The notes under the pieces were generated by a model. That model worked only from the letters and a program-made list of their open reading frames with translations, did not search any database and was not told the origin of the DNA. A DNA stretch of 64,000 bases from Sphingobacteriales bacterium (GTDB lineage: Bacteria > Bacteroidota > Bacteroidia > Cytophagales > 172606-1), in contig JANPIL010000141.1 in assembly GCA_031424975.1 (NCBI GenBank), positions 7,293 to 71,292 on the forward strand. The letters are read 5' to 3'. How positions within the stretch are numbered: the first letter of the stretch is position 1; every line of letters begins with the position of its first letter. The translations under genes and the position numbers were made by a program. Below are positions 1 through 64,000 of this stretch, piece by piece.

Positions 1-1641
1 AAGGTCTTTGCCTTCAAAATGAAAGTGCATTTCCTTCCGGTAGCGTTCACCTTGGAAAGCCTTTTTGTAAAGCATTTTCCAAGGCTCCCTCATATCCACG
101 GGAAACTGTTCGATTATGTTTTTGCCCGGTTCCAGTTGCGCGCCGAACAATGACCGGCAGCCACGCTGCAAACTGGTGTTCACGATCATGATTTCATGCT
201 TGCGGTTCACCACCCAAATGCCATCGGCGGTGTTTTCAATCAGGGCTTCCAAGTTGGCCTTATCCTTTTCAATGGAAAACTGGATTTGCTTCTGCTCGGT
301 GATGACCGTCACATTGACCAATATCTGGCTGACCGAACCGTCAGGGTGGCGGCTCATGACCACTACCCGCCCCGAAACCCATTCAACCTGTTTTGTGGCG
401 TTATACACGCGCAGTTCCACATTGTAATGGTCGGGACTATCGGTTTCTGCAATTTTCTGGCGCAGTTCCTGTAGCCTGGGCACATCTTCCTCATGCACGA
501 ACCATTCGTGTATGGTGGAAAAAGGGGTAAATTTTTCTGCCGGATACCCGAATATATTTTCCCGATTCAGGTAGATTATTTTCTGTTCGGGCAGTTGCTC
601 CACGAAAACAATGTCCGGTGAGTTTTCCGCGAGTTTCCGGAACCGTTCCTCACTTTGCTGCACGGTTTCGAGGTTGCGCAGCCGCTCTTCTTCAATGGCG
701 CGACGGGCTTCCAGCGTGTCGTAAAAAAACTTCGTGAGCTGCATTTTGCTCTTGTCGCGTTCGGTTACGATGCTGATCAGGTTGGTGGCAATGCCAACGC
801 AATCTGTTTCAAAACCGGTCAGCGTGTGCGGCTCATTGGCGTAGATGCAAAACAGGGCGGTTACTTCCTGTTTGGCAGACAATACCGGAACCGCCCAGCA
901 CGAACGCAGTTTGAAAGCCGCCAGAAAGGGCTGCATTTCAGGATAGTCGGCAGTGGTGTCAATGTCGGCAAAGCCTTCCATTTGGCTCGAACGCACCGCT
1001 TTTGACCACGGTGCCGAGTCTGGCTGACGAAACGAATGCCCGATTTCGCGTTTGAAGTTCTCGGGCAGGTTTGGCGCGCACAACAGCGACAAACGGTGTT
1101 GGCCAAGGTCGTAAAGCATGACGGCGCACCGGATTTTCGGATTCAGCACCTCCACGCCCTTGCACAGCTCGCCACAGATGAAATCCGTTGATACGTTTTT
1201 GGCGGTGTTTTCCAAAATATCCTTTTGGAGTGCCAGCAGTTTTTGTGACTGCACTTGTTCGGTCACGTTCTGCACCATTACCAAACGGTCTTTATGACCT
1301 TCAAGTGATTGGGTTTCAGCCGTAACTTCCACGTATATGAGCTGCCCGTCTTTGGCACGGTGCCGCCAAATACGCTTGGGTTCGTGGGGTTCGCCGTGCT
1401 TTACCCGTTCAATCTCCTGACAAAGTGCGGGAACATCTTCGGGCGGACGGATATCGGCGATTGTCATCTCCGCGAATTCTTCCTTGGTGTATCCGTAGAG
1501 CCGGATTGCCGCTTCATTGACTGCCACAAAGCGGAGCGTTTCCAAGTCGTACGTCCACATGGGCATCGGGTTCCGGATGAACAGCAATTCGGATTCATGC
1601 ATGGCCTCTTCCGTGTTGTTGATGTTGTATGTCGTCACCAT
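1..1641 (-). CDS. PAS/GAF-domain sensor protein (probable histidine kinase), continues off the left edge
   Basis: Hand translation gives an open frame from ATG 1641 (MVTTYNI..) to base 1. PAS signatures: NPMPMWTYDLETLRFVAVNEAAIRLYGY, WRHRAKDGQLIYVEV, EERFRKLAENSPD. A GAF-like segment is present. Absent from the ORF track because there is no stop in the window. Confidence 0.8.
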   Translation of the reverse strand, partial: MVTTYNINNTEEAMHESELLFIRNPMPMWTYDLETLRFVAVNEAAIRLYGYTKEEFAEMTIADIRPPEDVPALCQEIERVKHGEPHEPKRIWRHRAKDGQLIYVEVTAETQSLEGHKDRLVMVQNVTEQVQSQKLLALQKDILENTAKNVSTDFICGELCKGVEVLNPKIRCAVMLYDLGQHRLSLLCAPNLPENFKREIGHSFRQPDSAPWSKAVRSSQMEGFADIDTTADYPEMQPFLAAFKLRSCWAVPVLSAKQEVTALFCIYANEPHTLTGFETDCVGIATNLISIVTERDKSKMQLTKFFYDTLEARRAIEEERLRNLETVQQSEERFRKLAENSPDIVFVEQLPEQKIIYLNRENIFGYPAEKFTPFSTIHEWFVHEEDVPRLQELRQKIAETDSPDHYNVELRVYNATKQVEWVSGRVVVMSRHPDGSVSQILVNVTVITEQKQIQFSIEKDKANLEALIENTADGIWVVNRKHEIMIVNTSLQRGCRSLFGAQLEPGKNIIEQFPVDMREPWKMLYKKAFQGERYRKEMHFHFEGKDL

Positions 1642-1932
1642 TAGCTGTTTCGCTATAAAAATAAAATTTTTACTTGTTAAAGAAGAAGGTTTTTTCAGTA
1701 CCGAAAAAATCAACGGGTGGAAATGAGGAAATCAGAAAAAACAGGCCGCTTATCCGCTAAAAAACCCCAAGGCCGAAAAGGCCGGATGTTGCATTCATGA
1801 GCGAATTATCATCTCTGAATCCGACTTTTTGCCACAAAGTAACTTTTGGGCTTTATAGGCGGAATATTGCCCGGAAAACAACTTTTGCGGCCAAAGGAGA
1901 TTACCGGAACCGGCGAATTTGCATCGTTAAAT

Positions 1933-2739
1933 TTACCGGTAAGCGAATATGTTCAGTTGCAAATCCATGGCCGGGGTTTTCCGGTTGGTGCGGTTCACGA
2001 AAGGCTGCTTGCGGTCAGCTTCTGATCGTATGAAGTAGCGAAAACCGTTCCCGGTCAAAATCCGCAGCATTTCGTCGAGTGCCTGGGGCTGCCCAACGTA
2101 GGCATGGTATTCGATAAAAATGTTTTTCACCCGTTGCAAGGCATCGCCGCAATCGCGGATTACGGCCGTTTCCGCGCCTTCAATGTCCATTTTCAGCAAG
2201 TCAATTTCGGTTTCCGCCAACAGCCAATCTTTCAGGCGGATGGCGGAAATCCGCATTTGCCCGGTGTCGGCGGTCATCGCGCCACCATCCGCCCCTTCGC
2301 TGGCAAACGATACGGTGGTGTCGGCAATCCAGACGGCCTTGCCAATCACCTGCACATCGGCAAAGCCGTTGGTGTGCAGGTTCTTTTGCAGCAAAGCCGC
2401 AATTGCCGGGTCGGCCTCAAAGGCTTTGATGCGCGATTCGGGGTATAACCGCTTGAAATACAGCGCATCCAGTCCAATGTTGGCTCCGCAGTCGTAAATC
2501 AGCGGCGCATCACTGTCGGCTTGGAAGCAGTAATTTTCATCGGCAAAGATTTCCTTGAACTGCCACAAAAACGACTGGCAGTCGGGCACATCCATGGTAT
2601 ACTTGAAAAAGCCAACGGTTTTTGGTTCGTACCGCTTCGCATCACCGTACCGGAAAGCGAGTTTCAGAAACATCCGGCTGTTGCGGGTGCGCAGCAAATG
2701 GTACAGGTCTTTGAAAAGTATCTTGAAAAACAAAACCAT
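1933..2739 (-). CDS. FkbM family methyltransferase
   Basis: IYDCGANIG SAM-binding motif, AFEAD, LLKMDIEGAE; start chosen at ATG 2739. Confidence 0.85.
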   Translation of the reverse strand: MVLFFKILFKDLYHLLRTRNSRMFLKLAFRYGDAKRYEPKTVGFFKYTMDVPDCQSFLWQFKEIFADENYCFQADSDAPLIYDCGANIGLDALYFKRLYPESRIKAFEADPAIAALLQKNLHTNGFADVQVIGKAVWIADTTVSFASEGADGGAMTADTGQMRISAIRLKDWLLAETEIDLLKMDIEGAETAVIRDCGDALQRVKNIFIEYHAYVGQPQALDEMLRILTGNGFRYFIRSEADRKQPFVNRTNRKTPAMDLQLNIFAYR

Positions 2740-2876
2740 GGAATCGGAGGAATCAAAAAGGTTTGGACGGGCAAAATAACGAATGAAAAACGGTTTTCCG
2801 CCCACTGTCTGGCACGGGCGTAGCCGCCAAAAACAAAAGGCGGAAGTTTCCAAGGAAACCGCCGCCTAAGCGATTG

Positions 2877-2905
2877 AAAATAGTATGTTTTGAAACACGC
2901 AAACC
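2877..2905 (+). repeat. Motif A copy
   Basis: AAAATAGTATGTTTTGAAACACGCAAACC. Confidence 0.9.
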
Positions 2906-3082
2906 TCAAACAGGCTGCTCTTTGCTTTTCATCCCGGCTGCTGTTTTTTTAAAATCAATGCCGCCGCACGAGCCGCAGCCTTTAGCACAGCCTTGCTTGC
3001 TGGCAAACTGCCCACGCACGGTGCGCAGCAAGTAGCCCAACGCCGCCAAAAATACCAGTCCGACAATGATGTTTTCCCACAT
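2906..3082 (-). CDS. Small FeoB-associated Cys-rich membrane protein-like
   Basis: MWENIIVGLVFLAALGYLL transmembrane segment followed by GCAKGCGSC; the upstream ORF extension is repeat-derived. Confidence 0.7.
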   Translation of the reverse strand: MWENIIVGLVFLAALGYLLRTVRGQFASKQGCAKGCGSCGGIDFKKTAAGMKSKEQPV

Positions 3083-3152
3083 GGTCGTGTAACGCAAACC
3101 GTTTACGGTTGGTTTCCAATGGCCGGGCTTTGCGTGTTCCAGCCAACGGGTA

Positions 3153-3205
3153 GGTTTGGGTGTTTTAAAAGCTGAAAGCCCCGTCTTTAGCGGGGATACT
3201 ATTTT
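3153..3205 (-). repeat. Motif A copy split by a 24-bp hairpin insertion
   Basis: GGTTTGGGTGTTTTAAAAG[3172-3195]ATACTATTTT. Confidence 0.9.
3172..3195 (+). mobile_element. 24-bp hairpin insertion element, copy 1
   Basis: CTGAAAGCCCCGTCTTTAGCGGGG; removing it restores a perfect 29-bp Motif A. Confidence 0.8.
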
Positions 3206-3314
3206 TGCCGAAGGGTAGCCGGACTTTCCAAGTCCGGCAGTTGGGCGCAAACTGTGGTTGCGGGTCGTGGGAGACGACCCGCCATTTGCTTGCCCGACAA
3301 ATTATTGTTTTTCA

Positions 3315-3343
3315 AAAATAGTATCCCGCAAAAACCCCAAACC
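3315..3343 (+). repeat. Motif A copy
   Basis: AAAATAGTATCCCGCAAAAACCCCAAACC. Confidence 0.9.
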
Positions 3344-3351
3344 TGCCTGTT

Positions 3352-4149
3352 TTAAGCCTGCCAATGCTTGGCAATCACTTCTTGCATTTCCGCGTGGATA
3401 TTGGCGGCAGCGGCAATGAGTTTTCCGCCGAACAAATGCCCATCGCCACCGCTAAAATCAGTCACCTTGCCGCCCGCCTCCTCCACAATCAGGATGCCCG
3501 CCGCCATATCCCAAGATTTGAGGCCGAATTCATAAAAACCCTCAAACCGTCCGCAGGCCACGTAGGCCAAATCCACGGCCGCCGCCCCAAAACGCCGCAC
3601 CCCGTGCGAATGGCGCACAAAATCCTGCAAGATGGTCAGGTACACGTTTATCTTGGTCGCCACTTCATAAGGAAATCCGGTGGCAATTAGGCCGTGGGCC
3701 AGCGAGGGTGCGTCGGAAGTGCGGATTTTCTTTTGGTTGCAAAATGCCCCGCCACCCTGCCACGCATAAAAACACTCATCCAGGTTGGGTTCGTAAATCA
3801 CGCCCAGAAGCGGCTGTTTGCCCTGCACCAACGCCACGCTGACACAATACACGGGCAGGCCGTGGATGAAATTGGTGGTGCCGTCGAGCGGGTCAATGAT
3901 CCAGTTCAGCGTGTCCGAATGCTTTTCGATGGTGTTTTCCTCGGTGATGAACCCGGCTTCGGGCACCAGACTGGAGAGGCTGGCCACCAATTGCCTTTCG
4001 GCTTCCTTGTCCACGTACGAAACCATGTCGTTGGCCGCACTTTTGTATTCAATGTTGGCCTTGTCAAACGTGGCCGCTTCCTGCTTCAGGAAAGCCCCCG
4101 TCTTCTTGACAATGGCTATGGTGTCTTGGCAAAGCTGGGATAAGTCCAT
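3352..4149 (-). CDS. suhB: Inositol monophosphatase family protein
   Basis: WIIDPLDGTTNF, RRFGAAAVDLAYVACGRFEG and WDMAAG motifs. Confidence 0.9.
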   Translation of the reverse strand: MDLSQLCQDTIAIVKKTGAFLKQEAATFDKANIEYKSAANDMVSYVDKEAERQLVASLSSLVPEAGFITEENTIEKHSDTLNWIIDPLDGTTNFIHGLPVYCVSVALVQGKQPLLGVIYEPNLDECFYAWQGGGAFCNQKKIRTSDAPSLAHGLIATGFPYEVATKINVYLTILQDFVRHSHGVRRFGAAAVDLAYVACGRFEGFYEFGLKSWDMAAGILIVEEAGGKVTDFSGGDGHLFGGKLIAAAANIHAEMQEVIAKHWQA

Positions 4150-4198
4150 AAATAAAAGCCCCGGAGGGGGAGTTTTTGTTGGCCTGTGCGGGGACACA

Positions 4199-4247
4199 GG
4201 TTTGGTGTTTTGAAAAGATACCTGTCTGCCGACAGGCAGGCTATTTT
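4199..4247 (-). repeat. Motif A copy split by a 20-bp palindrome insertion
   Basis: GGTTTGGTGTTTTGAAAAGATA[4221-4240]CTATTTT. Confidence 0.9.
4221..4240 (+). mobile_element. 20-bp palindromic insertion element
   Basis: CCTGTCTGCCGACAGGCAGG inside the Motif A core. Confidence 0.8.
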
Positions 4248-4262
4248 ACGTTTCTTTCACGA

Positions 4263-5477
4263 TTACGTTTCCTTCACGGGTTGGGGGGCGGTCTGTTTTA
4301 CGGACAGCCGCATCCTAAAAACCAAGAAAGCGGAACGCAGCGCAAGTAACAACACTATCGGAATAAGTTCATAATCAATGCGTTGCGGTATAAATTGCCA
4401 ACTACCGAGCAGCAAAACCAAAAGCCCCAAATACGTGACAAAATAAATGCGGAGCCATGCGGGCTTGTGTTTGCGGAGCAGCCACAGCGCCACCGGAAAA
4501 TGCAGCGGCCACGCCCACCACAAATGCCAGTTTTGCACCGTTGCCCGGTGGTCGGTGCCAAACCACAAAAACGCCAGCAGCCAGCCCAGCAACCCAATCA
4601 CCGAAAAAAGGACGGCATCAAGCCAGAATTGCCGCCCCGTGCCGCGAAACTGCCAGATTGTGATCAGAACGCCAACGGCCAGCAGCAACCAGAACAAAAT
4701 CGTGGGCGTAAGCCCATCGGAAAGGGCAGGGCGCGGCACGGCTTGGAACAGCGTCTGGTGCGTGAGTTCAAATTTTTCGGGCTTGCCGTTGCGCATCACC
4801 GTGGCCGTAGCCGTCAGGTTCATCAGGTTGTCGGGCAAGAACATACTTTCATCAGACGAAGCTGGCTTATCGGCCGGTGAGGAAATGCCCAGGTCAATGC
4901 CAAAATCAGCGTAGTGATTATGTTGCAAATAGCGGTCAATCCACTGCCTGAAGGTCAGGCTGTCAGGGTTTTGGCCGAATTTCAGGCTGTCGCCGCACAC
5001 GGCTTGCAGGGCATCGCGCACGCGGGTGGTGCAATTGTCGTAGAAGTGGTCGTATTTGTAATACCGCTGGTCGGGTTGGTAATTGCGCTGCAAAAACGCG
5101 TACAGCTTGGTCACCTGCGCCGGGGAAAGGTTGAGTTGCTGGGCGGTAACGGTGCGGTTTTCGTACTGTGCGCCGTACACCATGTTCTCGATTTTGCCAA
5201 TTGCCAGCGCGTAAAGCAGTTTCCCACGGATGTATTTGATATAAAAATTGGATTCGTTGAAGTCGAACGTGCCATAATTGTACACTTCATTGAGACCCAA
5301 TTGCGGATCCTGGATCCAGAGGGCGGTATGGCCGAAAACGGAATAAAGTTCCTCGCCCGGCGCAACGGTGACCAACGTGGCGGTGGCTTGCGGCGATAGC
5401 GTAACCAATTGCGCCTGAGCGGGTTGCCAGCAAAAAATAAGTCCGGCGGAAAGAAACAGAAAAATGTTTTTGAGCAT
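4263..5477 (-). CDS. DUF4105 / Lnb-like membrane protein
   Basis: Signal peptide, PGEELYSVFGHTAL, YNYGTFDF, YDNCTTR, four C-terminal transmembrane segments. Confidence 0.75.
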   Translation of the reverse strand: MLKNIFLFLSAGLIFCWQPAQAQLVTLSPQATATLVTVAPGEELYSVFGHTALWIQDPQLGLNEVYNYGTFDFNESNFYIKYIRGKLLYALAIGKIENMVYGAQYENRTVTAQQLNLSPAQVTKLYAFLQRNYQPDQRYYKYDHFYDNCTTRVRDALQAVCGDSLKFGQNPDSLTFRQWIDRYLQHNHYADFGIDLGISSPADKPASSDESMFLPDNLMNLTATATVMRNGKPEKFELTHQTLFQAVPRPALSDGLTPTILFWLLLAVGVLITIWQFRGTGRQFWLDAVLFSVIGLLGWLLAFLWFGTDHRATVQNWHLWWAWPLHFPVALWLLRKHKPAWLRIYFVTYLGLLVLLLGSWQFIPQRIDYELIPIVLLLALRSAFLVFRMRLSVKQTAPQPVKET

Positions 5478-5499
5478 GGTGATAATTTAAAAGGAGTGG

Positions 5500-5533
5500 C
5501 CTCCCCTAAATCCCCTCCAGAGGAGGGGACTTT
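5500..5533 (+). repeat. REP-like palindrome, family CCTCCCC..GAGGGG
   Basis: CCTCCCCTAAATCCCCTCCAGAGGAGGGGACTTT; 32/34 identical to 8990-9023. Confidence 0.85.
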
Positions 5534-5543
5534 TAAACAGGTG

Positions 5544-5572
5544 GGTTTTGGCTTTTGAAAAGATACTATTTT
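5544..5572 (-). repeat. Motif A copy
   Basis: GGTTTTGGCTTTTGAAAAGATACTATTTT. Confidence 0.9.
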
Positions 5573-5668
5573 CTCTGCCCCGTTTCGCAGGGCGATACCC
5601 TGCGTTGATGGATATCGCCCTTTCAGGGCTGTTGGACTGCATTGGCCAGAGGCCGCCCGGGCCGCTTC

Positions 5669-8311
5669 TCATTCGTACATTTCCTTCAGTTTTCCGCTGG
5701 TTTCCTTGTCCCGGATATCCCGGAGCAATTCGGGCACGCCCTCCGACTCATCAAACATGGCCAGCGTCTGATAGGCATTCAATCGCACGTATTCATTTTT
5801 GGCGTTGCGCGCGGTATTTTCAAGGAAACCAATGCCTTTTTTCTGGATTTCGGCGGGCTGCCTGAGCAAATACGAACCGAACAATTGCGTAAATGGATAC
5901 AGGAAGTCAAGGCTGTTGCGTTTGGCTTTTTCCAAGAACCAATCCAACTGTTCGGTTCCGGCGGTTTCGGCGTAGTAGGCGGCAATGGTAAGCGTGATGT
6001 CGCTGCTGGCCGAGTTGCGGAAAGCCGCCAGTTGCCGTTCAGCATCAGCGGGTTGGGTGCTCAGATAGCCGAATAAGGCGATGGAAACCACGTAGTACGA
6101 CGAATCTTTCAACGCCTGCCGGAAAGCGGCTTGGTAATCCTTGTGTTTCCAGCCAATCATCTTGCTCACAGCCTCGGCACGTACGTACGATTTGGGGTCG
6201 GAAACGGCCATTTTTTCCACAACCGTCTCGTAATCAGACAGTTTTACCACCGGTATTTCGGGTAGGTTGCGTATGGCCATCTGCCGGATCACCCAAGAAG
6301 CATCGTGCAGGGCATCGGCGGCCAGCTTTTTTCTTGAAGGTGTGCCAAAATGTCCGGCGGCGGTTTGGGCATTTTCAGACATACTATTTTTGGCGGAGTC
6401 GGCGGGTGGCTTTTCACCGTTTTCATCAGCCACCACTTCAAACAGCTTGTTAAACGCTTCGTAACGAGCCAAGTACTTGTCCGAATGGTAGTATTGGTAA
6501 GTCAGTTCGGCCTCCGTTTTTTCGTGCGTCACCTTGCCGAGCAACTGGGTTTCGGCATCAAAAAGCACCAAATCGGGTTGGGTGGCCGTTGCAAATGCAA
6601 AGGTTTGGTCGGGTTGGTTGATTACAATATCGCGGACGGTTTTTGTGCCGCCCGCCCATATTTCCACTTGCAGCGGCAGGCGGCAGGTTTTGTCATCGCC
6701 GGATATACTATTTTGGGTCTGCACCCGCAATTGTACTTTTCCGTTGGCATAAGTGTGCGAGACTTTCAGTTCGGGATGGCCCGCCGACAGGAACCACTGG
6801 TCAAAAAACCACTGCAAGTCTTGGCCCGTCACCTCTTCAAAGGCCAGGCGCAAATCGTGGATTTCGGCCTTGTTGTACGCGTGTTTTTTCAGGTACGTGT
6901 TCAGCGACTTAAAAAACGCCTCATCGCCCACGTATTTGCGCAGCATGTGCAGCACGCAGCCGCCCTTCTGGTACGAATGCGCATCGAACATATCCTCCTT
7001 GTCGTTGTAGTAATAGCGAATCAGCGGCTCCTGCTTGGTTTGCGCCTCCGAAAAATACACTTCCTGATCCTGTTGCAGATGGTAGTCGGCTTCGGCGCGG
7101 CCCTGTTTGTGTTCAATCCACAAATACTCGGCGTAGGTGGCAAACGCCTCGTTGAGCGGCAGGTTAGACCATGATTCGCAGGTCACCAAATCGCCGAACC
7201 AATGGTGGAACATTTCGTGCGCAATCACATCGTCGTCGTTTTCATCGAGCAGTTGGTGGCGGTCTTTCTGCACCGATTCGCCAAACACCACCGCGCCGGT
7301 ATTTTCCATTGCGCCCGACACGTAATCGCGCACCACCACTTGGGCGTATTTGTCCCACGGGTACGGATAATCCAGAATTTTGGAGTAAAAGGACAGCATT
7401 TCGGGTGTCCGCCCAAAGATATTTTTGGCGTATTTCTCGTACGGTTTTTCAACCAAGTAGCTCAGTTCCATACCGTTCCACTTGTCGCGCACCACTGCAA
7501 ACTCGCCCACGGCCATCATGAACAAGTACGGCGCGTGCGGCTTGTCCTGCTTCCAATGGTCGGTGCGCGTGCCGTTGGCATTGGATTTGGACGAGATCAG
7601 CAACCCGTTGGAAAGCGTAGTGTATTGCTTGTCCACGGTGATGAAAATCTCCTGCGTGGTGCGTTCGTTGGGCGAGTCAATGGTGGGGAACCAGCACGAA
7701 GAAGCCTCGGTCTCGCCCTGCGTCCAGATTTGGCGCGGCTTGCCGGGTTCCCGGCCATCGGGATTGATGAAATACAGGCCCTTGTCTTCGGTAATGGCCG
7801 CACTGCCGCCTTTGGGCAGGTCGTTGGGCTTGGCCACATACCGTATTCGCACCGTGAATTTTTCGTGGCGGGTGTAGGGTTTGGGCAGTTTCAGGGATAC
7901 TATTTTCTGGTCGTACGTATAAGGCAACGTGGTTTTTTTGGCGGCGGCCACCAACTCAACCGACTGTATGTCAAACCCTTTGGCATTGAGTTGCAGCGAA
8001 TCCTGGGCGTAAAAATGCGGCTTCAGCGTCAGCGTTGCCGTGCCCAGCAGGTGCTGCCTGCCCCAATCAAAACTGACTTCCAGTTTGGTGTGCAGTAGGT
8101 CATGTTTGCGGGTGCGTTCGGGTTGGTAGGGCAGCGGCGCGGTGTCGGCCACAAGGGCAAGGGGCGGCGCGGCCAGCGTGTCGGTGGTGTTGCCGGGCAT
8201 TGCCACCGGCACGTTGGCCGTTGAAGTCTGCGCAATCTTGGGGCTTTTGCACGATTCCAGACTGCCCGCGAGCCACGCCAGACAAACAGCCAGCCATAGT
8301 TTTTTGCCCAT
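5669..8311 (-). CDS. M1 family aminopeptidase, lipoprotein, with HEAT-like C-terminus
   Basis: GAMEN and HEMFHHWFG..E motifs; lipobox-like LESC. Confidence 0.92.
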   Translation of the reverse strand: MGKKLWLAVCLAWLAGSLESCKSPKIAQTSTANVPVAMPGNTTDTLAAPPLALVADTAPLPYQPERTRKHDLLHTKLEVSFDWGRQHLLGTATLTLKPHFYAQDSLQLNAKGFDIQSVELVAAAKKTTLPYTYDQKIVSLKLPKPYTRHEKFTVRIRYVAKPNDLPKGGSAAITEDKGLYFINPDGREPGKPRQIWTQGETEASSCWFPTIDSPNERTTQEIFITVDKQYTTLSNGLLISSKSNANGTRTDHWKQDKPHAPYLFMMAVGEFAVVRDKWNGMELSYLVEKPYEKYAKNIFGRTPEMLSFYSKILDYPYPWDKYAQVVVRDYVSGAMENTGAVVFGESVQKDRHQLLDENDDDVIAHEMFHHWFGDLVTCESWSNLPLNEAFATYAEYLWIEHKQGRAEADYHLQQDQEVYFSEAQTKQEPLIRYYYNDKEDMFDAHSYQKGGCVLHMLRKYVGDEAFFKSLNTYLKKHAYNKAEIHDLRLAFEEVTGQDLQWFFDQWFLSAGHPELKVSHTYANGKVQLRVQTQNSISGDDKTCRLPLQVEIWAGGTKTVRDIVINQPDQTFAFATATQPDLVLFDAETQLLGKVTHEKTEAELTYQYYHSDKYLARYEAFNKLFEVVADENGEKPPADSAKNSMSENAQTAAGHFGTPSRKKLAADALHDASWVIRQMAIRNLPEIPVVKLSDYETVVEKMAVSDPKSYVRAEAVSKMIGWKHKDYQAAFRQALKDSSYYVVSIALFGYLSTQPADAERQLAAFRNSASSDITLTIAAYYAETAGTEQLDWFLEKAKRNSLDFLYPFTQLFGSYLLRQPAEIQKKGIGFLENTARNAKNEYVRLNAYQTLAMFDESEGVPELLRDIRDKETSGKLKEMYE
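6686..6714 (-). repeat. Motif A copy in aminopeptidase CDS (degenerate middle)
   Basis: GGTTTTGTCATCGCCGGATATACTATTTT; encodes QNSISGDDKT. Confidence 0.65.
7878..7906 (-). repeat. Motif A copy in aminopeptidase CDS
   Basis: GGTTTGGGCAGTTTCAGGGATACTATTTT; encodes KIVSLKLPKP. Confidence 0.85.
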
Positions 8312-8478
8312 TGGTTTTCTTTTGTTTACTTGGCGCAAAGAAACGGAAAAGTTGGGGGCGTTTCAAAACATTTTGCGTTTGGCGTTTTTCATTGTCCGCC
8401 ATTCCGCAAAGCCCCCGGACACGCCGGTTTATGTCCATGGCCCGAAGGCTGCGGAGAACATTTATTTTATCCAATGCC

Positions 8479-8976
8479 ATGCTCAAAATTACAGTTGCCG
8501 GACGGTATATTTTCAACTTGGATGAAAACGCCCACGCCGGCCATGATATTGCCGAAATCCGCGACGGAGTTTTCCATGTTTTGAAAGCTGGAAGTCCCGT
8601 CTTCAGCGGGAATACTGTTTCGTACAATGCCGAGGTGGTCAGGGCCGACTTTGCCCACAAGAGCTTCACCGTCAAGGTAAACGGCAAGTTGCTGGAAGTG
8701 AAAGCGCACGACAAGTTTGATTTGCTGCTGCAGCAACTCGGCTTGGGCCAAGCCAACGGCACGCAACCCAAAGACCTGAAAGCCCCCATGCCCGGCCTGA
8801 TTCTGGACATTAAAGTGACTGAAGGTCAAGCGGTGCTGAAAGGCGATGTGGTAGTCATACTGGAAGCTATGAAAATGGAAAACGCGATAAAAGCCCCCGC
8901 CGATGGCACTGTGAAGGCCGTGAAAGTGAAAACCGGCGACAATGTGGAGAAAAACCAAGTGCTGATTGTGTTTTAA
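8479..8976 (+). CDS. Biotin carboxyl carrier (biotin/lipoyl-domain) protein carrying an 8-codon repeat insertion
   Basis: KAPMPGLI and EAMKMEN biotinylation motif; insertion at 8588-8611. Confidence 0.9.
   Translation: MLKITVAGRYIFNLDENAHAGHDIAEIRDGVFHVLKAGSPVFSGNTVSYNAEVVRADFAHKSFTVKVNGKLLEVKAHDKFDLLLQQLGLGQANGTQPKDLKAPMPGLILDIKVTEGQAVLKGDVVVILEAMKMENAIKAPADGTVKAVKVKTGDNVEKNQVLIVF
8569..8621 (-). repeat. Degenerate Motif A copy in biotin-carrier CDS, split by a 24-bp insertion
   Basis: GTTTTCCATGTTTTGAAAG[8588-8611]ATACTGTTTC. Confidence 0.7.
8588..8611 (+). mobile_element. 24-bp hairpin insertion element, copy 2 (in frame within a CDS)
   Basis: CTGGAAGTCCCGTCTTCAGCGGGA; 20/24 identical to copy 1, same AAAG^ATAC junction. 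Confidence 0.8.
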
Positions 8977-8989
8977 AGGTCTCCAAAAG

Positions 8990-9023
8990 CCTCCCCTAAA
9001 TCCCCTCCGAAGGAGGGGACTTT
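8990..9023 (+). repeat. REP-like palindrome, family CCTCCCC..GAGGGG
   Basis: CCTCCCCTAAATCCCCTCCGAAGGAGGGGACTTT. Confidence 0.85.
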
Positions 9024-9054
9024 TAAAAGCCTCCCCTTGGGGCTGTTTTTTTCC

Positions 9055-9062
9055 TATCTTTG
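9055..9062 (+). promoter_or_regulatory. Bacteroidota -7 promoter element (pyrH)
   Basis: TATCTTTG matches TAnnTTTG, 28 bp before the GTG start. Confidence 0.65.
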
Positions 9063-9090
9063 CGCAAATTTCCAACAAATACATCTTACA

Positions 9091-9801
9091 GTGAAATACA
9101 AACGGATACTCCTCAAACTCAGTGGTGAATCGCTGGCCGGCAAACAAGGATACGGCATTGATTCCCAAAGGCTTACCGAATACGCAAAACAAATAAAGGA
9201 AGTCGTGGACGCGGGCGTGCAAGTGGCGATTGTGATTGGTGGCGGCAACATTTTCCGGGGTGCCGATGGCGAAAACTCGGGCATTGACCGCGTGCAAGGC
9301 GACTACATGGGAATGCTGGCAACGGTGATTAACGCCATGGCCTTGCAGAGCGGCCTGGAAAAAAGCGGCCTGTTCACCCGCCTCATGTCGGGCATCCGCA
9401 TTGACCAGGTGTGCGAGCCGTTCATCCGCCGCCGCGCCGTGCGCCACCTTGAAAAAGGCCGCACCGTGATTTTCGGGGCGGGCATCGGCAACCCGTATTT
9501 CACCACCGACACCACGGCCAGCCTGCGCGCCATCGAAATCGAGGCCGATGTGGTGCTCAAAGGCACCCGCGTGGACGGCGTGTACAGTGCCGACCCCGAA
9601 AAAGACCCCGATGCGGTGCGCTACGCCACCATCACGTTTGAGGAAGTATATGCCAAAGGGCTGAATATCATGGACATGACGGCCTTTACGCTGTGCAAGG
9701 AAAACAACCTGCCCATTATTATCTTCGACATGAACAAGCCCGGCAACCTGTATAACCTGGTGAAAGGCGAGGACGTGGGTACGCTGGTAACGATGGGTTG
9801 A
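9091..9801 (+). CDS. pyrH: Uridylate kinase
   Basis: [28 protein letters not shown]; GTG start 9091. Confidence 0.97.
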
Positions 9802-9874
9802 TTCTTGCGAGTCCACAGACCACGGTCGGCAGTCCACAGGTAAACCGTAGGAGCCGCCTAATTGACTGTTGGCG

Positions 9875-9903
9875 GGTTTGGGCTTTTTAAAGGATACTAT
9901 TTT
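9875..9903 (-). repeat. Motif A copy
   Basis: GGTTTGGGCTTTTTAAAGGATACTATTTT. Confidence 0.9.
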
Positions 9904-9976
9904 AGCCAACAGTTCACGTCCGACAGTCCACTGAAAAAAACAGATTGATACTGACAAACTACCGCCGCCGAGTTAG

Positions 9977-9997
9977 CCTGCCTGCCGGACAGGCAGG
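9977..9997 (+). repeat. Variant of the 20-bp palindrome
   Basis: CCTGCCTGCCGGACAGGCAGG. Confidence 0.7.
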
Positions 9998-10101
9998 GAA
10001 TCTCGGAACATGGGCGGCACGAGATGGGAATCTCGCGCCAGCGGGAACCGCCTGATTTTTCAATACCCACCACATTGGTGGTTTAAACGCAAAACAATCT
10101 T

Positions 10102-10662
10102 ATGGAGGAAATACAATTTTATCTGGACGAGGGCAGGGAAGACATGGAAAAATCCCTGAGGCACACGTCAAGCGAACTTGCCCGGATCAGGGCGGGGCGG
10201 GCCACGGTACACATGGTAGACGGGCTGATGGTTGAATACTACGGCTCGCCCACGCCACTGAGCCAGATGGCTTCGGTTACCGTGCCCGACTCGCGGACGC
10301 TGGCTATCAAGCCCTTTGAAAAGAAAATGGTGGGCGAAGTGGAAAAAGCCATTCGCAACAGCGACTTAGGCGTAATGCCCCAGAACGACGGCGAGACGGT
10401 GCGCATCAGCATTCCGCCGCTCAGCGAGGAACGCCGCCGCGAACTGGTGAAACGCGCCAAAAACGAGGTGGAAAGCGGCAAGGTCAGCATCCGCACTGTG
10501 CGCAAGGAAACCAACGAAGCCCTGCGCAAATTGCTGAAAGAAGGCGCATCGGAAGACGATGTGAAACGCGCCGAGGAGAAAGTACAAGCCCTGACCGACC
10601 AGTACATTGCCAAAGCCGATGAGATGGCGGGTAAGAAGGAAACTGAGATAATGACGATTTGA
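10102..10662 (+). CDS. frr: Ribosome recycling factor
   Basis: IRAGRA, IPPLSEERRRELVK. Confidence 0.97.
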   Translation: MEEIQFYLDEGREDMEKSLRHTSSELARIRAGRATVHMVDGLMVEYYGSPTPLSQMASVTVPDSRTLAIKPFEKKMVGEVEKAIRNSDLGVMPQNDGETVRISIPPLSEERRRELVKRAKNEVESGKVSIRTVRKETNEALRKLLKEGASEDDVKRAEEKVQALTDQYIAKADEMAGKKETEIMTI

Positions 10663-10712
10663 TTTTCCGGCAGTTATTCGCCATTTGAAACCCGGCTATG
10701 GCAAGATAGACG

Positions 10713-10741
10713 GGTTTCGTATTTTGAAAGGATACTATTCT
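10713..10741 (-). repeat. Motif A copy
   Basis: GGTTTCGTATTTTGAAAGGATACTATTCT. Confidence 0.85.
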
Positions 10742-10788
10742 TGCAGGAAGTACGCAGATTGCTTGGTTGGCACTTAATTGCCAATTAC

Positions 10789-10970
10789 GCACAACGGACA
10801 GGGCTTGGCGAAGTGTGGGAAATAGAATTCCGTCCGCCCGCGGCTATCTGAAACCAAATTTACAAATAGAAGCTAATTATTTGCACATGGCTAAATTAAT
10901 AACTTCCTGCTGGATATGAAGCCAAATTGAAAAACAAAAAGTTGAAACACAGCTTCCGTCAGTCCACCAA
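10789..10970 (-). other. Truncated attC-like site (array 1)
   Basis: Begins GCACAAC and shares GGGCTT..GTGTGG..AATAGAATT..GTC..GCCCG and CTTCCGTCA with the 11644 and 12520 sites; the second arm is missing; right limit approximate. Confidence 0.5.
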
Positions 10971-11121
10971 GAAAAACTTATGATTTCTTTTGCTTTTAAG
11001 CATTCTACTATTTCTACTGTATGATGTTGACTATGGTGAATAGTATTTATATAAAATTCTAATCCTGAACTGTCTGGCCGTAGTGTCCGCTACGACCAGA
11101 CCCAGCCGAGTAACTGTAGTG

Positions 11122-11307
11122 TTATACCTTTCGGTATAACGTACCAATGACAAGTAAAATAAAGCCAATTAGTAACATTTCATAGTTATACTTTGACAAT
11201 ACATCTATGTGCGTGTAATGTCCCAAAATGCCTAAAAAGCCGACGATGAGGGCAAGAACCCAGACTATTTGGTTGGGTGCACTGGGCATAAATTTTTTGT
11301 TTGCCAT
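11122..11307 (-). CDS. Small two-transmembrane membrane protein
   Basis: 61 aa with two hydrophobic segments; AT-rich. Confidence 0.6.
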   Translation of the reverse strand: MANKKFMPSAPNQIVWVLALIVGFLGILGHYTHIDVLSKYNYEMLLIGFILLVIGTLYRKV

Positions 11308-11511
11308 GGTTATTTGATTTAATTAAGGTTAAATTATTCTTTATATGAACCGTTTATTGAGTAACAATGACTCCCTTCAAAAGTAGGTCTATTTGAATTC
11401 TCAATCAAGGTAGATTTGTTCCAAACTTTGAGTTAACCAAATTTCTTCTATGGAGCTGCTATACACTGATAATCAACAGATTGTGTATTTTTCCAATAAA
11501 GCCGAACCCAG

Positions 11512-11540
11512 AAAACAGTATCTTTTCAAAACGCAAAATC
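11512..11540 (+). repeat. Motif A copy
   Basis: AAAACAGTATCTTTTCAAAACGCAAAATC. Confidence 0.75.
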
Positions 11541-11643
11541 CCTTTTTGTCAAAACAAACAGAGAACGTGCATTGCACGGATGAGAATGCAGTTTAAACAA
11601 GTTTTTAACTAACTGATTATCAACCGATAACAACTCTAAGGAC

Positions 11644-11839
11644 TGCTAACGCGCAGGGCTTTGCGCAGGTGTGGAATTAGAATTGCGTCTGCCCGGAACC
11701 GATGCCGGTTGAAAAAATAAAGTTAAAGTCAAGTGAAAAAATTCACTGATGTACGTCAAGCCCGAACAAAAGCTGAATAGAATTACAAATGCTCATTGTT
11801 ATTCCGTCTGCCCAACTTGCACAAAACCCCATGTTAGTG
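11644..11839 (-). other. attC-like recombination site (array 1)
   Basis: TGCTAAC...GTTAGTG ends; complementary arms GGGCTTTGCGCAGGTGTGG / CCCAACTTGCACAAAACCCC; stop codon overlap. Confidence 0.7.
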
Positions 11840-12493
11840 GCTGGCTCTGTGTTTTCGCATCGCATTATGTATGTCATTAATTAGTTTTTCAATTTTTGTC
11901 AATGAGTATTTACAAAATTCGCTGTCAATTTGTATGTTAAAATTTTCCTCGTCATATTCTGTTAATTCTATCGGACTATACTTTTGACAAATCTTTATTG
12001 TATCTATTGTCGATTTTGATAAGATTCCATCAGAATGCACAAATACATTCCGTATCTTATTAAAATCATTTACTTCTGTCCAAGTTTCAGACTCAAATGG
12101 CTCTATAATGTTACATACTTTTTTCAAATACAAGCTACTTCTAAATATTCCACTCCCACTAATATCTTTCAGAGTTAATTTATAAGAGTTTGATTTTTTT
12201 AAATTTTTACATATTTGGTCAAGTGAATTTTCAAGTAGAAAGTAGGTACTCAAAAATATTGATTTCCATAGTATCATAGGAAAAATTCCTTCATATTGAA
12301 TTTTCTTGCCAAATCTTTCGTCAATTACATCTTCATCAGTACTGCTTTCCATTGCAGTAATTTTTGTCTTTAAAAATACTTCTGTTTCACTTATTAAATC
12401 TTCATAATGTTTCAACTCATCATATACTCCGTGATTGAAGAAAAAATGATAAGTATAAGTGTCTTCTTCTTGTTTTTTTAAATCTTCGTCCAT
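11834..12493 (-). CDS. Hypothetical protein (cassette ORF, array 1)
   Basis: 219-aa AT-rich ORF; its TAA stop overlaps the end of the attC-like site. Confidence 0.75.
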   Translation of the reverse strand: MDEDLKKQEEDTYTYHFFFNHGVYDELKHYEDLISETEVFLKTKITAMESSTDEDVIDERFGKKIQYEGIFPMILWKSIFLSTYFLLENSLDQICKNLKKSNSYKLTLKDISGSGIFRSSLYLKKVCNIIEPFESETWTEVNDFNKIRNVFVHSDGILSKSTIDTIKICQKYSPIELTEYDEENFNIQIDSEFCKYSLTKIEKLINDIHNAMRKHRASH

Positions 12494-12519
12494 TTTTTAA
12501 AAGGTCTGTTTGAGCTTAC

Positions 12520-12716
12520 CACTAACGATCGAGTATTGCTGCAGTTGGGGAATTGACCAACTATCTGCCCGGTACTGAAGCTAAATTAATAACTAAAAGC
12601 CGAAGTTAAGAACTAATGATCGGTAGAATTCCGTCCGCCGGATATAAAGCTTGGATATGCACTGCTGCTGATTGTACTTCCGTCAAACCCCAATTGCAGC
12701 AATACTTTTGTTGGCA
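12520..12716 (-). other. attC-like recombination site (array 1)
   Basis: CACTAAC...GTTGGCA; arms AGTATTGCTGCAGTTGGGG / CCCCAATTGCAGCAATACT. Confidence 0.72.
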
Positions 12717-12725
12717 GCCGTATTT

Positions 12726-13529
12726 TTAGTCAATGAATACTTTGCGATGTCTCATGTCATGTTTAAATATTTCATCGGATTTCATTGTCTTACCCTTATA
12801 AATGTTTGAAGGTTTACACTTGTCGCAATTAATCACTCTATATACTAAGTTGTAGCCTTTGTGTTTTTTATTCTTTCCAACTACAACTCCTTTAATTATA
12901 CAGTCATAAGTTATGTAGTCAGTGAAAGCTGAATAAGAAAACAAAGTAGCACTATCAGTTCCGTCATGTCTGGATTGTTCTTTGAATGGGATTTTGATGG
13001 TGTCGCCTATATTCACTTTCTCAAAAATTTGTTTGAGTTCAGCTTCTTTTTTTATCATTTGCCGTTTTACCTCGTCAAAATATAGTTTGTCTGGCTCAAA
13101 CTCATTTGAATAACAAGTTATTTCCTTAGAAAATAGTCCTTTGTTATATGCTTGCAAATGAAGTTCTGGCAACTTATTAAATTGCTTTAATCGCTGTCTG
13201 TCAATTTTTTTTGGTGACATGAAGTCATAAGTTCCAGCGTACAGCATAATAATTTCAAGTGTATCGCATTTTTTTTGCAATTTGATTTTTGTCCGCTCAA
13301 ACCCAACCCAAGTAAAAAATAGAATTTGTATTTGTTGCGGTACTTCAATTTTAAATCTGCCGTTTAAATCTGTCCTGCCAAACAAAATTGTGTCTTTGTT
13401 TTGAATGTGGACGTCAGGTAGCGGCTCTAAGTCTTGTGAAATAACTCTTCCCCGAATAGTTCGGGTTTGTCCACACAGAATTGTGTCAAACAAAAGTAAA
13501 GTCGCTATAAAAATGACTGTAAGTTTCAC
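12726..13529 (-). CDS. Carboxypeptidase-regulatory-like domain protein (cassette ORF, array 1)
   Basis: Signal peptide, TIRGRVISQDLEPLP..TDLNGRF..FTWVGFE; GTG start 13529 just downstream of the attI-like GTT. Confidence 0.7.
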   Translation of the reverse strand: MKLTVIFIATLLLFDTILCGQTRTIRGRVISQDLEPLPDVHIQNKDTILFGRTDLNGRFKIEVPQQIQILFFTWVGFERTKIKLQKKCDTLEIIMLYAGTYDFMSPKKIDRQRLKQFNKLPELHLQAYNKGLFSKEITCYSNEFEPDKLYFDEVKRQMIKKEAELKQIFEKVNIGDTIKIPFKEQSRHDGTDSATLFSYSAFTDYITYDCIIKGVVVGKNKKHKGYNLVYRVINCDKCKPSNIYKGKTMKSDEIFKHDMRHRKVFID

Positions 13530-13543
13530 ATTAATATGTCTGC

Positions 13544-13567
13544 CAACTCTCAAATAGACGCAAGTTT
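13544..13567 (-). other. attI-like array head (array 1)
   Basis: CAACTCTCAAATAGACGCAAGTTT, identical to 26394-26417; on the - strand it ends in GTTG. Confidence 0.65.
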
Positions 13568-13920
13568 TGCGCCTCATCGCAATGTTAGTGAAAGGGGCTG
13601 AAGATACCAAAATACGGTGTCCATTTTTCCATAACCGTTTTACAATCAGTTGGATAAGCCCTTACGATTACTGCCAGGTTAAGTTGAACAATACAAAATG
13701 CGCATTGAGTACTAGACGGTGTTTATCGTTTTCGGCAATACAAAATACGCATTGCGGCAATGACACTATTTTGCCTGTCAGCAATACAATATGCGCAATA
13801 ATGCGTGCCGTCATTTCAGAGTGTCCAGCGGGCTTTTCGTATTCTTCAAATTCCTTTGGCTCACGCATATCTAATGCATCTTTCAAGAATAACCCCAAAA
13901 CCCCCGCCGACACCAGCAGG

Positions 13921-13949
13921 GGTTTTGTGTTTTCGAAACATACTATTTT
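13921..13949 (-). repeat. Motif A copy
   Basis: GGTTTTGTGTTTTCGAAACATACTATTTT. Confidence 0.88.
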
Positions 13950-14030
13950 CCAAGGATGGTTTTGGGGTAGGCTGGCAATATGGAAAACGGGGACGTAATT
14001 TATGCCTGCCGCCATATTGCCAAACCAATG

Positions 14031-14939
14031 TCAGTGATGGCTTTTTATTTTATCTCCAATATAGTTCAAAGCCTCACCGTAAGTTTCAATTCCGTGTCCC
14101 ACATTGTTGAATACTTTTATTTCTTTCAAAAACCTTAAATGTTGTTTTGCATTTTCAATGGATTTTTGAAATGGAAAGAGCAAATCCTTGTCACCTTCGA
14201 TAAGGTAGGTTTCGGCTTTTACATCTGAGAGTTGCTTGTCCATGTAATATGGCTTTTGTGTCCTGTCCTTGTAGCGGCTTATTGCAAACACCTCATAGTC
14301 AACAAGCATTTTTTCCGAAAACACAGATAGCTTGTGATGGGGTTTTGAAAAAACGGCTTTATCCAAAAATTTCAACACATTCTTTTCCGTCGGGCTTACA
14401 ATGGGCAGCAAATTGAAATAAAGGTTTTTGAGTGTCATCGAAAAAGGTTGCAAACAGCCAGGATTCAGCAAAAAAGCCGACTTTATTTTTTCAGGCTTCA
14501 CTATTCCAAGTTTCATGCAGATGAGACCGCCAAATGAAGCTCCTGCAACAAATGCTTTTTCGATATTCAATTTGTCAAAAACTTCTGCCGCCCAAAAACC
14601 ATAGTCCAACGATTTGATTTCCGGGGTTGCCCCATCACTCAGATTGGGAAGGCCATTTGTTTCCACCATGAAGATTTTCATCTTATGGTTCAGGTTGTCA
14701 AGCCCTTTGTCAAAATCCCAAATCAAAGAGGTTGTTCTTGCACCCGGAAAAATCACCAATGTCTCAAGATGTTCCTCCTTTGTGTTGAGACCCCAGACAT
14801 GGGTGTTTCCAAGTGAAGTTTTTATTTCATAACGTTCATATTGCCTCCCGTTATTTTTCTCCAATTGTCTTACCCAACTTTCAAAATGCTCGAAGTCGGC
14901 CTTTTCATCTTTAAAACATGATTCTTTTTTTATTTCCAT
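14031..14939 (-). CDS. Alpha/beta hydrolase
   Basis: GASFGG nucleophile elbow, GDKD, GHG; lower GC. Confidence 0.85.
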   Translation of the reverse strand: MEIKKESCFKDEKADFEHFESWVRQLEKNNGRQYERYEIKTSLGNTHVWGLNTKEEHLETLVIFPGARTTSLIWDFDKGLDNLNHKMKIFMVETNGLPNLSDGATPEIKSLDYGFWAAEVFDKLNIEKAFVAGASFGGLICMKLGIVKPEKIKSAFLLNPGCLQPFSMTLKNLYFNLLPIVSPTEKNVLKFLDKAVFSKPHHKLSVFSEKMLVDYEVFAISRYKDRTQKPYYMDKQLSDVKAETYLIEGDKDLLFPFQKSIENAKQHLRFLKEIKVFNNVGHGIETYGEALNYIGDKIKSHH

Positions 14940-15019
14940 CGTCTTTCATGTTGGCGTTTTTTTGAAACACCCGCCTTTTTACAGTACCAGCCGTGCTTTT
15001 TGCTCGTTTGCCGGCAGGG

Positions 15020-15048
15020 GGTTTGGCCTTTTTGAAACATACTATTTT
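15020..15048 (-). repeat. Motif A copy overlapping the treS stop codon
   Basis: GGTTTGGCCTTTTTGAAACATACTATTTT. Confidence 0.9.
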
Positions 15049-18000
15049 GCCGCGTACTCGTCCATGATGTATTTGATGCCGCGAATCGGGATCACCACCC
15101 AGTCGGGGCGCATATTCAGCTCGTAGTTGAGTTCGTAAATCGCTTTTTCAAGGATGAAGATTTGCAGCATCAGGTCAACATCTTCCAAGGTGTCGGGCAG
15201 GAAATCCTGGCCGTTGGCGGTTTCCAGGTACGATTGCATGAAAAAGCCCGACACGTAGTGGAACCACTGCTCGGCCCACGTTTGCAGGTAGGCCACATCT
15301 TCGCGGCGCATTTTTTCGTCCTGAATCAGTTGGTAGAACGCCGCGTAGTGAAACGACCGGATCATGCCCGCCACGTCGCGCAGGGCGGAGCGTTTCAGGC
15401 GGCGTTCACTGAACGAACGTATTGGCTCGCCTTCGAAGTCAATGATGATGAAATCCTCGCCCGTAAACAGCACCTGGCCCAAGTGGTAGTCGCCGTGGTT
15501 GCGAATCTTGTTGGTGTTGAACTTGTGGCTGTACACGCGCTGCATGAATTTCAGGATGGCGGGCCGCATACCCAGCACTTCTTCGGCTTCGGCCCGCACC
15601 GATTCGGGCAGCGTGGACAGCTTTTTCTTCAGCAAATCAAACGAGCCGCGCACCTGCGCCACCAGCGACGAATACAGCGAACGCTGGTAGTGCAGCGAAT
15701 AGGCTTCCGGCTCAAAGCCTTTTTCCTCAGGATGCGAGGCAAGTGCCAAGTGCATTTCGGCGGTGCGCTGGCCCAGCAGCCGCACCCGCTCCACGTACGC
15801 GCCCCCGAGCAGTTGCTGCATTATTTCGGGAATCTGCTCGAACGTGACCGGCTTAGTGAGCATCCCCATGGGCGGCAGCACGTTTAAATGGCGGTTTTCG
15901 GTCAGTTTGCGGTCGAAGAACCGGCGCAGCACATCACCGAAGTACGTCCAGGCATCGCCTTGGTTAGGCACCAGTTCCTGCATCATGCCCAGCACCATGG
16001 GGTCGTGTTTGGCCTGCTGGTATTCAAGCGAACCGGCAAACTTGGGCACGTGCCTGAAATTGGTCTGCTCGGTCAGGAAGCGGGTTATTTCCAAATCGGG
16101 GTTGTAGGCGCGGTCCAGTTTGCGGTAAATCTTGAAGAAATACTTGTCGTCGAAAACCGCCGAGGTGTTGCTCTGCTCGGCATTCAATATCTTGGATTTC
16201 ACTACCTGCTTTTTGGTTCCACGCAGGGCTTTTTCCACGTCTTTGGTCACGTAGGCGTTCAGGTCGCCATCGCCCACGCGCATCTTGCGTTTCTGTGTCA
16301 TCAATGCGTACAGCACGTTGCGGAACTCTTCGCTGTACACGGCATCGTAGAGTATGCCTTTTTTGCCACCCACCAGCACCGGCACAATGATTGCCTTCGG
16401 GCTTTCGTCGCGGATTTTCCGTTCCTCGTCGCCAAAAGCCAGTGCCACCGGCAGCGAATACATTTCGGGCAGGCCTTCGTTATAGTTCACTTCCAGCACA
16501 AAAAACGCCGACTCGCTGCTCACCGTCGGGATGGTGATGTTTTCCACGACTTGCACCGTCTGGATTGTGCGGGCTTTGCCGCCAAACCAACGGCAACTGA
16601 GCAGGTAGGACGGGAATACCTTGTTTTCCAAGAACCGGATTTTCTTGGCTTCCGACAGTTCATCCCAATCCGAAAGTTCCAAGGCGGGCAGTTGGCTGTT
16701 GTCCCTTGCCGAAGCCGCCACCTCCACTTTTTTCAGTGCCAGCCAATAATAGCTGTGCGCGGTCAGCGTGAACAGGTAATCGTGATCCTTGATGGGGGGG
16801 AATGCGTTGTGGCTGAACACTTCAACGGGTTCGTAGCCCCGGTAAGCCGATAGGTCCAGTTCAACCGCCTGCGGGAAACGCGACAGGTTGGCCACCACCA
16901 GCATAGTCTCGCCTTCATAGGAACGGATGAAGGCCAGCACTTTTGAGTTGGTAGGGTTCAGGAAATGGATGTCGCCCCGGCTGAATGCCTTGTAACGCTT
17001 GCGCATATCAATGATGCGCTTGGTCCACCAGAGCAGCGAATTTTGGTTTTTCTGCTGGTTTTCCACGTTTACCGACCCGTACATATATTCCGGGTCGCTC
17101 ACTACGGGCAGGTACAGTTGCTGCGGGTTGGCCTTGGAGAAACCGGCATTGCGGTCGTCGTTCCATTGCATGGGAGTCCGCACACCGTCACGATCCTTGA
17201 GGAAATAATTGTCGCCCATACCGATTTCATCGCCATAATACACCACCGGTGTGCCGGGCAGCGAAAATAGCAGCACGTTCATCAGTTCTATCTTACGGCG
17301 GTTGTTGTCCATGAGCGGAGCCAGCCGGTGCCGGATGCCGAGGTTTATCTTGGCCTGCGGGTCTTTGGCATACACCTTATACATGTAGTCGCGTTCCTCG
17401 TCGGTCACCATTTCCAGCGTCAATTCGTCGTGGTTGCGCAAAAATACCGCCCACTGGCACGCATCGGGAATGGAAGGTGTCTGCTCAATGATGTTCATGA
17501 TCGGGTAGCGGTCTTCCATTTTCACCGACATGTACATCCTCGGCATAATCGGGAAGTTGTAGTTCATGTGGCATTCGTCGCCGTTGCCAAAGTAGCTTGC
17601 CGAATCTTCGGGCCACATATTGGCTTCGGCCAGAAACATCCGGCCCGGATAATTCTTGTCCATGTGGGCGCGCATTTTCTTCAAAAATGCGTGCGTTTCG
17701 GGCAGGTTCTCGCAGTTAGTGCCGTCGCGTTCAAACAAATAGGGCACGGCATCCACCCGGAAACCGTCCACACCCATGTCCATCCAATAGTCGAAAATCT
17801 TGAAAACCTCTTCTTGCACCTTCGGACTGTCGTAGTTCAGGTCGGGTTGGTGGTGGAAAAACCGGTGCCAGTAGTAGGCCTTCGCCACCGGATCCCAGGT
17901 CCAGTTGGAGGTTTCGGTGTCGGTGAAAATGATGCGTACGTCCTCGTATTTCTTGTCCGTGTCGCTCCACACGTAAAAATCGCGATTGACCGAGCCCTCC

Positions 18001-18380
18001 GGTGCCCGCCTGGCCCGCTGGAACCATGGGTGCTGGTCGGAGGTGTGGTTCAGCACCAGTTCGGTAATCACGCGCAGGCCCCGGCGTTTGGCTTCCTTCA
18101 TGAAATTCTTAAAATCCTGGATGTTGCCGTACGTCGGGTTGATGGTGTAGTAGTCGGCAATGTCGTAGCCATCATCGCGCAGCGGCGACGGATAAAATGG
18201 CAGCAGCCAGATTGCCGTCACGCCCAGTTCTTCGAGGTAGTCCAGTTTCTGGATCAGGCCCTTGAAGTCGCCGATGCCATCGCCGTTGCTGTCGGCAAAC
18301 GCCTTGATGTGCAGTTCGTAAATGATTGCGTCCTTGTACCAGCGCAAGTTGTCGTCTTGGGGAAGTGTGTTCGTTGCCAT
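15042..18380 (-). CDS. treS: Trehalose synthase fused to maltokinase (TreS-Mak)
   Basis: WYKDAIIYE, SPLRDDGYD, GFRVDAV, FLRNHDELTLE; C-terminal kinase IRNHGDYHLGQVL..IIDFEGEP. Confidence 0.95.
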   Translation of the reverse strand: MATNTLPQDDNLRWYKDAIIYELHIKAFADSNGDGIGDFKGLIQKLDYLEELGVTAIWLLPFYPSPLRDDGYDIADYYTINPTYGNIQDFKNFMKEAKRRGLRVITELVLNHTSDQHPWFQRARRAPEGSVNRDFYVWSDTDKKYEDVRIIFTDTETSNWTWDPVAKAYYWHRFFHHQPDLNYDSPKVQEEVFKIFDYWMDMGVDGFRVDAVPYLFERDGTNCENLPETHAFLKKMRAHMDKNYPGRMFLAEANMWPEDSASYFGNGDECHMNYNFPIMPRMYMSVKMEDRYPIMNIIEQTPSIPDACQWAVFLRNHDELTLEMVTDEERDYMYKVYAKDPQAKINLGIRHRLAPLMDNNRRKIELMNVLLFSLPGTPVVYYGDEIGMGDNYFLKDRDGVRTPMQWNDDRNAGFSKANPQQLYLPVVSDPEYMYGSVNVENQQKNQNSLLWWTKRIIDMRKRYKAFSRGDIHFLNPTNSKVLAFIRSYEGETMLVVANLSRFPQAVELDLSAYRGYEPVEVFSHNAFPPIKDHDYLFTLTAHSYYWLALKKVEVAASARDNSQLPALELSDWDELSEAKKIRFLENKVFPSYLLSCRWFGGKARTIQTVQVVENITIPTVSSESAFFVLEVNYNEGLPEMYSLPVALAFGDEERKIRDESPKAIIVPVLVGGKKGILYDAVYSEEFRNVLYALMTQKRKMRVGDGDLNAYVTKDVEKALRGTKKQVVKSKILNAEQSNTSAVFDDKYFFKIYRKLDRAYNPDLEITRFLTEQTNFRHVPKFAGSLEYQQAKHDPMVLGMMQELVPNQGDAWTYFGDVLRRFFDRKLTENRHLNVLPPMGMLTKPVTFEQIPEIMQQLLGGAYVERVRLLGQRTAEMHLALASHPEEKGFEPEAYSLHYQRSLYSSLVAQVRGSFDLLKKKLSTLPESVRAEAEEVLGMRPAILKFMQRVYSHKFNTNKIRNHGDYHLGQVLFTGEDFIIIDFEGEPIRSFSERRLKRSALRDVAGMIRSFHYAAFYQLIQDEKMRREDVAYLQTWAEQWFHYVSGFFMQSYLETANGQDFLPDTLEDVDLMLQIFILEKAIYELNYELNMRPDWVVIPIRGIKYIMDEYAAK

Positions 18381-18403
18381 TGTATTGGTGAGGTGAGTAA
18401 CCG

Positions 18404-18432
18404 GGTTTGGGTGTTTTGAAAGATACTATTTT
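18404..18432 (-). repeat. Motif A copy
   Basis: GGTTTGGGTGTTTTGAAAGATACTATTTT. Confidence 0.92.
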
Positions 18433-18764
18433 GTGAAAATGCCGAATAGCTTTTTCGGTTTACGATTGGATTTTGTCTCCTTGTACTGTTTGTATTTTCC
18501 AAGGTCTTTCCACGCTTCACTGTACATTGCAACACGGTTTTTGGCAGCATCAATGTAATGACCGCCCAATCCGTGAAGTGTGTTCAGTAAGGACTTGAAA
18601 AAATAATCGTCTTTTTAATCTATTCTTTTCCATCGCGCATTTTTCGTGACCCTTGTTTTTCTGATAGTTTTTTACTGCTTTTTTGCAATCCAAATCTCAA
18701 TAGATTCCAATCTTTAACGTTGGATTCAGAAGATGTTCTCTTGTTGGCAAGTTTTGCATATCAG

Positions 18765-19046
18765 TTAATTGCTTTGCACGAATATTGAATTCTCCAATTC
18801 ATCTTTGAAATACACTGTGTATCCTCTAACTGTCCCGTTCTTTTGGAGTCCAAAGTTGACACATATCCAAGCAGATTTCACACAATTACACGCAGAAAGC
18901 GAACAGGAATCCTCCAAAGATGATTTCACATCAAAAAAAACGTCAACCTTACCGGCTTTTGATAGATTTCCGTTAGGGTCAACGCCCTTATGAAACCATT
19001 TTTTTATTTCCACGAAATTTGATTTGGACACCTGTTTATCCATCAT
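18765..19046 (-). CDS. Hypothetical protein in an AT-rich islet
   Basis: 93-aa ORF only; may be a fragment. Confidence 0.4.
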   Translation of the reverse strand: MMDKQVSKSNFVEIKKWFHKGVDPNGNLSKAGKVDVFFDVKSSLEDSCSLSACNCVKSAWICVNFGLQKNGTVRGYTVYFKDELENSIFVQSN

Positions 19047-19107
19047 CGGATACGAGAAAAGTGTTATTCGCTTTTCATCAAGTGCGATTTAAAAAACACA
19101 TTGAAAA

Positions 19108-19136
19108 CAAATAGTATCTTTTGAAAACACCAAACC
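19108..19136 (+). repeat. Motif A copy
   Basis: CAAATAGTATCTTTTGAAAACACCAAACC. Confidence 0.9.
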
Positions 19137-19195
19137 CCTTTTGTCATTCAGACAAAGGAGGAATGACAAAAAAGAGCAATAAAAACGCTCCGTCC

Positions 19196-19224
19196 AAAAT
19201 AGTATCTTTCAAAAAGCCCAAACC
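19196..19224 (+). repeat. Motif A copy
   Basis: AAAATAGTATCTTTCAAAAAGCCCAAACC. Confidence 0.92.
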
Positions 19225-19239
19225 TGCCAACTGTCAATC

Positions 19240-19265
19240 GGGCAACCGCAAGGGTTGCCCCCTAC
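19240..19265 (+). repeat. REP-like hairpin GGGCAACCGCAAGGGTTGCCC-CCTAC
   Basis: Stem GGGCAACC/GGTTGCCC. Confidence 0.7.
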
Positions 19266-19313
19266 GGTTTCTGTCTGTGGACTGCCGACCGTCGTCTGTG
19301 GACTAAAAACAAC

Positions 19314-21266
19314 TCACTCCACCCGGAACACGTGGGCGGGCATGATGTCGGGGTGCAACTCCACGTAGTTCCATTCGTGGTGCCATTGGTAGCGGCTGTC
19401 GGTCATCAGGTCGTGCATGGTGTAGGCCGAGCCGGAAGCCATGTTCAGGTATTGCGTGGGCACTTTTATCCAGCCTGACTGCACGTGGTGCGGATCGAGG
19501 TTCACCACCACCAGTATCTTGTTACTGCGCATATCGTCCATTTTGGCGTAGCAGAGCAGTTGCTGGTTGTCGGTTTCGCCAAACTCAATGTTCCAAGTGG
19601 TTTGCAGGGCCGCATTTTCGCGCCTGATCCGGTTGATGCGCGTCATGGTGTCGCGGATTTTGGTACGCCGGCTCCAGTCCCACACGTGCGGCTCGTATTT
19701 TTCCGAATCCAGATATTCCTCCTTGCCGGGAGCCATCGGCGAGTTGATGCCGAATTCATACACCGGGCCGTACAAACCGTAGTTGGACGACAGTGTGGCC
19801 GCCAGAATCAACCGGCTCACGTGTGCTGACTCGCCGCCCTGCTGCAATATTTCGGGCAGGATATCGGGCGTGTTGGGCCAGAAATTAGGGCGGTAATACT
19901 CGCGCATTTCTGTTTTGGTCAGCTCGGTCATGTACTGCTTCAGTTCGGCTTGCGTGTTGCGCCACGTAAAGTAGGTGTACGACTGGTTGAAGCCAATCTT
20001 GGCAAGCTGCTCCATTACGCGCGGACGGGTAAAGGCTTCGGCGAGAAAAATAACGTCGGGGTTTTTGGTGCGGATTTCGCGGATGCACCATTCCCAAAAG
20101 CCAAAAGCCTTGGTGTGCGGGTTGTCCACCCTGAATATCAGTACGCCCAGTCCGATCCAGTATTCCAACACCCGTTTCAGTTCCAGCCACAGGTTTTGCC
20201 AGTCTTCAGTCTCGAAATTTACGGGCAGCACATCCTGGTATTTCTTGGGCGGATTTTCGGCGTATTGCACCGAGCCATCGGGCCGCCACCGGAACCACTG
20301 CGGGTGCTGCTTCACGTACGGATGGTCGGGTGAACACTGGATGGCGTAGTCAATGGCAACCTCAATGTCCAATTGATTGGCCGCCTTGATAAAACTTTTG
20401 AAATCCTCCACCGTGCCCAAATCCGGGTGGATGGCATCGTGGCCGCCTTCCGCGCCGCCAATGGCCCACGGCGAGCCGTGTTCGCCGGGCTGGGCAGTCA
20501 CGGCGTTGTTGGCTCCCTTGCGGTTGCTCACGCCAACCGGATGGATGGGCGGCAGGTAAACCGTGTCGAAACCCATCTCGGCAATGCGCGGCAAAATGCG
20601 TTCTGCATCCTTGAATGTACCGTGTTTGCCCGCCTCAGAAGCCGTGGAACGCGGAAAAAACTCGTACCAAGTGCTGAACAACGCCTTTTTGCGTTCCACT
20701 TCCATTTTCAAAACGCTGTGGTACAGGCTGGCGCAACTTTTGTCGGGATAGGCTTCCACCAATCTGGTCAGTTCCATGCCCAAACCCAGCGACACCCCGG
20801 CGGCTTGGTCGGTTTCGGCACGCAGTTGCGCCACCCACGCCTGCAATTGCTGGGCATCTTTGCCTTTGGCGGCATTGGCGGCGGCTTCCACCCAGTTGGC
20901 CCCAATCAGCAGTTCCACGGCCACATCCTGTTTGGCCTCGAATTTCTTTTTTAATCCTTTCTGCCACGTCAGCAAATGATCCACCCAGCCTTGCACCGTG
21001 TATTCGTAAATGCCACGCCGGTCGGGCGTGCACGAAACCTCCCAACGGTCGTTGCCCAAGAAAACCATCGGCACTTCCGTCCAAGTGGCGGCTTGGGCGT
21101 GCCTGACCAGCAAAACGGCCCGCACTTCGTCGTGCCCGTCGGTGAAAACATCGGCGGTGACGGTCAGTTTCTCACCCACCGTGCGTTTGACCGGATAACG
21201 TCCGCTGTTGATTTGCGGGTTCACGTGTTCAATGACCACGCGGTTTCTGCCATCTGTATTCGTCAT
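19314..21266 (-). CDS. glgE: Alpha-1,4-glucan:maltose-1-phosphate maltosyltransferase
   Basis: STWYEFFPRS, YAENPPKKYQD, FRVDNPHTK, NFWPNTPDIL. Confidence 0.95.
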   Translation of the reverse strand: MTNTDGRNRVVIEHVNPQINSGRYPVKRTVGEKLTVTADVFTDGHDEVRAVLLVRHAQAATWTEVPMVFLGNDRWEVSCTPDRRGIYEYTVQGWVDHLLTWQKGLKKKFEAKQDVAVELLIGANWVEAAANAAKGKDAQQLQAWVAQLRAETDQAAGVSLGLGMELTRLVEAYPDKSCASLYHSVLKMEVERKKALFSTWYEFFPRSTASEAGKHGTFKDAERILPRIAEMGFDTVYLPPIHPVGVSNRKGANNAVTAQPGEHGSPWAIGGAEGGHDAIHPDLGTVEDFKSFIKAANQLDIEVAIDYAIQCSPDHPYVKQHPQWFRWRPDGSVQYAENPPKKYQDVLPVNFETEDWQNLWLELKRVLEYWIGLGVLIFRVDNPHTKAFGFWEWCIREIRTKNPDVIFLAEAFTRPRVMEQLAKIGFNQSYTYFTWRNTQAELKQYMTELTKTEMREYYRPNFWPNTPDILPEILQQGGESAHVSRLILAATLSSNYGLYGPVYEFGINSPMAPGKEEYLDSEKYEPHVWDWSRRTKIRDTMTRINRIRRENAALQTTWNIEFGETDNQQLLCYAKMDDMRSNKILVVVNLDPHHVQSGWIKVPTQYLNMASGSAYTMHDLMTDSRYQWHHEWNYVELHPDIMPAHVFRVE

Positions 21267-21327
21267 AAATGATTGCGTTTGTCGGGTTCCGAAACGGTTT
21301 TGGTGTGAAATATCAAATCAGGATTCA

Positions 21328-21356
21328 AAAATAGTATCCCCGGAAAAGGCCAAACC
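21328..21356 (+). repeat. Motif A copy
   Basis: AAAATAGTATCCCCGGAAAAGGCCAAACC. Confidence 0.88.
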
Positions 21357-21568
21357 CGCCGGGTTTAAAAATGCTCCCAGCCATCCATTGGCCGCTAAAA
21401 ATAGCGGATAAAACGGAGCGAAAAACACGCACAAACGAAAAACCGCAAATGCCGCCACCCCGTTGCCGCAATGGCGGCGCACATTGGTTCCAAAGTGAGT
21501 GCATGCCGCTGAAAAATCCAATTTTTTCTTTAATTTTATCAATCCAAAATATGGTTTTTAAATCGCCC

Positions 21569-24277
21569 ATGAAAAAGACTTTTACCCTTTTGCCGCCCAC
21601 CGGGGTTTGGGCCTTCCTGCTGATACTATTTTCCGGCGGCTTTGCCGGGGCGCAGCACGCATTTCCCACCGGCTTTGCCGAAACCCGCATCACCGGCGGC
21701 CTCAACCCGACGGCCATGGCGTTTTCGCCGGATGGACGGCTTTTCATCTGCGACAAAAGCGGCAGGATACACATTGTGCGCAACGATGAGTTTCTTACCA
21801 CGCCATTTGTGGTGCTGCCCAACGTGGACGACTTCAATGAGCGGGGTTTGGGGGGCATTGCCTTCGACCCGGACTTTGCCAACAACGGCTATGTGTACCT
21901 GTATTACGCGGTCAAGGATGCGAACCACAACCGCATTGTGCGCCTTAAAGCCAGCGGCGATGCGGCGGTTCCCGGTTCGGAAGAGATTCTGGTGGAACTG
22001 GAACCCATGGCGGGCACCATCCACAACGGCGGCGCAATGGCGTTCGGCCCGGACGGCAAACTCTACGTTTCCATCGGCGATGGTGCCAACTCCGGCAGTG
22101 CGCAGTCCATGGACAGCAAATTGGGCAAGTTCCTGCGCATCAACGCCGACGGCTCCATCCCCACCGACAATCCGTTTTACAACTCCGCCACCGGCACCAA
22201 CCGCGCCATCTGGGCGTTGGGTTTCCGCAATTCGTTCACGTTTGCCATCCAGCCCGGCACCGGACGCATTTTTGCTAATGATGTGGGCGGCAGCTTGTCT
22301 GAGGAAATCAACGAGGTGGTGAAAGGCGGCAACTACGGCTGGAACCAGATAGAAGGCCCAAAACCCGCCAATACCGCCCCGCCCGCCAACTACCGCGACC
22401 CGGTGTATGCCTACGACCACGGCTTGGGCTGCTCGATTATCGGCGCGGCATTCTGCGATGCGGCCACCAATCGGTTTCCGGCCATTTACGCGGGCAAATA
22501 TTTCTTTGCGGATTATTGCAACGGCTACATCAAGGTGCTGAATCCGGCCAACGGACAGATTGAAAGCACGTTTGCGACGGGCATCAACCGCCCGGTGGAT
22601 TTTGAGTTTGCCAAGGATGGCTCGCTGTACTACCTCGAACGGGCGGGCATGGGCGGCGGCTCCATGCAAGACAACACCAGTACCAACAACGGCGCACTCT
22701 GGAAACTTACCTACACGGGCAGCGGCGCACCGGGCATGTCGCAGCAGCCCGCTTCCGTATTGGTTTCGGCGGGCGACAGCGCGGTGTTTTTTGTGGCGGC
22801 TTCGGGCAGCCGTCCGTTGACTTTTCAATGGCAGCGCGATGGCAACAACATTGCCGGAGCCACGCAAAGCAGCCATACTTTCAAAAATGCGGCACTGGCC
22901 GATAACAACGCCCAACTGCGCTGCGTGGTCACCAACGCCTTCGGCTCGGCTGCCAGCCACGCCGCCGCCCTGCAAGTAACCGCCGACAAACGGCCCGTGC
23001 CCACAATTACCACGCCGCTGGCCGGAGCCACCTACCGCGCTGGCGACACGCTGGCCTTTGCCGGAACCGTCCTTGACAACGAGGATGGAAACCTACCCGA
23101 CTCGGCGTACACGTGGTGGGTTGATTTCCACCACGACAGCCACGCGCACCCCGGACTTTCGCCTGTGAAAGGCATCCGGGCGGGGCAATTTGCGGTGCCG
23201 CGCTTCGGCGAGATTTCCGATAATGTCTGGTATCGGATTCATTTGCGAGCCATTGATAGCAAAGGACTCTCCCAAACGACTTTCACGGATGTGTATCCGC
23301 AAAAAACAACCCTGAAACTGGAAACTGAACCGGCGGGCATCGGCATCAACCTGGATGGCGAAATGCGTATTGCGCCCTACGAATTCAACAGCGTCAAAGG
23401 CATCACCCGAATTGTAGAGGCTCCGGTTTCGTATGCAAAAAACAATAACCTCTACGTATTCAAACAATGGAGTGGCGGCGCGGCTGGCCGTATCCTGACA
23501 TTTGCCACGCCCGATGTGCCAACCACCTACCGGGCTATTTTTGATGTGGTGCCGCTGGGCACAGGCAGCGGTCTGACGGGCAAGTATTACGACAATGGCC
23601 GACGCAACTTCACCGTACCGGTCACGGTGAAACGACTCGATGCCAATATTGACTTTACGTGGGGCAATAATTCGCCCGACCCGAAAATCAAACCCGACAA
23701 TTTCACCGCTTCGTGGAGCGGGCTGGTGCAGCCACTGTTTTCGGAAGAGTACACGTTTTACGCCACCGCCGACGATGGCGTGCGGCTTTGGGTGGACAAC
23801 AAACTGCTCGTGGACAAGTGGCAGTTGCAGGCGGCCACCGAATGGCAGGGCACGGTGACGCTTGAGGCGGGCAAAAAATACGAGTTGCGGCTGGACTACT
23901 TCGAGGAACTGTACGATGCGGTGGTAAAACTGGCATGGAGCAGCCGCCGCACGCCCAAACAAATCATTCCGGCCACGCAACTGTATCCGCTGGAGTTTGT
24001 GACCGCCACCGAACCACTTGTGGCAGCGGGCGGTTTCACGCTGTACCCGGTTCCCGCTGGTGATATTCTGAAAGTGAAAATAGTATCTTTGAAAACGGCC
24101 AAAGCCGACGTGTCGGTGTATAACACGCTGGGGCAGAAGCTATTGCAAACGCCGCAAAGCCTGAGAGCCGGTGAAAACACGTTTGAGATCAACACGCAAA
24201 ACCTCGCGCCGGGAATGTATCTCATAACCGTCAGCGGCCCAAGCGGCCCGCAAAGCAAGGCTTTCGTCAAGCGGTGA
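21569..24277 (+). CDS. PQQ-dependent sugar dehydrogenase-like beta-propeller plus Ig-like, PA14 and T9SS C-terminal domains
   Basis: ERGLGGIAFDPDF, HNGG..FGPDGKLY, ALGFRN; PA14 WSGLVQP..DDGVRLWVD; C-terminal LYPVPA..GMYLI. Confidence 0.85.
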   Translation: MKKTFTLLPPTGVWAFLLILFSGGFAGAQHAFPTGFAETRITGGLNPTAMAFSPDGRLFICDKSGRIHIVRNDEFLTTPFVVLPNVDDFNERGLGGIAFDPDFANNGYVYLYYAVKDANHNRIVRLKASGDAAVPGSEEILVELEPMAGTIHNGGAMAFGPDGKLYVSIGDGANSGSAQSMDSKLGKFLRINADGSIPTDNPFYNSATGTNRAIWALGFRNSFTFAIQPGTGRIFANDVGGSLSEEINEVVKGGNYGWNQIEGPKPANTAPPANYRDPVYAYDHGLGCSIIGAAFCDAATNRFPAIYAGKYFFADYCNGYIKVLNPANGQIESTFATGINRPVDFEFAKDGSLYYLERAGMGGGSMQDNTSTNNGALWKLTYTGSGAPGMSQQPASVLVSAGDSAVFFVAASGSRPLTFQWQRDGNNIAGATQSSHTFKNAALADNNAQLRCVVTNAFGSAASHAAALQVTADKRPVPTITTPLAGATYRAGDTLAFAGTVLDNEDGNLPDSAYTWWVDFHHDSHAHPGLSPVKGIRAGQFAVPRFGEISDNVWYRIHLRAIDSKGLSQTTFTDVYPQKTTLKLETEPAGIGINLDGEMRIAPYEFNSVKGITRIVEAPVSYAKNNNLYVFKQWSGGAAGRILTFATPDVPTTYRAIFDVVPLGTGSGLTGKYYDNGRRNFTVPVTVKRLDANIDFTWGNNSPDPKIKPDNFTASWSGLVQPLFSEEYTFYATADDGVRLWVDNKLLVDKWQLQAATEWQGTVTLEAGKKYELRLDYFEELYDAVVKLAWSSRRTPKQIIPATQLYPLEFVTATEPLVAAGGFTLYPVPAGDILKVKIVSLKTAKADVSVYNTLGQKLLQTPQSLRAGENTFEINTQNLAPGMYLITVSGPSGPQSKAFVKR
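21604..21632 (-). repeat. Motif A copy in a signal-peptide coding region
   Basis: GGTTTGGGCCTTCCTGCTGATACTATTTT; encodes GVWAFLLILFS. Confidence 0.8.
24077..24105 (+). repeat. Motif A copy in the T9SS C-terminal domain coding region
   Basis: AAAATAGTATCTTTGAAAACGGCCAAAGC; encodes KIVSLKTAKA. Confidence 0.85.
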
Positions 24278-24519
24278 AGCCTATTGGGTTTCTATTGCCC
24301 CGGTACGGTGATACCAAGGGCTTCTTTATTAGAGTTGATTTTGTCCTGCCGCAAAAACGTCTGACCGTGCTGGATATTTACCAACCAAATCTTTTGAAGG
24401 GGATGCAAGCAATAGAATTTCATGAGGCGTTTTGTAGTTTTTGTCAAGCCTCATGAAAGTTGTATTTTGATTGCTAAATTCCGTTTTTTAAGCTGTAACG
24501 TCGTCATTTGTAACCTGAC

Positions 24520-24652
24520 CGCTAACGGTTTAGAGGGTTTGCGATGGCGGGGAGTTTTAGCACTAAACTTCATTCGGAGAACCAAACTTCCACTTTGCAC
24601 AAAAGTGTCTGCGAAGCACGCAACCCCCGCTACTGAAAACCCCTTGTTAGTG
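24520..24652 (-). other. attC-like recombination site (array 2)
   Basis: CGCTAAC...GTTAGTG; arms GGGTTTGCGATGGCGGGG / CCCCGCTACTGAAAACCC; stop codon overlap. Confidence 0.7.
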
Positions 24653-25450
24653 GTTCGTTGTTTCATTGTCATCCATTTCACGTTTATATTCTTCTTTATA
24701 TTCACCGTGTTCGTCAAATTTACTTTGAAATTGTCGGTAGCTAATAAAACCGATAAACGGCTTAGAATGATTGTCACCAAGTGTTAATCTCAATTTCGTT
24801 TTGTAATTACCCTTAAAAATTGGAGCTAATGTCAGGATGCACTCATTTGGAGGGAGAATAAATGAGCCCACGCCATTACCACACTTATAAATAAACCTTT
24901 CTTGTATCGGTTTCCAATTTCCTAAAGTGTCCACTGCTTCCATTACAATAGGAACGTGGCTACCATAACCGATGAAAATAGTGTCAGTGTCCCGATTTGT
25001 TAGTATTACTGGATATAAGTTGGCTAATTTAATTGCTGTGTCAAGCTGAATTTCAATTTTAGATTGTGTCCAGTTTCTATAACTCCTTTCCTCGTCCCAT
25101 TCTATATAGTATTTTTTAAAGGAATTTTCAAGTTCAGTTATTTTTGTCCTATTACTCGTCTTTGCTCCTGAAGGCAAAGGTGGCGGAGGAGGAGGTGAGA
25201 AGTTAGTAAAAGGACTTAAATAAATGGTGTCTTTAACTTCTCCAATAAAGTAAAAATTGTAATTTGAAGTTGTTAGCCAATTAGGGTTTTCATCTTCAAA
25301 AAAATGCAAAAACTTGTCTACGCCAAAAGTGTCAAGCACCAAGGGAAAAGGTTGTAAATTGTCAGCCTCTTTTGCTGCTTCCTTTTTGTCAGTCTGACAA
25401 CCGATTAAAAAAAGTGTAGTCAGAAGAAATATTAGTTGAATTTGTCTCAT
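24647..25450 (-). CDS. Hypothetical lipoprotein (cassette ORF, array 2)
   Basis: Lipobox LIGC; AT-rich; TAA stop overlaps the attC-like end. Confidence 0.75.
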   Translation of the reverse strand: MRQIQLIFLLTTLFLIGCQTDKKEAAKEADNLQPFPLVLDTFGVDKFLHFFEDENPNWLTTSNYNFYFIGEVKDTIYLSPFTNFSPPPPPPLPSGAKTSNRTKITELENSFKKYYIEWDEERSYRNWTQSKIEIQLDTAIKLANLYPVILTNRDTDTIFIGYGSHVPIVMEAVDTLGNWKPIQERFIYKCGNGVGSFILPPNECILTLAPIFKGNYKTKLRLTLGDNHSKPFIGFISYRQFQSKFDEHGEYKEEYKREMDDNETTNH

Positions 25451-25472
25451 TTGTTGTCGTCTTTACAATGAC

Positions 25473-25670
25473 CGCTAACGGCTACGGCTTGGCGATGTGG
25501 CGGTATTTGAAAATCGTCAGCCTGTAACTGCTGTTGAATAAAGTTACAAAAAATGATGATTAAGAACTACAGCTCGGCGTTATTCGTCGGCTGGAACTGA
25601 AGCCGATTAGCGAACAAAAAGTTGAGAATATATTCGTCGCCCCGCCATATTGCCAAACCGAATGTTGCCT
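25473..25670 (-). other. attC-like recombination site (array 2)
   Basis: CGCTAAC...GTTGCCT; arms CGGCTTGGCGATGTGGCGG / CCGCCATATTGCCAAACCG. Confidence 0.72.
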
Positions 25671-25696
25671 GCTGGCGTTTTTCGTTAGCTTTTGAG

Positions 25697-26053
25697 TTAT
25701 TTTTTCCATTCTTTTATGCTGTAAGAGTCAATGATAGAGTCCTTTGTCAATTTTAATTGTAAAGACTTGGTGTAAACTGGGTCAATGTCAAAGCCATAAT
25801 CTGTTTCAATTTCGTAATAAACAATGTCGTTTTCTTTGTCGCTATAGTTTTCTGGTTCGCCAATTAAGTTTACTAATTGTCTGTAAGAAAGACCTGTTAG
25901 TTTATAATTCTTGGTCAAATCTTTCAGCATAGATTTTCTATGTGTGTAAATTCTCAAGTCGCCCTGTTCTTGCCATTTCGTTTTGTCAAACTTTTCATTA
26001 GAGTTACAAGATGTAAGAAAGATGCTAACTAAAAAAGTTATAAATACCTTCAT
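25697..26053 (-). CDS. Hypothetical lipoprotein (cassette ORF, array 2)
   Basis: Lipobox LTSC; 118 aa; AT-rich. Confidence 0.75.
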   Translation of the reverse strand: MKVFITFLVSIFLTSCNSNEKFDKTKWQEQGDLRIYTHRKSMLKDLTKNYKLTGLSYRQLVNLIGEPENYSDKENDIVYYEIETDYGFDIDPVYTKSLQLKLTKDSIIDSYSIKEWKK

Positions 26054-26349
26054 AATTTAGATTCCTTCTTTTTGTTAAACGAATAAATTCTTTCTGCAAC
26101 AAGTCCATAAAACAGGCAATTTAGAAATAGTCCAACAAAAAACATTGAGCCATTCATAAACTGAAAAAATAAAGTGTGTGTCGGAAAACGAAAGATGTAA
26201 AATAGTTTTTCAAGGGCTTTCACAATTATTCCATCGCCACCTGTTCCTTCATCTCTTGCTGCTGCTGCAACTAATGTTACAAAAGTCAAAATGCCACAAA
26301 TTATTGTCGTAATAAAGAATGTTTTGAAGTTGAATTTTGGAATTTTCAT
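26050..26349 (-). CDS. Small membrane protein (cassette ORF, array 2)
   Basis: Two transmembrane segments; ATGA overlap with the next gene; start at ATG 26349 downstream of the attI-like GTT. Confidence 0.65.
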   Translation of the reverse strand: MKIPKFNFKTFFITTIICGILTFVTLVAAAARDEGTGGDGIIVKALEKLFYIFRFPTHTLFFQFMNGSMFFVGLFLNCLFYGLVAERIYSFNKKKESKL

Positions 26350-26393
26350 TGCCTGTCTAAATGCAAATTGTGGTGTCGCACTACGCTTGCAGG

Positions 26394-26417
26394 CAACTCT
26401 CAAATAGACGCAAGTTT
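26394..26417 (-). other. attI-like array head (array 2)
   Basis: CAACTCTCAAATAGACGCAAGTTT, identical to 13544-13567. Confidence 0.65.
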
Positions 26418-26675
26418 ACGCTAGAACGTAAACATGTGTGCATTTTCAGGAAAATCAAAGTTTTTCCTGAAAATTCCGTACAAGTGTCTGATATTCAGAC
26501 TATTGCATTTATTGCCTGTATTCGTTGACCCATCGGCAATGCAAAATACGCTGGTTGCACTGTGCGTATTTCCATCCGGTTGGCAATACAAAATGCGTAC
26601 TTCGCAAAACGTATTGCCGTCGATGACGACAATACGTTTTGCGAAGTACGCATCAACTTGTTCAGCGGGCTTTTT

Positions 26676-27455
26676 TCAATTACGCTCGGCCCGGAAGTTT
26701 TTCAAACAATCCTGAATGGCCGAAGCCAGCGTGTATTCGTCCGATTCCACCACAAAATCCTCGGCCAGCTTGCAGTAAGCCATGAATTTTTCCAGTTCTT
26801 CGGTTTGCAGCCCCGTCACCTTCGCCACAAAATCGGGGTTCATCTTGGCTTTGTACACCCGCTGCCGGTTGTCGTTTTGCAGCATTTCCGTCAGTTTGCG
26901 TTTGGATTTTCCTTCCTTACTGAACCGGTCGTAGAGCTTGGTGATAGGCCCCGAAACGCCAACCCCCACGCCGCCGCTGCGGACCACATCCGAAAGCGTT
27001 GCCAGCCGGGGTATTTGCGGCAACTGCAAATCGGGCTGGTTGGGAAGCCGCAAGCCAAGCAAGTCCTTTTTGAACTGCTTTTCAGAATACGGGCGGATGG
27101 TGATTTCGTTGAGCTGGTACACTTTCTGCCGCATCACCGCCCGCACCGACACCTTGTCGGATGAATAGTACTTTGGCAGCACGTACACCGATTTTTCCAA
27201 GTTCACGGCCGTAAATTCCAGCGTATCGCCGCGCCGCACATGGATGGAGAAAAAACCGTTGTCGCCGCTGATGGTTCCCATGCGGCTGCGCGTGTTGGCT
27301 ACCGTCACGTAGGCGGCGGGTGTGAGGCTGTCGCGGTGCAGCGTGAAACCCTGTACCAGTACAAGCCCTTGGCTGCCGGGTTTTTGCTGCGCAAGCGCGA
27401 CGTTTGCCAGGCATAAACCGGCAAGCAGGATGAGAAACAATGGTCGTTGCATCAT
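26676..27455 (-). CDS. Carboxypeptidase-regulatory-like domain exported protein
   Basis: Signal peptide, GTISGDNGFFSI..GDTLEF, VYQLNEITI. Confidence 0.75.
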   Translation of the reverse strand: MMQRPLFLILLAGLCLANVALAQQKPGSQGLVLVQGFTLHRDSLTPAAYVTVANTRSRMGTISGDNGFFSIHVRRGDTLEFTAVNLEKSVYVLPKYYSSDKVSVRAVMRQKVYQLNEITIRPYSEKQFKKDLLGLRLPNQPDLQLPQIPRLATLSDVVRSGGVGVGVSGPITKLYDRFSKEGKSKRKLTEMLQNDNRQRVYKAKMNPDFVAKVTGLQTEELEKFMAYCKLAEDFVVESDEYTLASAIQDCLKNFRAERN

Positions 27456-27484
27456 AAAATAGTATGTTTTGAAAGTGCCAAACC
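27456..27484 (+). repeat. Motif A copy abutting a start codon
   Basis: AAAATAGTATGTTTTGAAAGTGCCAAACC. Confidence 0.9.
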
Positions 27485-27723
27485 CCCGGAAACGCCAAAC
27501 CCTGGTTGGCGCGGATGAATTGAAAAACGATGCGGGCTGCCTTATGCCATCGACCCGCACAGTCCGGGCATAACCACCATTTCCATGCCAAGCCAAACGG
27601 TTTTGCGCGTCCAAATATGAACTAAATCCGGCTTGCGCGGCCAGCATTTAACAACCTTTAACATTGGCCGCACCAACGGATATTTTCCCGCGCCTGCCTT
27701 CCGCTTGCAAAAATCTGTGCGGG

Positions 27724-27752
27724 GGTTTGGGGTTTTTCAGGGATACTATTTT
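27724..27752 (-). repeat. Motif A copy
   Basis: GGTTTGGGGTTTTTCAGGGATACTATTTT. Confidence 0.9.
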
Positions 27753-27841
27753 CTGATGGCTCAGCTTTTTTGCAACCGCCCCGGTATTACCGGCCAAACC
27801 AGCCATTCCAAAAACCGGCCAACGTACCCGGAAGCCTTGGA

Positions 27842-27887
27842 AAAACGCCCAAACCCACCCGTGGCTGCGGGTGGGTTTGGGCGTTTT
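27842..27887 (-). terminator. 20-bp perfect hairpin built from the Motif A arm, downstream of the TolB-like gene
   Basis: AAAACGCCCAAACCCACCCG-TGGCTG-CGGGTGGGTTTGGGCGTTTT. Confidence 0.6.
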
Positions 27888-27902
27888 AAAAGATACTATT
27901 TT
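27874..27902 (-). repeat. Motif A copy
   Basis: GGTTTGGGCGTTTTAAAAGATACTATTTT. Confidence 0.92.
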
Positions 27903-27937
27903 TAGGATGCCGTTTCCGGAAAGTGTTTTTTTGGCGG

Positions 27938-28846
27938 TCACTGGGTTTTGTAGCGCACAAACGCAATCCGCCTACCGTCCGGCGACCAACTGGGAACGTT
28001 CAGTGTTCCTTGGCCACCGTAGAATACCGGCGTGAGGTCGCGGATCTGCCGGGTTTCGAGGTTCATCAGCCTGATTTTCACGTCCTTGCCAAACGGATGA
28101 CTGCCGTTTTGGTCTTGCACGTACGACAGGTAAACAATGCTTTTGCTATCGGGGCTGGGGTGGGCAAACCAATTGTCAAACCCATCGTCGGTCAGTTGTT
28201 CGGGCTGGCTGCCGTCGGGTTTCATGCGGTAAATATGCATCCGGCCGGTGCGGTGCGAGTTAAAGTATATCCATTTGCCATCGGGGCTGTATTCGGGGCC
28301 GTCGTCCAGAGCTTTGGCATCGGTGAGACGGGTTTCGTTGCTGCCGTCAATGCCGATGCGGTAAACGTTCCAGAATCCATTGCGCATGGCGCAGTAAACC
28401 AACGTTTTGCCGTCGGGACTGATGCCGTGCCAGTAGCTTGGAAACAGATCGGTTACCAAACGGGGTTTGCCACCGCCCACTGGCAACACAAATATCCGAG
28501 AATTCAACTCAGAGGCCACCGTTTCGTCGTTGTGACTGACAATAAGCGTTTTGCCATCAAAACTAAGCCCGTGGTCGTTGTTGCAGGCCGTGGCGAAACC
28601 AGTGTTGATTTTGCCGAGTTTCTTGCCGCCCACCGATATTTTTTCCAACAAACCGCCCGCGTTCACAATCAGGTACTTGCCATCGCGCGACCAGTTGGGA
28701 GCCTCGAAGTGGCGTTTTTCGGTCAAAATCACTGTTTCCTTGCCAGTCTTTACCTCCAGCAACACCAATGAGCTTTCTGTATTGACGGGTACTTGCGCCA
28801 AGCAAATGGCCGAGCAAAAGCCGAGCAAATAGGTTACGTGTTTCAT
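27938..28846 (-). CDS. TolB-like / PD40-repeat beta-propeller protein
   Basis: Repeated APNWSRDGK, SPDGK, YSPDGKWIYF, WSPDGRRIAF. Confidence 0.85.
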   Translation of the reverse strand: MKHVTYLLGFCSAICLAQVPVNTESSLVLLEVKTGKETVILTEKRHFEAPNWSRDGKYLIVNAGGLLEKISVGGKKLGKINTGFATACNNDHGLSFDGKTLIVSHNDETVASELNSRIFVLPVGGGKPRLVTDLFPSYWHGISPDGKTLVYCAMRNGFWNVYRIGIDGSNETRLTDAKALDDGPEYSPDGKWIYFNSHRTGRMHIYRMKPDGSQPEQLTDDGFDNWFAHPSPDSKSIVYLSYVQDQNGSHPFGKDVKIRLMNLETRQIRDLTPVFYGGQGTLNVPSWSPDGRRIAFVRYKTQ

Positions 28847-29030
28847 GATTGGAGAGTTTACCTTCACTTGTGTCCGTCAGGAATTGGGATTCAGAACATT
28901 TGTCTCCAAAAATCCGTGATGTCTTGACCTTGAGGGCATCAGGCTTTGGGCTTGTTTCCGGCGCGAGCTGATGTTTTTGGCCGCAATCACGTGTTTTTGT
29001 TTGGCGAGGTTCTTGGACTTTTCAACAACT

Positions 29031-29372
29031 TCATGTGATTGCTTCAACCCTGTCGCGGAATACATTGACAATCTTGCGGGTTTCGTTCAATTCCAACACT
29101 TGCGGCCACACTTGTGTAATCACATCGAACAATTCCTTCATTTTCACGTTGCCAATACGAATGTGAATCACTTTGGGCGGCGGTTCCTGAAAAAGCATCC
29201 GGTTAGAAAAATCGCTGTCCTTTGTGATGATAGTCAAGCTGTTTTCTTTGGCATAAGTCCAGATTCTCGCGTCTCTCCACTCATCATCAATGTCGCGTTG
29301 GTGCAGATAGTCATCGTTATTCCAAAGTGAGAAATAATAGGGCAGATTCACATCAATCAGGAATTCTGCCAT
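29031..29372 (-). CDS. DUF5615 PIN-like toxin
   Basis: FLIDVNLP..IITKDSDF..PPKVIHIRIGN; directly downstream of DUF433. Confidence 0.8.
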   Translation of the reverse strand: MAEFLIDVNLPYYFSLWNNDDYLHQRDIDDEWRDARIWTYAKENSLTIITKDSDFSNRMLFQEPPPKVIHIRIGNVKMKELFDVITQVWPQVLELNETRKIVNVFRDRVEAIT

Positions 29373-29383
29373 ACTCACCATAC

Positions 29384-29617
29384 TCACGCCACGGATTTAA
29401 TTACATACCCACGGTTCATCAGGTCGCTGGCAAACAGGATGCAGGCACCGATGTCCTCGGGTTCAAGAGAAGGATATTGGCGCAGAATTTCCTCCCTGCT
29501 CTCACCGGCACCCAGAAATTCAAGAACGGTTTGAACCGTAATCCGTTTTCCCCGGATGGTTGGTTTTCCATTGCAAAGTTGGTCGTCAATGGTGATCCGG
29601 TCGGTTATATACTCCAT
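29384..29617 (-). CDS. DUF433 antitoxin
   Basis: ITIDDQLCNGKPTIRGKRITV..EILRQYPSL..DIGAC. Confidence 0.9.
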   Translation of the reverse strand: MEYITDRITIDDQLCNGKPTIRGKRITVQTVLEFLGAGESREEILRQYPSLEPEDIGACILFASDLMNRGYVIKSVA

Positions 29618-29728
29618 TTCCGTAATTGTCTGCAAATGTGGTTGTCAATAACTGTAAAAACGGGTTGCCGCATTTCAAAGATAACCTAAATTTTGCCATT
29701 AGCGGGTTGGATTCGCCACAAAACCTAA

Positions 29729-29757
29729 AAAACAGTATCTTTTGGAAAGCTCAAACC
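29729..29757 (+). repeat. Motif A copy
   Basis: AAAACAGTATCTTTTGGAAAGCTCAAACC. Confidence 0.85.
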
Positions 29758-29986
29758 CCGGTGCATTTCAATATACAAGAGAGCCAACGGGAACTGTTTG
29801 TATCAGTGCTTGTACAAGGCCCGGCTCGATGCCTGTTTGGGGCGTTTGCAATGAGCGGGGTCGCTGGCGGCGCACGAAAAAAGGCCGGTCAGGCATAAGG
29901 TGAGCAGTATCCATTTCATGGTTTCGGTGTGTTGTCCGTGCGAATTGCGGTGGTTTGTCTTTAACGGTAAGCGGTTTGCAAATCGT

Positions 29987-30640
29987 TCATCCGGGCTGCC
30001 ATGATTCAGGATTCTGCCGCCAAGCCGCCAACGAAACCCGGTCGGTTTCGGAGATGATGTTGCGGCGGGTAGCTTCAGTGAGCAGGTGCGCGTAATCGCT
30101 CAGGCAAACCAATGGCATTTGCCTTGCCGCAAAATTGCGTTCGGCTTCGGCAAAGCCATACGTGAAAATGGCCGCCATGCCCAGCACTTCGGCCCCGGCT
30201 TGGCGCAACGCATCCACGGCTTTCAGCGAACTGCCGCCCGTGGAAACCAGATCTTCGATGACCACCACTTTTTGTCCGGCGGATAATTCGCCTTCAATCG
30301 CGTTGCCCATGCCGTGTTCCTTGGGTTTGGCACGCACATACACAAACGGCAACGCCAGCGCGTCGGCCACCAAGGCACCCTGCGGAATGCCCGCCGTGGC
30401 AACACCCGCAATGGCTCCCACGCCGGGGAAAGCCTCGCGGATGCGGGCGGCCAGCGCGTCTTTGATGAACGTGCGGATGCCGGGATAGGACAAAGCCAGC
30501 CGGTTGTCGCAGTAAATCGGCGATTTCCAGCCCGAACTCCACGTGAATGGCTCGCCGGGCCGCAACCGGATGGCTCCGATGTCGAGCAGGGCCGAGGCTA
30601 CGCGTTGGGCCACGGCATCATGGTCAATGGATGGTATCAT
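29987..30640 (-). CDS. pyrE: Orotate phosphoribosyltransferase
   Basis: SGWKSPIYCDNR, VVVIEDLVSTGGS PRPP motif. Confidence 0.95.
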   Translation of the reverse strand: MIPSIDHDAVAQRVASALLDIGAIRLRPGEPFTWSSGWKSPIYCDNRLALSYPGIRTFIKDALAARIREAFPGVGAIAGVATAGIPQGALVADALALPFVYVRAKPKEHGMGNAIEGELSAGQKVVVIEDLVSTGGSSLKAVDALRQAGAEVLGMAAIFTYGFAEAERNFAARQMPLVCLSDYAHLLTEATRRNIISETDRVSLAAWRQNPESWQPG

Positions 30641-30706
30641 GCGGCTAAAATAGCGGGTAATGCGCAGCCAAAAAAGCATCTTTTACTGGTTGCGCCCGAT
30701 TTACCG

Positions 30707-30735
30707 AAAATAGTATGTTTCCGAAAACCCAAACC
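30707..30735 (+). repeat. Motif A copy
   Basis: AAAATAGTATGTTTCCGAAAACCCAAACC. Confidence 0.9.
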
Positions 30736-30891
30736 CCCTACCCTTCTCCCCTTGAAATCAAAACCGGGTGGAACGGGTTCTTCGGGCGGCGGCCAACCGC
30801 TACCGGCTTTTGTGTTGCGTTATTGTCAGAAATGCGTTTCTTTTGTATCAGTATCGCGTCTTGTCTCCCCACCTTGTGTTTTCCATCCCAC

Positions 30892-31623
30892 ATGAATCTT
30901 TTCATCAACGACAAGCACGTGAAAGTCGTGAAAATGGAGGCCTTCACGGCGCAACAGTCCAAATTCAGCCGCATCATTGACGGGCAGACCGTGGAAGTGG
31001 CCGCCACCGACCTGGAGGGCGATGTGGCGGTGACCAACCCCTCGGTGGTGCTGCTCTATCGGTTGTTTGCCTTACTGCGCGACAAGAAACTGAGGAAACT
31101 CAGCTCGCTCACGCTGGCCTCGCCAGACAAGCAGATACTGACCGAGGCAATCAAGGCTCCGTACCGGATTATTGAGGCGGCAGGCGGCGTGGTACGCAAA
31201 GACAACCGAATACTGATGATTTACCGGCTGGGTGCTTGGGACTTGCCGAAAGGAAAAATGGAGAAGGACGAGACATTTCGCGAAACCGCCGTGCGCGAAG
31301 TGGAGGAAGAATGCCGCGTGAAGGTGCAACTGCACGAAAAAATCTGCACCACTTGGCACACCTACACCCAAAATGGCAGCGGAATCCTGAAGCAGACCAA
31401 ATGGTACGCCATGACCTGCCTCGACGACAGTGCCATGGCTCCGCAACGCGAAGAGGGCATTGAACGCGTGGAGTGGATCAGCGAGGAAAAAACCTTGGAA
31501 CTGACCGCCACTTCGTATCCTTCCATCCGGTTTGTGTGCCACAAGTATTTTAACAGGAAGCAGTCTGGCGACCCGGAAACGGGCTACGGGCTGGTTTCGG
31601 CTTTGAAAAAGATACTATTTTGA
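30892..31623 (+). CDS. NUDIX hydrolase
   Basis: PKGKMEKDETFRETAVREVEEE NUDIX box; the C-terminal tail reads through Motif A. Confidence 0.88.
   Translation: MNLFINDKHVKVVKMEAFTAQQSKFSRIIDGQTVEVAATDLEGDVAVTNPSVVLLYRLFALLRDKKLRKLSSLTLASPDKQILTEAIKAPYRIIEAAGGVVRKDNRILMIYRLGAWDLPKGKMEKDETFRETAVREVEEECRVKVQLHEKICTTWHTYTQNGSGILKQTKWYAMTCLDDSAMAPQREEGIERVEWISEEKTLELTATSYPSIRFVCHKYFNRKQSGDPETGYGLVSALKKILF
31593..31621 (-). repeat. Motif A copy encoding the NUDIX C-terminus
   Basis: GGTTTCGGCTTTGAAAAAGATACTATTTT; encodes LVSALKKILF*. Confidence 0.88.
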
Positions 31624-31738
31624 AAGGCGGGGACGGAACGGCAGAACAACGCTTCTGCGTCGCCCGCAAGTTGTTTGCGTGAGAATAGGAGTTGAAAGTA
31701 AATGGGTTCAGTGTTTTCCAACCAAAAATTGTACGGCT

Positions 31739-32317
31739 ATGGCAGTTGAAATGGTAACGGGTGTCTCGCTGGAGGAATACTGCCGGTTGGAATACGACGC
31801 GAAAACAAAACACGAGTACATTAACGGTGAAATCATCCCCATGCCCTACACCTCCGAAAACCACGGCCTGATTGCTTCCAATATGGCTGTTGCCATTGGA
31901 ATCTGCCTCAAAGGTAGCAAAAACCACCGCCTCTACATTGCCGACCGGATGCTGTATGTGCCTACCGATGCCAATGAGGGCAACACGTACTACCCCGACC
32001 TGATGATTGTGGAAGGCGAACCGGTTTTCAAGGCCATCAGTGCCAATATGCAGGCTACCACCAACCCGGCGGTGGTGATTGAAATACTGTCGGGCAGCAA
32101 CGCCGACAACGACTTGGTTGAAAAACTGACGCACTACAAAACGATACCCACGCTGAAACAATACCTGATTTTCTGGCAGACCAAAAGGCAGGTAGAAACT
32201 TTTACGCGCATCAATGAAAAGGAATGGCTCGATGTGGTGCTGACCGAAAAGGAAGGCGCGGTGCGGATATTGGATTGTGAACTCTCATTCGGCGACATCT
32301 ACGAAAAGGTATTCTGA
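31739..32317 (+). CDS. Uma2 family endonuclease
   Basis: KHEYINGEI..YYPDLMIV..PAVVIEILS..IPTLKQY. Confidence 0.88.
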   Translation: MAVEMVTGVSLEEYCRLEYDAKTKHEYINGEIIPMPYTSENHGLIASNMAVAIGICLKGSKNHRLYIADRMLYVPTDANEGNTYYPDLMIVEGEPVFKAISANMQATTNPAVVIEILSGSNADNDLVEKLTHYKTIPTLKQYLIFWQTKRQVETFTRINEKEWLDVVLTEKEGAVRILDCELSFGDIYEKVF

Positions 32318-32326
32318 CACAACCCG

Positions 32327-32785
32327 ATGAAATCAATCGCAAATACCGACGGCAGGGATGAGATTTTGGGCAGGATTGCCCGCCTGACGCACGAATCCAA
32401 GGGTTTGTGGGGCAAAATGAACGTGAACCAGATGGTTTGCCACTGCGCCGACCAAGTGAGAATCTGCATCGGCACGAAACCGGCCCGACAAAAAGGCAAT
32501 TTCCTGACGCGGACGCTAATCAAGTTTGCGGCGTTGAACTTGCCCATTGCCATGCCCAAAAACATGAGGACAATCTACGAACTGGATCCCGGAAAAGCCG
32601 GCATGACCCAGCCCTCGGGTTTTCGGGAAGACCGTGACGAACTCGTGGGTTTGATCGGCCACTTTTTTTCGCTGCCCGGCGGCCAGCGTTTCAGCCATCC
32701 GGTTTTTGGCGGCCTCAGCAAACGCGAATTGGGTAAACTCACCTACCTCCATTTAAACCACCACCTGCAACAATTCGGGGTGTAA
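32327..32785 (+). CDS. DUF1569 / DinB-like protein
   Basis: WGKMNVNQMVCHC..HPVFG..HLNHHLQQFGV. Confidence 0.85.
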   Translation: MKSIANTDGRDEILGRIARLTHESKGLWGKMNVNQMVCHCADQVRICIGTKPARQKGNFLTRTLIKFAALNLPIAMPKNMRTIYELDPGKAGMTQPSGFREDRDELVGLIGHFFSLPGGQRFSHPVFGGLSKRELGKLTYLHLNHHLQQFGV

Positions 32786-32799
32786 CAAAACAATATCTC

Positions 32800-32828
32800 A
32801 AAATAGTATCTTTCGGAAAGCCCAAACC
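32800..32828 (+). repeat. Motif A copy
   Basis: AAAATAGTATCTTTCGGAAAGCCCAAACC. Confidence 0.92.
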
Positions 32829-32866
32829 CAACCCTTGCAACAGCCGTGCTTTCCACAACCCTGTTG

Positions 32867-33067
32867 TTACGGGTTTTGTCCCAGTTTTTGCAGCCGCACT
32901 TCCGCCTCCGACAAATACGCCCGGCACTGGCTGATGTGCCGCGTGGCCTCCTCAAAAAGCGTGAGTGAATCATCAAACGGCTGGTTGCCGTCTTGCAGCA
33001 ACCCTTGTATTTCGCGGATGCGGTTCAGGGCGGTTTCTAAGTGGAAATCGGTTGAGGGTGTTTTCAT
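32867..33067 (-). CDS. xseB: Exodeoxyribonuclease VII small subunit
   Basis: LETALNRIREI..SLTLFEEA..C..L..AE; start at ATG 33067, upstream ORF extension is repeat-derived. Confidence 0.8.
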   Translation of the reverse strand: MKTPSTDFHLETALNRIREIQGLLQDGNQPFDDSLTLFEEATRHISQCRAYLSEAEVRLQKLGQNP

Positions 33068-33146
33068 GGCTTTGTATCTGTCTGTTCGCAATCTGTGGAC
33101 TATGGTTTTTACCGGCTTTTGCAAGACATTTCCGGAAACAGGTGCA

Positions 33147-33175
33147 GGTTTGGCATTTTTGAAAGATACTATTTC
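33147..33175 (-). repeat. Motif A copy
   Basis: GGTTTGGCATTTTTGAAAGATACTATTTC. Confidence 0.9.
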
Positions 33176-33284
33176 CCAAACCGGGTTCAACAATAACTCA
33201 CCGATGCTTTTGCCTGAAGCAAAGGCATCGGTGAGTTATAGCATGCATGCAAGGGCGCAATCGTTTTCACCGGGAAAGGGCGTG

Positions 33285-33818
33285 TTATTTTTTCACGAGT
33301 TCCAGTGTGCTCACCAGGCTCACCTTTTCGCCCAGCGCCGCTGCCGGATAGTTTTTTCCGATATCGAAAGCCATGCGTTCGATAAGCGCCGTCGCATTGA
33401 ACACCGCAATCGTGCTTTTATACACGGGATGCTCAAATTCGCCCTCGTAAGTGGCCTCAAGGACAATAGGCTTTTCAATGCCATTTACGGAGAGATTTCC
33501 TTTGATTGTATACTCTTTGCCTCCTACTTTTTCAATCGAACTGCTTTGGAAACGGATTTCAGGATGAGTGGCAACATCAAAAAAGTCCGGTGTTTTCAAA
33601 TGCCCGTCCCGGTTCGCGTCATTCGTATCGATTGAATCAGCCTTGATGACAATTTCCAAACTCCCATCCGAAAAATCATCCTCGGCATAGGTAAAGCTGC
33701 CGGCAAAATCCTTGAAGCTGCCTTTCACCTTTGCAATCATAAAATGTGAAATCGTAAAAGACAAATTTGTGTGGGCTTTGTCGATTTCCCAATGGGTTTT
33801 TTTGATCTGATCAACCAT
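33285..33818 (-). CDS. YceI family protein
   Basis: WEIDKAHT..RDGHLKTPDFFDV..HPEIRF. Confidence 0.92.
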   Translation of the reverse strand: MVDQIKKTHWEIDKAHTNLSFTISHFMIAKVKGSFKDFAGSFTYAEDDFSDGSLEIVIKADSIDTNDANRDGHLKTPDFFDVATHPEIRFQSSSIEKVGGKEYTIKGNLSVNGIEKPIVLEATYEGEFEHPVYKSTIAVFNATALIERMAFDIGKNYPAAALGEKVSLVSTLELVKK

Positions 33819-33906
33819 GTCGTGAGCGGATTACATTGTCTGTCAATATTGACATCACAAAGTTCACGCAAACACATTTATTGAACCATGGACAAAACTC
33901 CGCCAA

Positions 33907-34779
33907 TCAGGCACTTTTGGGATTTTCCTTTTGAAAGCCACTCGGGCTTGTGCCGGTATGTCTTGTGAAAAAACGGCTGAAATATGATGCGTCTTCGAAG
34001 CCCAAGCGGTCGGCTATTTCTTTTATGCTGTGTTCGCTGTAGAACAGCAGCCGTTTGGCTTCCACAACTATCCGTCCATGGATAGTCTGGATGGCGGTTT
34101 CGCCGGTGGCGCTTCTCACCATTTCATTCAGGTGTTTCGCCGTAAGGAATAGTTTGTCGGCGTAAAATGACACATCATGGTTTTTGTTGTAGTGTTCTTC
34201 GATGAGCCAAACGAAGTCGAAAAATGTTTTCTTGTGCTGGCTTTCCGCCAACATTGATTTCTCCAGTTCCTTACGCCCGCTCCTTAAAACGCCCGCAAGC
34301 ATTATTTTCAATGCCGACCGTATGGTTTCAAAATCGGGCCGCTCAAGTTTCAATTCCCCGTTGATGATGCTAATGCAGGCAAAAAAATTATTTTCGTCCT
34401 GGCTGTCCAGCCGTATGTCAGGCATCTGGTTGCTCAGGAACGCGAACCGGATCAGGAAAGCCGCATCCGGCGTTTCCCTGTAGACAAACTCCTTTTCGAA
34501 GATGATGACAACTCCCCGCTCAATGTTTCCCCTGTCAAAATTGTGCACTTGTCCGGGACTGATACAGAAAAGCGTGGGTGCTGCAATCCGGTAATCCACA
34601 AAGTCAACCTGATGGGTACCCGTGCCCTTTTCAATGAACACCAACTCATAGAATGAATGCCTGTGATTTGAATATTCCTTGTGCACTTGGTTATAAACCT
34701 CGATACTCAATACCCTGAAAGGAATGGGTTTTTCCGCAGTCGGCTTTATCTGATGCGTAACTAGGTTTTTGTTGCCCAC
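33907..34779 (-). CDS. AraC family transcriptional regulator
   Basis: HRHSFYE..GQVH cupin and EIADRLGFEDASYFSRFF HTH; start uncertain (GTG 34779 chosen). Confidence 0.88.
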   Translation of the reverse strand: MGNKNLVTHQIKPTAEKPIPFRVLSIEVYNQVHKEYSNHRHSFYELVFIEKGTGTHQVDFVDYRIAAPTLFCISPGQVHNFDRGNIERGVVIIFEKEFVYRETPDAAFLIRFAFLSNQMPDIRLDSQDENNFFACISIINGELKLERPDFETIRSALKIMLAGVLRSGRKELEKSMLAESQHKKTFFDFVWLIEEHYNKNHDVSFYADKLFLTAKHLNEMVRSATGETAIQTIHGRIVVEAKRLLFYSEHSIKEIADRLGFEDASYFSRFFTRHTGTSPSGFQKENPKSA

Positions 34780-34813
34780 ATTTTTACAGGGTTTGTGAAC
34801 CCGGAATCGCGCG

Positions 34814-34842
34814 GGTTCGGCCTTTACGAAAGATACTATTTC
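34814..34842 (-). repeat. Motif A copy
   Basis: GGTTCGGCCTTTACGAAAGATACTATTTC. Confidence 0.85.
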
Positions 34843-34847
34843 CCCGC

Positions 34848-36518
34848 TTACACCGCGTATTTCCTGCGCCGCCAGTAGGTACGCGCCACGCCGAAAACCA
34901 CAATCACCGCCACGGGCAGCAGCAGGTTGGTGAGCTGCCATTGCAGGCGCTGGTCGCGGAGTTTCTGCTTGTCGAGTGGGCGCAGCACGATTTCCTTGCT
35001 GCGGGCGGCAATCACGCCGTTTTCGTCAATCAGGTAATCCACGGCGTGCAGCACGAAATCCTTGTTGGCAAATGTCACGTTCATGAACTTATCAAAGCCG
35101 AGCGGCGCAAACTTGCCCGTTTGCGGGTCTATCTCGTTGGCGGGCAGGTCGCCATCCGAACAAACCACGATTTTGGAAGGCTGCCCGTAATCCCTGAAAG
35201 TCTTGGCACGCGGGTCGGCGGCGGTGATGCGGTTGGCGTACAACGACCGGAAACTGCCTTCCAGCAGATAGGCCACCGGCTGCGAACCGGCATTGAACTG
35301 CTGCGGATCGGGGTCGCGGCGGGCTTCGTTGAAATCTATTTTGGCCGGGGCCGCCGTCACTTTCGAGTAGCGCGAAGTGAACATGAGCGGCGTTTTGCGG
35401 ATGCCATTGGCGCGCACGGTATCCATTGTACCCGCGTAATGCGCATACACCGCGTCGAGGTTGCGCACAATCGGGTGCTTGGAAAACGTGTTGATAAGCG
35501 GGTAAAACCGCCACGGCATGAGTTGTATTTGCGGCTGCTCGCCAAATTTGCCCACGTTCATCGGGATCTGCCCGCTGTTCATGTCTTGGATCACGTTGCG
35601 GTTCAGCCGCACGCCGTACCGGAACAGCAAATCGTCGAGGTTCAGGTCGTTTTCAATGGCCAGCGTGCTTTCGCCGCGCATGATTGTGTCCGATTTCAGC
35701 GCGTCCACGAAAAACAACGCCCGCCCACCGCTGACAATGAACTGGTCGAGCTTGTATTTGTCGGTCTCCGAGAATGCCGAATCGGGCTTGGCAACGATAA
35801 TCGCATCTAAGCCTTGCAGCGACTGTTGGGTGCGTAAGTTGAATGTGTAAACCTCGTAATACGCTTGCAGTGAATTGATCAGGTCGGCCATTTGCACGGG
35901 GCGCAGATTGCCGTAGCCTTGCAGAATGCCAATGCGTTTTTTCTCTTTCAACGTGAGCCGCCGGATGGCCGAAGCCAGTTCATATTCCACATTTTCAACC
36001 GACTGGTTCAGAATCTGTTCCGAACCCACGCCTTTGGTGCGCTGGTTGCCGCGCAGCAGCATCACCGGCACTTCGCGGCCTTCGTAGCTGACAATGGCTC
36101 CGGGCACCACAATCCGCTCCACGGTTTTGCCCTCTTCCTTATCCACCAAATTGGTCGGGTTAATTCCCTTTTTGGCGAGTTCAAAGAGTTTTTCGTTGAG
36201 TTTTTTCTTGTCAGGCTCGGCGGTCACGTCTTCAAAACGGTAGCGCACGTTGCCTCCGGCGTAGGCTTTGAATTCCTCCAGCTTTTCCTGCACCGCCGTT
36301 TGCAGCCGCCGGAACGCGGGCGGCAACTGGCCTTGCAAATACACGGTAACCAACACCGGCGCATCGAGTTTTTCGAGCAGCCGTTCGGTGGCTGGCGCAA
36401 TGGTATAACGCTGGTCTTCAGTCAGATCGGCGCGAAAAAAAAACCGGTTGGCCAGCACATTCAGCAGTACAACCGCCGCGATTCCGATGGCGAACTGGAG
36501 GAGGTTTTTTCTTTTCAT
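34848..36518 (-). CDS. gldG: Gliding-motility ABC transporter substrate-binding protein
   Basis: DLTEDQRYT, LDQFIVSGG, DLLFRYG, NKDF..VDYL. Confidence 0.9.
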   Translation of the reverse strand: MKRKNLLQFAIGIAAVVLLNVLANRFFFRADLTEDQRYTIAPATERLLEKLDAPVLVTVYLQGQLPPAFRRLQTAVQEKLEEFKAYAGGNVRYRFEDVTAEPDKKKLNEKLFELAKKGINPTNLVDKEEGKTVERIVVPGAIVSYEGREVPVMLLRGNQRTKGVGSEQILNQSVENVEYELASAIRRLTLKEKKRIGILQGYGNLRPVQMADLINSLQAYYEVYTFNLRTQQSLQGLDAIIVAKPDSAFSETDKYKLDQFIVSGGRALFFVDALKSDTIMRGESTLAIENDLNLDDLLFRYGVRLNRNVIQDMNSGQIPMNVGKFGEQPQIQLMPWRFYPLINTFSKHPIVRNLDAVYAHYAGTMDTVRANGIRKTPLMFTSRYSKVTAAPAKIDFNEARRDPDPQQFNAGSQPVAYLLEGSFRSLYANRITAADPRAKTFRDYGQPSKIVVCSDGDLPANEIDPQTGKFAPLGFDKFMNVTFANKDFVLHAVDYLIDENGVIAARSKEIVLRPLDKQKLRDQRLQWQLTNLLLPVAVIVVFGVARTYWRRRKYAV

Positions 36519-36545
36519 TGATTCAGGAATAAAAGGGCAATGTCA

Positions 36546-36574
36546 GGTTTGGGCTTTTGGAAAGATACTATTTT
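36546..36574 (-). repeat. Motif A copy
   Basis: GGTTTGGGCTTTTGGAAAGATACTATTTT. Confidence 0.92.
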
Positions 36575-36695
36575 GCAAAGGTGTAAGCGAAAATGCCCAC
36601 ACCGGGTGCGTGTTTCCTGTTTGTGTTGGAAAATGGGAAGTTTCAAAAATCAAAAACCTGCGGTTTTTTGCACAAGCTGAAGCGTGTGCTACCGC

Positions 36696-37160
36696 TTACC
36701 TCATCCGGTCGGCGGAGCGGACCAGTTTTTCATCGCGGCGGATGAAACGGTTGGCGAGGATGTTGAAAGTCAGGGCCGCCATGGGCAGGTAGGTTCCGAT
36801 TTTGAATACGCCCTCGTTGTTGGGGATAACCGTTTCGGCCTCGCGCGAAAAATAAATGATCAGGCCCAGCACACCCGCCATCACCAAGGCATTCATGGCT
36901 CCCAGACCCGTTTGTGCCGTGCGGTTTTTGTACTGCGACAAGGAATAAGCGGCTATTGCGGCGGCCACCAGTGCCAGTGCGGCAATGTACCACACGTTGC
37001 GGCTGCTCACCTCGGCTCCGGCCTGCACAACCGTCATCTTCATGGCCGACAGTTCCACACGTTTGCCATTTGCTGCTTCCTCCCAGTTTCCCACAAAAGC
37101 GGTGGTGGCCATGCAAGCCGCAATGAGCAGCAAAAATACGGATTGGATACGCTGAATCAT
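36696..37160 (-). CDS. DUF4293 family membrane protein
   Basis: MIQRIQSVFL..IRRDEKLVRSADRMR. Confidence 0.9.
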   Translation of the reverse strand: MIQRIQSVFLLLIAACMATTAFVGNWEEAANGKRVELSAMKMTVVQAGAEVSSRNVWYIAALALVAAAIAAYSLSQYKNRTAQTGLGAMNALVMAGVLGLIIYFSREAETVIPNNEGVFKIGTYLPMAALTFNILANRFIRRDEKLVRSADRMR

Positions 37161-37203
37161 GTTAGTTGGATAAATGGTTGGTTGTCAATTGCCTGTTGCG
37201 GCG

Positions 37204-37211
37204 CAAAGTTA
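37204..37211 (-). promoter_or_regulatory. Bacteroidota -7 promoter element (DUF4293 gene)
   Basis: TAACTTTG on the - strand. Confidence 0.6.
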
Positions 37212-37243
37212 AAGTTAAAATGAATCGGTTGTTGGCCTCCGGG

Positions 37244-37266
37244 GGTTTAGCGTTTTGAAAGGATAC
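37244..37266 (-). repeat. Motif A copy truncated at its core by a REP-like element
   Basis: GGTTTAGCGTTTTGAAAGGATAC followed directly by GGCCTCCCC.. Confidence 0.75.
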
Positions 37267-37321
37267 GGCCTCCCCCCTGTCTGCCGACAGGCAGGCAACC
37301 CCCTCCGAAAGAGGGGGCTTT
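37267..37321 (+). repeat. REP-like palindrome, interrupted by the 20-bp element
   Basis: GGCCTCCCC[20 bp]CAACCCCCTCCGAAAGAGGGGGCTTT. Confidence 0.8.
37276..37295 (+). mobile_element. 20-bp palindromic insertion element
   Basis: Identical CCTGTCTGCCGACAGGCAGG inside a REP-like element; uninterrupted comparator at 38583-38617. Confidence 0.8.
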
Positions 37322-39191
37322 AAAACTCCCCTCCCTTTTGGGCAGGGGCTGGAAATGGGGCTGTTGGGGGGCTGTTCATCTCAATCCCTATTTGCTGCAT
37401 CAGTTTGCTGGCGTTGAAGCTGCGGCACGGGCCGGGCTGCAGTTTGTAGTCAAAAAACAGCCGGTCGTCAATGACTTCACTGTTGAAACTGAAATTTTCC
37501 ACCGTATCGGGCAATTCGGCTGCCATTTCGCCGAGTGCCAAATCGTGCGTCGAAATCAGGCCGGAAGCATGGTGGCGGTGCAACTGCCGGATCAACGCCT
37601 TGGCTCCTTCGTGGCGGTCTTGCGAGTTGGTTCCCTTCAGGATTTCGTCGAGCAGGTAAAAAACCGGCTCACCCGATGGCAGCAGTTCCAGCAATTGTTT
37701 GAGCCGTTGGAGTTCAGCATAGAAAGAAGACACGCTTTCTTCCAGCGAATCCTGGGTGCGCATGGAGGTAAATACTTGAAAAACAGACAATTGCATTGCC
37801 GTGGCGCACACCGGCGCACCAGCCATCGCCAGCACCGCATTGATGCCGACCGTGCGCAGGAACGTACTTTTGCCCGACATATTGGAGCCGGTAACGATCA
37901 TGGTTTTGCCGCTGCCCGCCAACGAAAAGTCATTTACGACCCTTTTTCCGGCGATAATCAAAGGATGACCCAAGGTTTGGCCTTCCAAAAAGATACTATT
38001 TTCGGTAAGTTTGTGAAATGCGTATTCCGGGTTGGCATGGCGGAAACCGGCGAGGCTGTTGAGTGTTTCCATTTCGGCCAATGCGTCGAGCCAGCGTGGC
38101 AGGTCATGTTGGTTGGCAGCGTGCCAACGTTCCAAACGGATGGCCCAAAACAAACTCCAGAGCATGAGTGCATTGGCAAGCGGTCCGAAAAAAGCATTTC
38201 CCGCCGAGAGCAGATTGCCCGAAATGCCCGCCAGCCGCTCAATTTTTGCGGATGCTTTCTGATTGTCGGCCAACAAAGCGGCTTTCAACCGCACAAGTTT
38301 TTCCGATTGGAACGGGTGGTTTTCCATCCCAACCAGCAAATCGGCGTATTGGCGCAGCGATTTGGCCATTTCATACGCCTGGTCGGTAAGCCGTTTGATG
38401 TGTTTGCCCGCCAAACCCACCAAGCCCAAATTAAGGAAGCCCAACACCAGTGGCACATGGTACGTGACTGATTCTGTGGCATTTGACAGGAAAATGGCCA
38501 GCAGCATTACAAAAGGCAAAACGCGCGAGGCCAGCACCAATAGCCTGCCAAATGCCCCACCCGCCCCCGAAGGAGGAGCAAAAAAGCCCCCTCTTTCGGA
38601 GGGGGTTGGGGGAGGCCTCTCCCCTTTCGGAGTCTGGGGGGCGGCGTGCCTTCCGGTGGCTTGGAACTGCTGCCGCCATTCAAGGTTTCCGCCCAATTCC
38701 GATACGGCGGCTTGGCGTTCAAGGATTTCCTTTTTGGCGGCTTGGTTTTGGAGCCAACCGGCCAGAAAATCGCTGCCGATAGCGGTTTGCGTGCGGTTTA
38801 GCAACACAAACAATGAATGCAGCCCGAAGATGTCCAAATCGCCGGTGTACGGATGTTGCGGGTTCTGGTAGTGCTGCCCGGTATTTTCAGGTTTGAATTT
38901 GCCTTGCAGGCGCAGGATTTCCTCGTGGTTGATCTGGCTCAAAAACCGGAACTGGTCGCGCCGGTAACCGATGCGGTTGTGCCACTGCATCATCGCAAAA
39001 AATAGTATCAAAAAAAAGAGCGCAACCCCCGTGGCAAGCCCGGCGTTTTCGGTGCTGCGGTAGGCCAGCCACGCACCGCCAATGCCCGCCAAAAACACGG
39101 CCAGCCTCAGCCACGACACGCTGCCGAACTTCTGCTGCCACTTGGCGGCCTCATCATTGAAGTGTTGCTTGCGCTGATGGTAAATTTCCAT
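37320..39191 (-). CDS. MutS domain V (MutS-related) membrane-anchored ATPase
   Basis: N-terminal transmembrane segments, TGSNMSGKSTFLR Walker A, SSFYAEL, LDEILKGTNS, STHDL; contains a repeat-derived insertion. Confidence 0.9.
   Translation of the reverse strand: MEIYHQRKQHFNDEAAKWQQKFGSVSWLRLAVFLAGIGGAWLAYRSTENAGLATGVALFFLILFFAMMQWHNRIGYRRDQFRFLSQINHEEILRLQGKFKPENTGQHYQNPQHPYTGDLDIFGLHSLFVLLNRTQTAIGSDFLAGWLQNQAAKKEILERQAAVSELGGNLEWRQQFQATGRHAAPQTPKGERPPPTPSERGGFFAPPSGAGGAFGRLLVLASRVLPFVMLLAIFLSNATESVTYHVPLVLGFLNLGLVGLAGKHIKRLTDQAYEMAKSLRQYADLLVGMENHPFQSEKLVRLKAALLADNQKASAKIERLAGISGNLLSAGNAFFGPLANALMLWSLFWAIRLERWHAANQHDLPRWLDALAEMETLNSLAGFRHANPEYAFHKLTENSIFLEGQTLGHPLIIAGKRVVNDFSLAGSGKTMIVTGSNMSGKSTFLRTVGINAVLAMAGAPVCATAMQLSVFQVFTSMRTQDSLEESVSSFYAELQRLKQLLELLPSGEPVFYLLDEILKGTNSQDRHEGAKALIRQLHRHHASGLISTHDLALGEMAAELPDTVENFSFNSEVIDDRLFFDYKLQPGPCRSFNASKLMQQIGIEMNSPPTAPFPAPAQKGGEF
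37974..38002 (-). repeat. Motif A copy in MutS-domain CDS
   Basis: GGTTTGGCCTTCCAAAAAGATACTATTTT; encodes ENSIFLEGQT. Confidence 0.85.
38583..38617 (-). repeat. REP-like palindrome inside the MutS-domain CDS
   Basis: Reverse complement GGCCTCCCCCAACCCCCTCCGAAAGAGGGGGCTTT. Confidence 0.85.
38999..39027 (+). repeat. Motif A copy in MutS-domain CDS (transmembrane segment)
   Basis: AAAATAGTATCAAAAAAAAGAGCGCAACC; encodes VALFFLILFF. Confidence 0.7.
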
Positions 39192-39244
39192 GTCTGTGTA
39201 AATGTTTGGGCCAAAGGTATGGAAATTCAGGGTGTGGCACAGGC

Positions 39245-39285
39245 AAAACACAAAAGCGCAGCTTGTGGCCGCGCTTTTGTGTTTT
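39245..39285 (-). terminator. Hairpin downstream of the TonB receptor gene
   Basis: AAAACACAAAAGCGC-loop-GCGCTTTTGTGTTTT. Confidence 0.7.
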
Positions 39286-39286
39286 T

Positions 39287-39315
39287 GAAATAGTATGTTT
39301 CCAAAAGCCCAAACC
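39287..39315 (+). repeat. Motif A copy
   Basis: GAAATAGTATGTTTCCAAAAGCCCAAACC. Confidence 0.9.
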
Positions 39316-39324
39316 TGCTTCGAC

Positions 39325-42195
39325 TTACAGCGTGAAGCCGAGTTTGGCAAACACAAACCGTCCGTTGAAGCCGAACTGAGTCACGGCGCGGCTGTACAGG
39401 AAACGCCCGTTTGAAGTATTGTCGCGGCCGGCGGTATAGTTGGCCGCCGGGTCGCCGGTGAAGTTGTCTTCGCGGTTGCGCGGGTCAATGTACATACGGT
39501 CGGGATAGACATCAAACAGGTTGTTGGCTCCCACGGTGGCCGTCAGCATCTTGTTGATTTTGTAACTGACCGTCAAATCCGTTATCCATTTGGCCGAAAA
39601 AGTCTGATCCATTTCCAAAGGCAGATTGTTGGCCGCAATGGTGGGATCCACTTGGTTCTTGAATGTCACCTCGCCAAAGCGCACCGTACGTGCCGAAATG
39701 TTCCATTTTTCACTGTCAAACGTCGCACTCAGGTTTATTTTGCTGCGCGGCACCGCCGATTCGTAACGCGAACGCTCAAGCCGGTCGAACAGACGGGCTT
39801 TCAGCGATGGGTCGCCTTCAATGATGCCGGAACCTTGTACGCTGGTTACTTCCGTCCGGTTGAAGTTGGCGGCTGCCGACAACACAAGGCTTTGGCGTTT
39901 GGCGGTGTTGATGTTAATCCGGTCGGAAAGCACCACATCCAAACCACGCGTGGTGGTATTGATGGCATTGGTGAAAAACTGGACGCTATTGATTTGGGCA
40001 TTGGGGTCAACGGTATTCAGGATTTTATTCACTAAGCCGTTTGGATTAAGCACACCGGCAGTACGTTCGCGCACATACTGGCTTGAGAACACGATCCGGT
40101 CTTTGATGTCTATTTGATAAGCATCCACGGTGAAGGTGAACGTGCTCACTTTGCCAGTCAGACCCAAACTGTACGAATTAGAAATTTCCGGCTTGAGCGA
40201 CCCCACACCAAACTGCCGTACCACCGAATTATCGTTGTTCACGGTCAGCACTTGCGTGGGCACACTGTTGACAAACTGGGTGCTTTCGTTGTTGAAATAC
40301 CGTTGGTGCAATGATGGCGCGCGGAAGCCGGTGGCAACGGCACCACGAATGGCAAAGTCATTGATAATCTTGTAACGCGCCGTAGCCTTGTACGAGAGGT
40401 TGTTGCCAAAATCGCTGTAGTTTTCAAAGCGTCCCGCCATATCCACAAGCAGTTTCGGCCCGAATTCCGCTTCAAAATCGGCATACACGGCTTTGTTATT
40501 GCGCGACTTGTTCAAGGCATTGGCAGGCTTGAAACCCGGAAACACTTGCGCACCGGCGGCTTTGGTTCCATCGAAATTTTGTCCGTCCGGGAAACCTCGC
40601 GACCAAGAGCGTTCCTCACCGGCTTTAATCTGATAGTTGTCCGAGCGGTACTCGCCACCAAAGGCCACGTTGAGCGAACTGAGTATGTTATCAAATTCAA
40701 GGCGGCGCGAAAAGTCAAGGTTCACCGTATTCTGCCGGAACTGCAGTGTGCCAGCGTAGAATTCGGTTTTGTTATCGGCCAAGTTGCTGATGGAAGCATT
40801 CAGTGTGTTGGTGATGTCGTAACGGATGGAGTTGATGCCCCAAGTATTGCTCAGGTCGTAATTCCATTTGCCCAGATTTCCCCGCAAACCCGTAATGGCC
40901 GAGTAGTCTTTGATAACGGTATTGATCAACGGCAGGAAACCGTTGGGATAGATGCGCAAATCTATCTGGGCGGCCTGTTGTGGAATACGGTAGAAACCAG
41001 CCGCTTCGCCCGTCCGGTAACCGCCACCGGCGGTCACATAAAGTTCGGCGGCGGGAGCCAGCTTGTAGCCGAAGTTAAGGAATCCACCCAAGTTGCGCGT
41101 GGATGAGTTACCGACGCGCATATTGTTGCGATCCAAGCCGCCAGCCGCCGCTTTGGCATCGTCGGCAACTTTCAGAGTTCTGTAACGGGTTTGGAAATCG
41201 GCATCCGCCTCCCCGGCTCCGCGTGAGGGAAGGTTAGTGTACAGTAGTGGCCGCGTATCCAAGCCTCCCCGGTTGGTTTCGCCCCGGCCCAGAGATTGTC
41301 CCGAAAAATTGACATAGCCTTTTTCGCCCAAGGCCCAGCCCTTGCTCAAATCCACTTGCAGGGTTTTGCCATCGTTGAAGTTACGGCCCAGGGCACTGGA
41401 AAGGCTTTGTCCGTAAAGGGCGGTTACCGTCCAGGGGGTTTCCTTTTTAAGGACAAGGTTTATCACACCCGCAATCGCATCCGATCCGTATTGGGCGGCC
41501 GCACCATCGCGCAGCACTTCAATGCGTTCAATAGCAGCGGCGGGAATCGCGTTCATGTCCGTGCCCACTGTACCGCGCCCGAATGTTCCGTTGATGTTGA
41601 GCAATGCCGTCGTGTGGCGGCGTTTGCCGTTTACCAGCACCAGCACTTGGTCGGGCCCAAGGCCGCGCAACGAAGCCGGGTCGATGTGATCGGTACCGTC
41701 GGCCACGGTTTGGCGGTTAGAACTGAACGAGGGCGCAATGAAATTCAATATCTGCGTCACATCGGTTTGGGCATAAGCCTTGATTTCCTTGGCTCCAATC
41801 ACGTCCACAGGCACGGGTGTTTCGATATTGGTACGCGCCACATTGGAGCGCGTACCTACCACCACGATTTCCTGCAACGTGGACGAGGCATCGCGCAGGG
41901 TCACATCTTGGGCTGCAAAATCAGTTCCCTGCACGGTTACGGCGGCAGTGCGGGTTTCATAACCTATCGAACTGATTTTCAGGCGGTAAGTGCCGGGTTC
42001 AATGCGCAATGTGTAGGCTCCATTGGCATCGGTAATCACTCCGGTTGTCCGCCCTTCAATGGTAACCGCTGCACCGGGAACTCCAGTGCCGGTGGTATCG
42101 CGGACAGTTCCCTTGATGCCTTGCGCAAAAGTGGCAAGTGAGATCATTGACAGGGCAATGACCATTGAGAATTTAGTAAGTTTCTTACTGCTCAT
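39325..42195 (-). CDS. TonB-dependent receptor
   Basis: Signal peptide, carboxypeptidase-like N-terminal domain, plug SLRGLGPDQVLVLVNGKR, IERIEVLRDGAAAQYGSDAIAGVIN, C-terminal F-rich end. Confidence 0.93.
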   Translation of the reverse strand: MSSKKLTKFSMVIALSMISLATFAQGIKGTVRDTTGTGVPGAAVTIEGRTTGVITDANGAYTLRIEPGTYRLKISSIGYETRTAAVTVQGTDFAAQDVTLRDASSTLQEIVVVGTRSNVARTNIETPVPVDVIGAKEIKAYAQTDVTQILNFIAPSFSSNRQTVADGTDHIDPASLRGLGPDQVLVLVNGKRRHTTALLNINGTFGRGTVGTDMNAIPAAAIERIEVLRDGAAAQYGSDAIAGVINLVLKKETPWTVTALYGQSLSSALGRNFNDGKTLQVDLSKGWALGEKGYVNFSGQSLGRGETNRGGLDTRPLLYTNLPSRGAGEADADFQTRYRTLKVADDAKAAAGGLDRNNMRVGNSSTRNLGGFLNFGYKLAPAAELYVTAGGGYRTGEAAGFYRIPQQAAQIDLRIYPNGFLPLINTVIKDYSAITGLRGNLGKWNYDLSNTWGINSIRYDITNTLNASISNLADNKTEFYAGTLQFRQNTVNLDFSRRLEFDNILSSLNVAFGGEYRSDNYQIKAGEERSWSRGFPDGQNFDGTKAAGAQVFPGFKPANALNKSRNNKAVYADFEAEFGPKLLVDMAGRFENYSDFGNNLSYKATARYKIINDFAIRGAVATGFRAPSLHQRYFNNESTQFVNSVPTQVLTVNNDNSVVRQFGVGSLKPEISNSYSLGLTGKVSTFTFTVDAYQIDIKDRIVFSSQYVRERTAGVLNPNGLVNKILNTVDPNAQINSVQFFTNAINTTTRGLDVVLSDRININTAKRQSLVLSAAANFNRTEVTSVQGSGIIEGDPSLKARLFDRLERSRYESAVPRSKINLSATFDSEKWNISARTVRFGEVTFKNQVDPTIAANNLPLEMDQTFSAKWITDLTVSYKINKMLTATVGANNLFDVYPDRMYIDPRNREDNFTGDPAANYTAGRDNTSNGRFLYSRAVTQFGFNGRFVFAKLGFTL

Positions 42196-42395
42196 ATTTG
42201 GTGGTTTTTTGGTAAACGATTGCTGAAAATGCTCACAGTGTTGCGATTGCAATTAAGATTAGCTGGAAATTCGATGAAAAAATCGCCTGTATTTTGTGTT
42301 TTAAAAATCTACTGGCGTTGGGCAAAGACAGGAAGGAACATTCATAACCGGTCAGGCTCACAAATGTTTGAGTGTTGGCAGGAAATACTGTGGGA

Positions 42396-42424
42396 GGTTT
42401 CGCATTTTTAAAAGATACTATTTT
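42396..42424 (-). repeat. Motif A copy (last before the motif desert)
   Basis: GGTTTCGCATTTTTAAAAGATACTATTTT. Confidence 0.9.
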
Positions 42425-42466
42425 CCAGCCTTCAATGCGGTGTTCCGTACTAAACCGCCAGCCGGA

Positions 42467-43567
42467 TTAATTTCGCATCAAGTCAATGAATTCATCAAAA
42501 AGATAACGCGAGTCGTGCGGCCCTGGCGATGCTTCGGGGTGGTATTGCACTGAAAAAGCCGGCTTATCTTTGCGCCGGATGCCTTCAATGGTGTCATCGT
42601 TCAGGTTCAGGTGCGTAATTTCAACATTAGCAAAATCGCGTACCACGTCGCCCCGTACGGCAAAACCGTGGTTTTGCGAGGTAATCTCGCCTTTGCCGGT
42701 AATCAGGTTTTTGACCGGATGGTTCAGCCCCCGGTGTCCGTGATGCATTTTATAGGTATCAATTCCACTGGACAAAGCCAATATCTGATGTCCCAGACAA
42801 ATGCCGAACATAGGTTTTTCGGCATCCAGAATTTGCTTGACCGTATTTATCGCGTAAGGCATTGCCGCCGGATCACCGGGACCGTTGGAGATGAAATATC
42901 CGTCTGGATTCCAAGCCTGCATCTCTTCAAAAGATGTTTTGGCGGGAAACACGCGGCAGTAACTGCCACGATTGGCCAGGTTACCCACAATACTTCTTTT
43001 AATACCCAAATCCAGAACCGCAACTTTCCATCGGGAATTCTCATCTCCCACAAAAAACGGCTGTTTTGTACTTACTTGCGAAGACAATTCAAGTCCGGCC
43101 ATATCCGGCACTTCCATTAATTTTTGCCGCAGAACCTGCACATCCGGTATTTCCGAAGATATAATGGCATTCATCGCACCACGGCTGCGAATGTGCCGGA
43201 CTATTTCCCGCGTATCCACCCCATAAATACCCACAATGCCAGCCTTCTCAAAATAGGCTTGTAGAGAAGCATCCGCCATATCGCGCGAGTGGATTGCCGA
43301 AAACGCACTGCATACCATCCCGCTTATTTTCACCGAACCGGATTCCTGTTCGGTGTCTATCGTTCCATAGTTGCCAATATGCGATACTGTATTGATTACG
43401 ATTTGCCCGAAATAAGAGGGGTCAGTGTAGATTTCCTGATAGCCGGTCATGCCGGTATTAAAGCAAACCTCGCCGGCTGTTGTCCCGGTTTTTCCCAGTG
43501 CATACCCACGGTAAATCGTACCATCCTGCAATAAAAGCACAGCTTCGGTGCGTGTTGGATATCTCAT
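42467..43567 (-). CDS. carA: Carbamoyl-phosphate synthase small subunit
   Basis: FNTGMTGYQE..TDPSY, SNGPGDP, GICLGHQ, QYHPEASPGP. Confidence 0.97.
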   Translation of the reverse strand: MRYPTRTEAVLLLQDGTIYRGYALGKTGTTAGEVCFNTGMTGYQEIYTDPSYFGQIVINTVSHIGNYGTIDTEQESGSVKISGMVCSAFSAIHSRDMADASLQAYFEKAGIVGIYGVDTREIVRHIRSRGAMNAIISSEIPDVQVLRQKLMEVPDMAGLELSSQVSTKQPFFVGDENSRWKVAVLDLGIKRSIVGNLANRGSYCRVFPAKTSFEEMQAWNPDGYFISNGPGDPAAMPYAINTVKQILDAEKPMFGICLGHQILALSSGIDTYKMHHGHRGLNHPVKNLITGKGEITSQNHGFAVRGDVVRDFANVEITHLNLNDDTIEGIRRKDKPAFSVQYHPEASPGPHDSRYLFDEFIDLMRN

Positions 43568-43678
43568 GGTAAGTCGGAGGTTTACGGATTTGAAAACATA
43601 TTATTTTGACAGGCTGTAATCAACAATTTAATTTGTCATTTATTGTCCATCACAAACATAAAAATTAACAGGGCATAA

Positions 43679-43711
43679 AAAAAGGATTGGAGACAAACTC
43701 CAATCCTTTTT
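43679..43711 (-). terminator. Intrinsic terminator after rplQ
   Basis: AAAAAGGATTGGAG-ACAAA-CTCCAATCCTTTTT. Confidence 0.85.
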
Positions 43712-43731
43712 CCTATTCAATGAATGCGGCA

Positions 43732-44298
43732 TTATTCCTTGCTTTGAGTTTCCTCCGAAGAAGAATCATCCGCATCTGTATCCTGTGCCGACTGCTCACT
43801 TGCTGGTGCTTCCGTTTCTATAACGGAAGTTGCTTGTACCTCCGCCACATCAGACTCGGAACCCTCCGCCTTTGATTTGCCTCCCCGACGGCTACGACGC
43901 GTCTTTGTCTTCACCTCAGATGCTGCTTTCAGCATTGTTTCGTTGTAATCAACCAATTCAATCAAGCACATATCTGCATTATCACCCGGACGGTTGCCCA
44001 ACTTGATTATACGAGTGTACCCACCTGGACGGTCACCAACTCTTTCGGCAATGTCACCAAACAGTGTCTTAATAGATTCTTTGTTTTGCAAATACGAAAA
44101 AACCGTCCGACGAGAGTGTGTCGTGTCATTTTTGGACTTTGTTATTAAAGGCTCCACATATTTGCGCAGTTCTTTTGCCTTCGCCAACGTTGTCTCAATT
44201 CTCTTGTGCTCAATCAAAGAGGACGCCATATTAGACAATAATGCCTGACGGTGGCTGGATGTCCTTCCTAAATGGTTGTGTGTTTTTCCGTGTCTCAT
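43732..44298 (-). CDS. rplQ: 50S ribosomal protein L17 with acidic tail
   Basis: [23 protein letters not shown]. Confidence 0.97.
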
Positions 44299-44371
44299 AT
44301 TACTAAACTAATAAATTCTATCAATTTACGTCTTTAAACAACATTTTTCATTAAAAATAATGACGGTTTTC

Positions 44372-45361
44372 TCAATCCTCTTCCAACTTGTATTTAATCA
44401 CATCCATACCAAAAGTGAGCCCTTTGTCCGATACCAATTGTTCTAATTCAGTAAGAGATTTTTTTCCAAAATTCCTAAATTTCATCATTTCCGAGATATC
44501 CAACCTTGCCAAATCTCCCAACGTACGGACATCCGCAGACTTAAGACAATTGTACGCACGAACAGACAAATCCAAGTCAGCCAAAGGCGTTTTCAACAAC
44601 TTACGCATATGCAGGTATTCTTCGTCCACCGTATTTTCTTCTTCCGGCTTCATAGCCTCGAATGTCATTGTCTGATCAGAGAATAACATAAAATGCTGAA
44701 TAAGAATTTTTGCAGCACCCTTTAATGCGTCTTCCGGATGAACAGACCCATCTGTCTGGATATCAATCAATAGCCGCTCATAATCGGTTTTTTGTTCGAC
44801 CCGAGTATTTTCAATGCTATATTTGACGTTTTTAATAGGTGTGAAAATAGCATCCACGGAAATAAAACCAATAGATTGGTCACCTTGCTTATTTTCCTCA
44901 GCTGGAACGTAGCCGCGTCCTTTTTCAATTACCAACTCAACTTCCAAATTTACGGATTCATCCATATTACAAATCACCAAGTCTGGATTCAGTATTTGAA
45001 ATGAAGGAGTGAATTTGGCTATGTCACCAGCAATAAATTTCTTGCTGTTTTTGATGTTTATTAAAATCCGGCCATCAACCGCATCCGAGATTTTTTTGAA
45101 CCGAATCATTTTCAAATTCAAAATGATTTCGCTCACATCTTCCACTACTCCTTCTACTGAGGAGAATTCATGCAATACAGTCGGCATTTTAACGGCAGTA
45201 ACAGCATATCCTTCTAATGAAGACAGCAATATCCGACGTAACGCATTGCCAATCGTAACGCCATATCCTTTCTCTAACGGTTTAAATTCAAACAAGCCGT
45301 GAAAATCGTCCGCTTTCTCCATCACCACCTTATCGGGCATCTGAAAAGTTACTATTGACAT
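44372..45361 (-). CDS. rpoA: RNA polymerase alpha subunit
   Basis: [30 protein letters not shown]. Confidence 0.98.
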
Positions 45362-45412
45362 AAATTTAATGTTTTGATTTCTGTTAGAGGACAAACTTCA
45401 CAAACAATTGAA

Positions 45413-46018
45413 TTATTTTGAATACAATTCAACTATGAGTTGCTCCTGAATGTTCTCTGGAATCTGATCTCTATCTGGATAATTGACAAATTTTCCCGTC
45501 ATTACTCCTCCATCCCACTCCAACCAATTGAACCTTTTCGCGTTTTTCGCTGACAAACTATTAGTAATTGCCTCGAGTGACTTAGATTTTTCGCGCACAC
45601 TTATCACATCACCAGGACGCAATGTATACGAGGGTATGTTAACTATGTCTCCATTCACCAAAATGTGTTTGTGAACAACCAATTGGCGTGCAGCCCTACG
45701 GGTGGGAGCCACACCCAACCTATAAACGGTATTGTCCAGTCTGGCTTCCAAAAGACGAAGCAAGTTCTCTCCAGTGATACCTTGCAAGCGACTTGCCTTA
45801 TCAAAAGTATTCGCAAACTGCCGCTCCAGAACTCCGTATGTGTATTTTGCCTTCTGCTTTTCTTGCAATTGAACCGCGTATTCTGATTGCTTGCGCTTTC
45901 GTCCCCTTCCGTGCTGACCAGGAGGATAATTCTTTTTAGCCAAAGCCTTGTTACCTCCAAGAATAGGCTCTCCAAATTTTCGGGATATTCTTGCTTTCGG
46001 ACCTATGTATCTCGCCAT
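45413..46018 (-). CDS. rpsD: 30S ribosomal protein S4
   Basis: MARYIGP..LEARLDN. Confidence 0.98.
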
Positions 46019-46155
46019 TTTATCTAATATTCAAAATTTTATTTTATGTCAGTGTTATGACTTTAAACGCCCGGCCTGTACTTTTATCTTAAGTCGTAAT
46101 AGAGATTTTGTTTGCCTGTGGCTCACGAAATTTTCCACCTCCGCAAATCATGCTT

Positions 46156-46551
46156 TTATACTCTTCTTCGCTTAGGAGGGCGGCATCCATTGTGTGGCAA
46201 TGGAGTAACATCTCTTATAGAGGTTACTTCAATACCTGCATTTTGTATCGTCCTTATAGCAGATTCGCGACCTGCGCCAGGCCCTTTGACAAGAACCTCG
46301 GCCTTACGCATACCCAACTCAAATGCAGTTTGTGCGCAATTAGTAGCTGCCATCTGGGCGGCGTATGGAGTATTTTTCTTCGAGCCTTTAAAACCCATTT
46401 TTCCGGCAGATGCCCACGAGATTACCTGACCATTAATATTCGTAATTGAAATGATAATATTGTTAAAAGAAGCCCTAATATGGATTTGGCCAATAGGCTC
46501 CACTACTACTATTCTTTTTTTGGCCTTGTCTTTCCTTTTTGCCTGCGCCAT
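46156..46551 (-). CDS. rpsK: 30S ribosomal protein S11
   Basis: [18 protein letters not shown]. Confidence 0.98.
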
Positions 46552-46687
46552 TGTTAGGTGTTTTTTAATTGATTTGATTTTCTGAGCGGACTATTTTGCA
46601 CGAAAACAATCAGGTGTTTGAAGATTTATCTACCAAAATATAGGGTTACAAAAAAATATTACAATGACAACCAATTTCGTTATCGCG

Positions 46688-47065
46688 TTATTTAGTTGCT
46701 TTTTTCTTGTTCGCAACTGTTTTGCGCTTGCCCTTTCTTGTACGGGCATTATTTTTTGTCCTTTGCCCCCTAACAGGTAAACCTTTTCTATGGCGAAGAC
46801 CCCTATAGCACCCTATATCCATTAAACGCTTAATACTTAACTGTACCTCCGATTTTAAGGCACCTTCAACTTTAAACTCCCCGGTGATTATGTTACGGAT
46901 TGCATTTGCCTCATCATCAGTCCACTGGTTGGCTTTCTTGTCAAATGACACATTTGCCTTTGCCAAGATTTTTTGGGCAGACCGACGTCCAACACCATAA
47001 ATGTAAGTAAGCGCAATTTCACCGCGCTTCTTATCAGGAATATCAACACCTGCGATACGTGCCAT
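46688..47065 (-). CDS. rpsM: 30S ribosomal protein S13
   Basis: [24 protein letters not shown]. Confidence 0.98.
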
Positions 47066-47070
47066 AAGAA

Positions 47071-47187
47071 TTAACCTTGTCTTTGTTTGAACTTAGGATT
47101 TTTTTTATTAATTACGTAAAGTTTTCCTTTGCGGCGGATGATTTTACAATCAACGCTACGTTTTTTTATAGAGGTCTTTACTTTCAT
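47071..47187 (-). CDS. rpmJ: 50S ribosomal protein L36
   Basis: Hand translation [38 protein letters not shown]; below the ORF-track cutoff. Confidence 0.95.
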
Positions 47188-47225
47188 TTCTGCGGAATTT
47201 TGAGGTAAGCACTAAATATTAGGAA

Positions 47226-47444
47226 TTACTTATAACGGTAGACTATACGACCTTTAGAAAGATCATAAGGTGACATTTCTATTTTGACTTTATCTCCTGG
47301 CAATATCTTGATGTAATTCATTCTCATTTTCCCTGAGATATGAGCTATTAGTTGGTGTCCATTTTGCAACTCCACCCGAAACATTGCATTCGACAAAGCT
47401 TCCACTATCGTTCCGTCTTGTTCAATAGATGATTGTTTTGCCAT
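47226..47444 (-). CDS. infA: Translation initiation factor IF-1
   Basis: [18 protein letters not shown]. Confidence 0.98.
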
Positions 47445-48237
47445 ATTTATTTTTTAAAACTTCTTCTATGTATGCAAATGTTGTGAGTACATCTGCTATT
47501 CCATCATTTATGGCAACTGTGTGTTCGAAATGGGCTGATGGTTTTCGATCTGCCGTTCTTATAGTCCACTTATCTCGCTCTTGAACCACATTTCGAGAAC
47601 CCATATTCACCATAGGCTCGATGGCAATTACCATTCCTTCTTGAAGTCTGATACCTTGACCGCGTTTACCATAGTTTGGGACTTCAGGCTCCTCATGGAG
47701 ATTTCTTCCAATACCATGTCCCACTAATTCTCTTACAACTGAAAATCCATGCTTTACAACATGAGTTTGGATTGCAAACCCAACATCTCCTAACCTTGCG
47801 TTCACAGCGATTTCTTCTATTCCGAAGATTAAAGCTTCTTTTGTACAAGACAGCAAATCAAGAACTGCCGCTTTTACAGTACCTACTGGATAAGTATAGG
47901 CGCTATCACTATGAAATCCGTTCAACAAGACTCCGCAGTCTATCGATACTATATCTCCCTCTTGCAGTTCATAATCATCAGGTATACCATGTACTACCTT
48001 TTCATTTGTAGAAATACAGATTGCTGCTGGAAAACCATTGAAATTTTTAAATGAAGGCCAACCACCATGATCTTTTATGTATTCTTCCGCAATTCTATTT
48101 AGCAATGATGTTTTTACTCCCGGTTCTATGTGCTTGGCAACTTCCGCGTGCGTCTTTGCAAGCAAAACGCCACTTATTCTTATCAGCTCAATCTCATCTT
48201 TTGTTTTGATATGTATCCCTTTCTTTTTCAAAATCAT
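47422..48237 (-). CDS. map: Methionine aminopeptidase type I
   Basis: HGIP, DCG, GHGIG..HEEP, IAIEPM, SAHFEHT. Confidence 0.97.
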
Positions 48238-48246
48238 TATAACCTT

Positions 48247-49569
48247 TTACACTGTCGCGATGCTTTCAGATCTACCTTGTATTCTACCTGATTTCATTAA
48301 ACCTTCATAATGTTGCATCAACAAATAGCTTTCTATTTGCTGGAGCGTATCCAAAATCACACCCACCATAATCAATAAAGAAGTTCCTCCGAAAAACCTC
48401 GATAATTCAGAAGTGATTCCGAACAAACTTGCAATTGCTGGTAATATTGCCAGCAAAGACAGAAACAAGGCTCCGGGCAACGTAATTCTTGACAAAATAG
48501 TATCTATGTAATCCGATGTTTGAATTCCAGGTTTAACATTTGGAATAAACCCCCCATTCCTTTTCATTTCCTCGGATATTTGCACCGGATTGACCGTAAT
48601 GGCCGTGTAGAAAAAACTAAAAAGTATTATCAATAAGGCAAAGAGCAGATTGTATGCAAGGCTTGTGTAATCTGCAAAGTCTTGTGCAATTGCACTGGCG
48701 GCATCATTTTTTCCTGCAAAATAGCTACTAAGTAAACTTGGCAGGAACATCAATGATTGGGCAAAAATAATTGGCATTACTCCGGCAGCATTCAATTTCA
48801 GGGGCAGATACTGGCGCTGTCCGCCATAAACTCTGTTTCCCACCACCTGCTTCGCGTATTGGATAGGTATTCTGCGAGTAGCCTGTAGAACTAAAACAAC
48901 ACCCATTACAATGAAAAACAAAATTATTAACTCTATCACAAAAAAGAGTATTCCTCCAACGCCCAACCTTTGCGCCTCCCCAAATAGTGCTACTGGCAAC
49001 CGCGATATTATTCCAATCATTATTAACATTGATGTGCCATTACCTATTCCCTTCTCCGTAATTCTTTCGCCTAACCACATACAAAACATAGTTCCAGTCG
49101 TCAGCACTATTATGGCACTGATTAGGAATCCTGTTTTTCCAACATCCGGAAGTATTGCATCATCAGCGATAGTACTGACCAAATATGTGTAGGATTGAGG
49201 GATTGTAACTAGTACAGTCAACGCTCTTGTAATTCTGTTCAGTTTCTGTCTTCCCGATTCTCCCTCCTTTTGCATTTTCTGAAAGTAGGGTACTGCTATG
49301 GTCAATAGTTGAACTATTATTGACGCCGTTATGTATGGCATAATGCCTAAACCAAAAATAGATGCGTTGCTAAAAGCTCCGCCCAAAAAAGCGTCAAGCA
49401 ATCCAAGTATGCCATTGGATTGTGAGACGAGTTTTGTTGGATCTATGCCCGGAAGAACAATGAAAGAACCTATACGAAACAACAATAAAAATAATAGTGT
49501 GTTCAGAATACGGGTTCTGAGATCAACTATTGAAAAAATAGCTTTGACTGCTCTAATGGCTTTTCTCAT
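48247..49569 (-). CDS. secY: Preprotein translocase SecY
   Basis: SIFGLGIMPYITASI, GIGNGTS, GGTSLLI. Confidence 0.98.
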   Translation of the reverse strand: MRKAIRAVKAIFSIVDLRTRILNTLLFLLLFRIGSFIVLPGIDPTKLVSQSNGILGLLDAFLGGAFSNASIFGLGIMPYITASIIVQLLTIAVPYFQKMQKEGESGRQKLNRITRALTVLVTIPQSYTYLVSTIADDAILPDVGKTGFLISAIIVLTTGTMFCMWLGERITEKGIGNGTSMLIMIGIISRLPVALFGEAQRLGVGGILFFVIELIILFFIVMGVVLVLQATRRIPIQYAKQVVGNRVYGGQRQYLPLKLNAAGVMPIIFAQSLMFLPSLLSSYFAGKNDAASAIAQDFADYTSLAYNLLFALLIILFSFFYTAITVNPVQISEEMKRNGGFIPNVKPGIQTSDYIDTILSRITLPGALFLSLLAILPAIASLFGITSELSRFFGGTSLLIMVGVILDTLQQIESYLLMQHYEGLMKSGRIQGRSESIATV

Positions 49570-50023
49570 GTGTTTTTTGCGATATTACTGCCTTACCTCC
49601 GACTTCTTCAATTGCTTTGATTGCGGATAAAGAAAAAGCATTCACTTTGATTTCCGCCGCTGTTACAATCTGTCCATCACCTAATACCTTAACTATCTCC
49701 CTATTTGAAATCAAACCATGAAGTTTCAAAAAATTGATATCTATAACACTAACTTTATGCAAATCTAGAAGTTCTTGAATTTTGTCTAAATTTATTGGCT
49801 TGTATTCTACCCTATTCGGAGATGTGAATCCGTATTTCGGTATGCGTCTTTGCAAGGGCATTTGGCCGCCTTCAAAGCCCCTTTTTGCACTGTGGCCTGA
49901 TCTTGATGCAGCACCCTTGTGCCCTCTAGTCGAAGTTCCACCTCTTCCGGAGCCAGTACCACGACCCAGTCTTTTGTTATCACGTACAGAACCTTTCGCA
50001 GGTTTTAGTGTATGTAGTTTCAT
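49553..50023 (-). CDS. rplO: 50S ribosomal protein L15
   Basis: GRGTGSGRGGT..FEGGQMPL. Confidence 0.97.
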   Translation of the reverse strand: MKLHTLKPAKGSVRDNKRLGRGTGSGRGGTSTRGHKGAASRSGHSAKRGFEGGQMPLQRRIPKYGFTSPNRVEYKPINLDKIQELLDLHKVSVIDINFLKLHGLISNREIVKVLGDGQIVTAAEIKVNAFSLSAIKAIEEVGGKAVISQKTHEKSH

Positions 50024-50028
50024 CTTTC

Positions 50029-50208
50029 TTAAACTTCCTTTACCGTAATCAAATGAATCACTTTTCTTAACATTCCAGAAATCTGTGGTGTATTTTCTAC
50101 TTCCACCGTTCTATTTATTTTACCTAGACCTAGAGCTTGAATAGTAAGCTTTTGATTATTTGGTCTTTTAATAACGCTTCTGATTTGAGTAATCTGAATC
50201 TTTCCCAT
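50029..50208 (-). CDS. rpmD: 50S ribosomal protein L30
   Basis: Hand translation MGKIQITQIRSVIKRP..ALGLGKINRTVE..; below the ORF-track cutoff. Confidence 0.93.
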   Translation of the reverse strand: MGKIQITQIRSVIKRPNNQKLTIQALGLGKINRTVEVENTPQISGMLRKVIHLITVKEV

Positions 50209-50210
50209 AA

Positions 50211-50723
50211 TTAGCCATTAAAAACTTTCGAAAGAGATATTCTTCTTTGTACTGCTACTTGGTGAGGTGCACGCATTTTCAAAAGGGCATCGAAAGTAGC
50301 CTTTACCACGTTATGTGGATTAGATGATCCTTTCGACTTTGCGAGCACATCTTTCACTCCCGCACTTTCCAATACTGCACGCATTGCCCCCCCAGCTATA
50401 ACTCCAGTACCTGCCGCAGCAGGTTTGAGAAACACGTAACCTCCGCTATATTTGCCATGCATTTCATGGGGAACTGTAGATTTCAATACAGGAATCTTGA
50501 TTAGATTTTTTTTTGCATCCTCTACACCTTTTGTGATTGCGTCTGTCACTTCGTTCGCCTTTCCCAAGCCATAACCAACTGTACCATGTGCATCTCCCAC
50601 TACAACTATTGCTGAGAAGCTAAACCTCCTTCCTCCTTTAACAACTTTTGCAACACGCTTGATAGCAACAACTTTTTCCTTAAGTTCAAGTTCACTTGCT
50701 TTGGCAATTGTTTTTTGTATCAT
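50211..50723 (-). CDS. rpsE: 30S ribosomal protein S5
   Basis: [14 protein letters not shown]. Confidence 0.98.
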
Positions 50724-50735
50724 ATTTTTTTTATT

Positions 50736-51086
50736 TTAGAATTTCAATCCCCCTTCACGGGCTCCTTCTGCAAGTGCTTTCACTTTACCGTGATACAAGT
50801 AACCGCCACGATCGAATACAACAGATACAATACCATTAACTAATGCTTTTTCTGCTATTTTCTTCCCTACTCCTTTTGACGATTCTATTGTATTGTTTTT
50901 AGAATTTCCCGTCTCAACGGAAGATGCACTTAAAATGGTTTTCCCTGAGACATCGTCTATTAGCTGTGCATATATCGCCGTGTTTGATCTAAACACCGAT
51001 AACCGAGGTCTATCTGATGTTCCTTTGACTTTTGCACGAATCACTCTTCTGATACGCAATCTGCGAGCATCCTTGTTATTAGTCAT
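50736..51086 (-). CDS. rplR: 50S ribosomal protein L18
   Basis: [24 protein letters not shown]. Confidence 0.98.
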
Positions 51087-51090
51087 ATTT

Positions 51091-51648
51091 TTATTTTTTT
51101 GCGGCTGTTTTACCAGCTTTTCTTCTAATCAATTGTCCTGAAGTTCTTATTCCTTTACCTTTGTAAGGCTCTACTTTGCGAAGAGACTTTATTTTGGCAG
51201 CAACTTGACCTACCAATTCTTTATCAATACCTTCAAGAGTCACAACTGGATTTTTACCTTTTTCAGTTATGGCCAAAGCTTTAATTTCTTGGGGAAATGT
51301 CAAAAACAAACCATGAGAATATCCTAAACTTAATTCTAACACATTGTTAACAACAGTAGCTTTGTAACCAACGCCTACTATTTCAAGGCTTTGCTTGAAT
51401 CCGTCACTTACCCCCACAATCATGTTATTCACTAAGGATCGATACAAACCATGGAGAGCTTTATGACGCTTTTGCTCTGTGGGCCGCTCTACTACTATTT
51501 GAGACCCCTCTTGTCTCACAATTATATCTGGATCTACTTTGCGGGAAAGTAAACCCTTGGGGCCTTTCACAATGACCACATTACCTATTTCAATTGAAAC
51601 AGTAACATCTGCTGGCAAACTTATCGGCTTTTTACCTATTCTCGACAT
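51091..51648 (-). CDS. rplF: 50S ribosomal protein L6
   Basis: [17 protein letters not shown]. Confidence 0.98.
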
Positions 51649-51655
51649 ATTAATG

Positions 51656-52051
51656 TTAGTAAACGTAACATAAAACTTCTCCTCCCACATTCAGTGTTTT
51701 GGCTTCTTTGTTTGTAATCACACCCTTGGGGGTGGATATTACAGCTATTCCCAATCCGTTGAGGACTCGCGGCATACCAATCACGCTTGTATATTTTCTG
51801 AGCCCAGGCCTACTTACCCTCTTTAAATTGACAATGGCGGATTCTTTAGTAATTGGATCGTATTTTAATGCTATTTTAATGGTCCCCTGCAAGTGACTAT
51901 CATCAAACTTGTAGTTTTGTATGTATCCTTTCTCATGTAGAACCTTGGTTATTTCTTTTTTTATATTGGATGAAGGTATTTCCACTATTCGGTGTCGTGC
52001 CTTTATCGCATTTCTCAAACGAGTAAGATAGTCTGCTATTGGATCTGTCAT
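51656..52051 (-). CDS. rpsH: 30S ribosomal protein S8
   Basis: MTDPIADYLTRLRNA..VSRPGLR. Confidence 0.98.
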   Translation of the reverse strand: MTDPIADYLTRLRNAIKARHRIVEIPSSNIKKEITKVLHEKGYIQNYKFDDSHLQGTIKIALKYDPITKESAIVNLKRVSRPGLRKYTSVIGMPRVLNGLGIAVISTPKGVITNKEAKTLNVGGEVLCYVY

Positions 52052-52140
52052 GATAACATAGTTTTGTGTCTCGATATTCACCGTCAAATAGATGAAGGCG
52101 TGAATCTAACGATTAATGATCAAATTTGAAGTAAAAATTC

Positions 52141-52410
52141 TCACCAACTTGATTTCGTTATTCCCGGTATTTTACCTTCTAAAGCCATACTACGGAACAT
52201 ATTTCGAGAGATACCGAATTTACGCATATACCCTCTAGGACGACCCGTAATTTTGCAACGATTGTGCAAGCGGACTTTTGAAGAATTTCTTGGTAATTTA
52301 TCTAATGCTTCATAGTCTCCTGCTGCCTTTAAGTCTTTTCTTCTTGAAGCGTACTTACTCACGAGCCTTTCTCTTTTTCTTTCGCGAGCTTTTATTGATT
52401 CTTTTGCCAT
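52141..52410 (-). CDS. rpsN: 30S ribosomal protein S14 (long form)
   Basis: [24 protein letters not shown]. Confidence 0.98.
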
Positions 52411-52414
52411 ATTT

Positions 52415-53008
52415 TTAAATTGTATTTTTATTTTTTTGATTAGCGAATGGCATTCCTAATGCTTTCAGCAGTTCCAAACTTTCCTCATCCGTATTGGCAT
52501 TCGTAACAAAGGTGATATCCATGCCAGATATCTTGTTTATTTTATCAATACTAATTTCAGGAAATATAATCTGCTCTTTGACACCCAATGTGTAATTACC
52601 ACGCCCGTCGAAACCTTTATCACTTATTCCTCTGAAATCACGTACTCGTGGCAGTGCAACAGATGTAAGTCTATCCATAAACTCATACATTCGATGCCTT
52701 CTCAGTGTTACTCTTGCACCAATTGGCATATTTTCGCGCAATTTAAAATTCGATATTGCCTTTTTGGAAAAAGTCGCAACTGCCTTTTGTCCAGCTATCA
52801 TCGTCAACTCCTCCACACCTATATCTACCAATTTCTTATCCGCCACCGCTGCTCCAATACCCTTATTTATGACAATTTTAGTTATTTTGGGCACTTGCAT
52901 AACAGATTTGTAACTGAATTTATCTTTCAAGAAAGGTACAACTTCTTGAAAATATTTCTCCTGCATTCTTGGAATGCGATTCGATGTTTTATATTCTTCC
53001 TTGGCCAT
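52415..53008 (-). CDS. rplE: 50S ribosomal protein L5
   Basis: [20 protein letters not shown]. Confidence 0.98.
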
Positions 53009-53085
53009 TTTCTGCTTTGTGTTAATGCAAATTTTTAACCTAAACTCTAACAACACCTATTTTTTCAAAAGCACGAAATCAAACC

Positions 53086-53433
53086 TTAAATCTCAGATTC
53101 TATCAGACCTCCCGTTTTTTTAGAAAACCTTTGCAGTTTTCCTTTTTCATCAATTTTTCTAAAAGTACGCGTTGCTTCGCCATTTGAATTTACAACCATT
53201 AAATTGCTCAAATGCACAGAAGCCTCTTTCTGAACAAAACCTCCTTGGGGGTTCTCGGCTGATGGCTTAACACTTTTTTTAATAATGTTTACCCCACTCA
53301 CAATAGCTCTGTATTTCTCCTTGCTGACTGAAATTATCTTGCCTGTTTTACCTTTATCGTCTCCAGACAGCAACTTTACTGTATCACCTCGTCTAACGTG
53401 GAACTTGATGTTTTTTTTGATTTTCTTTTTCAT
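53086..53433 (-). CDS. rplX: 50S ribosomal protein L24
   Basis: GDTVKLLSGDDKGKTG KOW motif. Confidence 0.96.
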   Translation of the reverse strand: MKKKIKKNIKFHVRRGDTVKLLSGDDKGKTGKIISVSKEKYRAIVSGVNIIKKSVKPSAENPQGGFVQKEASVHLSNLMVVNSNGEATRTFRKIDEKGKLQRFSKKTGGLIESEI

Positions 53434-53457
53434 TTCTAACGTGTCTAAAAACCTAAA

Positions 53458-53826
53458 TTATAAAACCTCAGGTGCCAAAGAAACTATTTTCATAAATTGT
53501 TTTTCTCGGAGCTCTCTTGCAACTGGGCCAAATATACGCGTACCTCTTGGCTCATCATTATTGTTGAGAAGAACGGCAGCATTATCTTCGAAGCGAATGT
53601 ATGAACCATCCTTGCGACGAATCTCTTTCCTGGTTCTAACCACTACGGCCTTGGAAACCGCACCTTTTTTCAAATTACTCGAAGACATTGAAGACTTTAC
53701 TGAAACCACTATTTTATCCCCAATAGAAGCGTATCGCTTTCCTGTTCCTCCTAACACTCGGATTACTAATACTTCTTTTGCACCGCTGTTATCAGCTACG
53801 CTTAGTCGAGACTCTTGCTGAACCAT
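53458..53826 (-). CDS. rplN: 50S ribosomal protein L14
   Basis: [20 protein letters not shown]. Confidence 0.98.
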
Positions 53827-53828
53827 AG

Positions 53829-54098
53829 TTATTTAGCTTTTTCTATTATTTCGATAAGTCTCCAACGCTTGTTCTTACTGAGAGGTCGCGTTTCCATTAT
53901 TTTGATTGTATCCCCTATGCCACACTCATTTCTTTCGTCATGAGCCATTAATTTCGTTGTTTTTGTCATAAACTTGCCATACTTGGGATGCTTTACTTTT
54001 CTTTCTATGGCAATTGTTATGGACTTGTCCATTTTATTACTTACAACGCGTCCTGTTCGTTCTTTTCTCGCGTTTCTCTCTGACAAGTTTGGTTCCAT
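53829..54098 (-). CDS. rpsQ: 30S ribosomal protein S17
   Basis: [23 protein letters not shown]. Confidence 0.98.
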
Positions 54099-54108
54099 TG
54101 ATTTGGTT

Positions 54109-54309
54109 CTATTTAATGTTTGCTATTTCTCTTGCTTTTATCTCAGTTAGGATTCGGGCAATCATCTTTCGGGATTCACGAATCCTAACTGGACTTTCGA
54201 TTGGGCTAATGGCATGGGCAAATCTTAATTTTTGGAGAGTGATTCTTTCAGAATTCACTCTCTGATGAAGCGCATCAAAGTCCAATGCTTCAATTTCTTT
54301 ATTTTTCAT
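54109..54309 (-). CDS. rpmC: 50S ribosomal protein L29
   Basis: Operon position; [14 protein letters not shown]. Confidence 0.93.
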
Positions 54310-54377
54310 TTTTAAAACAGTATTTTTTATAAAAACTCATTTCGACTAAAAAAATAATCGATTGCAACAAATCGGTA

Positions 54378-54803
54378 TTATTGACCCTCAACATAATCCC
54401 TTCGAACAATAAATCTGGTTTTTACCGGCAATTTTTGTGCTGCCAAACGCAATGCCTCTTGCCCCGTCGCTTTGTCAACGCCTGTTATTTCAAACAAGAT
54501 AGTTCCGGGTTTTATTACTGCGACCCAATATTCAGGTGCGCCTTTTCCTTTACCCATCCTTACCTCAGCTGGTTTTTTGGTGATAGGCTTGTCAGGAAAT
54601 ATACGAATCCAAACTTGACCTTCACGTTTCATTGTGCGCGTCATTGAAATACGTGCCGCTTCAATCTGACGGGAAGTTATCCAACCTGGCTCCAAGGATT
54701 TGACCCCAAATGACCCGAATGCTATCTCGTGTCCTCTCGTCGCCAAACCCTTGACACGACCTTTATGCATTTTCCTAAACTTCGTTCTTTTCGGTTGTAA
54801 CAT
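54378..54803 (-). CDS. rplP: 50S ribosomal protein L16
   Basis: [18 protein letters not shown]. Confidence 0.98.
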
Positions 54804-54859
54804 CGCTTTTCATAAATTTATTTCAAGGTATAGAACCCGATCCGTAACCTCAAATATTC

Positions 54860-55681
54860 CTACCTACTACCGGTTGTGGGGGCTCTTTTCTTCTTCTTAT
54901 TTCTGCGTGCAGAGTCTTTATCACCGCCCTTATCTCTGCTACGATCACTACCTCTGTCACCACCACCCTCGCGGCGGTTACCACGATCATTACTTACATT
55001 GCCACCCGTTGCGGTTGCAGCATTTCCGTATGTTGCATTTGGTGACAAGTCGCGCTTTCCAAACACCTCTCCCTTAAAAATCCATACCTTTATACCTATC
55101 TTACCGTATACGGTTTGCGCTTCTGAAATAGCATAATCAATATCCGCACGCAGTGTGTGCAAAGGTATTCTACCCTCTTTATATTCTTCAGTCCTTGCCA
55201 TATCTGCCCCAGCTAAGCGACCGGATAGACGTACTTTGATCCCTTGAGCTCCCACACGTGTAGCTGCAGAGATAGATTGCTTCATAGCTCGGCGATAGGA
55301 AATGCGAGCCTCCAATTGCTGGGCAATTGATTCACCAACTAATTTGGCATCCAACTCAGGACGTCTAATCTCAAAAATATTGATTTGTACGTCTTTGTTC
55401 GTCAATTTCTTCAACTCCTCCTTCACTCTTTCAACTTCGATACCATTCTTCCCTATCACCACCCCCGGACGAGCAGTATTGACCGTGAGTGTCACGCGCT
55501 TTAATGTACGTTCGATCACAACTTTTGCAATGCCTCCCTTAGGAAAACGAGCCATTACATACTTTCGTATTCTTTCATCCTCAATAAGTTTTTCAGCGAA
55601 ATTTTTTCCGCCATACCAATTGGAATCCCAACCTTTTACAATTCCTAAGCGAAAACCTGTTGGATTGACTTTTTGTCCCAT
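54860..55681 (-). CDS. rpsC: 30S ribosomal protein S3
   Basis: [23 protein letters not shown]. Confidence 0.98.
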
Positions 55682-55699
55682 GCTTATTATTTGGTTTCT

Positions 55700-56077
55700 T
55701 TAATTTTCTTTTTTCGTAGCAGCAGATGCAGCAGTATTTTTTGAATCTAAAACTATGGTTATGTGGTTGGAACGCTTTCGTATACGATGTCCACGTCCTT
55801 GTGGAGCGGGTCTTAATCGTTTAAGCATTCGCCCTTCATCCACAAAAATCATCTTTATAAACAGGTTTGCTTCCTCTATCCTCTCCGCCTCATTTGATTG
55901 TTCCCAGTTAGCTATTGCAGAAAGGAGTAATTGTTCGATTTTTTTGGATCCGGACTTCGAATCGTAACGAAGAAGGTTCAGCGCATCATTTACACGTCTT
56001 CCTCTTACCATGTCCGCTATAAGCCTCATTTTTTGAGGAGAGGTAGGGACGTTTCTTAGTTTAGCTGTTGATTCCAT
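55700..56077 (-). CDS. rplV: 50S ribosomal protein L22
   Basis: [22 protein letters not shown]. Confidence 0.98.
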
Positions 56078-56355
56078 TATTTTTTACCTTTATCCTTGTT
56101 ACCCGAATGACCTCTGAAATTACGAGTCGGCGAAAACTCACCCAATTTGTGCCCTACCATATTCTCGGTGACGTATACTGGAATAAATTTATTCCCATTA
56201 TGAACCGCAAATGTATGACCCACGAAATCAGGTGAAATAGTTGAACGCCGTGCCCAAGTCTTTATAACGGATTTCTTACCTGACCTGCCGACATTCTCTA
56301 TTTTACTTGATAATCGAAAATCTACGTAAGGCCCTTTTTTAATTGAACGTCCCAT
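56077..56355 (-). CDS. rpsS: 30S ribosomal protein S19
   Basis: [19 protein letters not shown]. Confidence 0.98.
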
Positions 56356-56391
56356 TTATGCGAATTGAATTTTACTTATGGAAGTTATATT

Positions 56392-57216
56392 TTATTTTCG
56401 GTTTTTGCGACCCATGATTAAGTCATTCGAATATTTCTTTGGCTTTCTTGTTTTCTTGCCCTTCGCATAAAGTCCGTTACGTGAACGTGGTTGCCCTCCA
56501 GATGCCTTTCCCTCACCACCACCCATTGGATGGTCTACTGGATTCATTGCAACCCCACGTACACGGGGACGACGACCCAACCAGCGCTTACGACCTGCTT
56601 TTCCAAGGCTTACATTCATGTGATCTGCATTTGACACAGACCCTATAGTAGCCATACATGTAACCAACACCAATCGCATTTCTCCTGAAGGAAGTTTAAG
56701 CGTTGCATATTTCCCCTCACGTGCTACTAACTGTGCATACGTTCCCGCACTGCGAGCCATGGCTCCACCCCGACCAGGCTGCAGTTCTATGTTGTGTACA
56801 ACAGTTCCCATTGGTATGTCGGATAAAGGAAGTGCATTCCCGACTTCAGGAACAGAACCAGCACCTGAACTCACAATTTGACCAACGGATATTCCTGTAG
56901 GAGCAATTATATATCTTTTTTCTCCATCAGCATATGTCAATAAAGCTATACGAGCTGATCGGTTTGGATCATATTCAACTGTATCAACGGTAGCACTTAT
57001 GTGTTTATCTCTTTTAAAGTCTATTATGCGATACCTGCGTTTGTGACCACCGCCTATGTAACGCATGGCTCGATGTCCACTATCGTTTCTTCCCCCACTT
57101 TTCTTTATCGCCGCAGTAAGGGGCTTGTAAGGCTTACTTACTGTGATTTCCTCAAACGCAGGGGCGACTCTAAATCGTTGACCTGGTGTAGTTGGTTTTA
57201 GTTTTTTTACAGCCAT
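56392..57216 (-). CDS. rplB: 50S ribosomal protein L2
   Basis: [25 protein letters not shown]. Confidence 0.98.
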
Positions 57217-57276
57217 TTTCGTAAACTTTTACTTCAGAGGAGAGCGTGCTGTGACACATGCCATTAAATTCGCCAG

Positions 57277-57561
57277 TTATTCTCCGTAAAAATCAATTAC
57301 CTCGCCATCAGATAATGATATCATTGCCTTTTTATAGGTACTTGTACGTCCTCTGCTTACTTTCGACTGGCTTGAACGAGATTTAGCTTTGCCTACGCAT
57401 CGAATAGTTCTGACTACATTAACATTAACATTATACAAACTTTCGATTGCTTTTTTTATTTCAATTTTATTGGCACTCTTGTCAACCTCAAAAGTATACA
57501 CTCCCTTTTCGGACATTGCATTTGCTTTCTCAGTTATGATTGGCTTTTTTATAATACTCAT
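57277..57561 (-). CDS. rplW: 50S ribosomal protein L23
   Basis: PIITEK..ANKIEIKKA..YKKA. Confidence 0.97.
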   Translation of the reverse strand: MSIIKKPIITEKANAMSEKGVYTFEVDKSANKIEIKKAIESLYNVNVNVVRTIRCVGKAKSRSSQSKVSRGRTSTYKKAMISLSDGEVIDFYGE

Positions 57562-57569
57562 GATTGTGA

Positions 57570-58193
57570 TTATTTTAACAATTCTTCAATTTTCGACAGT
57601 GAGGTTTCACTTATAAACAGGTGATCCGCATGTATCAAGGCGTGAGTATTCAACTGATTGACTAACATTACTTTTGCCTTTGGAAGATTACGGCTGGATA
57701 AGACAACATTCATGTTCGTTTCTGGCAGCACCATTAGCGTTTTTTTATCAGCCGCACCCAAACTTTGCAGTATTTTCAGATAGTCTTTCGTCCGTGGCTG
57801 ATTCAAAGTAAATTCCTCCAGAATTGTAATCGAGTCTTTTGCTTTGTAAGAGAGGGCGGACTTGCGAGCCAGTTCTTTTACTTTTTTGTTTAATTTGAAG
57901 CCGTAATCGCGTGGGACCGGTCCAAAAACGCGACCGCCATGACGGTACAGAGGGTTTTTAATGCTTCCTTTTCGCGAGCCTCCCGTACCTTTTTGCTTGT
58001 GCAACTTACGCGTGGAGCCATGAACTTCATTTCGCTGTTTTGCCTTATGTGTTCCTTGGCGTTGATTGGCCATGAACTGCTTTACATCCAAATAGATGGC
58101 GTGATTGTTTGGTATTATTCCAAAAATAGAGTCAACAAGGACAACCTTCCTGCCTGTATCTTTTCCGTCGATGCTATGTATTGCGATTTCCAT
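57570..58193 (-). CDS. rplD: 50S ribosomal protein L4
   Basis: RQGTHKAK..QKGTGGSRKG. Confidence 0.98.
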   Translation of the reverse strand: MEIAIHSIDGKDTGRKVVLVDSIFGIIPNNHAIYLDVKQFMANQRQGTHKAKQRNEVHGSTRKLHKQKGTGGSRKGSIKNPLYRHGGRVFGPVPRDYGFKLNKKVKELARKSALSYKAKDSITILEEFTLNQPRTKDYLKILQSLGAADKKTLMVLPETNMNVVLSSRNLPKAKVMLVNQLNTHALIHADHLFISETSLSKIEELLK

Positions 58194-58232
58194 AAAAAAT
58201 ATCTGTCATTGTTGCGTGAGAAAGTTCGCGCA

Positions 58233-58868
58233 TTACATAAATTCTCTGTGATTGTCTATAACAACAAATGAACTTTTCGCTCCCGGAACCGAGCCGCTGA
58301 CCAGAATCAGATTCTTTTCGGGAATTACTTTTAAGATACGCAGATTCTGGATAGTAACACGGTTGCCACCAGTTCTGCCTGCCATTCGTAATCCTTTAAA
58401 AACACGAGCCGGGAAAGAACAAGCCCCTATTGATCCCGGGTGGCGCTGGCGATTGTGTTGGCCGTGGGTTGCTCCTCCAACACCACTGAAACCATGCCTC
58501 TTAACAACACCTTGAAAACCTTTTCCTTTGGAAGTTCCTACAACATCTATGAATTCTCCCGCTTCACACACGTCTTCTGCTTTTACCGTATCCCCCAGAC
58601 TCACGTCTATTAAAAAATCCTTAAATTCTACCAGTTTACGCTTAGGGGTTGTGTTTGCTTTTTTGAAATGCCCCAGCAAAGGCTTTGTCGTGTTTTTCTC
58701 TCTCTTGTCACCGAAAGCAAGTTGTATCGCCGCATATCCATCGGTTTGCATAGTTTTAACCTGCGTTACGGCACATGGCCCAGCTTCAATAACGGTACAT
58801 GCCACACTTTCACCATTTTCAGTGAAAATGGTAGTCATTCCGATTTTCTTTCCTATTATCCCTGACAT
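58233..58868 (-). CDS. rplC: 50S ribosomal protein L3
   Basis: [17 protein letters not shown]. Confidence 0.98.
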
Positions 58869-58952
58869 GGTTGCTTAAAAAATATATTTGTACGTTGCCA
58901 TCAAGAATCTTCTCTTCAAAATAGCAACAAACTACCTTTTTGAAACGGATTG

Positions 58953-58960
58953 CAAAGGTA
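58953..58960 (-). promoter_or_regulatory. Bacteroidota -7 promoter element (rplC)
   Basis: TACCTTTG on the - strand in the 223-bp rpsJ-rplC gap. Confidence 0.6.
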
Positions 58961-59091
58961 ATGATTGAGAATGGTATTGCAAGAAAATGTTAAAAAAAAT
59001 CATTATTTGGTCGCTTGCCTTCATTGCAAGAAACATATTGCCACCAAACTAATCTATTTGTGCGCAATCGAATTTCCCTTACAAGTTCGCG

Positions 59092-59397
59092 TCAGACCTT
59101 AATTTCCACGTCAACGCCGCTCGGAAGCTCAAGTTTCATCAATGCATCTACCGTTTTTGCACTTGATGAATGAATATCAATTAACCGCTTGTACGTGCAT
59201 AACTGAAATTGCTCGCGCGACTTTTTGTTTACGTGTGGAGAGCGCAAAACAGTAAACCTTTCCATCTCCGTTGGCAAAGGAATCGGACCACTTACCACAG
59301 CACCCGTAGATTTAACAGCCTTAACAATTCTTTCGCACGATTTGTCCACGAGGCTGTGGTCAAATGACTTTAATTTGATGCGGATTTTCTGTGTCAT
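59092..59397 (-). CDS. rpsJ: 30S ribosomal protein S10
   Basis: [20 protein letters not shown]. Confidence 0.98.
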
Positions 59398-59504
59398 TTT
59401 ATCAAAGTTCGTTAATCAAATTCAAAAATTTTTTCCCAGCACGAGGGTTCGAACATATGTGTTTGGCCGTATCAAACCTCGCAACCTGCACGGTAAAGGA
59501 AAAA

Positions 59505-61646
59505 TTACTTTGCCCCCTTTATTCTGGCAATCTCTACTTCTGCCAAGTTAGAAGGCAGTATTTCGTAGTGCGAAAACGTCAAACTGGCAGCAGCTCGACC
59601 TGAGGTGATTGTCCGTAGGTCTGTTACATACCCGAACAATTTTGATAGCGGCACATCGGCCTTTACAACTTGGGAACCAGCTTTACTATCCATTCCTTTC
59701 ATCACGCCACGACGCCGGTTCAAGTCACCAGTAACAGGGCCGGTGAATTCATCGGGGGTTATAACCTCCACGCTCATTATTGGTTCAAGCAATTTGGGGC
59801 CGGCTTGCTTTGCTGCTTCCCGGAAACCATCGCGGGCGGCTATCTCAAAGGAAAGCGAATCCGAATCCACGTCATGATAGGAGCCATGGAACAATCGGAT
59901 TTTCATGTTATCCAATGGAAACCCTGCTAATGTGCCAGTTTTCATGGCTTCCGCAAAGCCTTTTTCCACTGCCGGAATAAATTCCCGTGGAATCACACCG
60001 CCCACAATTCCATTTACAAACTGGAAACTCAAGGTGGGATTAGCTACTTTCCACTCCTCATCTACTGGGCTCATTTCAAACACGATGTCCGCAAATTTTC
60101 CACGGCCACCGGTTTGTTTCTTGAACAATTCACGGTGTTCAACCGACTTAGTGATGGTTTCCTTGAAAGCGACTTGTGGCGCACCTTGATTGATTTCAAC
60201 ATTGAATTCACGCCGCATCCGGTCAATAATAATCTCCAAGTGCAACTCACCCATACCTCTCAGAATGGTTTGACCTGTCTCCTGATCCGTTTCCACACGG
60301 AGCGTAGGATCTTCCTCCACCAACTTTGTAATGGCATTGCTCAACTTATCGGCATCCGCTTGTTTCTTAGGCTCAATAGCATACCCGATTACCGGCTCGG
60401 GGAAACTCATTGATTCAAGTATGATAGGCTTATCTTCAAACACAAGTGTGTCGCCGGTTTTTATATCCTTGAAGCCCACACCTGCCGCAATATCACCCGC
60501 CTCCACCTTGTCAATCGGGTTTTGTTTGTTGGCATGCATCTGCATCAGGCGAGAAATGCGTTCTTTTTTGCCGGTACGCATATTTAATACGTAAGACCCC
60601 GCATCCAAGAAGCCGGAATACACACGAAAGAATGCCAGACGACCTACGTAAGGATCAGTGGCAATTTTGAAAGCCAAGGCAGCAAAAGGTTCCTTGTTAT
60701 CCGCTTTCCTTTCCTCTTCCTTTCCCGTATCCGGATTTTCCCCTTTAACGGGAGGCAAATCCATGGGAGACGGCAAGTATGCCATCACAGCATCCAGCAT
60801 GGTCTGTACGCCTTTGTTTTTGAAAGCAGAACCGCACAACACTGGGGTTATATCCATGGCTATCGTCGCCTTACGGATAGCAACCATCAGTTCGTCGCGG
60901 GTGATGGTATCAGGGTTATCAAAGAATTTTTCCAGCAACTTGTCATCATATTCGGCAATCGACTCCACCAGATATTGCCGCCACTCATTAGCCGTTTCCA
61001 CTAAGTCTTCCGGAATCTCAACTACTTTGTAAGTCTTGCCTTTATCCTCCTCATTCCAAATAATTCCTTGCATAGTCAGCAAGTCCACTACGCCCTTGAA
61101 CTGGGCTTCAGCCCCAATGGGAATTTGCAAGGGAACGGGCTTAGCACTGAGTTTTTCCTTTATCTCCTTTACGCAATTGTAGAAGTCAGCACCATCACGA
61201 TCCATCTTGTTGACAAAACAGAGGCGGGGCACACCATATTTGTTGGCTTGCCGCCATACTGTTTCGGATTGAGGTTCGACACCCGAAACCGCATCAAACA
61301 ATGCCACCGCACCATCAAGCACACGCAAAGAACGTTCGACTTCCACAGTAAAATCCACGTGGCCGGGTGTGTCAATCAGGTTAATCTCGTATGTTTTGGT
61401 GACACCTGCAATAGGATCACCTTGTTCGGTCGGGTAATTCCACTGCGAATGGGTAGCGGCAGACGTAATCGTGATTCCTCGCTCCTGTTCCTGCACCATC
61501 CAATCCATTGTGGCGGCACCATCATGGACTTCCCCTATCTTATGGGTTCTTCCGGTATAATAAAGAATGCGTTCACTTGTGGTGGTTTTACCAGCATCAA
61601 TGTGAGCCATGATGCCAATGTTGCGCAGATAATGTAAATCGGCCAT
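59505..61646 (-). CDS. fusA: Elongation factor G
   Basis: [23 protein letters not shown]. Confidence 0.98.
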
Positions 61647-61822
61647 AATTCTGATTACCTGTCGGTAGTAATGTTTGGTTTTTTTAAAGCGGGTTCGATT
61701 CTCACAAGAAAAGCGGACAATTCAGCCGCTTTTCCTTGCAGACGGAACAAGGTGGTTTAACTTTTTGAGAAAGATTGCCTCCGTTTAAATTTCAGGCATT
61801 CCATCCGGCTTTGCACCCTACA

Positions 61823-62290
61823 TCAGAATCTGAAGTGCGAGAAAGCTTTGTTTGCATCGGCCATGCGGTGCGTGTCATCTTTCTTTTTCACTGCGGCACC
61901 TTCGCCTTTGGCAGCGGCAACAATTTCGCCCGCCAGCCTTTCGGTCATTGTCTTCTCTCCTCGCCGACGCGAATACATAATCATCCACTTGATTCCCAAT
62001 GCCTGCTTCCTTTCGGGGCGAATCTCCGTGGGTACCTGGAATGTTGCACCACCCACTCGGCGGCTGCGTACTTCCACACCGGGCATAATGTTGTTCAAAG
62101 CTTTTCTCCAAATGTCCAAGCCATTTTCGCTGGTGCGTTTGGACACCATTTCAACCGCGTCGTAGAAAATAGCATACGCGGTGCTTTTCTTGCCATCATA
62201 CATCAGAGAATTAACAAATTTGGTCACCAGCACATCCTTGAACTTAGGATCGGGCAATACGTAGCGTTTTTTGGGTTTCGACTTTCTCAT
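61823..62290 (-). CDS. rpsG: 30S ribosomal protein S7
   Basis: [20 protein letters not shown]. Confidence 0.98.
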
Positions 62291-62451
62291 GGCTTTCGTG
62301 TGTGTTTACACAGCGCTTCTCCGGAATTTTACCACCGAATACTCACGATATTTTGTGTTTTTATGAAATATATAAGTTGAATGGCGAATTTTACTTACTT
62401 AAAACGCACTGTTTTCTTCGGCTGCTTTTTTCCAAAAACCTTTCTGCCCGG

Positions 62452-62853
62452 CTATTTCTTTTTGGCCGGTGCTGGCTGACCCGGTTTCGGTCTTTTCGCG
62501 CCGTACTTTGAACGCCCTTGCTTACGGTTGGCTACGCCAGCCGTGTCCAACGCGCCACGCACAATGTGGTAGCGAACACCCGGCAAATCCTTCACCCTGC
62601 CACCTCGGATAAGCACGATTGAGTGTTCCTGCAAATTGTGCCCCTCGCCCGGAATGTACGCGTTCACTTCCTTCGTATTACTCAAACGGATGCGAGCTAC
62701 CTTGCGCAAAGCTGAATTCGGCTTCTTTGGCGTAGTCGTGTACACGCGGGTACACACTCCCCGGCGCTGCGGGCATGAATCCAAGGCGGGTGATTTGGAC
62801 TTAAACTCCAGCTTTACCCTTCCCTTGCGTACTAACTGTTGGATGGTTGGCAT
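62452..62853 (-). CDS. rpsL: 30S ribosomal protein S12
   Basis: [21 protein letters not shown]. Confidence 0.98.
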
Positions 62854-62902
62854 TTATGAATAATTTTTGGCGTTGCTTGATTGGGTTTTTATTTTGGGAA
62901 TG

Positions 62903-62910
62903 CAAAATTA
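62903..62910 (-). promoter_or_regulatory. Bacteroidota -7 promoter element (rpsL)
   Basis: TAATTTTG on the - strand, about 50 bp before the ATG. Confidence 0.6.
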
Positions 62911-62981
62911 GGGCTTTCCGTGAGGAATACAAAAATCTTATACAATTTTTCCATCGCGTTCTGATTTGGCTCCTGCCAAAA

Positions 62982-63016
62982 GCAAAAAGTCGCGGTTGTG
63001 AACTGCGACTTTTTGC
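62982..63016 (-). terminator. Hairpin downstream of purE
   Basis: GCAAAAAGTCGC-loop-GCGACTTTTTGC. Confidence 0.7.
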
Positions 63017-63075
63017 GTAGAACCAATGAAAATGCCCCTTTCAGGCTATCTGAAACGCTTGTGTGCCTACCCTCG

Positions 63076-63104
63076 AAAATAGTATCTTTCTAAAACCCGA
63101 AACC
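63076..63104 (+). repeat. Motif A copy (first after the motif desert)
   Basis: AAAATAGTATCTTTCTAAAACCCGAAACC. Confidence 0.9.
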
Positions 63105-63127
63105 TGTAATCCGAAATTTCAGATTGG

Positions 63128-63616
63128 TTAGAATTGGGGCTGGTTAAGACGTTCATTCATTTTTTCGACCCGGTTTTTCAATTCCTCCTTGTAGCGAGCC
63201 AGCTTGTCGGCAATCTTCTCGTCAGACACGCTCAGGATCTGAGCGGCCAAAATGGCGGCATTTTTTGCGCCATCTAACGCAACCGTGGCTACCGGAACGC
63301 CGCCGGGCATTTGCAATATGGACAGTATGGAATCCCAGCCGTCAATGGAATTGGAGGATTTGACGGGAACCCCGATGACTGGCAAGGTTGTCATGGCGGC
63401 TACCATGCCGGGCAGATGCGCCGCGCCGCCCGCCCCGGCAATGATTACTTTAATGCCACGTCCGCGGGCATTTTGCGCGTATTCCACCATGCGCAGTGGT
63501 GTGCGGTGTGCCGACACAACGGATATTTCGTAAGGGATATTCAATTCCTGCAACATATTGGCCGCGTCTGACATGACCCTGAAATCAGATTCGCTACCCA
63601 TGATTATTCCTATCAT
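63128..63616 (-). CDS. purE: N5-CAIR mutase
   Basis: [32 protein letters not shown]. Confidence 0.97.
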
Positions 63617-63698
63617 ATATTTATTTGAATGCAATTGAAAATATGGCTTTGCAACCGTTAATATTTTTCATGGAAAAAATAACATTATTTCCCGAATG

Positions 63699-63706
63699 CA
63701 AATATA
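63699..63706 (-). promoter_or_regulatory. Bacteroidota -7 promoter element (purE)
   Basis: TATATTTG on the - strand. Confidence 0.5.
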
Positions 63707-63771
63707 ACGACTTTTCACGGCGGCGAGAAAGGGTTTACAAAGAATTTTGTGTTGGCTGGATGGCGATTGAC

Positions 63772-63800
63772 AAAATAGTATCTTCCGAATGTGCCAAACC
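63772..63800 (+). repeat. Motif A copy
   Basis: AAAATAGTATCTTCCGAATGTGCCAAACC. Confidence 0.88.
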
Positions 63801-63814
63801 CACCTTCCCCACGC

Positions 63815-64000
63815 TCAGCGACTGAGTACTTTCAGTTTTTTCCGCACTAAAGCCACCTTGCCACCCAATGAATCGGGATTGTCGTCGATGATGGTGACGT
63901 GACCCATCTTGCGGAATGGCTTGGTCATCGCTTTGCCGTACAAATGTGGATACACGCCCGGCATTTCCAACACCTCATTCATTCCTTTATAATACGCACT
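63815..64000 (-). CDS. purK: N5-CAIR synthase, C-terminal fragment (gene enters from the right edge)
   Basis: Hand translation ..HLYGKAMTKPFRKMGHVT..KLKVLSR*; adjacent to purE. Confidence 0.88.
   Translation of the reverse strand, partial: SAYYKGMNEVLEMPGVYPHLYGKAMTKPFRKMGHVTIIDDNPDSLGGKVALVRKKLKVLSR

Follow-up and report, generated by a model that had tools for sequence, protein, structure and literature searches.

The 64,000-nucleotide stretch of DNA analysed here (the window) carries numerous copies of a 30-base word, Motif A, several of which lie inside protein-coding genes. How did a word of this length come to be spelled out within genes, and what would read it? The first-pass annotation had proposed that the genic copies accumulated gradually by substitution, as uptake sequences do in Neisseria and Haemophilus, rather than by insertion of a mobile repeat.

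Form, abundance and clade range of Motif A

Motif A is a bipartite word of 30 bases, [A/G][A/G]AA[T/C]AGTAT[C/G]-N13-AAACC. The consensus obtained from aligned copies was AAAATAGTATC-YYYnnAAAAssCC-AAACCC, sharply bounded and flanked by bases that carry no information. The core and the AAACC block are near-invariant, and the 13-bp middle, which includes a T-run and an A-tract, is loosely constrained, carries little information and changes at the neutral rate, which bears out the earlier remark that the ends are kept while the middle bends. Three conserved blocks are centred approximately 10 bp apart, with the A-tract lying between, so that all of them would face one side of the helix.

In the window, the exact 11-mer core AAAATAGTATC was found 22 times and, with at most one mismatch, 38 times (shuffled sequences expect 0.92, with a maximum of 3). 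The whole genome of 4.6 Mb contains 1,660 exact cores and approximately 2,735 copies of the full bipartite word. The bipartite pattern was matched 1,892 times in the genome under study (G000; 932 forward and 960 reverse), 1,836 in G003, 2,571 in G004 and 143 in G001, the last having approximately 13-fold fewer copies. These four genomes, all from one genus and each of them a MAG from an uncultured organism, were the only carriers of the pattern among 401 sampled Cytophagales genomes, the remaining 397 having six matches or fewer each. Two Xanthocytophaga genomes of the same genus, G002 and G005, are motif-free, since their few core matches lack AAACC; a search of both for dialects revealed no over-represented 11-mers. 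G004 (GC 44% versus 53% in G000) keeps the core and has AAAACC in place of CCAAACC, a dialect-like difference. An Rfam search of the window returned zero matches, and a scan of IMG/VR gave one chance match and nothing more. In the literature, we found no relevant occurrence of the core sequence and no description of uptake sequences for Bacteroidota.

Copies inside genes and their origin

Five genes in the window carry Motif A:

5669..8311, minus strand: M1-family aminopeptidase gene, three copies (Pfam Peptidase_M1, E=5e-53; orthologues in 12 of 15 relatives)
8479..8976, plus strand: accB, biotin carboxyl carrier protein gene, one split copy (Pfam Biotin_lipoyl, E=6e-19; orthologues found)
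21551..24277, plus strand: gene for a GSDH/PA14/T9SS-sorted protein, two copies (Pfam GSDH, PA14 and Por_Secre_tail)
30892..31623, plus strand: NUDIX hydrolase gene, one copy (Pfam NUDIX; orthologues found)
37320..39251, minus strand: MutS domain III/V protein gene, two copies (Pfam MutS_V and MutS_III; orthologues found)

The copies within them are as follows:

6361..6390, minus strand: copy with core AAAATAGTATG in the M1 peptidase linker, KNSMSENAQTA, frame 1
6685..6714, minus strand: weak copy with core AAAATAGTATA in the M1 peptidase gene, QNSISGDDKT, frame 1
7877..7906, minus strand: copy in the M1 peptidase gene, KIVSLKLPKP, same strand as the gene, frame 0, codon alignment gapless
8566..8622, minus strand: degenerate copy in accB, VFHVLK..TVS, antisense frame (gene on the plus strand), split by a 24-bp hairpin at 8588-8611
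21603..21632, minus strand: copy in the signal peptide of the GSDH/PA14/T9SS protein, GVWAFLLILFS, antisense
24077..24106, plus strand: copy in the T9SS C-terminal sorting domain, KIVSLKTAKA, sense, frame 0
31592..31621, minus strand: copy ending the NUDIX gene, LVSALKKILF*, antisense, spanning the final 10 residues and directly adjoining the stop codon
37973..38002, minus strand: copy in the MutS-like gene, ENSIFLEGQT, sense, frame 1
38999..39028, plus strand: copy in the N-terminal hydrophobic helix of the MutS-like gene, VALFFLILFF, antisense

All eight peptides listed by the first-pass annotation were reproduced where it had placed them, and Pfam confirmed the host genes. Its reading of Motif A in at least four frames also holds, with four in the window and five to six among the 429 genic copies genome-wide. 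Five reading frames are freely used and the sixth is reached by the AAAACAG variant only, because this variant avoids an in-frame TAG. The coding copy at 6361-6390 (KNSMSENAQTA) had been overlooked; a copy at 9874-9903, likewise unlisted, is intergenic, though it falls within a long spurious ORF.

Several of these sites could be followed across relatives. The M1 peptidase site at 7877-7906 forms a stepwise series, from AAGATCATAGGAATAAAGTTGGCAAAGCCG in G005 through AAAATAcTAggaATAAAAttGCCAAAACCC in G004 to the full motif in G000. The site at 6685-6714 aligns gaplessly with all genus orthologues, with eight of ten residues replaced and AAAACAGTATC at this position in G003, and the one at 6361-6390, in an indel-rich linker, is gapless against G004 over the motif and shows a 5-9 residue gap against G005 and G002. 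The copy at 37973-38002 is gapless against G004, G006, G007 and G009, a 4-residue length difference there belonging to G002 and G005 and not to G000. At 38999-39028 all genus orthologues align without gaps, and the core GATACTATTTT is also present in the orthologous codons of G004 and absent from G002 and G005.

The other sites are less regular. The accB orthologues are gapless apart from an 8-residue in-frame hairpin insert. A REP-like 21-bp hairpin family, which folds at -8.9 kcal/mol, coexists in G000 and inserts inside Motif A; the hairpin inserts are an element separate from Motif A and mostly specific to G000. For 21603-21632 the single spanning orthologue (G001) has a 1-residue gap in the variable signal peptide. 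No spanning orthologue of 24077-24106 was found among the relatives; positions 1-67 of the Por_Secre_tail model match residues 891-959 of the protein, which leaves no room for a 10-residue insert at this site. The NUDIX C-terminal tail is 12 residues longer in G000 and G003 than in G004, G005 and G002, and so the site at 31592-31621 is ambiguous between substitution and indel.

The same comparison was made across coding sites in general. Against the motif-free Xanthocytophaga genomes, 13 of 17 sites had no gap within ±5 residues, and the remaining four had gaps of 5, 7, 9 and 13 residues, all in indel-rich linkers; synteny-based fetching of orthologues from G005 added few. Against the motif-bearing G004, 31 of 41 were gapless and the others were gapped by 1-5 residues. 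The gapless share is thus 76% overall, and clean insertions of 10 codons, which the first-pass annotation had named as evidence against its proposal, were found in none of the 58 comparisons (17 motif-free and 41 G004). Its other adverse outcome, the same peptides in motif-free orthologues, was not seen either: [KE]IVS occurred 7 times in G000 and [EQK]NSI 10 times, versus 0 each in the orthologues. The core encodes 101 of 128 [KE]IVS and 152 of 187 [EQK]NSI peptides. The predicted peptide enrichment was therefore found for the KIVS and NSI types, but for ILF and KDT[I/V] there was no measurable enrichment.

Orthologous DNA of the motif-free species matches 6.8 of the 13 informative bases. Motif windows show 46% identity versus 72% in the background and are gapped in 24% versus 8% of cases; genic USS copies show a comparable preference for poorly conserved residues (PMC2817400). 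The mostly gapless alignments with their stepwise intermediates indicate that the genic copies were made by point substitution at tolerant, already similar, poorly conserved positions, namely linkers, signal peptides, membrane helices and tails, as had been proposed from the window. At approximately a quarter of the coding sites the surrounding segment is prone to indels, and a small insertion is conceivable there.

Constraint on the copies appears at the level of DNA. Between G000 and G004, third-codon identity fell from 80% at the informative bases to 55% in the middle and 42% in the flanks, with synonymous sites saturated, and no such contrast was seen against motif-free genomes (38% versus 30%). 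In 13 of 30 gapless sites, all 13 informative bases are intact in G004 while the middle differs. Motif A also uses ATA and GTA, the rarest Ile and Val codons. Judged from these alignments, the informative bases are held constant as DNA, at synonymous positions and in the rarest Ile and Val codons as well.

Genomic placement and turnover

Approximately 16% of the copies in G000 (the 429 above) lie inside called genes and approximately 84% outside; the genic share is a lower bound, since our home-made gene caller covers 77% of the genome and its non-called part takes in some real genes. Spacers are occupied to a similar extent whether convergent (38%), tandem (34%) or divergent (36%), with about one copy each, and density per kb peaks in convergent spacers. 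Spacer copies occur in both orientations, at broad distances to starts and stops with no peak. Copies are less clustered than random placement would make them (CV 1.11 versus 1.31; gaps below 200 bp 12% versus 23.5%). Direct pairs predominate among close copies (324, versus 109 convergent and 57 divergent), and 57% of adjacent copies share an orientation. Orientation flips repeatedly within the window, and with the near-equal strand counts there is no strong strand skew of the Chi or KOPS type in this fragmented MAG, whose replichores are undefinable. Motif A is depleted 6-fold in low-GC bins. Clusters of copies were considered as a pointer to a gene for the reader and rejected, since the sole large cluster is a LysM-repeat protein gene with one copy per linker.

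Between G000 and G003, spacer divergence was 3.3% in the core, 4.0% in AAACC and 10.6% in the middle and flanks. Clean presence or absence of a 30-bp unit was not seen at the approximately 150 sites compared, and this supports, indirectly, a substitution origin for the spacer copies. Flips between T and C recur at core position 5 between the two genomes. An apparent in-place inversion proved to be an alignment artefact from flanking palindromes. Of 100 syntenic spacers in G000 and G004, 22 share the motif versus 19 expected; presence is nearly independent, pointing to continuing birth and death of copies.

Candidate explanations and related systems

Motif A would be read on double-stranded DNA as a clade-specific recognition word, and a sequence-specific process would favour alleles matching it while the middle follows coding needs. 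Uptake or recombination that prefers motif-bearing DNA of relatives is the likeliest such process, resembling USS/DUS molecular drive, with a candidate DNA-binding protein that would mediate the bias. Per kb, genes contain approximately 18-fold fewer copies than the DNA between them, as would be expected were purifying selection on proteins to counteract such a process. We regard uptake drive of this kind as the best analogy, to be taken tentatively.

The Pasteurellaceae USS, with the core AAGTGCGGT and two helically phased A/T tracts over approximately 29 bp in H. influenzae, resembles Motif A in its thousands of clade-specific copies on both strands, in its strong core and phased A/T-rich segments over approximately 30 bp, and in dialect-like variation between related species. 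Its genic copies, too, were formed by substitution, favour residues of low conservation and raise the frequency of particular peptides (PMC2817400). The sequence hallmarks of USS and DUS, that is copy number, both strands, clade limit, substitution origin and peptide inflation, are all found in Motif A. Motif A differs from the USS in its unrelated sequence, its phylum (Bacteroidota), its greater information and its genic share (16% versus 65%), and two motif-rich genomes lack a pilus or pseudopilus ATPase gene. The Neisseriaceae DUS, a 12-mer AT-GCCGTCTGAA with dialects that is bound by the minor pilin ComP, is also strongly intergenic (34.5% genic in N. meningitidis) and has some terminator-like stems. 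It measures only 10-12 bp and often forms inverted pairs, unlike the mostly direct close pairs of Motif A, and a ComP-type pilus system is not evident for the Motif A genomes.

Several observations weaken the drive reading: the pilus ATPase is missing in G000 and G004, only 16% of copies are genic versus 34-65% for USS and DUS, and at 30 bp with approximately 13-16 fixed bases Motif A exceeds every known uptake signal in length and information. G000 and the complete G004 lack the T2SS/T4P-type ATPase (PF00437), which is present in G003 and the motif-free G002, and ComEC (PF03772) was found in 10 of the 13 family genomes, with or without the motif; of these two surveyed families, neither tracks the motif's distribution. 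Transformable Bacteroidota, among them Riemerella and Porphyromonas, are not known to require classical type IV pili. Motif A might be a genuine self-recognition signal for uptake or recombination in Bacteroidota, with a candidate receptor that works without a type IV pilus, although we consider this somewhat doubtful.

Selection acting directly on a chromosomal binding site would produce the same traces as drive. Motif A could be bound by an abundant chromosomal protein peculiar to the clade, such as one that structures the nucleoid or bends DNA, and be kept by ordinary selection with no part for uptake; we consider this competitor somewhat doubtful. The helical spacing of the blocks and the A-tract suggest binding on one face with bending, the copies are orientation-independent and evenly spread over spacer types, with less clustering than random, the informative bases are strongly conserved by position, and the missing pilus ATPase in G000 and G004 also speaks for it. 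Yet congeners manage without the motif (G002, G005) or with approximately 13-fold fewer copies (G001), a function of approximately 2,700 sites that is dispensable in close relatives would be unusual, and the near-independence of orthologous spacers in G000 and G004 implies that individual sites are without site-specific selection. A repair bias or methylation-linked conversion that turns near-matches into Motif A, in the manner of HIP1, appears improbable. HIP1 (GCGATCGC) and the alternate highly iterated palindromes of cyanobacteria are, like Motif A, hyper-abundant in genes and spacers and spread by substitution. One-off variants of Motif A are strongly position-specific: C>G at position 11 accounts for 464 and A>G at position 1 for 323, and each substitution at core positions 4, 6, 8 and 9 for no more than 0-7; this gathering at outer core positions and one internal T/C position, where the recurrent flips between G000 and G003 fall, recalls the bias of HIP1 deviations to outer positions (PMC4390886). 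HIP1 is, however, a short palindrome tied to orphan methyltransferases, whereas the 30-bp Motif A is a two-part word with no symmetry, unlike methyltransferase palindromes; the G>C change that would give ATACTAT was rare (15 of 1,374 copies), and Vsr endonuclease genes (PF03852) occur in motif-bearing and motif-free relatives alike.

A miniature mobile repeat of the MITE or REP type, inserted genome-wide and sometimes in frame in genes, is very unlikely. Thousands of sharp-edged 30-bp copies, mostly extragenic, would suit it, as would the Y1 (HUH) transposase genes of G000, G003 and G001, the minority of coding sites that coincide with indels of 5-13 residues, and the status of Motif A as a hotspot of small hairpin insertions. 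REP and BIME elements with RAYT (Y1 HUH) transposases are similarly abundant, short and mostly intergenic, but Motif A has no palindrome, no subfamilies and no insertion polymorphism: 1,108 distinct 30-mers were counted among 1,479 copies, mutual information does not reach beyond adjacent bases, and conservation is position-specific and not a uniform decay. The consensus has a folding energy of -0.6 kcal/mol, no different from that of shuffles, and its flanks bear no target duplication signal. For genic copies the gapless orthologue alignments and zero unit-length inserts refute a mobile repeat, and dependence on RAYT/IS200-605 was rejected in a survey of the Y1 family, since G004, the genome richest in copies, has no Y1_Tnp match. 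An expression signal (promoter, terminator, UTR or small-RNA element) is the least credible alternative of all. The core contains TATCTTT, which resembles the Bacteroidota -7 box TAnnTTTG, and in 13% of copies the 3' half and a downstream complement form a terminator-like stem, but genic copies lie on both strands and there is no conserved -33 box, Rfam match or intrinsic fold. Promoter and terminator are ruled out by the equal occupancy of spacer types, densest per kb where convergent, and by distances that show no peak and no orientation rule.

Only a handful of systems (USS, DUS and HIP1) are well-documented cases of words that saturate a genome, spread by substitution and take precedence over codon choice, and Motif A is a clean, information-rich example of such a word in an uncultured Cytophagales clade. 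It explains the recurrent odd peptides xNSIxxxxQT, KIVSxxxxKP and GVWxxxxILF in linkers, signal peptides and tails. Motif A is usable as a sharp clade marker in metagenomic binning, and its absence marks foreign or slowly evolving regions. One genus holds motif-rich, approximately 13-fold poorer and motif-free species, a contrast that makes the identity of a candidate reader testable.

Form and distribution of Motif A

The 64-kb window has 22 exact copies of the 11-mer core of Motif A, AAAATAGTATC, and 38 copies when up to one mismatch is allowed, compared with 0.92 expected from dinucleotide-preserving shuffles. Alignment of 1,642 flanked exact-core copies from the source genome (G000) gave a sharply bounded bipartite motif of 30 bp with no information in the flanks, in which the 11-bp core is followed by a 13-bp middle under weak constraint (Y-run first, A-tract second) and by AAACC(C). 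The one-mismatch spectrum refined the core to [A/G][A/G]AA[T/C]AGTAT[C/G]: positions 1, 2, 5 and 11 each accept one specific alternative (323, 90, 175 and 464 copies, respectively), and substitutions at positions 4, 6, 8 and 9 were found in 0 to 7 copies each versus 1,374 perfect-core copies with AAACC. With variants included, G000 carries 2,735 copies, approximately one per 1.7 kb. The three conserved blocks have centres approximately 10 bp apart, with the A-tract between. Copies are less clustered than under random placement, and genome-wide the pairs less than 400 bp apart are mainly direct (324 direct, 109 convergent and 57 divergent versus 245, 122 and 122 expected). For 13% of copies, such as the last copy of contig C407, the complement of the 3' half (..CCAAACC) lies within 30 nt downstream, forming a terminator-like stem with the motif as left arm.

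Motif A is restricted to one clade. The nearest named relative of the organism, which encodes a T9SS-sorted protein in the window, is Xanthocytophaga flavus (G005), while the closest genomes are uncultured MAGs. The bipartite pattern was found in 1,836 to 2,571 copies in each of G000 and its congeners G003 and G004, at most six times in the Xanthocytophaga genomes G002 and G005, and 0 to 3 times in each of the remaining 395 Cytophagales genomes of the sample. The few cores matched in G002 and G005 come without AAACC and are chance hits, and neither genome has another over-represented 11-mer. The congener G001 (72% complete) has 143 bipartite copies, approximately 13-fold fewer than its relatives, possibly an intermediate state with the motif being gained or lost. 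Within the genus, GC content ranges from 38% (G002) to 53% (G000). Core and spacing are common to G004 (44% GC) and G000, and the 3' block is AAAACC in the former versus CCAAACC in the latter. The 4-kb bins of G000 below 42% GC hold 0.10 copies per kb versus 0.5 to 0.6 elsewhere. Window positions 44000-60000 have 39 to 43% GC within this 53% GC genome, and no full copy was found in the region of approximately 44 to 60 kb. Public metagenome data also contain many exact bipartite matches, in the records JAESGM01 (contigs of up to 1.1 Mb), Ga0105045 and ERZ10661xx, so further clade members exist in environmental data; the single match in IMG/VR viral contigs was by chance.

Some G000 copies are split by a 21-bp perfect hairpin, CCTGCCTG-CCGGA-CAGGCAGG (-8.9 kcal/mol), or related 17- to 21-bp variants, which sit at two precise junctions within the motif, one following ..ATAG and the other following ..GTATC. 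Split copies number 83 in G000, one in 297 kb of G003 and none in 560 kb of G004, and several inserts in G000 are not at the same G003 site. Y1 (HUH) transposase genes gave seven hits in G000, five in G003, three in G001 and none in G004. A different, 24-bp hairpin lies at the junction after ..GTATC at window sites 3153-3205 and 8588-8611. These inserts look like a REP/RAYT-like element with Motif A as its target.

Origin of the genic copies by substitution

The first-pass annotation had described Motif A in protein-coding sequence in at least four reading frames. Every position it cited bears a copy of this single element. All eight peptides were reproduced, with host genes (an M1 peptidase, AccB, a GSDH/PA14/T9SS protein, a NUDIX hydrolase and a MutS-domain protein) backed by Pfam and orthologues, and four frames were confirmed for the window copies. 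Across G000, 429 copies lie wholly within called genes.

Reading frames of genic Motif A copies in G000
Sense frame 0, KIVSxxxxKP: 81 copies
Sense frame 1, xNSIxxxxQT: 176 copies
TAG-containing sense frame: 3 copies, all three with the AAAACAG variant
Antisense frame, xVxxxxxILF: 73 copies
Antisense frame, GLxxxxDTIL: 80 copies
Antisense frame: 16 copies

Called genes carry 0.12 copies per kb versus 2.2 per kb elsewhere, and the genic share of 16% is a lower bound since the gene caller reaches only 77% of the genome. The perfect copy at 9874-9903 falls in a 496-aa ORF (8467-9957, minus strand) that is spurious, the real genes being accB and pyrH on the plus strand, so this copy is intergenic. 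Proteome-wide, the core encodes 101 of 128 [KE]IVS and 152 of 187 [EQK]NSI peptides, yet it uses the rarest Ile and Val codons (ATA, GTA). A LysM-repeat protein (G000 contig C407:11133-12034) has one copy per inter-domain linker (ENSIPGKPQTP, ENSISPKPQTL, KNSIPANGQTT), and three more in its 3' spacer bring the total to six co-oriented copies in 0.9 kb.

Genic sites were compared with orthologues from motif-free G002 and G005, motif-bearing G004 and more distant family members, with 1.2 Mb taken from G002, G004 and G005 for the genome-wide comparison.

Window sites compared with orthologues
7877-7906, M1 peptidase: gapless; stepwise series from G005 through G004 to G000
6685-6714, M1 peptidase: gapless; 8 of 10 residues replaced
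6361-6390, M1 peptidase: indel-rich linker
MutS-like sites (two): both gapless
AccB site: gapless but for an in-frame hairpin insert of 8 residues
T9SS-domain copy: agrees with the Pfam model, which leaves no space for 10 inserted residues
31592-31623, NUDIX: G000 and G003 proteins extend 12 residues further at the C terminus than those of G004, G005 and G002

At 7877-7906, G005 reads CAG AAG ATC ATA GGA ATA AAG TTG GCA AAG CCG, G004 reads AAA ATA cTA gga ATA AAA ttG CCA AAA CCC, and G000 has the full motif. At MutS-like site 38999 the core is common to G004 and missing from G002 and G005. The NUDIX tail of G000 and G003 is encoded by the Motif A copy, with the stop codon TGA adjoining; whether this copy arose by substitution or indel is ambiguous.

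In the comparison with the motif-free genomes, 13 of 17 sites were gapless and the other four had gaps of 5, 7, 9 and 13 residues; in that with G004, 31 of 41 were gapless and the others had gaps of 1 to 5 residues. Clean 10-codon gaps numbered zero in both comparisons, in line with the earlier proposal of substitution rather than insertion of a mobile repeat. Motif windows had more gaps than background windows (24% versus 8%, P=0.008) and lower identity (46% versus 72%), a pattern published for USS and DUS, the uptake words of Pasteurellaceae and Neisseriaceae (PMC2817400). Motif-free orthologues already matched 6.8 of the 13 informative bases, a partial pre-adaptation of the sites, yet did not encode the motif. 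The predicted peptide shift held for [KE]IVS (seven in G000 versus none in motif-free orthologues) and [EQK]NSI (10 versus none); it failed for ILF and DTI, which are common peptides and unshifted. The genic copies arose by substitution, favouring tolerant sites.

Maintenance and possible driving force

Motif A is maintained at the DNA level. At a protein identity of 65 to 70% between G000 and G004, third-codon identity is 80% (96/120) at informative motif bases but falls to 55% in the middle of the motif and to 42% in the codons that flank it, a contrast absent versus motif-free genomes (38% versus 30%). G004 keeps all 13 informative bases at 13 of 30 gapless G000 sites, with the middle freely different. 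In spacers (48 sites, ascertained in G000 only), divergence between G000 and G003 is 3.3% in the core, 4.0% in AAACC, 10.6% in the middle and approximately 11% in the flanks.

A mobile repeat is a very improbable explanation. G000 and G003 are 92.6% identical over 230 kb, and of approximately 150 motif sites compared 115 are shared; the two genomes differ at these sites by substitutions or by small, irregular indels, and no clean 30-bp presence or absence was seen. The 1,479 copies comprise 1,108 distinct 30-mers, mutual information is limited to neighbouring bases where the T-run meets the C-run, the motif lacks an intrinsic fold, and G004 lacks a Y1 transposase gene. Across 100 syntenic spacers, the presence of a copy in G000 says almost nothing about its presence in G004 (22 shared versus 19 expected), so spacer copies turn over and do not descend from one ancient burst. 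An expression signal can be practically dismissed, since occupancy is similar for all spacer types (38% of convergent, 34% of tandem and 36% of divergent ones) and copies stand in both orientations at no favoured distance from starts or stops; Rfam gave no match.

Tentatively, Motif A may be kept by uptake or recombination drive like that of USS and DUS, which fits copies that arose by substitution, shifted the encoded peptides and favoured variable residues, as well as the dialect-like G004 difference, the depletion in atypical low-GC DNA and the reduced clustering. The approximately 10-bp block phasing and the A-tract suggest that a reader protein would contact one face of bent DNA, an arrangement much like that of USS, where phased A/T tracts accompany the core. 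Against drive, no set of competence genes is co-distributed with the motif (ComEC occurs in relatives both with and without it, and a T2SSE ATPase was not found in G000 or G004) and genic copies are only 16%. A putative binding site under direct selection for a chromosomal function predicts the same footprints as drive, but the motif-free sister species and the independent occupancy of orthologous spacers make it rather unlikely. Repair bias as considered for HIP1, the iterated cyanobacterial word (PMC4390886), is a distinctly doubtful source.

Our literature searches found neither this word in a relevant context nor a description of uptake sequences in Bacteroidota. Motif A is a substitution-driven, genome-saturating DNA word, and such words are already known as a kind.

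Follow-up and report, generated by a model that had tools for sequence, protein, structure and literature searches.

An AT-rich cassette array between frr and a treS-like gene

The window (the whole 64,000-nt stretch of DNA that was analysed) contains, with frr on one side and a treS-like gene on the other, an AT-rich island with a GC content of ~0.35 against 0.54, with values of 0.32–0.39 across 11–15 kb and of 0.50–0.57 in the flanks. The cargo of this island consists of three cassettes, all on the minus strand and each with a site of ~200 nt at its end. The AT-rich, co-oriented minus-strand ORFs described in a first-pass annotation of this DNA (12726–13529 and 11834–12493) are both present, as are its ~197-bp inverted repeats with AAC...GTT ends, which lie within a few bases of the limits given there (now 12519–12717 and 11643–11840). 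Further cassette arrays in the genome comprise one at ~24.5–26.4 kb of the window and ~ten others, and the cassette cargo across arrays is diverse, as is typical for cassettes.

Cassette 1 (12526–13546, minus strand) starts with TTGGCAG, and this start, GTTGGCAG (G^TTGGCAG), and the cassette's own end, CTGCCAAC, are exact complements. Its ORF (12726–13529), with a GTG start and a signal peptide, codes for a secreted protein whose N-terminal domain is CarboxypepD_reg-like (Pfam PF13715, E 9e-8), and since the cassette starts just 18 nt 5' of the GTG it leaves no room for a promoter. Cassette 2 (11650–12525, minus strand) starts with TTAGTGG, has complementary boundaries (G^TTAGTGG; GTTAGTGG and CCACTAAC) and carries an ORF of 219 aa (11834–12493), whose TAA stop codon lies within the CCACTAAC end of site B, an overlap of stop codon and site end that had been recognised in the first pass. 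The names of some of its homologues in UniRef (RiboL-PSP-HEPN; homologues 43–83% identical), an RNVFVH motif (Rx4H) and a weak PADLOC match to RTasHEPN (E 0.009) suggest that the cassette-2 protein is probably of HEPN type; a Pfam search with the protein gave no match, and neither for it nor for five homologues did a HEPN model pass the threshold. Cassette 3 (10795–11649, minus strand) starts with TTAGCAG and contains an ORF for a 61-aa two-helix membrane protein (11122–11307), non-coding DNA (340 nt) and, at ~11483–11511, one of the dispersed copies of 'Motif A'. Its start no longer fits the degenerate end of site A (TCATAAG), which indicates that this third cassette has begun decaying. The genome is also rich in further small dispersed repeats.

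The boundary signature seen in both intact cassettes, a start of G^TTNNNNN and an end in its exact complement NNNNNAAC, recurs across the genome. An exact GTTNNNNN complement of a site's own NNNNNAAC was found within 2 kb upstream at 10 of 23 sites, against 0.63 expected (P ~6e-10) and a single match in the downstream control, the exact match being absent at the other 13. The unit between the complementary GTTNNNNN and NNNNNAAC is an ORF with its site, not the site alone, and the sites always lie directly 3' of an ORF and in the same orientation. The same G^TT complementarity is present in cassette chains of relatives.

A family of long attC-like sites

Site C (12519–12717, minus strand; CTGCCAAC ... 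CG^TTAGTGG) has a near-perfect terminal stem of 19 bp within an inverted repeat (I9) that is 95% complementary (nhmmer E 5e-46), and is 92% identical to a site on another contig of the assembly, C351. Site B (11643–11840, minus strand; CCACTAAC ... CG^TTAGCAG) has the top family score (nhmmer E 4e-54) and contains three internal direct boxes, TGGGCAGAC, CGGGCTTGAC and CGGGCAGAC. Site A (10788–10983, minus strand; nhmmer E 7e-27) retains an intact CCG^TTGTGCG arm, with the crossover placed between 10795 and 10794, and a degenerate AAC-side arm (~10960–10983), in which AAC has become AAG, ~8 nt are lost and no AAC was found at the expected place. The third site proposed in the first-pass annotation does exist, at full length but degenerate; it is not truncated at 10789, which is part of its intact GTT end. 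Mean column identity in the alignment of the three sites is 71%, and the positions beside AAC and GTT fit RYYY/RRRY partly (CTGCCAAC, CCACTAAC; GTTAGTG, GTTAGCA), as had been remarked for RYYYAAC/GTTRRRY.

Genome-wide, nhmmer recovered 24 near full-length copies of the site family and ~10 partial ones on >20 contigs. Full-length matches are far beyond chance (E 1e-25 to 1e-54), whereas the motif TAGAATTCCGTCCGCC by itself is not far above chance (3 matches against 0.49 expected, with 2 of 100 shuffles reaching 3). AAC and GTT are retained in 17–23 of 23 copies, which are 160–217 nt long and also share a covarying L-type stem of 16 bp. RNAalifold predicted a single long-range stem of 15 pairs with compensatory changes in 11; in the 19-pair structure, 86.2% of cells are paired against 39–46% with slid partners, and the covariation score of 0.405 (0.06–0.10 when slid) was reached by none of 500 shuffles. 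Folding of individual sites gave a mixed picture: site C alone, as single-stranded DNA, forms an end-to-end hairpin of -27.9 kcal/mol (z = -2.6 against shuffles), but sites B and A fold no better than shuffles (z = +0.3 and +0.7), so that the stem folding on which the first pass made its reading depend is seen in site C and, through covariation, in the family, but not in the other two sites taken singly. As single-site folds favour only site C, we relied on covariation instead, and the predicted stem is backed by the family as a whole and not by per-copy energy.

Extrahelical bases are central to the recognition of classical attC sites. Clear single extrahelical bases were not identified in the present sites, in which only a spacer of unequal length (4 nt against 6) and, in mid-stem, a conserved one-by-one mismatch were seen. 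The bottom strand is more stable than the top in 16 of 22 sites, by a slight difference, and the top (mRNA-sense) strand has many G-U pairs. No Rfam family matched the sites, the search returning only sub-threshold chance matches, to hairpins in the second array's head, and no flanking duplications were noticed at the elements.

Head and tail of the array, and the recombinase found in relatives

The array does not, as the first pass had it, start at 13567: a conserved leader, or head (type I), extends from 13548 to 13857 (minus strand) 5' of the first cassette and has no coding similarity to any recombinase. Over 319 nt it shares 87% identity with the leader on contig C473, a second array of the same genome with which the studied array has both head and tail in common. 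The attI-like core of this head (13545–13571, minus strand) consists of a hairpin, CGCAA-AAC-TTGCG (13571–13559), and the spacer TCTATTTGAGA (~12 nt) followed by G^TT, from which we infer a crossover between G13547 and T13546; the motif GCGCAAAACTTGCGTCTATTTGAGAG^TT stands at seven first-cassette starts in the genome. Upstream in the head lie three 19-bp boxes (13689–13707, 13736–13754 and 13782–13800), a direct-repeat family (D2) with a spacing of 46–47 nt, a cassette-strand core GCGCATTTTGTATTG and the palindrome AATGCGCATT. On at least eight contigs, heads or sites that lack a recombinase are preceded by similar tandem boxes, again on the cassette strand; the complete elements of relatives have none. 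Many headed platforms sit in unrelated intergenic places, and no conserved gene was found upstream of the heads. No promoter was identified in a scan with a consensus that does not cover Bacteroidota promoters.

The tail (10745–10794, minus strand; TTGTGCGTAATTGGCAATTAA...) is found again behind the last site of the C473 array and behind that of an array in a close relative known from a metagenome (L130), and on this distribution we read it as what was once the right half of the attI-like site, moved to the array end by cassette insertions. The close relative has 87% nucleotide identity through pyrH-frr, and its array ends in the same tail, G^TTGTGCGTAATTGGCAATTAA, while the cassettes enclosed by the shared flank and tail are different ones (DUF4265, ankyrin), each with boundaries that are perfectly complementary. 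Comparison of the two sequences thus shows cassette content turning over between close relatives at one platform. Same-genus genomes provided no empty site, pyrH-frr being conserved there without treS downstream. Further 5' of the studied head, the segment 13960–14939 (minus strand) is a possible older cassette, in which an alpha/beta-hydrolase ORF (14031–14939; Pfam Abhydrolase_1) is followed by a short decayed attC-like hairpin (GGTTTGGCAATATGG...CCATATTGCCAGCC) whose 5' arm resembles, by eye, that of the site at window position 25470; an alpha/beta hydrolase is cassette cargo on contig C173 too.

Neither an integron integrase nor a full-length cognate recombinase lies in the window, and none turned up in the assembly, as the first-pass label of an array without an integrase implied; as the assembly is in 515 contigs and 96.6% complete, the gene could sit in the missing part. 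A six-frame HMM search with the recombinase profile found no remnant in type I and II heads. On contig C492, the last 55 codons of a recombinase are kept directly 5' of a head, cassette and site, and this remnant belongs to the recombinase family of relatives described below (50–58% identity) and not to IntI.

Complete elements were found in other genomes. BLAST with one site sequence as query detected the site family in a same-genus genome, where one contig (G003:C172) carries, in order, a gene for a 477-aa recombinase, ...CTATATACTAG^TTAGCGG, an ORF, a site (ACCGCTAAC...CCG^TTAGCTGC), an ORF and a second site (GCAGCTAAC...CCG^TTGGTGG), the sites being shorter (~130 nt) with the end architecture of the studied array. 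A detector based on hairpin score alone recovered only site C locally, and single cassette calls made with a low threshold were noisy, so that only chains were used. In these, arrays of 2–5 cassettes begin 45–160 nt past the stop codon of a recombinase gene on the same strand in Winogradskyella, a Flavobacteriaceae isolate, Aquiflexum, Pontibacter and several MAGs, including Ignavibacteriota and Spirochaetota. Their attI-like sites have the same architecture (hairpin, ~6–12 nt spacer, G^TT) with differing hairpin sequences, and lie 3' of the co-oriented recombinase gene, not between divergent genes. By the first pass's own criterion, the cassette reading would have been refuted by homologous ORFs that are syntenic and lack such flanks elsewhere. 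In Saonia flava, however, a homologue of the cassette-2 protein (51% identity) is encoded in one cassette of a chain of ten or more with 188-nt sites, and another homologue adjoins such an array.

At every examined head with a neighbouring recombinase gene, the enzyme is co-oriented with the cassettes and lacks the IntI insertion: it is an Xer/IntI-like tyrosine recombinase with 24 residues where VchIntIA (2a3v) has 67, and it aligns unbroken to XerA (5hxy). Members score 198–217 bits on TIGR02249, under the 265-bit cut-off, and 201–225 bits on NF040815 (XerA), the best sequence match. The N-terminus carries one to three HARP-like domains; the HARP Pfam model matches 14 of 23 members (best E 2.9e-7), and a model of the domain (pLDDT 93.8; full-length recombinase 79.9) matches the SMARCAL1 HARP, XPB damage-recognition and T4 MotA C-terminal domains with Foldseek probabilities of 0.96–0.97 and TM scores of 0.54–0.60, at weak E-values of 0.02–0.5. 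A match to PF22823 was set aside, as this is a catalytic-domain model (MrpR_C_cat) that adds nothing.

A probable integron-like system and its place among known elements

We conclude that the region is a genuine three-cassette gene-capture array with no nearby recombinase gene. In our assessment (probability roughly 0.78), it is an orphan array belonging to an integron-like system, common in Bacteroidota, that no classical integron integrase serves. Boundary complementarity at 10 of 23 sites and covarying stems agree with the cassette array and non-canonical attC class of the first-pass annotation, and its term 'CALIN-like' is right in form, except that relatives have a recombinase family of their own that is not classical IntI, so that the missing enzyme is of another kind. 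The system to which the array belongs, with a recombinase that lacks the hallmark domain of integron integrases, is apparently undescribed; a published description was not found in the literature searched, in which coverage of subscription journals is limited.

In this system a cassette comprises a single ORF without a promoter and, behind it, a long imperfect palindrome (~125–205 nt), the attC-like site, and the complete elements of relatives have the Xer/IntI-like recombinase gene directly upstream on the same strand, with the attI-like site after its stop codon. In the mechanism we propose, the recombinase would exchange strands at G^TT, as in integrons, with attI and a folded attC, or else two attC sites, as partners, which would allow cassettes to enter at the head and to be excised as circles. 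In place of the IntI insertion, which reads extrahelical bases, the recombinase has the HARP-like domains; HARP-type domains bind branched or junction DNA (SMARCAL1), and those of the recombinase may recognise the folded single strand of the site, perhaps via its three direct-repeat boxes. As the assembly contains no full-length recombinase, the arrays of this genome would be static unless the enzyme comes in trans. A wider proposal, to which we give slightly better than even odds, is that Bacteroidota and neighbouring phyla have a widespread class of integron of their own whose integrase lost, or was always without, the IntI insertion regarded as indispensable for reading folded attC sites, and uses fused, structured-DNA-binding HARP-type domains. 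In this genome the class would be present as a dozen recombinase-less mini-platforms, all equipped with a head, 19-bp boxes and a tail, and these may themselves be mobile or regulated units serviced in trans.

An ordinary CALIN, left by a classical integron whose canonical IntI made the cassettes and now acts in trans or has been lost, would equally have AAC...GTT ends, G^TT boundaries, co-oriented promoterless ORFs and a stop codon inside a site end, and classical integrons have been reported, if rarely, in Bacteroidota (PMC8618304, PMC9024848). Such an origin is nevertheless very improbable given that TIGR02249 has no match above its cut-off in the genome or in 40 relatives, that all examined heads with a neighbouring recombinase have the insertion-less, co-oriented enzyme, that the C492 remnant belongs to that same family, and that sites of 125–205 nt with conserved internal direct repeats are unlike the variable loop of classical attC. 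We also consider it unlikely that the enzyme performs an Xer-type reaction on double-stranded DNA, as at the dif modules of Acinetobacter plasmids, with the palindromic ends serving as two inverted binding sites: the arms of a site lie ~150 nt apart and stay complementary while their sequence changes (GGGTTTTGTGCA/TGCACAAAGCCC, GTATTGCTGCA/TGCAGCAATAC, AGGTTTGGCATT/AATGCCAAGCC), a covariation that fits pairing and not two copies of one protein-binding sequence, and the fold of the HARP-type domains points to branched or junction DNA, even though the recombinase is closest to XerA/Xer and lacks the IntI domain that reads folded DNA, and two of the three local sites fold unconvincingly alone.

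That the 200-nt elements are a non-autonomous dispersed repeat (MITE- or REP-like) or a structure that works in the transcript, such as a terminator or a stabiliser of the 3' end, unrelated to cassette recombination, is hardly credible. Their spread over >20 contigs, mostly as single copies or pairs, the frequent G-U pairs in the top strand and the abundance of small repeats in the genome would suit this explanation, but the bounded unit is an ORF with its site, the sites are always co-oriented directly after an ORF, the arrays of relatives begin at a conserved head beside a recombinase, close relatives differ in cassettes at one platform, and no Rfam family matches. A MITE or REP element would move alone with conserved terminal inverted repeats and often with target-site duplications; here the arms covary and the ORF is part of what is bounded.

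Surveys based on IntegronFinder have found almost no integrons in Bacteroidetes, with one complete element, in Salinibacter ruber, in a 2022 survey (PMC9024848), and recombinases without the IntI domain are excluded by definition in the field (PMC4889954). If the integron-like system works as proposed, a large mobile cassette reservoir in soil, freshwater and marine Bacteroidota would be invisible to standard tools, and the IntI insertion would not be the sole route by which a tyrosine recombinase can act on folded hairpin sites. The locus displays the system after enzyme loss, as many small headed arrays, together with cassette turnover between close relatives and a decaying terminal cassette.

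The system resembles integrons, such as class 1 integrons and the chromosomal integron of Vibrio cholerae, in its promoterless, co-oriented single ORFs and the imperfect palindrome (ends AAC...GTT) behind each, in boundaries that imply a G^TT crossover, in stop codons often located in the TAAC end, in a primary site beside the recombinase gene with apparent entry at the head and the right half at the array end, and in a diverse, mostly uncharacterised cargo. It differs in a recombinase that lacks the IntI-specific insertion, scores below the IntI model cut-off, has a HARP-like N-terminus and is co-oriented with the cassettes, with attI 3' of its gene, and in sites of 125–205 nt with conserved internal direct repeats and no clear extrahelical bases. 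The strict definition of an integron asks for a tyrosine recombinase with the IntI additional domain near patch III, a domain that the recombinase of the relatives lacks. The window has no tyrosine recombinase near the three sites. A CALIN is defined by two or more attC sites with no integrase of the integron type inside ~4 kb, and the array (sites at 10788–12717) is one if the three sites count as attC. IntegronFinder has a default maximum attC length of 200 nt, and most of the present sites are near or over that length. As in CALIN and SALIN, the IntegronFinder categories for clustered or single attC sites that lack an integron integrase, two or more attC-type sites lie out of reach of an integrase, and one locus of this genome retains what is left of a recombinase pseudogene, a feature known from a minority of CALINs (PMC4889954); in contrast to them, the missing enzyme is not IntI, and many platforms have their own conserved head and 19-bp boxes. 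Integrons with an 'inverted integrase', as in Treponema and some further lineages, share a recombinase gene oriented as the cassettes (PMC3607928, PMC4889954), but their enzymes are true IntI with the additional domain. With Xer/XerA and its dif modules, the present family shares a simple catalytic core without an arm-binding domain, whereas its gene is not a single-copy housekeeping gene acting at dif but is linked to cassette arrays, and its product has an IntI-like C-terminal KSPLDxL tail and the extra HARP-like domains. The fold of those N-terminal repeat domains matches SMARCAL1 HARP, XPB and T4 MotA; here the domain is fused in one to three copies to a tyrosine recombinase. By its site family and head motif, and by the recombinase remnant at another head of the genome, the studied locus belongs with a provisionally defined system in which, in relatives, such sites come after a co-oriented, insertion-less, HARP-domain recombinase and an attI-like hairpin with G^TT.

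An AT-rich cassette array and its boundaries

The AT-rich island at 10.7 to 15.0 kb of the window (GC content 0.32–0.39, compared with 0.50–0.57 on either side) is bordered by frr (10102–10662, plus strand) and a treS-like gene (15042–18380, minus strand). Its array runs on the minus strand and comprises a secreted-protein ORF with a CarboxypepD_reg-like domain (12726–13529), a 219-aa ORF (11834–12493) and a 61-aa membrane ORF (11122–11307), which are followed, respectively, by the attC-like sites C (12519–12717), B (11643–11840) and A (10788–10983), each of ~200 nt and with a column identity of 71% in an alignment of the three. The first-pass annotation had placed a stop codon over a site end, and the TAA of the 219-aa ORF indeed sits within the CCACTAAC that closes site B.

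Cassette 1 starts at G^TTGGCAG (13547; G^TT being the inferred crossover point) and ends in CTGCCAAC (12717–12710), while cassette 2 starts at G^TTAGTGG (12526) and ends in CCACTAAC (11840–11833). Read from these boundaries, the mobile unit is an ORF plus its site, and cassettes 1 and 2 present the footprint that ORF-plus-site circles opened at G^TT would be expected to leave in integrons. Across the whole genome, 10 of 23 sites are preceded, within 2 kb, by the exact 8-mer complement of the site end (0.63 expected; downstream control 1; shuffled 5-mers 0.54; binomial P about 6e-10), at distances of 657–1326 nt, corresponding to one gene each. The boundary of cassette 3 is mismatched, its AAC-side arm having decayed (AAC to AAG, with ~8 nt lost), and this cassette contains a copy of Motif A. 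This dispersed ~30-nt motif, GGGTTTGGSCTTTTTGAAAGRATACTATTTT, is present in most intergenic regions, with copies at 9873–9906, 10711–10744, 13919–13952, 15018–15051 and about 11483–11511, including both island edges and the interior of cassette 3.

Two Motif A copies also bracket an AT-rich alpha/beta-hydrolase gene (13960–15017; ORF 14031–14939, minus strand) upstream of the attI-like leader, or head, of the array. A short decayed hairpin resembling an attC arm lies 3' of this gene, which may be an older cassette. Elsewhere in the window, 43000–59000 is a long AT-rich stretch with strongly negative GC skew.

Conservation and folding of the sites

A search of the genome with nhmmer, using a profile of sites A, B and C, recovered 24 near full-length copies, plus some ten partial matches, spread over >20 contigs, including a further copy in the window at about 25470–25674; no Rfam family matches the site family. 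On the cassette strand, the family consensus comprises a ...YRYYAAC end, a ~4-nt spacer, a long stem whose partners are ~150 nt apart, a ~6-nt spacer and CG^TTRRYR. RNAalifold on 23 copies returned this long-range stem as the sole structure, with compensatory changes in 11 of its 15 pairs (arm-pair examples: GGGTTTTGTGCA/TGCACAAAGCCC, GTATTGCTGCA/TGCAGCAATAC and AGGTTTGGCATT/AATGCCAAGCC). For a 19-pair structure, standard pairs occupied 86.2% of cells, compared with 39–46% when the 3' partner was slid by 1–3 columns, and the covariation score was 0.405 compared with 0.06–0.10 for the slid versions; none of 500 shuffles matched the observed values. As individual DNA folds, site C clearly outperformed shuffles (z = −2.6), but sites B and A did not. 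The bottom strand is slightly more stable than the top in 16 of 22 sites. The box YSGRC-N(1–3)-GAC recurs at three fixed places, with 44 occurrences in top strands and two in bottom strands, indicating that the loop of the sites is constrained in sequence. Sites often lie within 1–2 kb of contig ends (C302, C93, C168, C146, C90, C334, C332 and C399); the repeats probably break assembly, so that arrays elsewhere in the genome may be larger than they appear.

Platforms, cassette turnover and cargo

In seven arrays of this genome, the first cassette is preceded by an identical motif, GCGCAAAACTTGCGTCTATTTGAGAG^TT, laid out as a 5-bp hairpin, 12 nt and G^TT. Over 319 nt, the leader of the island array (13548–13857) shares 87% identity with its counterpart in an array of contig C473, and the two arrays also share the sequence past the last site, G^TTGTGCGTAATTGGCAAT...; head and tail thus look, from this comparison, like two halves of one attI-like site parted by inserted cassettes. 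Metagenome contigs whose frr product matches that of the window at ≥90% identity share ~87% DNA identity with the window as far as position 10744 and diverge beyond it. One of these contigs, L130, carries an array on the same strand, which has perfectly complementary boundaries (GTTGTAGGC/GCCTACAAC and GTTGTGCGAT/ATCGCACAAC) and the same tail but different cassettes (DUF4265 and ankyrin), indicating turnover of cassettes at a single platform among close relatives. In the close relatives L130–L137 (9584–10234), a Uma2-family endonuclease gene and an extra cassette, encoding a small lipoprotein and ending in a short site, lie between frr and the array; both are missing in the window.

A dozen headed platforms sit in unrelated intergenic places of the genome, and no conserved gene was found upstream of the heads. 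Recombinase-less heads or sites are preceded, on the cassette strand, by tandem boxes of 19 bp (core GCGCATTTTGTATTG), 46–49 nt apart (on C141, the contig of the window, and C473, C183, C213, C168, C306, C326, C90, C394 and C508), which are absent from complete elements, the arrays of relatives with a recombinase gene directly upstream. Another array of the same orientation lies in the window at 24480–26720. The 24-nt core of its head is identical and ends in G^TTGCCTG at 26397; its site, 198 nt long, lies at about 25479–25671, and its 200-nt leader is a different one, common to C351.

Cargo across the genome includes a DUF1877 and a DUF5694 protein, a peptidase S58, an alpha/beta hydrolase, several lipoproteins and small membrane proteins and, at C168:334–1900, a cassette whose 432-aa product joins a Prim-Pol domain to an RNase_T-type exonuclease. 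Pfam gives no match for the cassette-2 protein (219 aa), but its homologues, 43–83% identical, include some named RiboL-PSP-HEPN in UniRef; the protein also has an RNVFVH motif and matches PADLOC RTasHEPN weakly. One homologue, in Saonia flava, is itself a cassette within a chain that numbers at least 10 and has 188-nt sites; another, in GCA_943368735, adjoins an array, and a Flavobacterium copy lacks flanks of this kind.

Linked recombinases and comparison with known integrons

No integron integrase above the TIGR02249 cut-off is present in the assembly, and two Xer-like genes were the only tyrosine recombinases that integrase-family queries brought up, whether as profiles or by tblastn. On contig C492, a 55-codon C-terminal recombinase remnant (5291–5461) lies directly upstream of, and co-strand with, a head, cassette and site, and is 50–58% identical to the C-termini of a recombinase family of relatives (members of 316–665 aa). 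A recombinase-less array in the same-genus genome G003 (C74; L027 about 7438–7602) also keeps approximately the last 55 recombinase codons before its head. Retention in two genomes hints that the array depends on something in this stretch, for instance a promoter or part of attI.

A complete element of G003 consists of a 477-aa recombinase followed by ...GATGCAAGTGGGTGCATCTATATACTAG^TTAGCGG, an ORF, a 130-nt site (ACCGCTAAC...CCG^TTAGCTGC), a second ORF and a site GCAGCTAAC...CCG^TTGGTGG. Sampling a single genome from each species yielded 80 loci with relatives of this recombinase. A chain detector seeking GTTNNNNN and then its complement with a hairpin, one unit's end being the next unit's start, found arrays of 2–5 cassettes on the same strand, starting 45–160 nt past the recombinase stop codon, in Winogradskyella ursingii, a Flavobacteriaceae isolate, Aquiflexum and Pontibacter, as well as in MAGs of Bacteroidota, Ignavibacteriota and Spirochaetota. 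Each array has a hairpin just before G^TT, of differing sequence.

The best NCBIfam models for the array-linked recombinases are NF040815 (XerA/'integron integrase'; 201–225 bits) and TIGR02249 (IntI; 198–217 bits, cut-off 265), with XerC and XerD models below both. The match to VchIntIA (2a3v) is split in two, with 24 residues against 67 in IntI where the IntI-specific domain sits, whereas the alignment with XerA (5hxy) is continuous; the C-terminal tail, KSPLDxL, resembles that of IntI. A 65-aa domain is present at the N-terminus in one, two or three copies, and Pfam HARP (best E 2.9e-7) matches it in 14 of the 23 members. When a single copy was modelled with AlphaFold (pLDDT 93.8), the fold resembled, with probabilities of 0.96–0.97 and TM-scores of 0.54–0.60 but weak E-values, the SMARCAL1 HARP substrate-recognition domain, the XPB damage-recognition domain and the T4 MotA C-terminal domain. 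HARP domains, as in SMARCAL1, bind fork and junction DNA. With a cut-off of E ≤1e-20, the family comprises no fewer than 7963 proteins, whose annotations read XerD, 'tyrosine-type recombinase' or 'site-specific tyrosine recombinase/integron integrase'.

Recombinases that lie near attC sites but lack the IntI additional domain were treated as not IntI by Cury et al. 2016 (PMC4889954), while Smyshlyaev et al. 2021 described the insertion as 'not fully conserved' within the integron-like subgroup (PMC8138268), and a 2022 IntegronFinder survey reported one complete integron in Bacteroidetes (PMC9024848). Our literature search, which covered few subscription journals, found no published description of a HARP-recombinase cassette system. 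The first-pass observation is confirmed. Boundary complementarity, covarying sites and the missing IntI support its interpretation as a cassette array without an integrase that uses a non-canonical attC class, and the insertion-less recombinase beside arrays in relatives extends it. We therefore consider the locus a probable orphan member of a non-canonical integron type (probability roughly 0.78): in every feature testable by sequence comparison the array system appears integron-like, but its linked recombinase lacks the additional domain of IntI that defines integrons.

Follow-up and report, generated by a model that had tools for sequence, protein, structure and literature searches.

The window analyzed here (the whole stretch of DNA, 64,000 nucleotides) carries two exact copies of the 24-mer CAACTCTCAAATAGACGCAAGTTT on the + strand, at 13544-13567 and 26394-26417, where none would be expected in 64 kb. 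What are these copies, and what are the short groups of genes that follow them? No third copy was found in the window at up to 3 mismatches, and none arose in 100 shuffles. We conclude that the system is real, integron-like and multi-platform, yet not a canonical integron. The explanation that we hold to be probable is that the 24-mers are the core recombination sites of separate cassette platforms, belonging to an integron-like system sparse in Bacteroidota, and that both units in the window lost their recombinase gene by deletion. A literature search returned no description of this system of heads and platforms.

Heads, cassettes and accessory boxes

Read on the − strand, both 24-mers (hereafter heads) give AAACTTGCGTCTATTTGAGAG^TTG and the two loci diverge straight after GTTG (GTTGGCAGAC versus GTTGCCTGCA), exactly as a sequence-only reading of this DNA had described. 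The attI-like core of head 1 (13544..13567, − strand) has its G at 13547 and the cassette-side TT at 13546-13545; in head 2 (26394..26417, − strand), identical over the 24 bp, the G lies at 26397 and the TT at 26396-26395. The bases after head 1, GTTGGCAG, read in reverse complement as the R'' box (CTGCCAAC) of the first attC-like site downstream, and those after head 2, GTTGCCTGC, as the R'' box GCAGGCAAC at 25672-25664. Since recombination of a head with an attC at G^TT leaves an integrated cassette whose first bases pair with its own R'' box, this agreement over the 8-9 bases following each G is the signature expected of attI × attC recombination at G^TT. Type-A platforms of this genome and of a sister species likewise lose their homology at GTT(G/A). 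The two attributes of an integron attI, a place beside an integrase gene and insertion at G^TT, were both recognizable from sequence comparison, and the homology end and R'' match favor the earlier proposal that the 24-mer is an attI-type site with a G^TT crossover.

Each window head starts, on the − strand, a low-GC array (34-36% GC versus 55% for the neighbouring treS) of two to three cassettes with attC-like ends, which bears out the suggestion that both 24-mers head cassette arrays. In array 1, the first cassette (12526..13546, − strand) comprises a 263-aa lipoprotein ORF with a CarboxypepD_reg-like domain (GTG start at 13517, running to 12726) and an attC-like site at ~12717-12519, with its R'' box CTGCCAAC at 12717-12710 and the next crossover at G12526^TT. 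The second (11650..12525, − strand) begins with TTAGTGG and encodes a 219-aa protein of unknown function (12493-11834), followed by an attC at ~11840-11644 whose R'' box (CCACTAAC, 11840-11833) shares bases with the stop codon; this cassette recurs in Cytophagaceae and Saprospiraceae MAGs with 73-85% identity, the similarity starting exactly at G^TTAGT. The third (10795..11649, − strand), decayed or composite, contains a 61-aa membrane ORF (11307-11122) and an attC with a degraded 5' half (profile match at 18069-18303 of contig C141, that is, window 10777-11011), and the array terminates at G10795^TT (CCGTTGTGCG).

The first cassette of array 2 (25479..26396, − strand) has two overlapping small ORFs, for a 102-aa membrane protein (26358-26050) and a 118-aa lipoprotein (26053-25697), and an attC at ~25672-25470. 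The second (24526..25478, − strand) encodes a 267-aa lipoprotein (25450-24647) and ends in an attC at 24655-24518, with the R'' box CCACTAAC at 24653-24646 and the array terminus at G24526^TTAGCGGTCA; the bottom-strand fold of this site has a 10-bp R''/R' stem (z = -3.4). PADLOC returned a single marginal match for the cassettes and a defence function was not supported, and exact-protein look-ups of two flanking genes matched no other assemblies. All five window attC sites have ends of the form xxCTAAC/xxCCAAC...GTTAGNG and show the imperfect inverted repeat and GTT crossover triplet by which attC sites are recognized. The bottom strand is predicted to fold into an R''/R' stem, an internal loop and a second stem, and in the predicted folds the R stem is set apart from the L stem by bulges and internal loops.

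The genome, a 515-contig MAG (96.6% complete) in which arrays may be split across contigs, contains 12 heads at up to 5 mismatches (strict count) and ~18 by a looser score, with homology stopping after GTTR, so the claim of multiple platforms held. That other copies might lack cassettes did not prove to be the case: 10 of the 12 have a correctly oriented attC within ~2.2 kb downstream, mostly within 1 kb. Our own nhmmer profile gave ~40 attC-family matches on ~30 contigs and was used for counts instead of a strict regular expression for attC 3' halves, which recovered 7 sites. Arrays in this genome are one to three cassettes long. The GTTR and the 4-5 nt that follow the head recur as an exact reverse complement within 3 kb downstream for 8 of the 12 heads and, in other genomes, for 36 of 67; the upstream control gave 0 of 12 and 2 of 67, respectively. 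Platform copies within a genome are 85-92% alike, with differing left edges. The two window regions share only the 24-mer and the boxes described below, and their platforms belong to different sequence subfamilies, which rules out a segmental duplication; the alternative of one duplicated segment without cassette turnover failed on these subfamilies and on the different cassettes of the sister species.

Three boxes, GCGCATATTGTATTG, GCGTATTTTGTATTG and GCGCATTTTGTATTG, lie 229, 183 and 136 nt upstream of head 1 (13687..13798, − strand; repeat coordinates 13687-13709, 13734-13756 and 13774-13795). Platform 2 (26535..26653, − strand) has boxes of these repeat families at 26535-26557 and 26582-26604, at fixed distances from the head, and a palindrome of inverted box copies at 26593-26653 with 29-nt arms, a segment largely missing from the sister species (44-nt gap). 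With five copies located, the repeated boxes reported earlier upstream of both heads are real. Genome-wide, 12 of 14 matches to GCRYATWYYRYATTG are followed by a head within 450 nt, the distances being 229, 183 and 136/134 nt. Because the 46-47-nt phasing puts the three boxes in different frames, they are DNA sites and not a peptide repeat, and a coding reading was dropped. An Rfam search of the window gave no structured RNA match, and the 157 nt made up of head 1 and its upstream sequence folded no better than shuffles (z = -0.7). Related boxes are found in other Bacteroidota between a recombinase stop codon and the head.

The head-linked recombinase and its remnants

Upstream of the boxes of platform 1, a recombinase 3'-end remnant of 17 codons (13811..13864, − strand) encodes VSQRNLKNTKSPLDTLK*, which agrees with the C-terminal ends of intact recombinases (...VSQKSLRNIKSPLDNMD*, ...IESPLDKL). 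The remnant of platform 2 (26654..26671, − strand) is reduced to six codons, SPLNKL (SPLDKL in the sister species), directly 3' of the stop codon of an upstream 323-aa gene, a boundary that is the same in both species. Most heads inspected in this genome, both window heads included, are preceded by the last recombinase codons (...SPLDTLK*), with truncation points that differ between platforms. Since these final codons of a decayed recombinase persist, the platforms that carry them began as complete units and not as purpose-built recombinase-less sites. No intact recombinase of the head-linked family was found anywhere in the assembly (96.6% complete), which contains remnants only. The system may therefore be inert here, although the gene could also be present yet unassembled in this MAG.

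In other Bacteroidota, an intact Xer/IntI-like recombinase gene lies 115-150 nt upstream of the same head, and the spacing is measured in the same way from a remnant where the gene has decayed; one intact member is the 385-aa gene beside the head in the Ilyomonas or Flavisolibacter genomes. The IntI-specific domain, proposed earlier as a check, was looked for in these head-adjacent recombinases and was absent; they scored 190-197 bits, in two stretches, against the integron-integrase model TIGR02249, below its cut-off of 265. When aligned to IntI4 (PDB 2a3v), residues 6-201 and 248-320 have counterparts and residues 202-247 have none. The recombinase thus has no IntI-specific insertion, for which reason we do not regard the system as a canonical integron, and carries an extra N-terminal domain of ~85-125 aa, for which Pfam gave no match with three N-terminal segments or 57 full-length members at E-values up to 1-10. 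A fold search with the whole recombinase model gave matches dominated by the catalytic domain. The best sequence match among solved structures was archaeal XerA (PDB 4a8e, 5hxy; 143 bits). The C-terminal ...SPLDxL tail is common to IntI4 and absent from XerC and XerD, and the genome encodes separate XerC-like and XerD-like genes (contigs C263 and C178).

An SSB gene is linked to the system at two to three loci (L125, L047 and a match upstream of the L059 head), but was not found within 4 kb of 10 other recombinases, so the linkage is not general. The head itself is conserved across several orders of Bacteroidota, with many heads per genome, most of them without a recombinase (66 of 80 heads in other genomes had no recombinase homology upstream). 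Cultured strains with several heads include Arcicella rosea DSM 21163, Arcicella rigui KCTC 23307 and Emticicia sp. SJ17W-69. In Flavobacterium sp. SM2513 the head also recurs within arrays, after attC-like elements, so the head is not always the array start. The recombinase family is annotated solely as 'site-specific integrase' or 'XerD', which is why standard pipelines miss these elements.

Sister-species loci and competing explanations

A complete unit would comprise, on one strand, in some cases an SSB gene, then the recombinase gene, 100-250 nt with boxes, the 24-bp head and the cassettes. The boxes would be direct or inverted copies of an element resembling the left half of the head, and the recombinase probably binds both head and boxes. 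Cassettes would be promoterless ORFs, each ending in an imperfect hairpin site of 140-200 nt (R''...R'), inserted by recombination between the G and the TT of the head and of the cassette attC, with the attC sites presumably reacting as folded single strands. The head may also supply a -7 promoter box of the Bacteroidota type (TATATTTG-like). A recombinase with its gene at some other locus would have acted in trans on the orphan heads, of which the genome as assembled has 12-18.

Service in trans was judged against a sister species (~92% identity to this genome). Its orthologue of array 1 has an intact-length SSB gene and a 355-aa recombinase gene where the window has a 1.4-kb deletion. Its array 2 has the same head and the same recombinase-less boundary but a different first cassette, the bases after head 2 being GTTGGGTGCAA and the R'' of that cassette TTACACCCAAC, a match. 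The shared recombinase-less state combined with a different first cassette argues for service in trans. Three loci are recombinase-less with the same boundary in both species and differ in their first cassettes; joining at G^TT with a matching R'' in each species was checked at array 2. Flanks were conserved and cassettes differed between the species at C117/L129, C508/L131 and C434/L128, and at C508/L131 and C434/L128 interspecies identity starts again precisely at the GTT that closes the last attC. An intact recombinase gene is present at another locus of the sister species, one for at least eight heads. The earlier notion of one recombinase acting in trans thus finds no intact gene in this assembly but gains indirect support from the cassette differences and from the single intact recombinase of the sister species. 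A more specific scheme has slightly less than even odds: distributed capture, in which one recombinase gene that can be lost and regained serves many dispersed recombinase-less docking sites, each with a conserved core and phased boxes, and acts on folded attC sites without the I2 domain that is regarded as essential to recombination in integrons. Cassettes would then occupy at least a dozen small slots, each placed independently in the genome, and not one large array.

The strongest competitor, which we nonetheless judge improbable, is that the units are pure fossils, each decayed independently when its recombinase was lost and never served in trans, with cassette differences that predate the loss or stem from homologous recombination. 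Several observations are compatible with it: most inspected heads of this genome keep their own recombinase remnant with differing truncation points, the assembly has no intact recombinase, arrays are short (one to three cassettes), and the invariant box II arginine is replaced (HGLSH) in the array-1 recombinase of the sister species. It accommodates poorly the three loci at which both species share a recombinase-less boundary and differ in the first cassette, with G^TT joining and R'' checked at array 2, and the intact recombinase elsewhere in the sister species. Flank identity between the species (89-94%) reaches right up to the 24-bp head and, at C508/L131 and C434/L128, picks up again at the last GTT of the array, in the final attC, leaving almost no homology for homologous exchange.

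A second possibility is that the 24-mer and boxes form a promoter or operator module (a -7 box plus regulator sites) for secreted-protein genes, with no part in recombination. The head does contain a TAnnTTTG-like element (TCTATTTG here, TATATTTG in most other genomes and in the consensus), the start codon of the first cassette lies 20-50 nt downstream of it and the boxes follow a 46-47-nt phasing; a promoter function alongside the one in recombination is likely. As a full account, the module is very unlikely, leaving unexplained the homology that ends exactly at GTT, the post-head bases that are the reverse complement of the downstream R'' box, the recombinase gene or remnant upstream on the same strand, and the replacement in the sister species of everything from the head to the last attC. 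Least probable of all is that the platform (remnant, boxes and head) forms one terminus of a transposon or another self-mobile element that spreads on its own, with boxes as subterminal transposase or arm-type sites: the many copies per genome (85-92% alike within a genome), the different platform types at one chromosomal locus in the two species (C434/L128) and the heads repeated within the Flavobacterium sp. SM2513 arrays would fit, but neither a transposase nor a second end nor a target duplication was observed, left edges vary from copy to copy and no enzyme other than the tyrosine recombinase is consistently associated with the platform.

Relation to integrons, Xer systems and CALINs

The cassette platforms preferred here are best compared with integrons, the textbook gene-capture device, in which promoterless cassettes have imperfect hairpin sites with RYYYAAC...GTTRRRY-like ends and a G^TT crossover. 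Treponema denticola and Chlorobium carry sedentary chromosomal integrons (IntI, attI, attC) whose integrase is co-oriented ('inverted'), and attI1 has integrase-binding repeats, DR1 and DR2, upstream of its core. As in sedentary integrons, a tyrosine recombinase gene adjoins the docking site, cassettes are promoterless and hairpin-ended, the crossover appears to lie at G^TT and each cassette opens with an R' half complementary to its own R''; boxes stand upstream of the head core as DR1/DR2 do in attI1, and the arrays are AT-rich and strain-variable, as in integrons. Unlike integrons, the platform recombinase lacks the ~46-aa IntI insertion (I2) and has an extra N-terminal domain, the attC-like sites (140-200 nt) are longer than most canonical attC and have an extended R box (R' = GTTRnnnGnnA), and the 24-bp head is kept across Bacteroidota orders, with many heads per genome, most without a recombinase. 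If the platforms work as proposed, the IntI-specific domain would be dispensable for recombining hairpin cassettes.

Xer systems resemble the platforms in having accessory DNA beside the core site (cer/psi), and XerA is the solved structure closest in sequence to the recombinase; Xer, in contrast, resolves dimers at one dif site and builds no cassette arrays. Xer/dif modules of the pdif type were ruled out, the boundaries being hairpin sites of 140-200 nt and a single 24-bp head and not paired 28-bp dif-like sites bound by XerC/XerD. The linked recombinase forms a family apart, its C-terminal tail resembling that of IntI.

A published survey found integrons almost absent from Bacteroidetes, with one complete integron, in Salinibacter ruber (PMC9024848). 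Should the platforms function as outlined, Bacteroidota, a major phylum of the environment, would draw on a cassette pool of their own. CALINs (attC-site clusters that lack an integron integrase) are regarded as degraded integrons (Cury et al. 2016; IntegronFinder 2.0, PMC9024848). The window is similar in that array 1 has three and array 2 two attC-family matches (by our own nhmmer profile), no tyrosine recombinase is encoded on the contig and both arrays carry decayed recombinase remnants; it is dissimilar in that the platforms keep an intact, conserved docking site with boxes and that the first cassette appears to turn over after integrase loss. With two platforms 13 kb apart, one recent and one ancient recombinase deletion and a sister species for comparison, the window is a clean natural experiment. 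If the platforms work as proposed, docking sites could outlive their recombinase and stay usable, and CALINs would be read differently.

Core sites and cassette junctions

The 24-mer CAACTCTCAAATAGACGCAAGTTT, which the sequence-only reading had placed at two positions, is indeed present at 13544-13567 (head 1) and 26394-26417 (head 2); its minus-strand reading is AAACTTGCGTCTATTTGAGAGTTG, and the two copies diverge immediately past GTTG, as had been claimed. No further copy was found in the window with up to 3 mismatches allowed, nor any in 100 shuffles. The neighbouring genes are ordinary chromosomal ones of about 55% GC (pyrH-frr, a treS-maltokinase fusion, glgE and a T9SS-sorted dehydrogenase), and GC is 34-36% in the minus-strand stretches downstream of each head. 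An alpha/beta-hydrolase gene of low GC (39%; 14031-14939) lies between treS and platform 1 (recombinase remnant, boxes and head) and does so in the sister species too; this gene is possibly an earlier gain associated with the element, and no attC-like site was found flanking it.

Both heads start cassette arrays on the minus strand, as proposed. Array 1 comprises three units, encoding a 263-aa lipoprotein, a 219-aa protein and a 61-aa membrane ORF (a decayed unit), and array 2 comprises a two-gene unit (102 and 118 aa) and a 267-aa lipoprotein. Each unit is closed by an imperfect inverted repeat of 140-200 nt whose 5' end reads xxCTAAC or xxCCAAC and whose 3' end reads GTTAGNG. For the shortest attC-like site, the bottom strand is predicted to form a 10-bp stem of the outer boxes R'' and R', then an internal loop and another stem (z = -3.4), and the folds predicted for the longer sites are similar. 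Head 1 is followed by GTTGGCAG, which is exactly complementary to CTGCCAAC, the R'' box closing cassette 1; cassette 2 of this array starts with GTTAGTGG and ends with CCACTAAC, and head 2 is followed by GTTGCCTGC, matching GCAGGCAAC at the end of the first cassette of array 2. This register of R boxes is decisive, being the product that G^TT recombination between an attI and the attC of a circular cassette gives.

The assembly containing the window (4.6 Mb, 515 contigs, 96.6% complete) holds 12 heads with no more than 5 mismatches and about 18 by a looser score, and homology among the copies ends past GTT(G/A) every time. An nhmmer profile built on the attC sites of the window located about 40 sites, spread over about 30 contigs; the expected cassettes accompanied 10 of the 12 heads, each with a correctly oriented attC site no more than about 2.2 kb away and mostly within 1 kb. 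For heads flanked by 1 kb or more on either side, the exact reverse complement of the 8 bases from GTT was sought within 3 kb; it was found downstream of 8 of 12 heads of this genome and of 36 of 67 in other genomes, against 0 of 12 and 2 of 67, respectively, in the upstream control.

Among species-representative genomes, the degenerate pattern AAACWTKCGYMTATTNNNNAGTTR matched at least 118 loci, the named ones labelled as Bacteroidota (Chitinophagaceae, Cytophagales, Flavobacteriales, Saprospiraceae) or, at two loci, as Candidatus Kapaibacterium, with one match labelled 'bacterium' only. The element is sparse and a count of 12 unusual, because only 8 others among 400 evenly sampled Bacteroidota species carried the pattern (seven in single copy, one in two copies); the reversed pattern gave 0 matches in the same sample. 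A logo of 115 heads displayed a conserved 24-bp core, essentially no conservation upstream and, downstream, conserved cassette-borne positions (GTTRnnnGnnA). The 219-aa cassette has relatives of 73-85% identity in MAGs of Cytophagaceae and Saprospiraceae, with similarity starting at G^TTAGT...AGCTCA and with differing upstream sequences; cassettes pass between lineages. A contig binned as Rhizobium sp. Q54 (L145, CALRLQ020000012.1) carries a 79% identical homologue of cassette 2 with three attC sites of this Bacteroidota family, and is either mis-binned or a cross-phylum occurrence.

Accessory boxes and recombinase remnants

The boxes noticed upstream of both heads proved to form direct-repeat families (13687-13709, 13734-13756, 13774-13795, 26535-26557 and 26582-26604). 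GCRYATWYYRYATTG has 14 matches in the genome, 12 of them positioned 229, 183 or 136/134 nt upstream of a head, and related boxes of varying number and orientation occupy the interval between recombinase stop codon and head in other genomes; the boxes are part of the platform. Their sequence is similar to that of the head's left half (CTTTCGYATTTTTGTATTG versus CTTTCGYATATTT..GAGTTG), and DR1/DR2 of attI1 are their counterpart in likeness to the core site; we infer that the recombinase may bind them. There was no sign of structured RNA in the platform. Platform 2 includes a near-perfect palindrome (26593-26653; 29-nt arms, 3-nt loop) made up of inverted box copies, a segment mostly missing from the sister species, where there is a 44-nt gap.

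A 30-38-nt motif scattered through the window (AAAATAGTATCTTTnAAAAnnCCAAACCC, read in gene sense) stands directly before start codons; with its TAnnTTTG-like element (TATCTTTG), it resembles a consensus promoter of Bacteroidota type for this organism, together with a leader. Copies lie at 10704-10741, 13912-13949, 15011-15048, 18395-18432, 19108-19144, 19196-19232, 21328-21364, 24077-24113, 27456-27492, 27715-27752 and 27865-27902; that at 21328-21364 precedes the ATG at 21371, that at 18432-18395 the ATG at 18380, and one lies ahead of the SSB-recombinase operon that array 1 has lost by deletion.

Immediately upstream of the head 1 boxes, VSQRNLKNTKSPLDTLK and a stop are encoded (13864-13811), and at head 2 SPLNKL comes directly after the adjacent gene's stop codon. 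Similar recombinase remnants, of differing length, occur at most other inspected heads of the genome (86 aa adjoining katG on contig C492, 5-30 codons elsewhere). No intact recombinase of the family was found in the assembly; besides XerD-like and XerC-like proteins, it has just two intact tyrosine recombinases, both unrelated. Elsewhere in Bacteroidota an intact gene (about 355-480 aa), annotated at source as 'site-specific integrase' or 'XerD', lies on the same strand 115-150 nt before the head, its product ending in ...SP(L/F)DxL. These proteins score 190-197 bits, in two pieces, against the integron-integrase model (cut-off 265); alignment to Vibrio IntI4 covers only residues 6-201 and 248-320, and the I2 insertion is therefore missing. 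Their closest sequence relative is the archaeal XerA, and their N-terminal beta/alpha domain (residues 1-85) is modelled confidently (pLDDT above 90) and has no Pfam match. In the sister species a 116-aa SSB gene (L125, the array 1 orthologue, 3129-3479) overlaps the start of the recombinase gene, and in a Cyclobacteriaceae MAG (L047) an SSB gene lies between recombinase gene and head, which hints at single-stranded substrates; none was found within 4 kb of 10 other recombinase loci.

Cassette turnover and proposed service in trans

The sister species (G013, MAG JAYWIH01, labelled Sphingobacteriales) is of the same genus, with flanks about 89-94% identical and eight strict heads. Its array 1 orthologue is ordered hydrolase, SSB (116 aa), 355-aa recombinase, boxes, head and amidohydrolase cassette; relative to it, array 1 of the window has a 1.4-kb deletion removing the SSB and recombinase genes, and wholly different cassettes. 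The invariant box II arginine of the 355-aa recombinase is replaced (HGLSH). At array 2 the recombinase is missing in both species, with an identical boundary (TGA AAAAAGCCCGCTG...); the first cassette encodes a 469-aa DUF4932 protein in the sister species, its R'' (TTACACCCAAC) matching its own head junction (GTTGGGTGCAA), and is the 102/118-aa unit in the window, with its own matching R''. Three further pairs of loci (C117/L129, C508/L131 and C434/L128) have conserved flanks and different cassettes, and in the latter two identity returns precisely with the GTT of the final attC. Homologous replacement is an unlikely cause of these differences, because flank identity reaches the 24-bp site; site-specific recombination after local loss of the recombinase is the simplest reading.

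At C434 (575-2280) and L128 (9358-12821) platform subfamilies also differ between the conserved flanks, one platform having a 60-aa recombinase remnant, and the whole unit was exchanged or independently acquired. Elsewhere the sister species has its only intact recombinase (a 479-aa frame that retains the catalytic residues), after which comes a variant head with an array. The distal end of that array has its orthologue on contig C356 of the window's genome, where a degenerate site resembling a head (TTGCGGCAATATAGGAGTTA) precedes a 280-aa lipoprotein cassette by about 250 nt; the recombinase gene itself is absent there.

Heads outnumber recombinases in Flavisolibacter (five heads; one recombinase, adjacent and intact), a Chitinophagaceae chromosome (five; two adjacent and one elsewhere), Ilyomonas (three; one intact, one truncated) and Flavobacterium sp. 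SM2513 (15; none). Upstream of 80 heads of other genomes, each with at least 1.6 kb available, we detected an intact recombinase in 5, a C-terminal remnant in 8, an N-terminal fragment in 1 and none in 66. The SM2513 chromosome has eight same-strand heads within 34 kb (2486567-2520861; L132/L133), each preceded by a conserved 110-nt unit and seven by an attC-like element; its heads recur between gene modules, not only at array starts, and identical sequence follows two copies, with no matching recombinase in the genome.

Of the proposal that several platforms are served in trans by one recombinase, the multiplicity stands and the service is supported indirectly, mainly by recombinase-less loci with different cassettes in the sister species. 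The system in the window's genome is probably inactive now, since the assembly has no intact recombinase of the family; service in trans is, on balance, likely for the lineage.

Relation to integrons

A published survey found integrons almost absent from Bacteroidetes (PMC9024848). No earlier description of the platform system was found in full-text literature with partial coverage of subscription journals. The Bacteroidota platforms share architecture and junction logic with an integron having a co-oriented integrase, and both arrays of the window fall under the definition of CALINs. They are nevertheless not canonical integrons, as the defining integrase domain is missing, and they also depart from these by their long attC sites, extended R box, phylum-wide conserved head and excess of orphan heads.

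Follow-up and report, generated by a model that had tools for sequence, protein, structure and literature searches.

Within the window, by which we mean the whole stretch of 64,000 nucleotides analysed here, a minus-strand run of small genes is punctuated by hairpin-forming repeats, and this raises the question of whether these genes are mobile cassettes and by which system they would be moved. Integrons, the standard example of a gene-capture system, are recognised and looked for through two hallmarks, the insert of IntI and the extrahelical bases of attC. The locus, array 2, is a pair of mobile gene cassettes at a landing site that lacks its recombinase gene, and we assign it, with a probability of roughly 0.8, to the two-cassette arrays of an integron-like site-specific recombination system. 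This system is apparently widespread in Bacteroidota and undescribed, with a recombinase that lacks the hallmark domain of integron integrases; a literature search outside subscription journals gave no description of a system of this type.

Layout of array 2

The array region has a GC content of 0.31-0.45 and forms an island within a genome of GC 0.53 (Table 1). Each cassette unit starts with the last two letters of a GTT triplet, continues with one or two promoterless-looking genes and closes with an attC-like hairpin site of 133-198 nt. The sites are ordered R'' (...AAC), a 2-3 nt spacer, the 19-bp L'' arm, a variable centre, the L' arm, a 5-7 nt spacer and R' (GTT...), and all point the same way as the cassette genes. 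The two sites are homologous to one another and to those of array 1, and the genome as a whole contains at least 11 attI-like heads and about 30 attC-like sites on more than 20 contigs. The ...AAC/GTT... boxes and inverted repeats of attC are present, and the purine/pyrimidine pattern (RYYYAAC, GTTRRRY) fits only loosely. A generic scan of the window for AAC...GTT hairpins was discarded as unspecific, as it returned dozens of chance matches along with the real sites. Counts of sigma-70-type promoters and of terminators do not rise above those in shuffled sequence, and the Bacteroidota -7 motif TAnnTTTG is absent from the attI-like head and from just upstream of the cassette genes, its single match (24715-24722) falling within the cassette 2 coding sequence.

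Table 1. Coordinates in the window of array 2 and its parts
Feature	Position	Strand	Description
Array 2	24516-26674	minus	attI-like head, cassette 1 and cassette 2
attI-like head	26397-26674	minus	ends ...AAACTTGCGTCTATTTGAGAG, with the G at 26397
Recombinase 3'-end remnant	26649-26674	minus	AAAAGCCCGCTGAACAAGTTGATGCG = K-S-P-L-N-K-L-M, putative 3'-terminal 8 codons of a tyrosine recombinase gene since lost
Palindrome	26593-26653	none	perfect, 29-nt arms; inverted duplication of one head box
Cassette 1	25479-26396 (918 nt)	minus	head, including the G at 26397, = GTTGCCTGC
Cassette 1 gene a	26050-26349	minus	99-aa small membrane protein, two hydrophobic stretches
Cassette 1 gene b	25697-26053	minus	118-aa predicted lipoprotein, MKVFITFLVSIFLTSC, lipobox LTSC
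attC-like site, cassette 1	25473-25670	minus	R'' 25664-25672 (AGGCAAC at 25664-25670), L'' 25642-25660, L' 25485-25503, R' GTTAGCG 25473-25479
Cassette 2	24526-25478 (953 nt)	minus	head, including the G at 25479, = GTTAGCGGT
Cassette 2 gene	24647-25450	minus	267-aa predicted lipoprotein, MRQIQLIFLLTTLFLIGC, lipobox LIGC
attC-like site, cassette 2 (short type)	24520-24652	minus	R'' 24646-24654, L'' 24625-24643, L' 24534-24552, R' GTTAGCG 24520-24526
Terminal R' box	24516-24526	minus	GTTAGCGGTCA; closes array 2
Distal flank	24278-24515	none	unique sequence with a hairpin (24418-24460) and an 18-codon ORF; reaches the stop of a convergent 968-aa secreted-protein gene

The array opens with the attI-like head, at whose outer end lies the recombinase remnant; the first-pass annotation listed neither this segment (26397-26674) nor the complementarity of the cassette heads to their own R''. 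The flanking gene has its stop codon at 26676-26678, and the remnant begins 2 nt past it, at a junction that is shared with G003, a relative of about 90% identity. At its array-1 locus, G003 has an intact recombinase, to whose final codons (..IKSPLDTLN, then stop) the remnant aligns. As the match spans just 26 nt, we infer rather than observe its homology to the recombinase. The head carries direct 17-nt boxes, GCG(T/C)ATTTTG(C/T)ATTGCC, at plus-strand 26535-26557 and 26582-26604, and it is homologous to 13523-13850 of array 1 and to copies on at least four other contigs of the same genome. It ends GAGAG/TTG, and identity to both G003 and array 1 stops there, as at an attI-type GTT junction. 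A homologous head on a G003 contig (C167) starts inside the 3' end of a recombinase gene and lies directly past its stop codon; across relatives, the head likewise lies directly past the stop of a co-oriented tyrosine recombinase gene, generally one accompanied by an SSB gene. The palindrome within the head is particular to the array 2 genome, G003 having none at the same place, and an Rfam search, in a collection that holds no attC model, gave only chance hairpin matches, at this palindrome.

Cassette 1 contains the two-gene unit that the first-pass annotation had placed there, its genes overlapping by ATGA at 26050-26053. Family searches gave no match for the product of gene a and no Pfam family for that of gene b, whose homologues form 28 clusters, found for the most part on short contigs or among small co-oriented genes in arrays. 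The site that closes the cassette is also found where it had been drawn. Its spacers are ATT on the R'' side and TAGCC on the R' side, its centre is variable, and 17 of its 19 stem positions pair, with T.G at position 4 and an A.C mismatch at position 13; against shuffles its fold scores z -3.61 (plus strand) and -2.25 (minus strand). Copies in G003 are 85-86% identical.

Cassette 2 encodes a single lipoprotein without a match in family searches, and about 50 homologue clusters, each of Bacteroidota hypothetical proteins, were found; exact-protein look-ups returned no record for either lipoprotein of the array. The TAA stop of the gene (24647-24649) falls within the R'' (CACTAAC) of the closing site, in agreement with the overlap noted earlier. 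This shorter site has the spacer CTAAACC between L' and R', 16 of 19 stem pairs and the position-13 mismatch, and folds with z -2.97 on the plus strand and -1.90 on the minus strand. Sites of this short type occur on five other contigs of the array 2 genome and downstream of intB in G003, a second platform there with two cassettes and a head/R'' match of 9/9. The cargo thus comprises two lipobox proteins and one small membrane protein, which agrees with the lipoprotein and membrane content first reported, while a claim of enrichment is beyond what three genes can show. The surface-variation reservoir first proposed for this cargo is at most a conjecture.

At the distal end lies one of exactly two copies of GTTAGCGGTCA that the 64 kb contain, at 24516-24526 and 25469-25479 on the minus strand, as had been noted for the shared start of two consecutive units, and the 18-codon ORF described beyond its last copy is present. 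The interpretation given to it, a truncated cassette reflecting distal decay, finds no support, since GTTAGCGGTCA is the consensus R' box of the site family, follows the intB recombinase gene in G003 as well as heading cassette 2 and its homologues, and the roughly 240 nt past the terminal box have no homologue in the array 2 genome or at any locus compared. The G003 assembly does not include the distal-flank side of the locus. The flank (24278-24515) may be a truncated cassette, the old right side of an attI or native spacer.

Evidence for cassette recombination

The cassette heads pair with their own far-end sites. The head of cassette 1 is the exact reverse complement (9/9) of its own R'' (GCAGGCAAC, 25664-25672), and the cassette ends with the G of the following GTT, at position 25479; the head of cassette 2 matches its own R'' (ACCACTAAC) at 8/9 in array 2 and at 9/9 in the homologous locus L139. 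Genome-wide, an exact 9-mer head partner lies 580-1040 nt upstream of 6 of the 18 sites, and a partner with at most one mismatch lies at that distance for about 11 of the 18, with no exact 9-mer partner in downstream control windows of equal size. Such complementarity is accounted for by a circular cassette, with its site running R''...R', that is opened at G/TT and inserted; the head then originates from the cassette's own site, the signature of a circular intermediate. Palindromic repeats of MITE or REP type that spread into intergenic spacers, the intervening genes being immobile, would fit the number of sites (about 30 copies over more than 20 contigs) in a genome that also has a truly abundant 30-nt repeat of about 1300 copies. 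However, R'' matches the upstream cassette head at a mean of 8.5/9 (four sites scored) and its adjacent R' box at a mean of only 5.1/9 (14 sites scored), the opposite of terminal inverted repeats. Furthermore, gene and site travel jointly with boundaries at GTT, and the sites are all co-oriented with the genes. The head/R'' matching and the joint movement contradict this reading, which we reject and to which we give next to no credence.

The stems of the sites covary. Across 22 sites, 86.8% of stem cells are paired versus 63.1% in shuffles, the percentage paired being inflated by the picking of spacer lengths per site for maximal pairing, and slid controls pair in 29-49% of cells. Of the 19 stem pairs, 16 vary on both sides, and the covariation score of 0.602 (0.181 in shuffles) is attained in none of 500 shuffles. 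In 18 of the 22 sites, position 13 is unpaired, as a conserved A.C mismatch, and position 4 is a T.G wobble; the arms are equal, 19 versus 19, with no bulged bases.

Cassette content varies between close relatives and recurs elsewhere, as integron cassettes do. The variation among strains that the first-pass annotation had proposed to look for is seen in G003, which is 89-94% identical to the array 2 locus up to GAGAGTTG and then has a different first cassette, encoding a 469-aa DUF4932 protein and carrying an attC-like site. The coding DNA of array 2 was not found in 12 relatives, where the sites alone match, and in three more distant congeners the flanking genes lie at a distance of about 250 nt and enclose no array. 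A copy of cassette 1 (26379 to 25594, 87% identical) lies in a five-site array on metagenome contig L140, which also bears a ParDE cassette and in which the gene for a 79-aa partner protein has the same 4-nt overlap as genes a and b. The copies of both cassettes keep their boundaries. Cassette 2 recurs in L137 (83.7% identity) and in L139, where the order is recombinase, Fic cassette and then the cassette 2 homologue, with homology beginning exactly at 25479 and stopping at 24636. Together, the head pairing, the stem covariation, the turnover relative to G003 and the recurrence in other arrays show real cassette recombination and, with the GTT boundaries, bear out the description of the locus as an integron-like cassette array.

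A recombinase family without the IntI insert

The recombinase gene is reduced to what appear to be its last eight codons at the array 2 locus in both the array 2 genome and G003, and the family to which it would have belonged can be followed through the heads. At the array-1 locus of six public contigs, an intact recombinase (95% identical) is present with an SSB gene. Of 80 recombinase relatives from across Bacteroidota orders, about 50 have an adjacent SSB gene and about 30 have same-strand attC-like matches downstream. An intact form of the recombinase has 354 aa, and complete genomes that bear a family member include those of Flavobacterium faecale WV33 and of Runella species. The family amounts to thousands of protein clusters, annotated merely as 'site-specific integrase' or 'XerD'. 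At the place of the IntI-specific insert, which is missing, the linked recombinase has 25 residues, against 68 in Vibrio cholerae VchIntIA, and it has an extra N-terminal beta/alpha domain of about 60 residues; in the G003 copy on C167, Ser replaces the second catalytic Arg. The core of the recombinase resembles XerA and IntI to about the same degree, and its best PDB sequence matches are archaeal XerA.

Several of these features bear on whether array 2 could be an ordinary CALIN, that is, a set of classical attC sites that a canonical IntI integron integrase left behind or acts on. Its two attC-like sites are less than 4 kb apart with no integrase gene nearby, the spacing and setting of a CALIN, which IntegronFinder defines by at least two sites called with its attC covariance model; such an origin would fit the ...AAC/GTT... 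boxes, the imperfect inverted repeats, the stop within R'', the short 5' leaders, the cassette genes without known families and the toxin-antitoxin cassettes of sister arrays. The linked recombinases moreover reach 180-198 bits on the integron-integrase model TIGR02249. However, the cut-off of this model is 265 bits, which no protein reaches in the array 2 genome or in 30 relatives, the recombinase joined to the heads lacks the insert, and the stems have no bulged bases. Array 2 also differs from a CALIN in retaining an attI-like head and a recombinase remnant, and the integron literature counts Bacteroidota as nearly or wholly without integrons. We consider a CALIN origin improbable.

The system of array 2 is not a classical integron, given a linked recombinase without the IntI insert and sites without extrahelical bases. 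Like classical integrons (class 1 and the chromosomal integron of Vibrio cholerae), it has co-oriented cassettes, mostly of unknown function, with imperfect palindromic end sites and ...AAC/GTT... boxes, a GTT-triplet junction, a cassette head that belongs to its own far-end site, a platform site beside a tyrosine recombinase gene and a fast turnover of content between close relatives. Unlike them, its recombinase is below the model cut-off, has the extra N-terminal domain and usually an SSB partner, and is co-oriented with the cassettes, the platform site starting at the 3' end of its gene; the stems have no extrahelical base in the L'' arm (19 versus 19) and instead only a conserved mismatch and wobble, and a genome carries numerous small arrays and orphan heads rather than one array. 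Beside array 2, a search for an integron integrase with the IntI-specific domain found the 26-nt remnant only. A same-direction arrangement of integrase and cassettes is shared with the inverted-integrase integrons that Boucher et al. are said to have described in 2007 from Treponema denticola. The enzymes of those integrons differ from the one linked to array 2 in being true IntI proteins with the insert, and we know of no report of inverted-integrase integrons with an SSB or from Bacteroidota.

The linked recombinase is as close to Xer as to IntI, which raises another possibility, namely that array 2 consists of modules exchanged by host XerC/XerD at dif-like sites, comparable to the pdif modules of Acinetobacter plasmids; Xer-like genes are indeed found twice in the genome, on C178 and on C263. 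Xer sites, however, are short duplexes at which chromosome dimers are resolved, and pdif sites are about 28 bp long and alternate in orientation, whereas the sites of array 2 are directly oriented, covarying hairpins of 133-198 nt that bound mobile cassettes. The genes to which the heads are joined, furthermore, are those of a dedicated recombinase that has spread horizontally and of an SSB, and not housekeeping Xer genes. The long co-oriented covarying sites and the tie to a dedicated recombinase led us to reject the pdif-module reading as highly improbable.

Proposed recombination in trans and its reach

The assembly, 515 contigs and 96.6% complete, contains no intact recombinase of the linked family, so array 2 may now be frozen. 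An inert fossil would have the same origin but would have been immobile since the recombinase was lost, its difference from G003 being due to old events or to RecA-dependent deletions between sites that resemble each other. This would agree with the single 56-aa recombinase fragment of the assembly (on C492, followed by GAGAGTTGGCTGC and then by cassettes), with the lack of a recombinase gene at all of the attI-like heads, of which there are at least 11, with the drift of the cassette 2 R'' from its head (8/9 versus 9/9 in L139) and with two hybrid sites with non-matching arms, on C302 and C492, which indicate homologous exchange. Yet the recombinase loss is common to G003, and the first cassette nevertheless differs, exactly at GTT; an intact recombinase is kept 10 kb away in sister populations; and the assembly is fragmented, multi-copy genes being those that drop out of such assemblies most often. 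We regard a fossil as possible but doubtful. Differing first cassettes could also have arisen if an ancestral array with more cassettes had lost different ones in the two genomes, or if similar sites had recombined homologously.

Cassettes at array 2 would have been exchanged by a recombinase supplied in trans; in sister populations, an intact copy is found at the array-1 locus, 10 kb away. With modest confidence, we incline further to the view of a Bacteroidota-wide distributed integron with numerous orphan landing pads, array 2 among them, in which an insert-less Xer/IntI-like recombinase with an arm-binding-like N-terminal domain and a dedicated SSB would shuffle cassettes in trans among several attI-like heads per genome, at mismatch-marked hairpins. 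By analogy with integrons, single-stranded DNA folded through the hairpin arms might be the substrate; the two strands fold to about the same extent, and the conserved T.G at position 4 and A.C at position 13 may mark the strand instead of extrahelical bases. The SSB would modulate the folding of the site, and the 17-nt head boxes might bind the extra N-terminal domain of the recombinase.

For the organism, a cassette array would explain several islets of low GC in its genome that contain orphan genes for lipoproteins and membrane proteins. A platform-dedicated SSB appears to be part of this type of system, and the multiple orphan platform sites make action in trans directly testable. The sites also offer a natural comparison with integrons, in that a mismatch, and not flipped-out bases, might let a tyrosine recombinase recognise the folded site and select its strand. 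If the insert-less family runs arrays in Cytophagales, Saprospiraceae, Chitinophagales, Sphingobacteriales and Flavobacteriales, integron tools probably miss much of the cassette pool of soil and freshwater Bacteroidota; and if the distributed-integron reading is true, array 2 would represent a second class of integron, one that became specialised independently, in a phylum that is regarded as having none.

Boundaries and contents of the array 2 cassettes

The window covers C141:7293-71292. Array 2 lies on the minus strand within a low-GC island (0.31-0.45 GC against 0.53 for the genome, a 4.6 Mb assembly in 515 contigs), bordered by a convergent gene for a 968-aa secreted protein and by a co-oriented flanking gene (see the table). 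The overlapping gene pair of cassette 1 described in the first-pass annotation was borne out, both attC-like sites lie exactly where it had placed them, and the lipoprotein gene of cassette 2 does run into its site, the TAA stop falling inside a CACTAAC box. The sequence GTTAGCGGTCA, reported at two consecutive cassette starts, occurs twice, exactly, and nowhere else in the 64 kb. Since this 11-mer is the consensus R' box of the site family, and the stretch beyond its last copy has no homologue in the source genome or the fetched loci, the truncated cassette proposed there is not supported. The cargo comprises two predicted lipoproteins and one small membrane protein, and family searches assigned none of the three to a known family. 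The description as lipoprotein and membrane cargo thus fits all three, but three proteins cannot establish an enrichment, nor do they establish a role in surface variation.

Coordinates of features in and around array 2
Feature	Position	Strand	Remarks
Half attC-like hairpin	13950-14045		follows hydrolase-like gene
Alpha/beta-hydrolase-like gene	14031-14939		low GC
968-aa secreted protein gene	21371-24277	plus	convergent; sugar dehydrogenase, PA14 and type-IX secretion tail domains; borders island
attC-like site, cassette 2	24520-24652	minus	short type
attC-like site, cassette 1	25473-25670	minus	
ATGA overlap, cassette 1 gene pair	26050-26053	minus	
attI-like head	26397-26674, roughly 280 nt	minus	upstream of cassette 1; homologous to 13523-13850 of array 1
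Palindrome	26593-26653		inside head; 29-nt arms
Recombinase remnant	26649-26674	minus	AAAAGCCCGCTGAACAAGTTGATG; begins two bases past flanking gene's stop codon
Flanking gene	26676-27455	minus	co-oriented; weak sub-threshold match to CarboxypepD_reg-like domain; borders island
Small overlapping ORFs	29031-29635	minus	118 and 83 aa; lower-GC patch
Low-GC block	43000-64000		21 kb
Roughly 30-nt element	15019-15049, 18403-18433, 19196-19224, 24077-24106, 27456-27487, others	either	

Cassette 1 opens with nine bases, GTTGCCTGC (26389-26397), whose exact reverse complement is its own far-end R'' box, GCAGGCAAC (25664-25672); the neighbouring R' box, GTTAGCGGT, shows no such match. Cassette 2 matches its own R'' at 8/9. 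In the source genome, R'' agreed with the upstream head at a mean of 8.5/9 (four sites scored) and with the adjacent R' at 5.1/9 (14 sites), and for 6 of 18 sites the 9-mer had an exact partner located 580-1040 nt upstream, against none in equal-sized downstream control windows. As in integron cassettes, such a match is the signature left when a circular cassette is opened inside its R' box and then inserted. It is the opposite of the terminal inverted repeats expected of a MITE, a reading that we rejected.

Elsewhere in the window, an element of roughly 30 nt is found in most intergenic spacers, either as GGGTTTGG..TTTTGAAA.ATACTATTTT or as the complement of this, and one copy falls within the 968-aa gene, in the part coding for the C-terminus. 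The 15-nt core is present about 1300 times in the source genome (4.6 Mb) and is just as abundant in the close relative G003; the element is a candidate REP-like or promoter-associated sequence. The two small ORFs look like a putative toxin-antitoxin pair, judging from the ORF listing. The 21-kb block (0.37-0.48 GC, strongly negative GC skew, larger ORFs all on the minus strand) contains no attC-like site by the site profiles and could be an accessory gene cluster, for instance one for polysaccharide.

Pairing in the attC-like sites

On the minus strand, each site runs from an R'' box that ends in AAC, through a spacer of 2-3 nt, to the L'' arm (19 nt); a variable centre separates this from the complementary L' arm, and a second spacer, of 5-7 nt, leads to an R' box with GTT at its start. 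Both array 2 sites fold better than shuffled sequence and are homologous to each other and to those of array 1; two half-site profiles found about 25 sites on about 20 contigs of the source genome, and BLAST placed the short type on five more. With R'', L'', L' and R' spliced from 22 sites and the spacer lengths set site by site so as to maximise pairing, 86.8% of the cells of the 19-bp stem were paired, against 63.1% in shuffles and just 29-49% in slid controls. Changes on both sides occurred in 16 of the 19 stem pairs, and the covariation score of 0.602 (0.181 in shuffles) was matched by none of 500 shuffles. Because the arms differ from site to site (TGTGCAAG, GCTGCAAT, GGCAATATGG, GGCGTTATTG) yet remain complementary, selection acts on the pairing itself, implying a hairpin or cruciform. 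No bulged base was seen in the stems of the 22 sites; in 18 of them an A.C mismatch occupies position 13, position 4 is usually a T.G wobble, and both array 2 sites share this pattern.

The attI-like head and its recombinase

The feature annotated earlier (24480-26417) reached only the end of the array 2 head, whose last bases are ...CTATTTGAGAG/TTG and which includes direct 17-nt boxes. Further copies lie on several other contigs, and at least 11 heads, counting junction-only matches, are each followed by low-GC DNA in the source genome. In G003, a congener at 89-94% nucleotide identity, the array 1 locus carries an SSB gene and a gene for a 354-aa tyrosine recombinase, intA, and the head begins within the last codons of intA (..IKSPLDTLN*); these codons are all of such a gene that arrays 1 and 2 of the window retain. 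On contig C492 of the source genome, a 56-aa fragment of a recombinase precedes GAGAGTTGGCTGC, which is followed by cassettes with 9/9 head/R'' matches. A second G003 recombinase, intB (477 aa, with a long N-terminal extension), forms a complete platform (G003:C172, 4488-8216): GTTAGCGGTCATGC..., including GTTAGCGGTCA, lies 65 nt past its stop, followed by two cassettes and chromosomal genes. The second cassette matches at 9/9 and ends in a short-type site like that of cassette 2.

The palindrome in the array 2 head is perfect, an inverted duplication of one 17-nt box, and is missing from the orthologous G003 head. At array 1, the hydrolase-like gene and half hairpin sit between treS and the head; as SSB and recombinase directly follow treS in sister-population contigs, the gene was apparently inserted on the upstream side of the platform.

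On the integron-integrase model, intA and intB score 180-198 bits (cut-off 265), about equal to their scores on archaeal XerA and XerC/D. Alignment with Vibrio cholerae VchIntIA (PDB 2A3V) breaks at the IntI-specific insert (25 residues versus 68), and the predicted structure (mean pLDDT 78) matches VchIntIA and XerA about equally well, with a predicted extra N-terminal beta-beta-alpha-beta-beta-alpha domain. The family is very large, named in databases just "site-specific integrase" or "XerD"; one scan of species genomes confirmed 541 relatives, 60-80% identical, spread over several orders of Bacteroidota. Of the 80 best, about 50 have SSB next to them, and in about 30 the narrow site profiles gave attC-like hits on the same strand downstream. 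No intact member is present in the 515 contigs of the source assembly. Six public contigs from sister populations carry, with SSB at the array 1 locus, an intact recombinase gene at 95% identity to intA whose product has the GLRHSF catalytic motif; in G003 intA (G003:C167, 3479-4543) the second catalytic Arg is Ser (GLSHNF), so it may be inactive, or the change may be a sequencing error.

Cassette turnover and a proposed mechanism

Gene content is not invariant among relatives, invariance being what the first-pass annotation had named as counting against its reading. G003 shares with array 2 the flanking gene, the recombinase remnant and the head as far as GAGAGTTG; past this point it has a different cassette, encoding a 469-aa secreted DUF4932 protein, then an attC-like site. 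Array 2 coding DNA is absent from 12 relatives, where matches are to sites alone, and in three more distant congeners the island-flanking genes lie about 250 nt apart. Cassette 2 recurs in two other arrays at 74-84% nucleotide identity; in one (locus L139: recombinase, Fic cassette, cassette 2) homology starts exactly at 25479, the G of GTTAGCGG, and R'' matches the head at 9/9. Cassette 1, with its overlapping genes, has an 87% identical copy in a five-site metagenome array that also includes a ParDE cassette. Judged by these comparisons, both cassettes behave as discrete mobile units.

The different first cassettes of G003 and the source genome could alternatively have arisen if a longer ancestral array lost different cassettes in each, or if similar sites underwent homologous exchange. 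In favour of the latter, two hybrid sites exist in the source genome (C302, near the contig end, and C492:6283-6487), whose L'' and L' arms are of different sequence types and form 11-13 of 19 pairs only, which suggests exchange within the conserved site centre besides exchange at GTT.

The system works like an integron, but two defining features are missing from it: the IntI insert and extrahelical bases. The IntegronFinder 2.0 report gives a complete integron in one Bacteroidetes genome only, Salinibacter, and a 2024 preprint counts Bacteroidota with the clades that lack integrons. In one tyrosine recombinase classification, the insert is not conserved throughout its integron-like subgroup, and no function is assigned to such members. 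We found no description of the system in the literature searched, outside subscription journals.

Cassette boundaries fall at GTT and the heads derive from the cassettes' own sites; selection maintains the hairpin arms, the platform head adjoins a recombinase gene, and there is turnover of cassettes between relatives as well as recurrence in other arrays. We propose that the recombinase would join the site of a circular cassette to the head at G/TT, its N-terminal domain presumably binding the 17-nt boxes; the arms may act as folded single strands, with the A.C mismatch and T.G wobble as a strand marker and SSB modulating the folding. Since the loss of the array 2 recombinase is common to two genomes with different first cassettes, the enzyme could probably act in trans on orphan heads. 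In the source genome, array 2 may be frozen.
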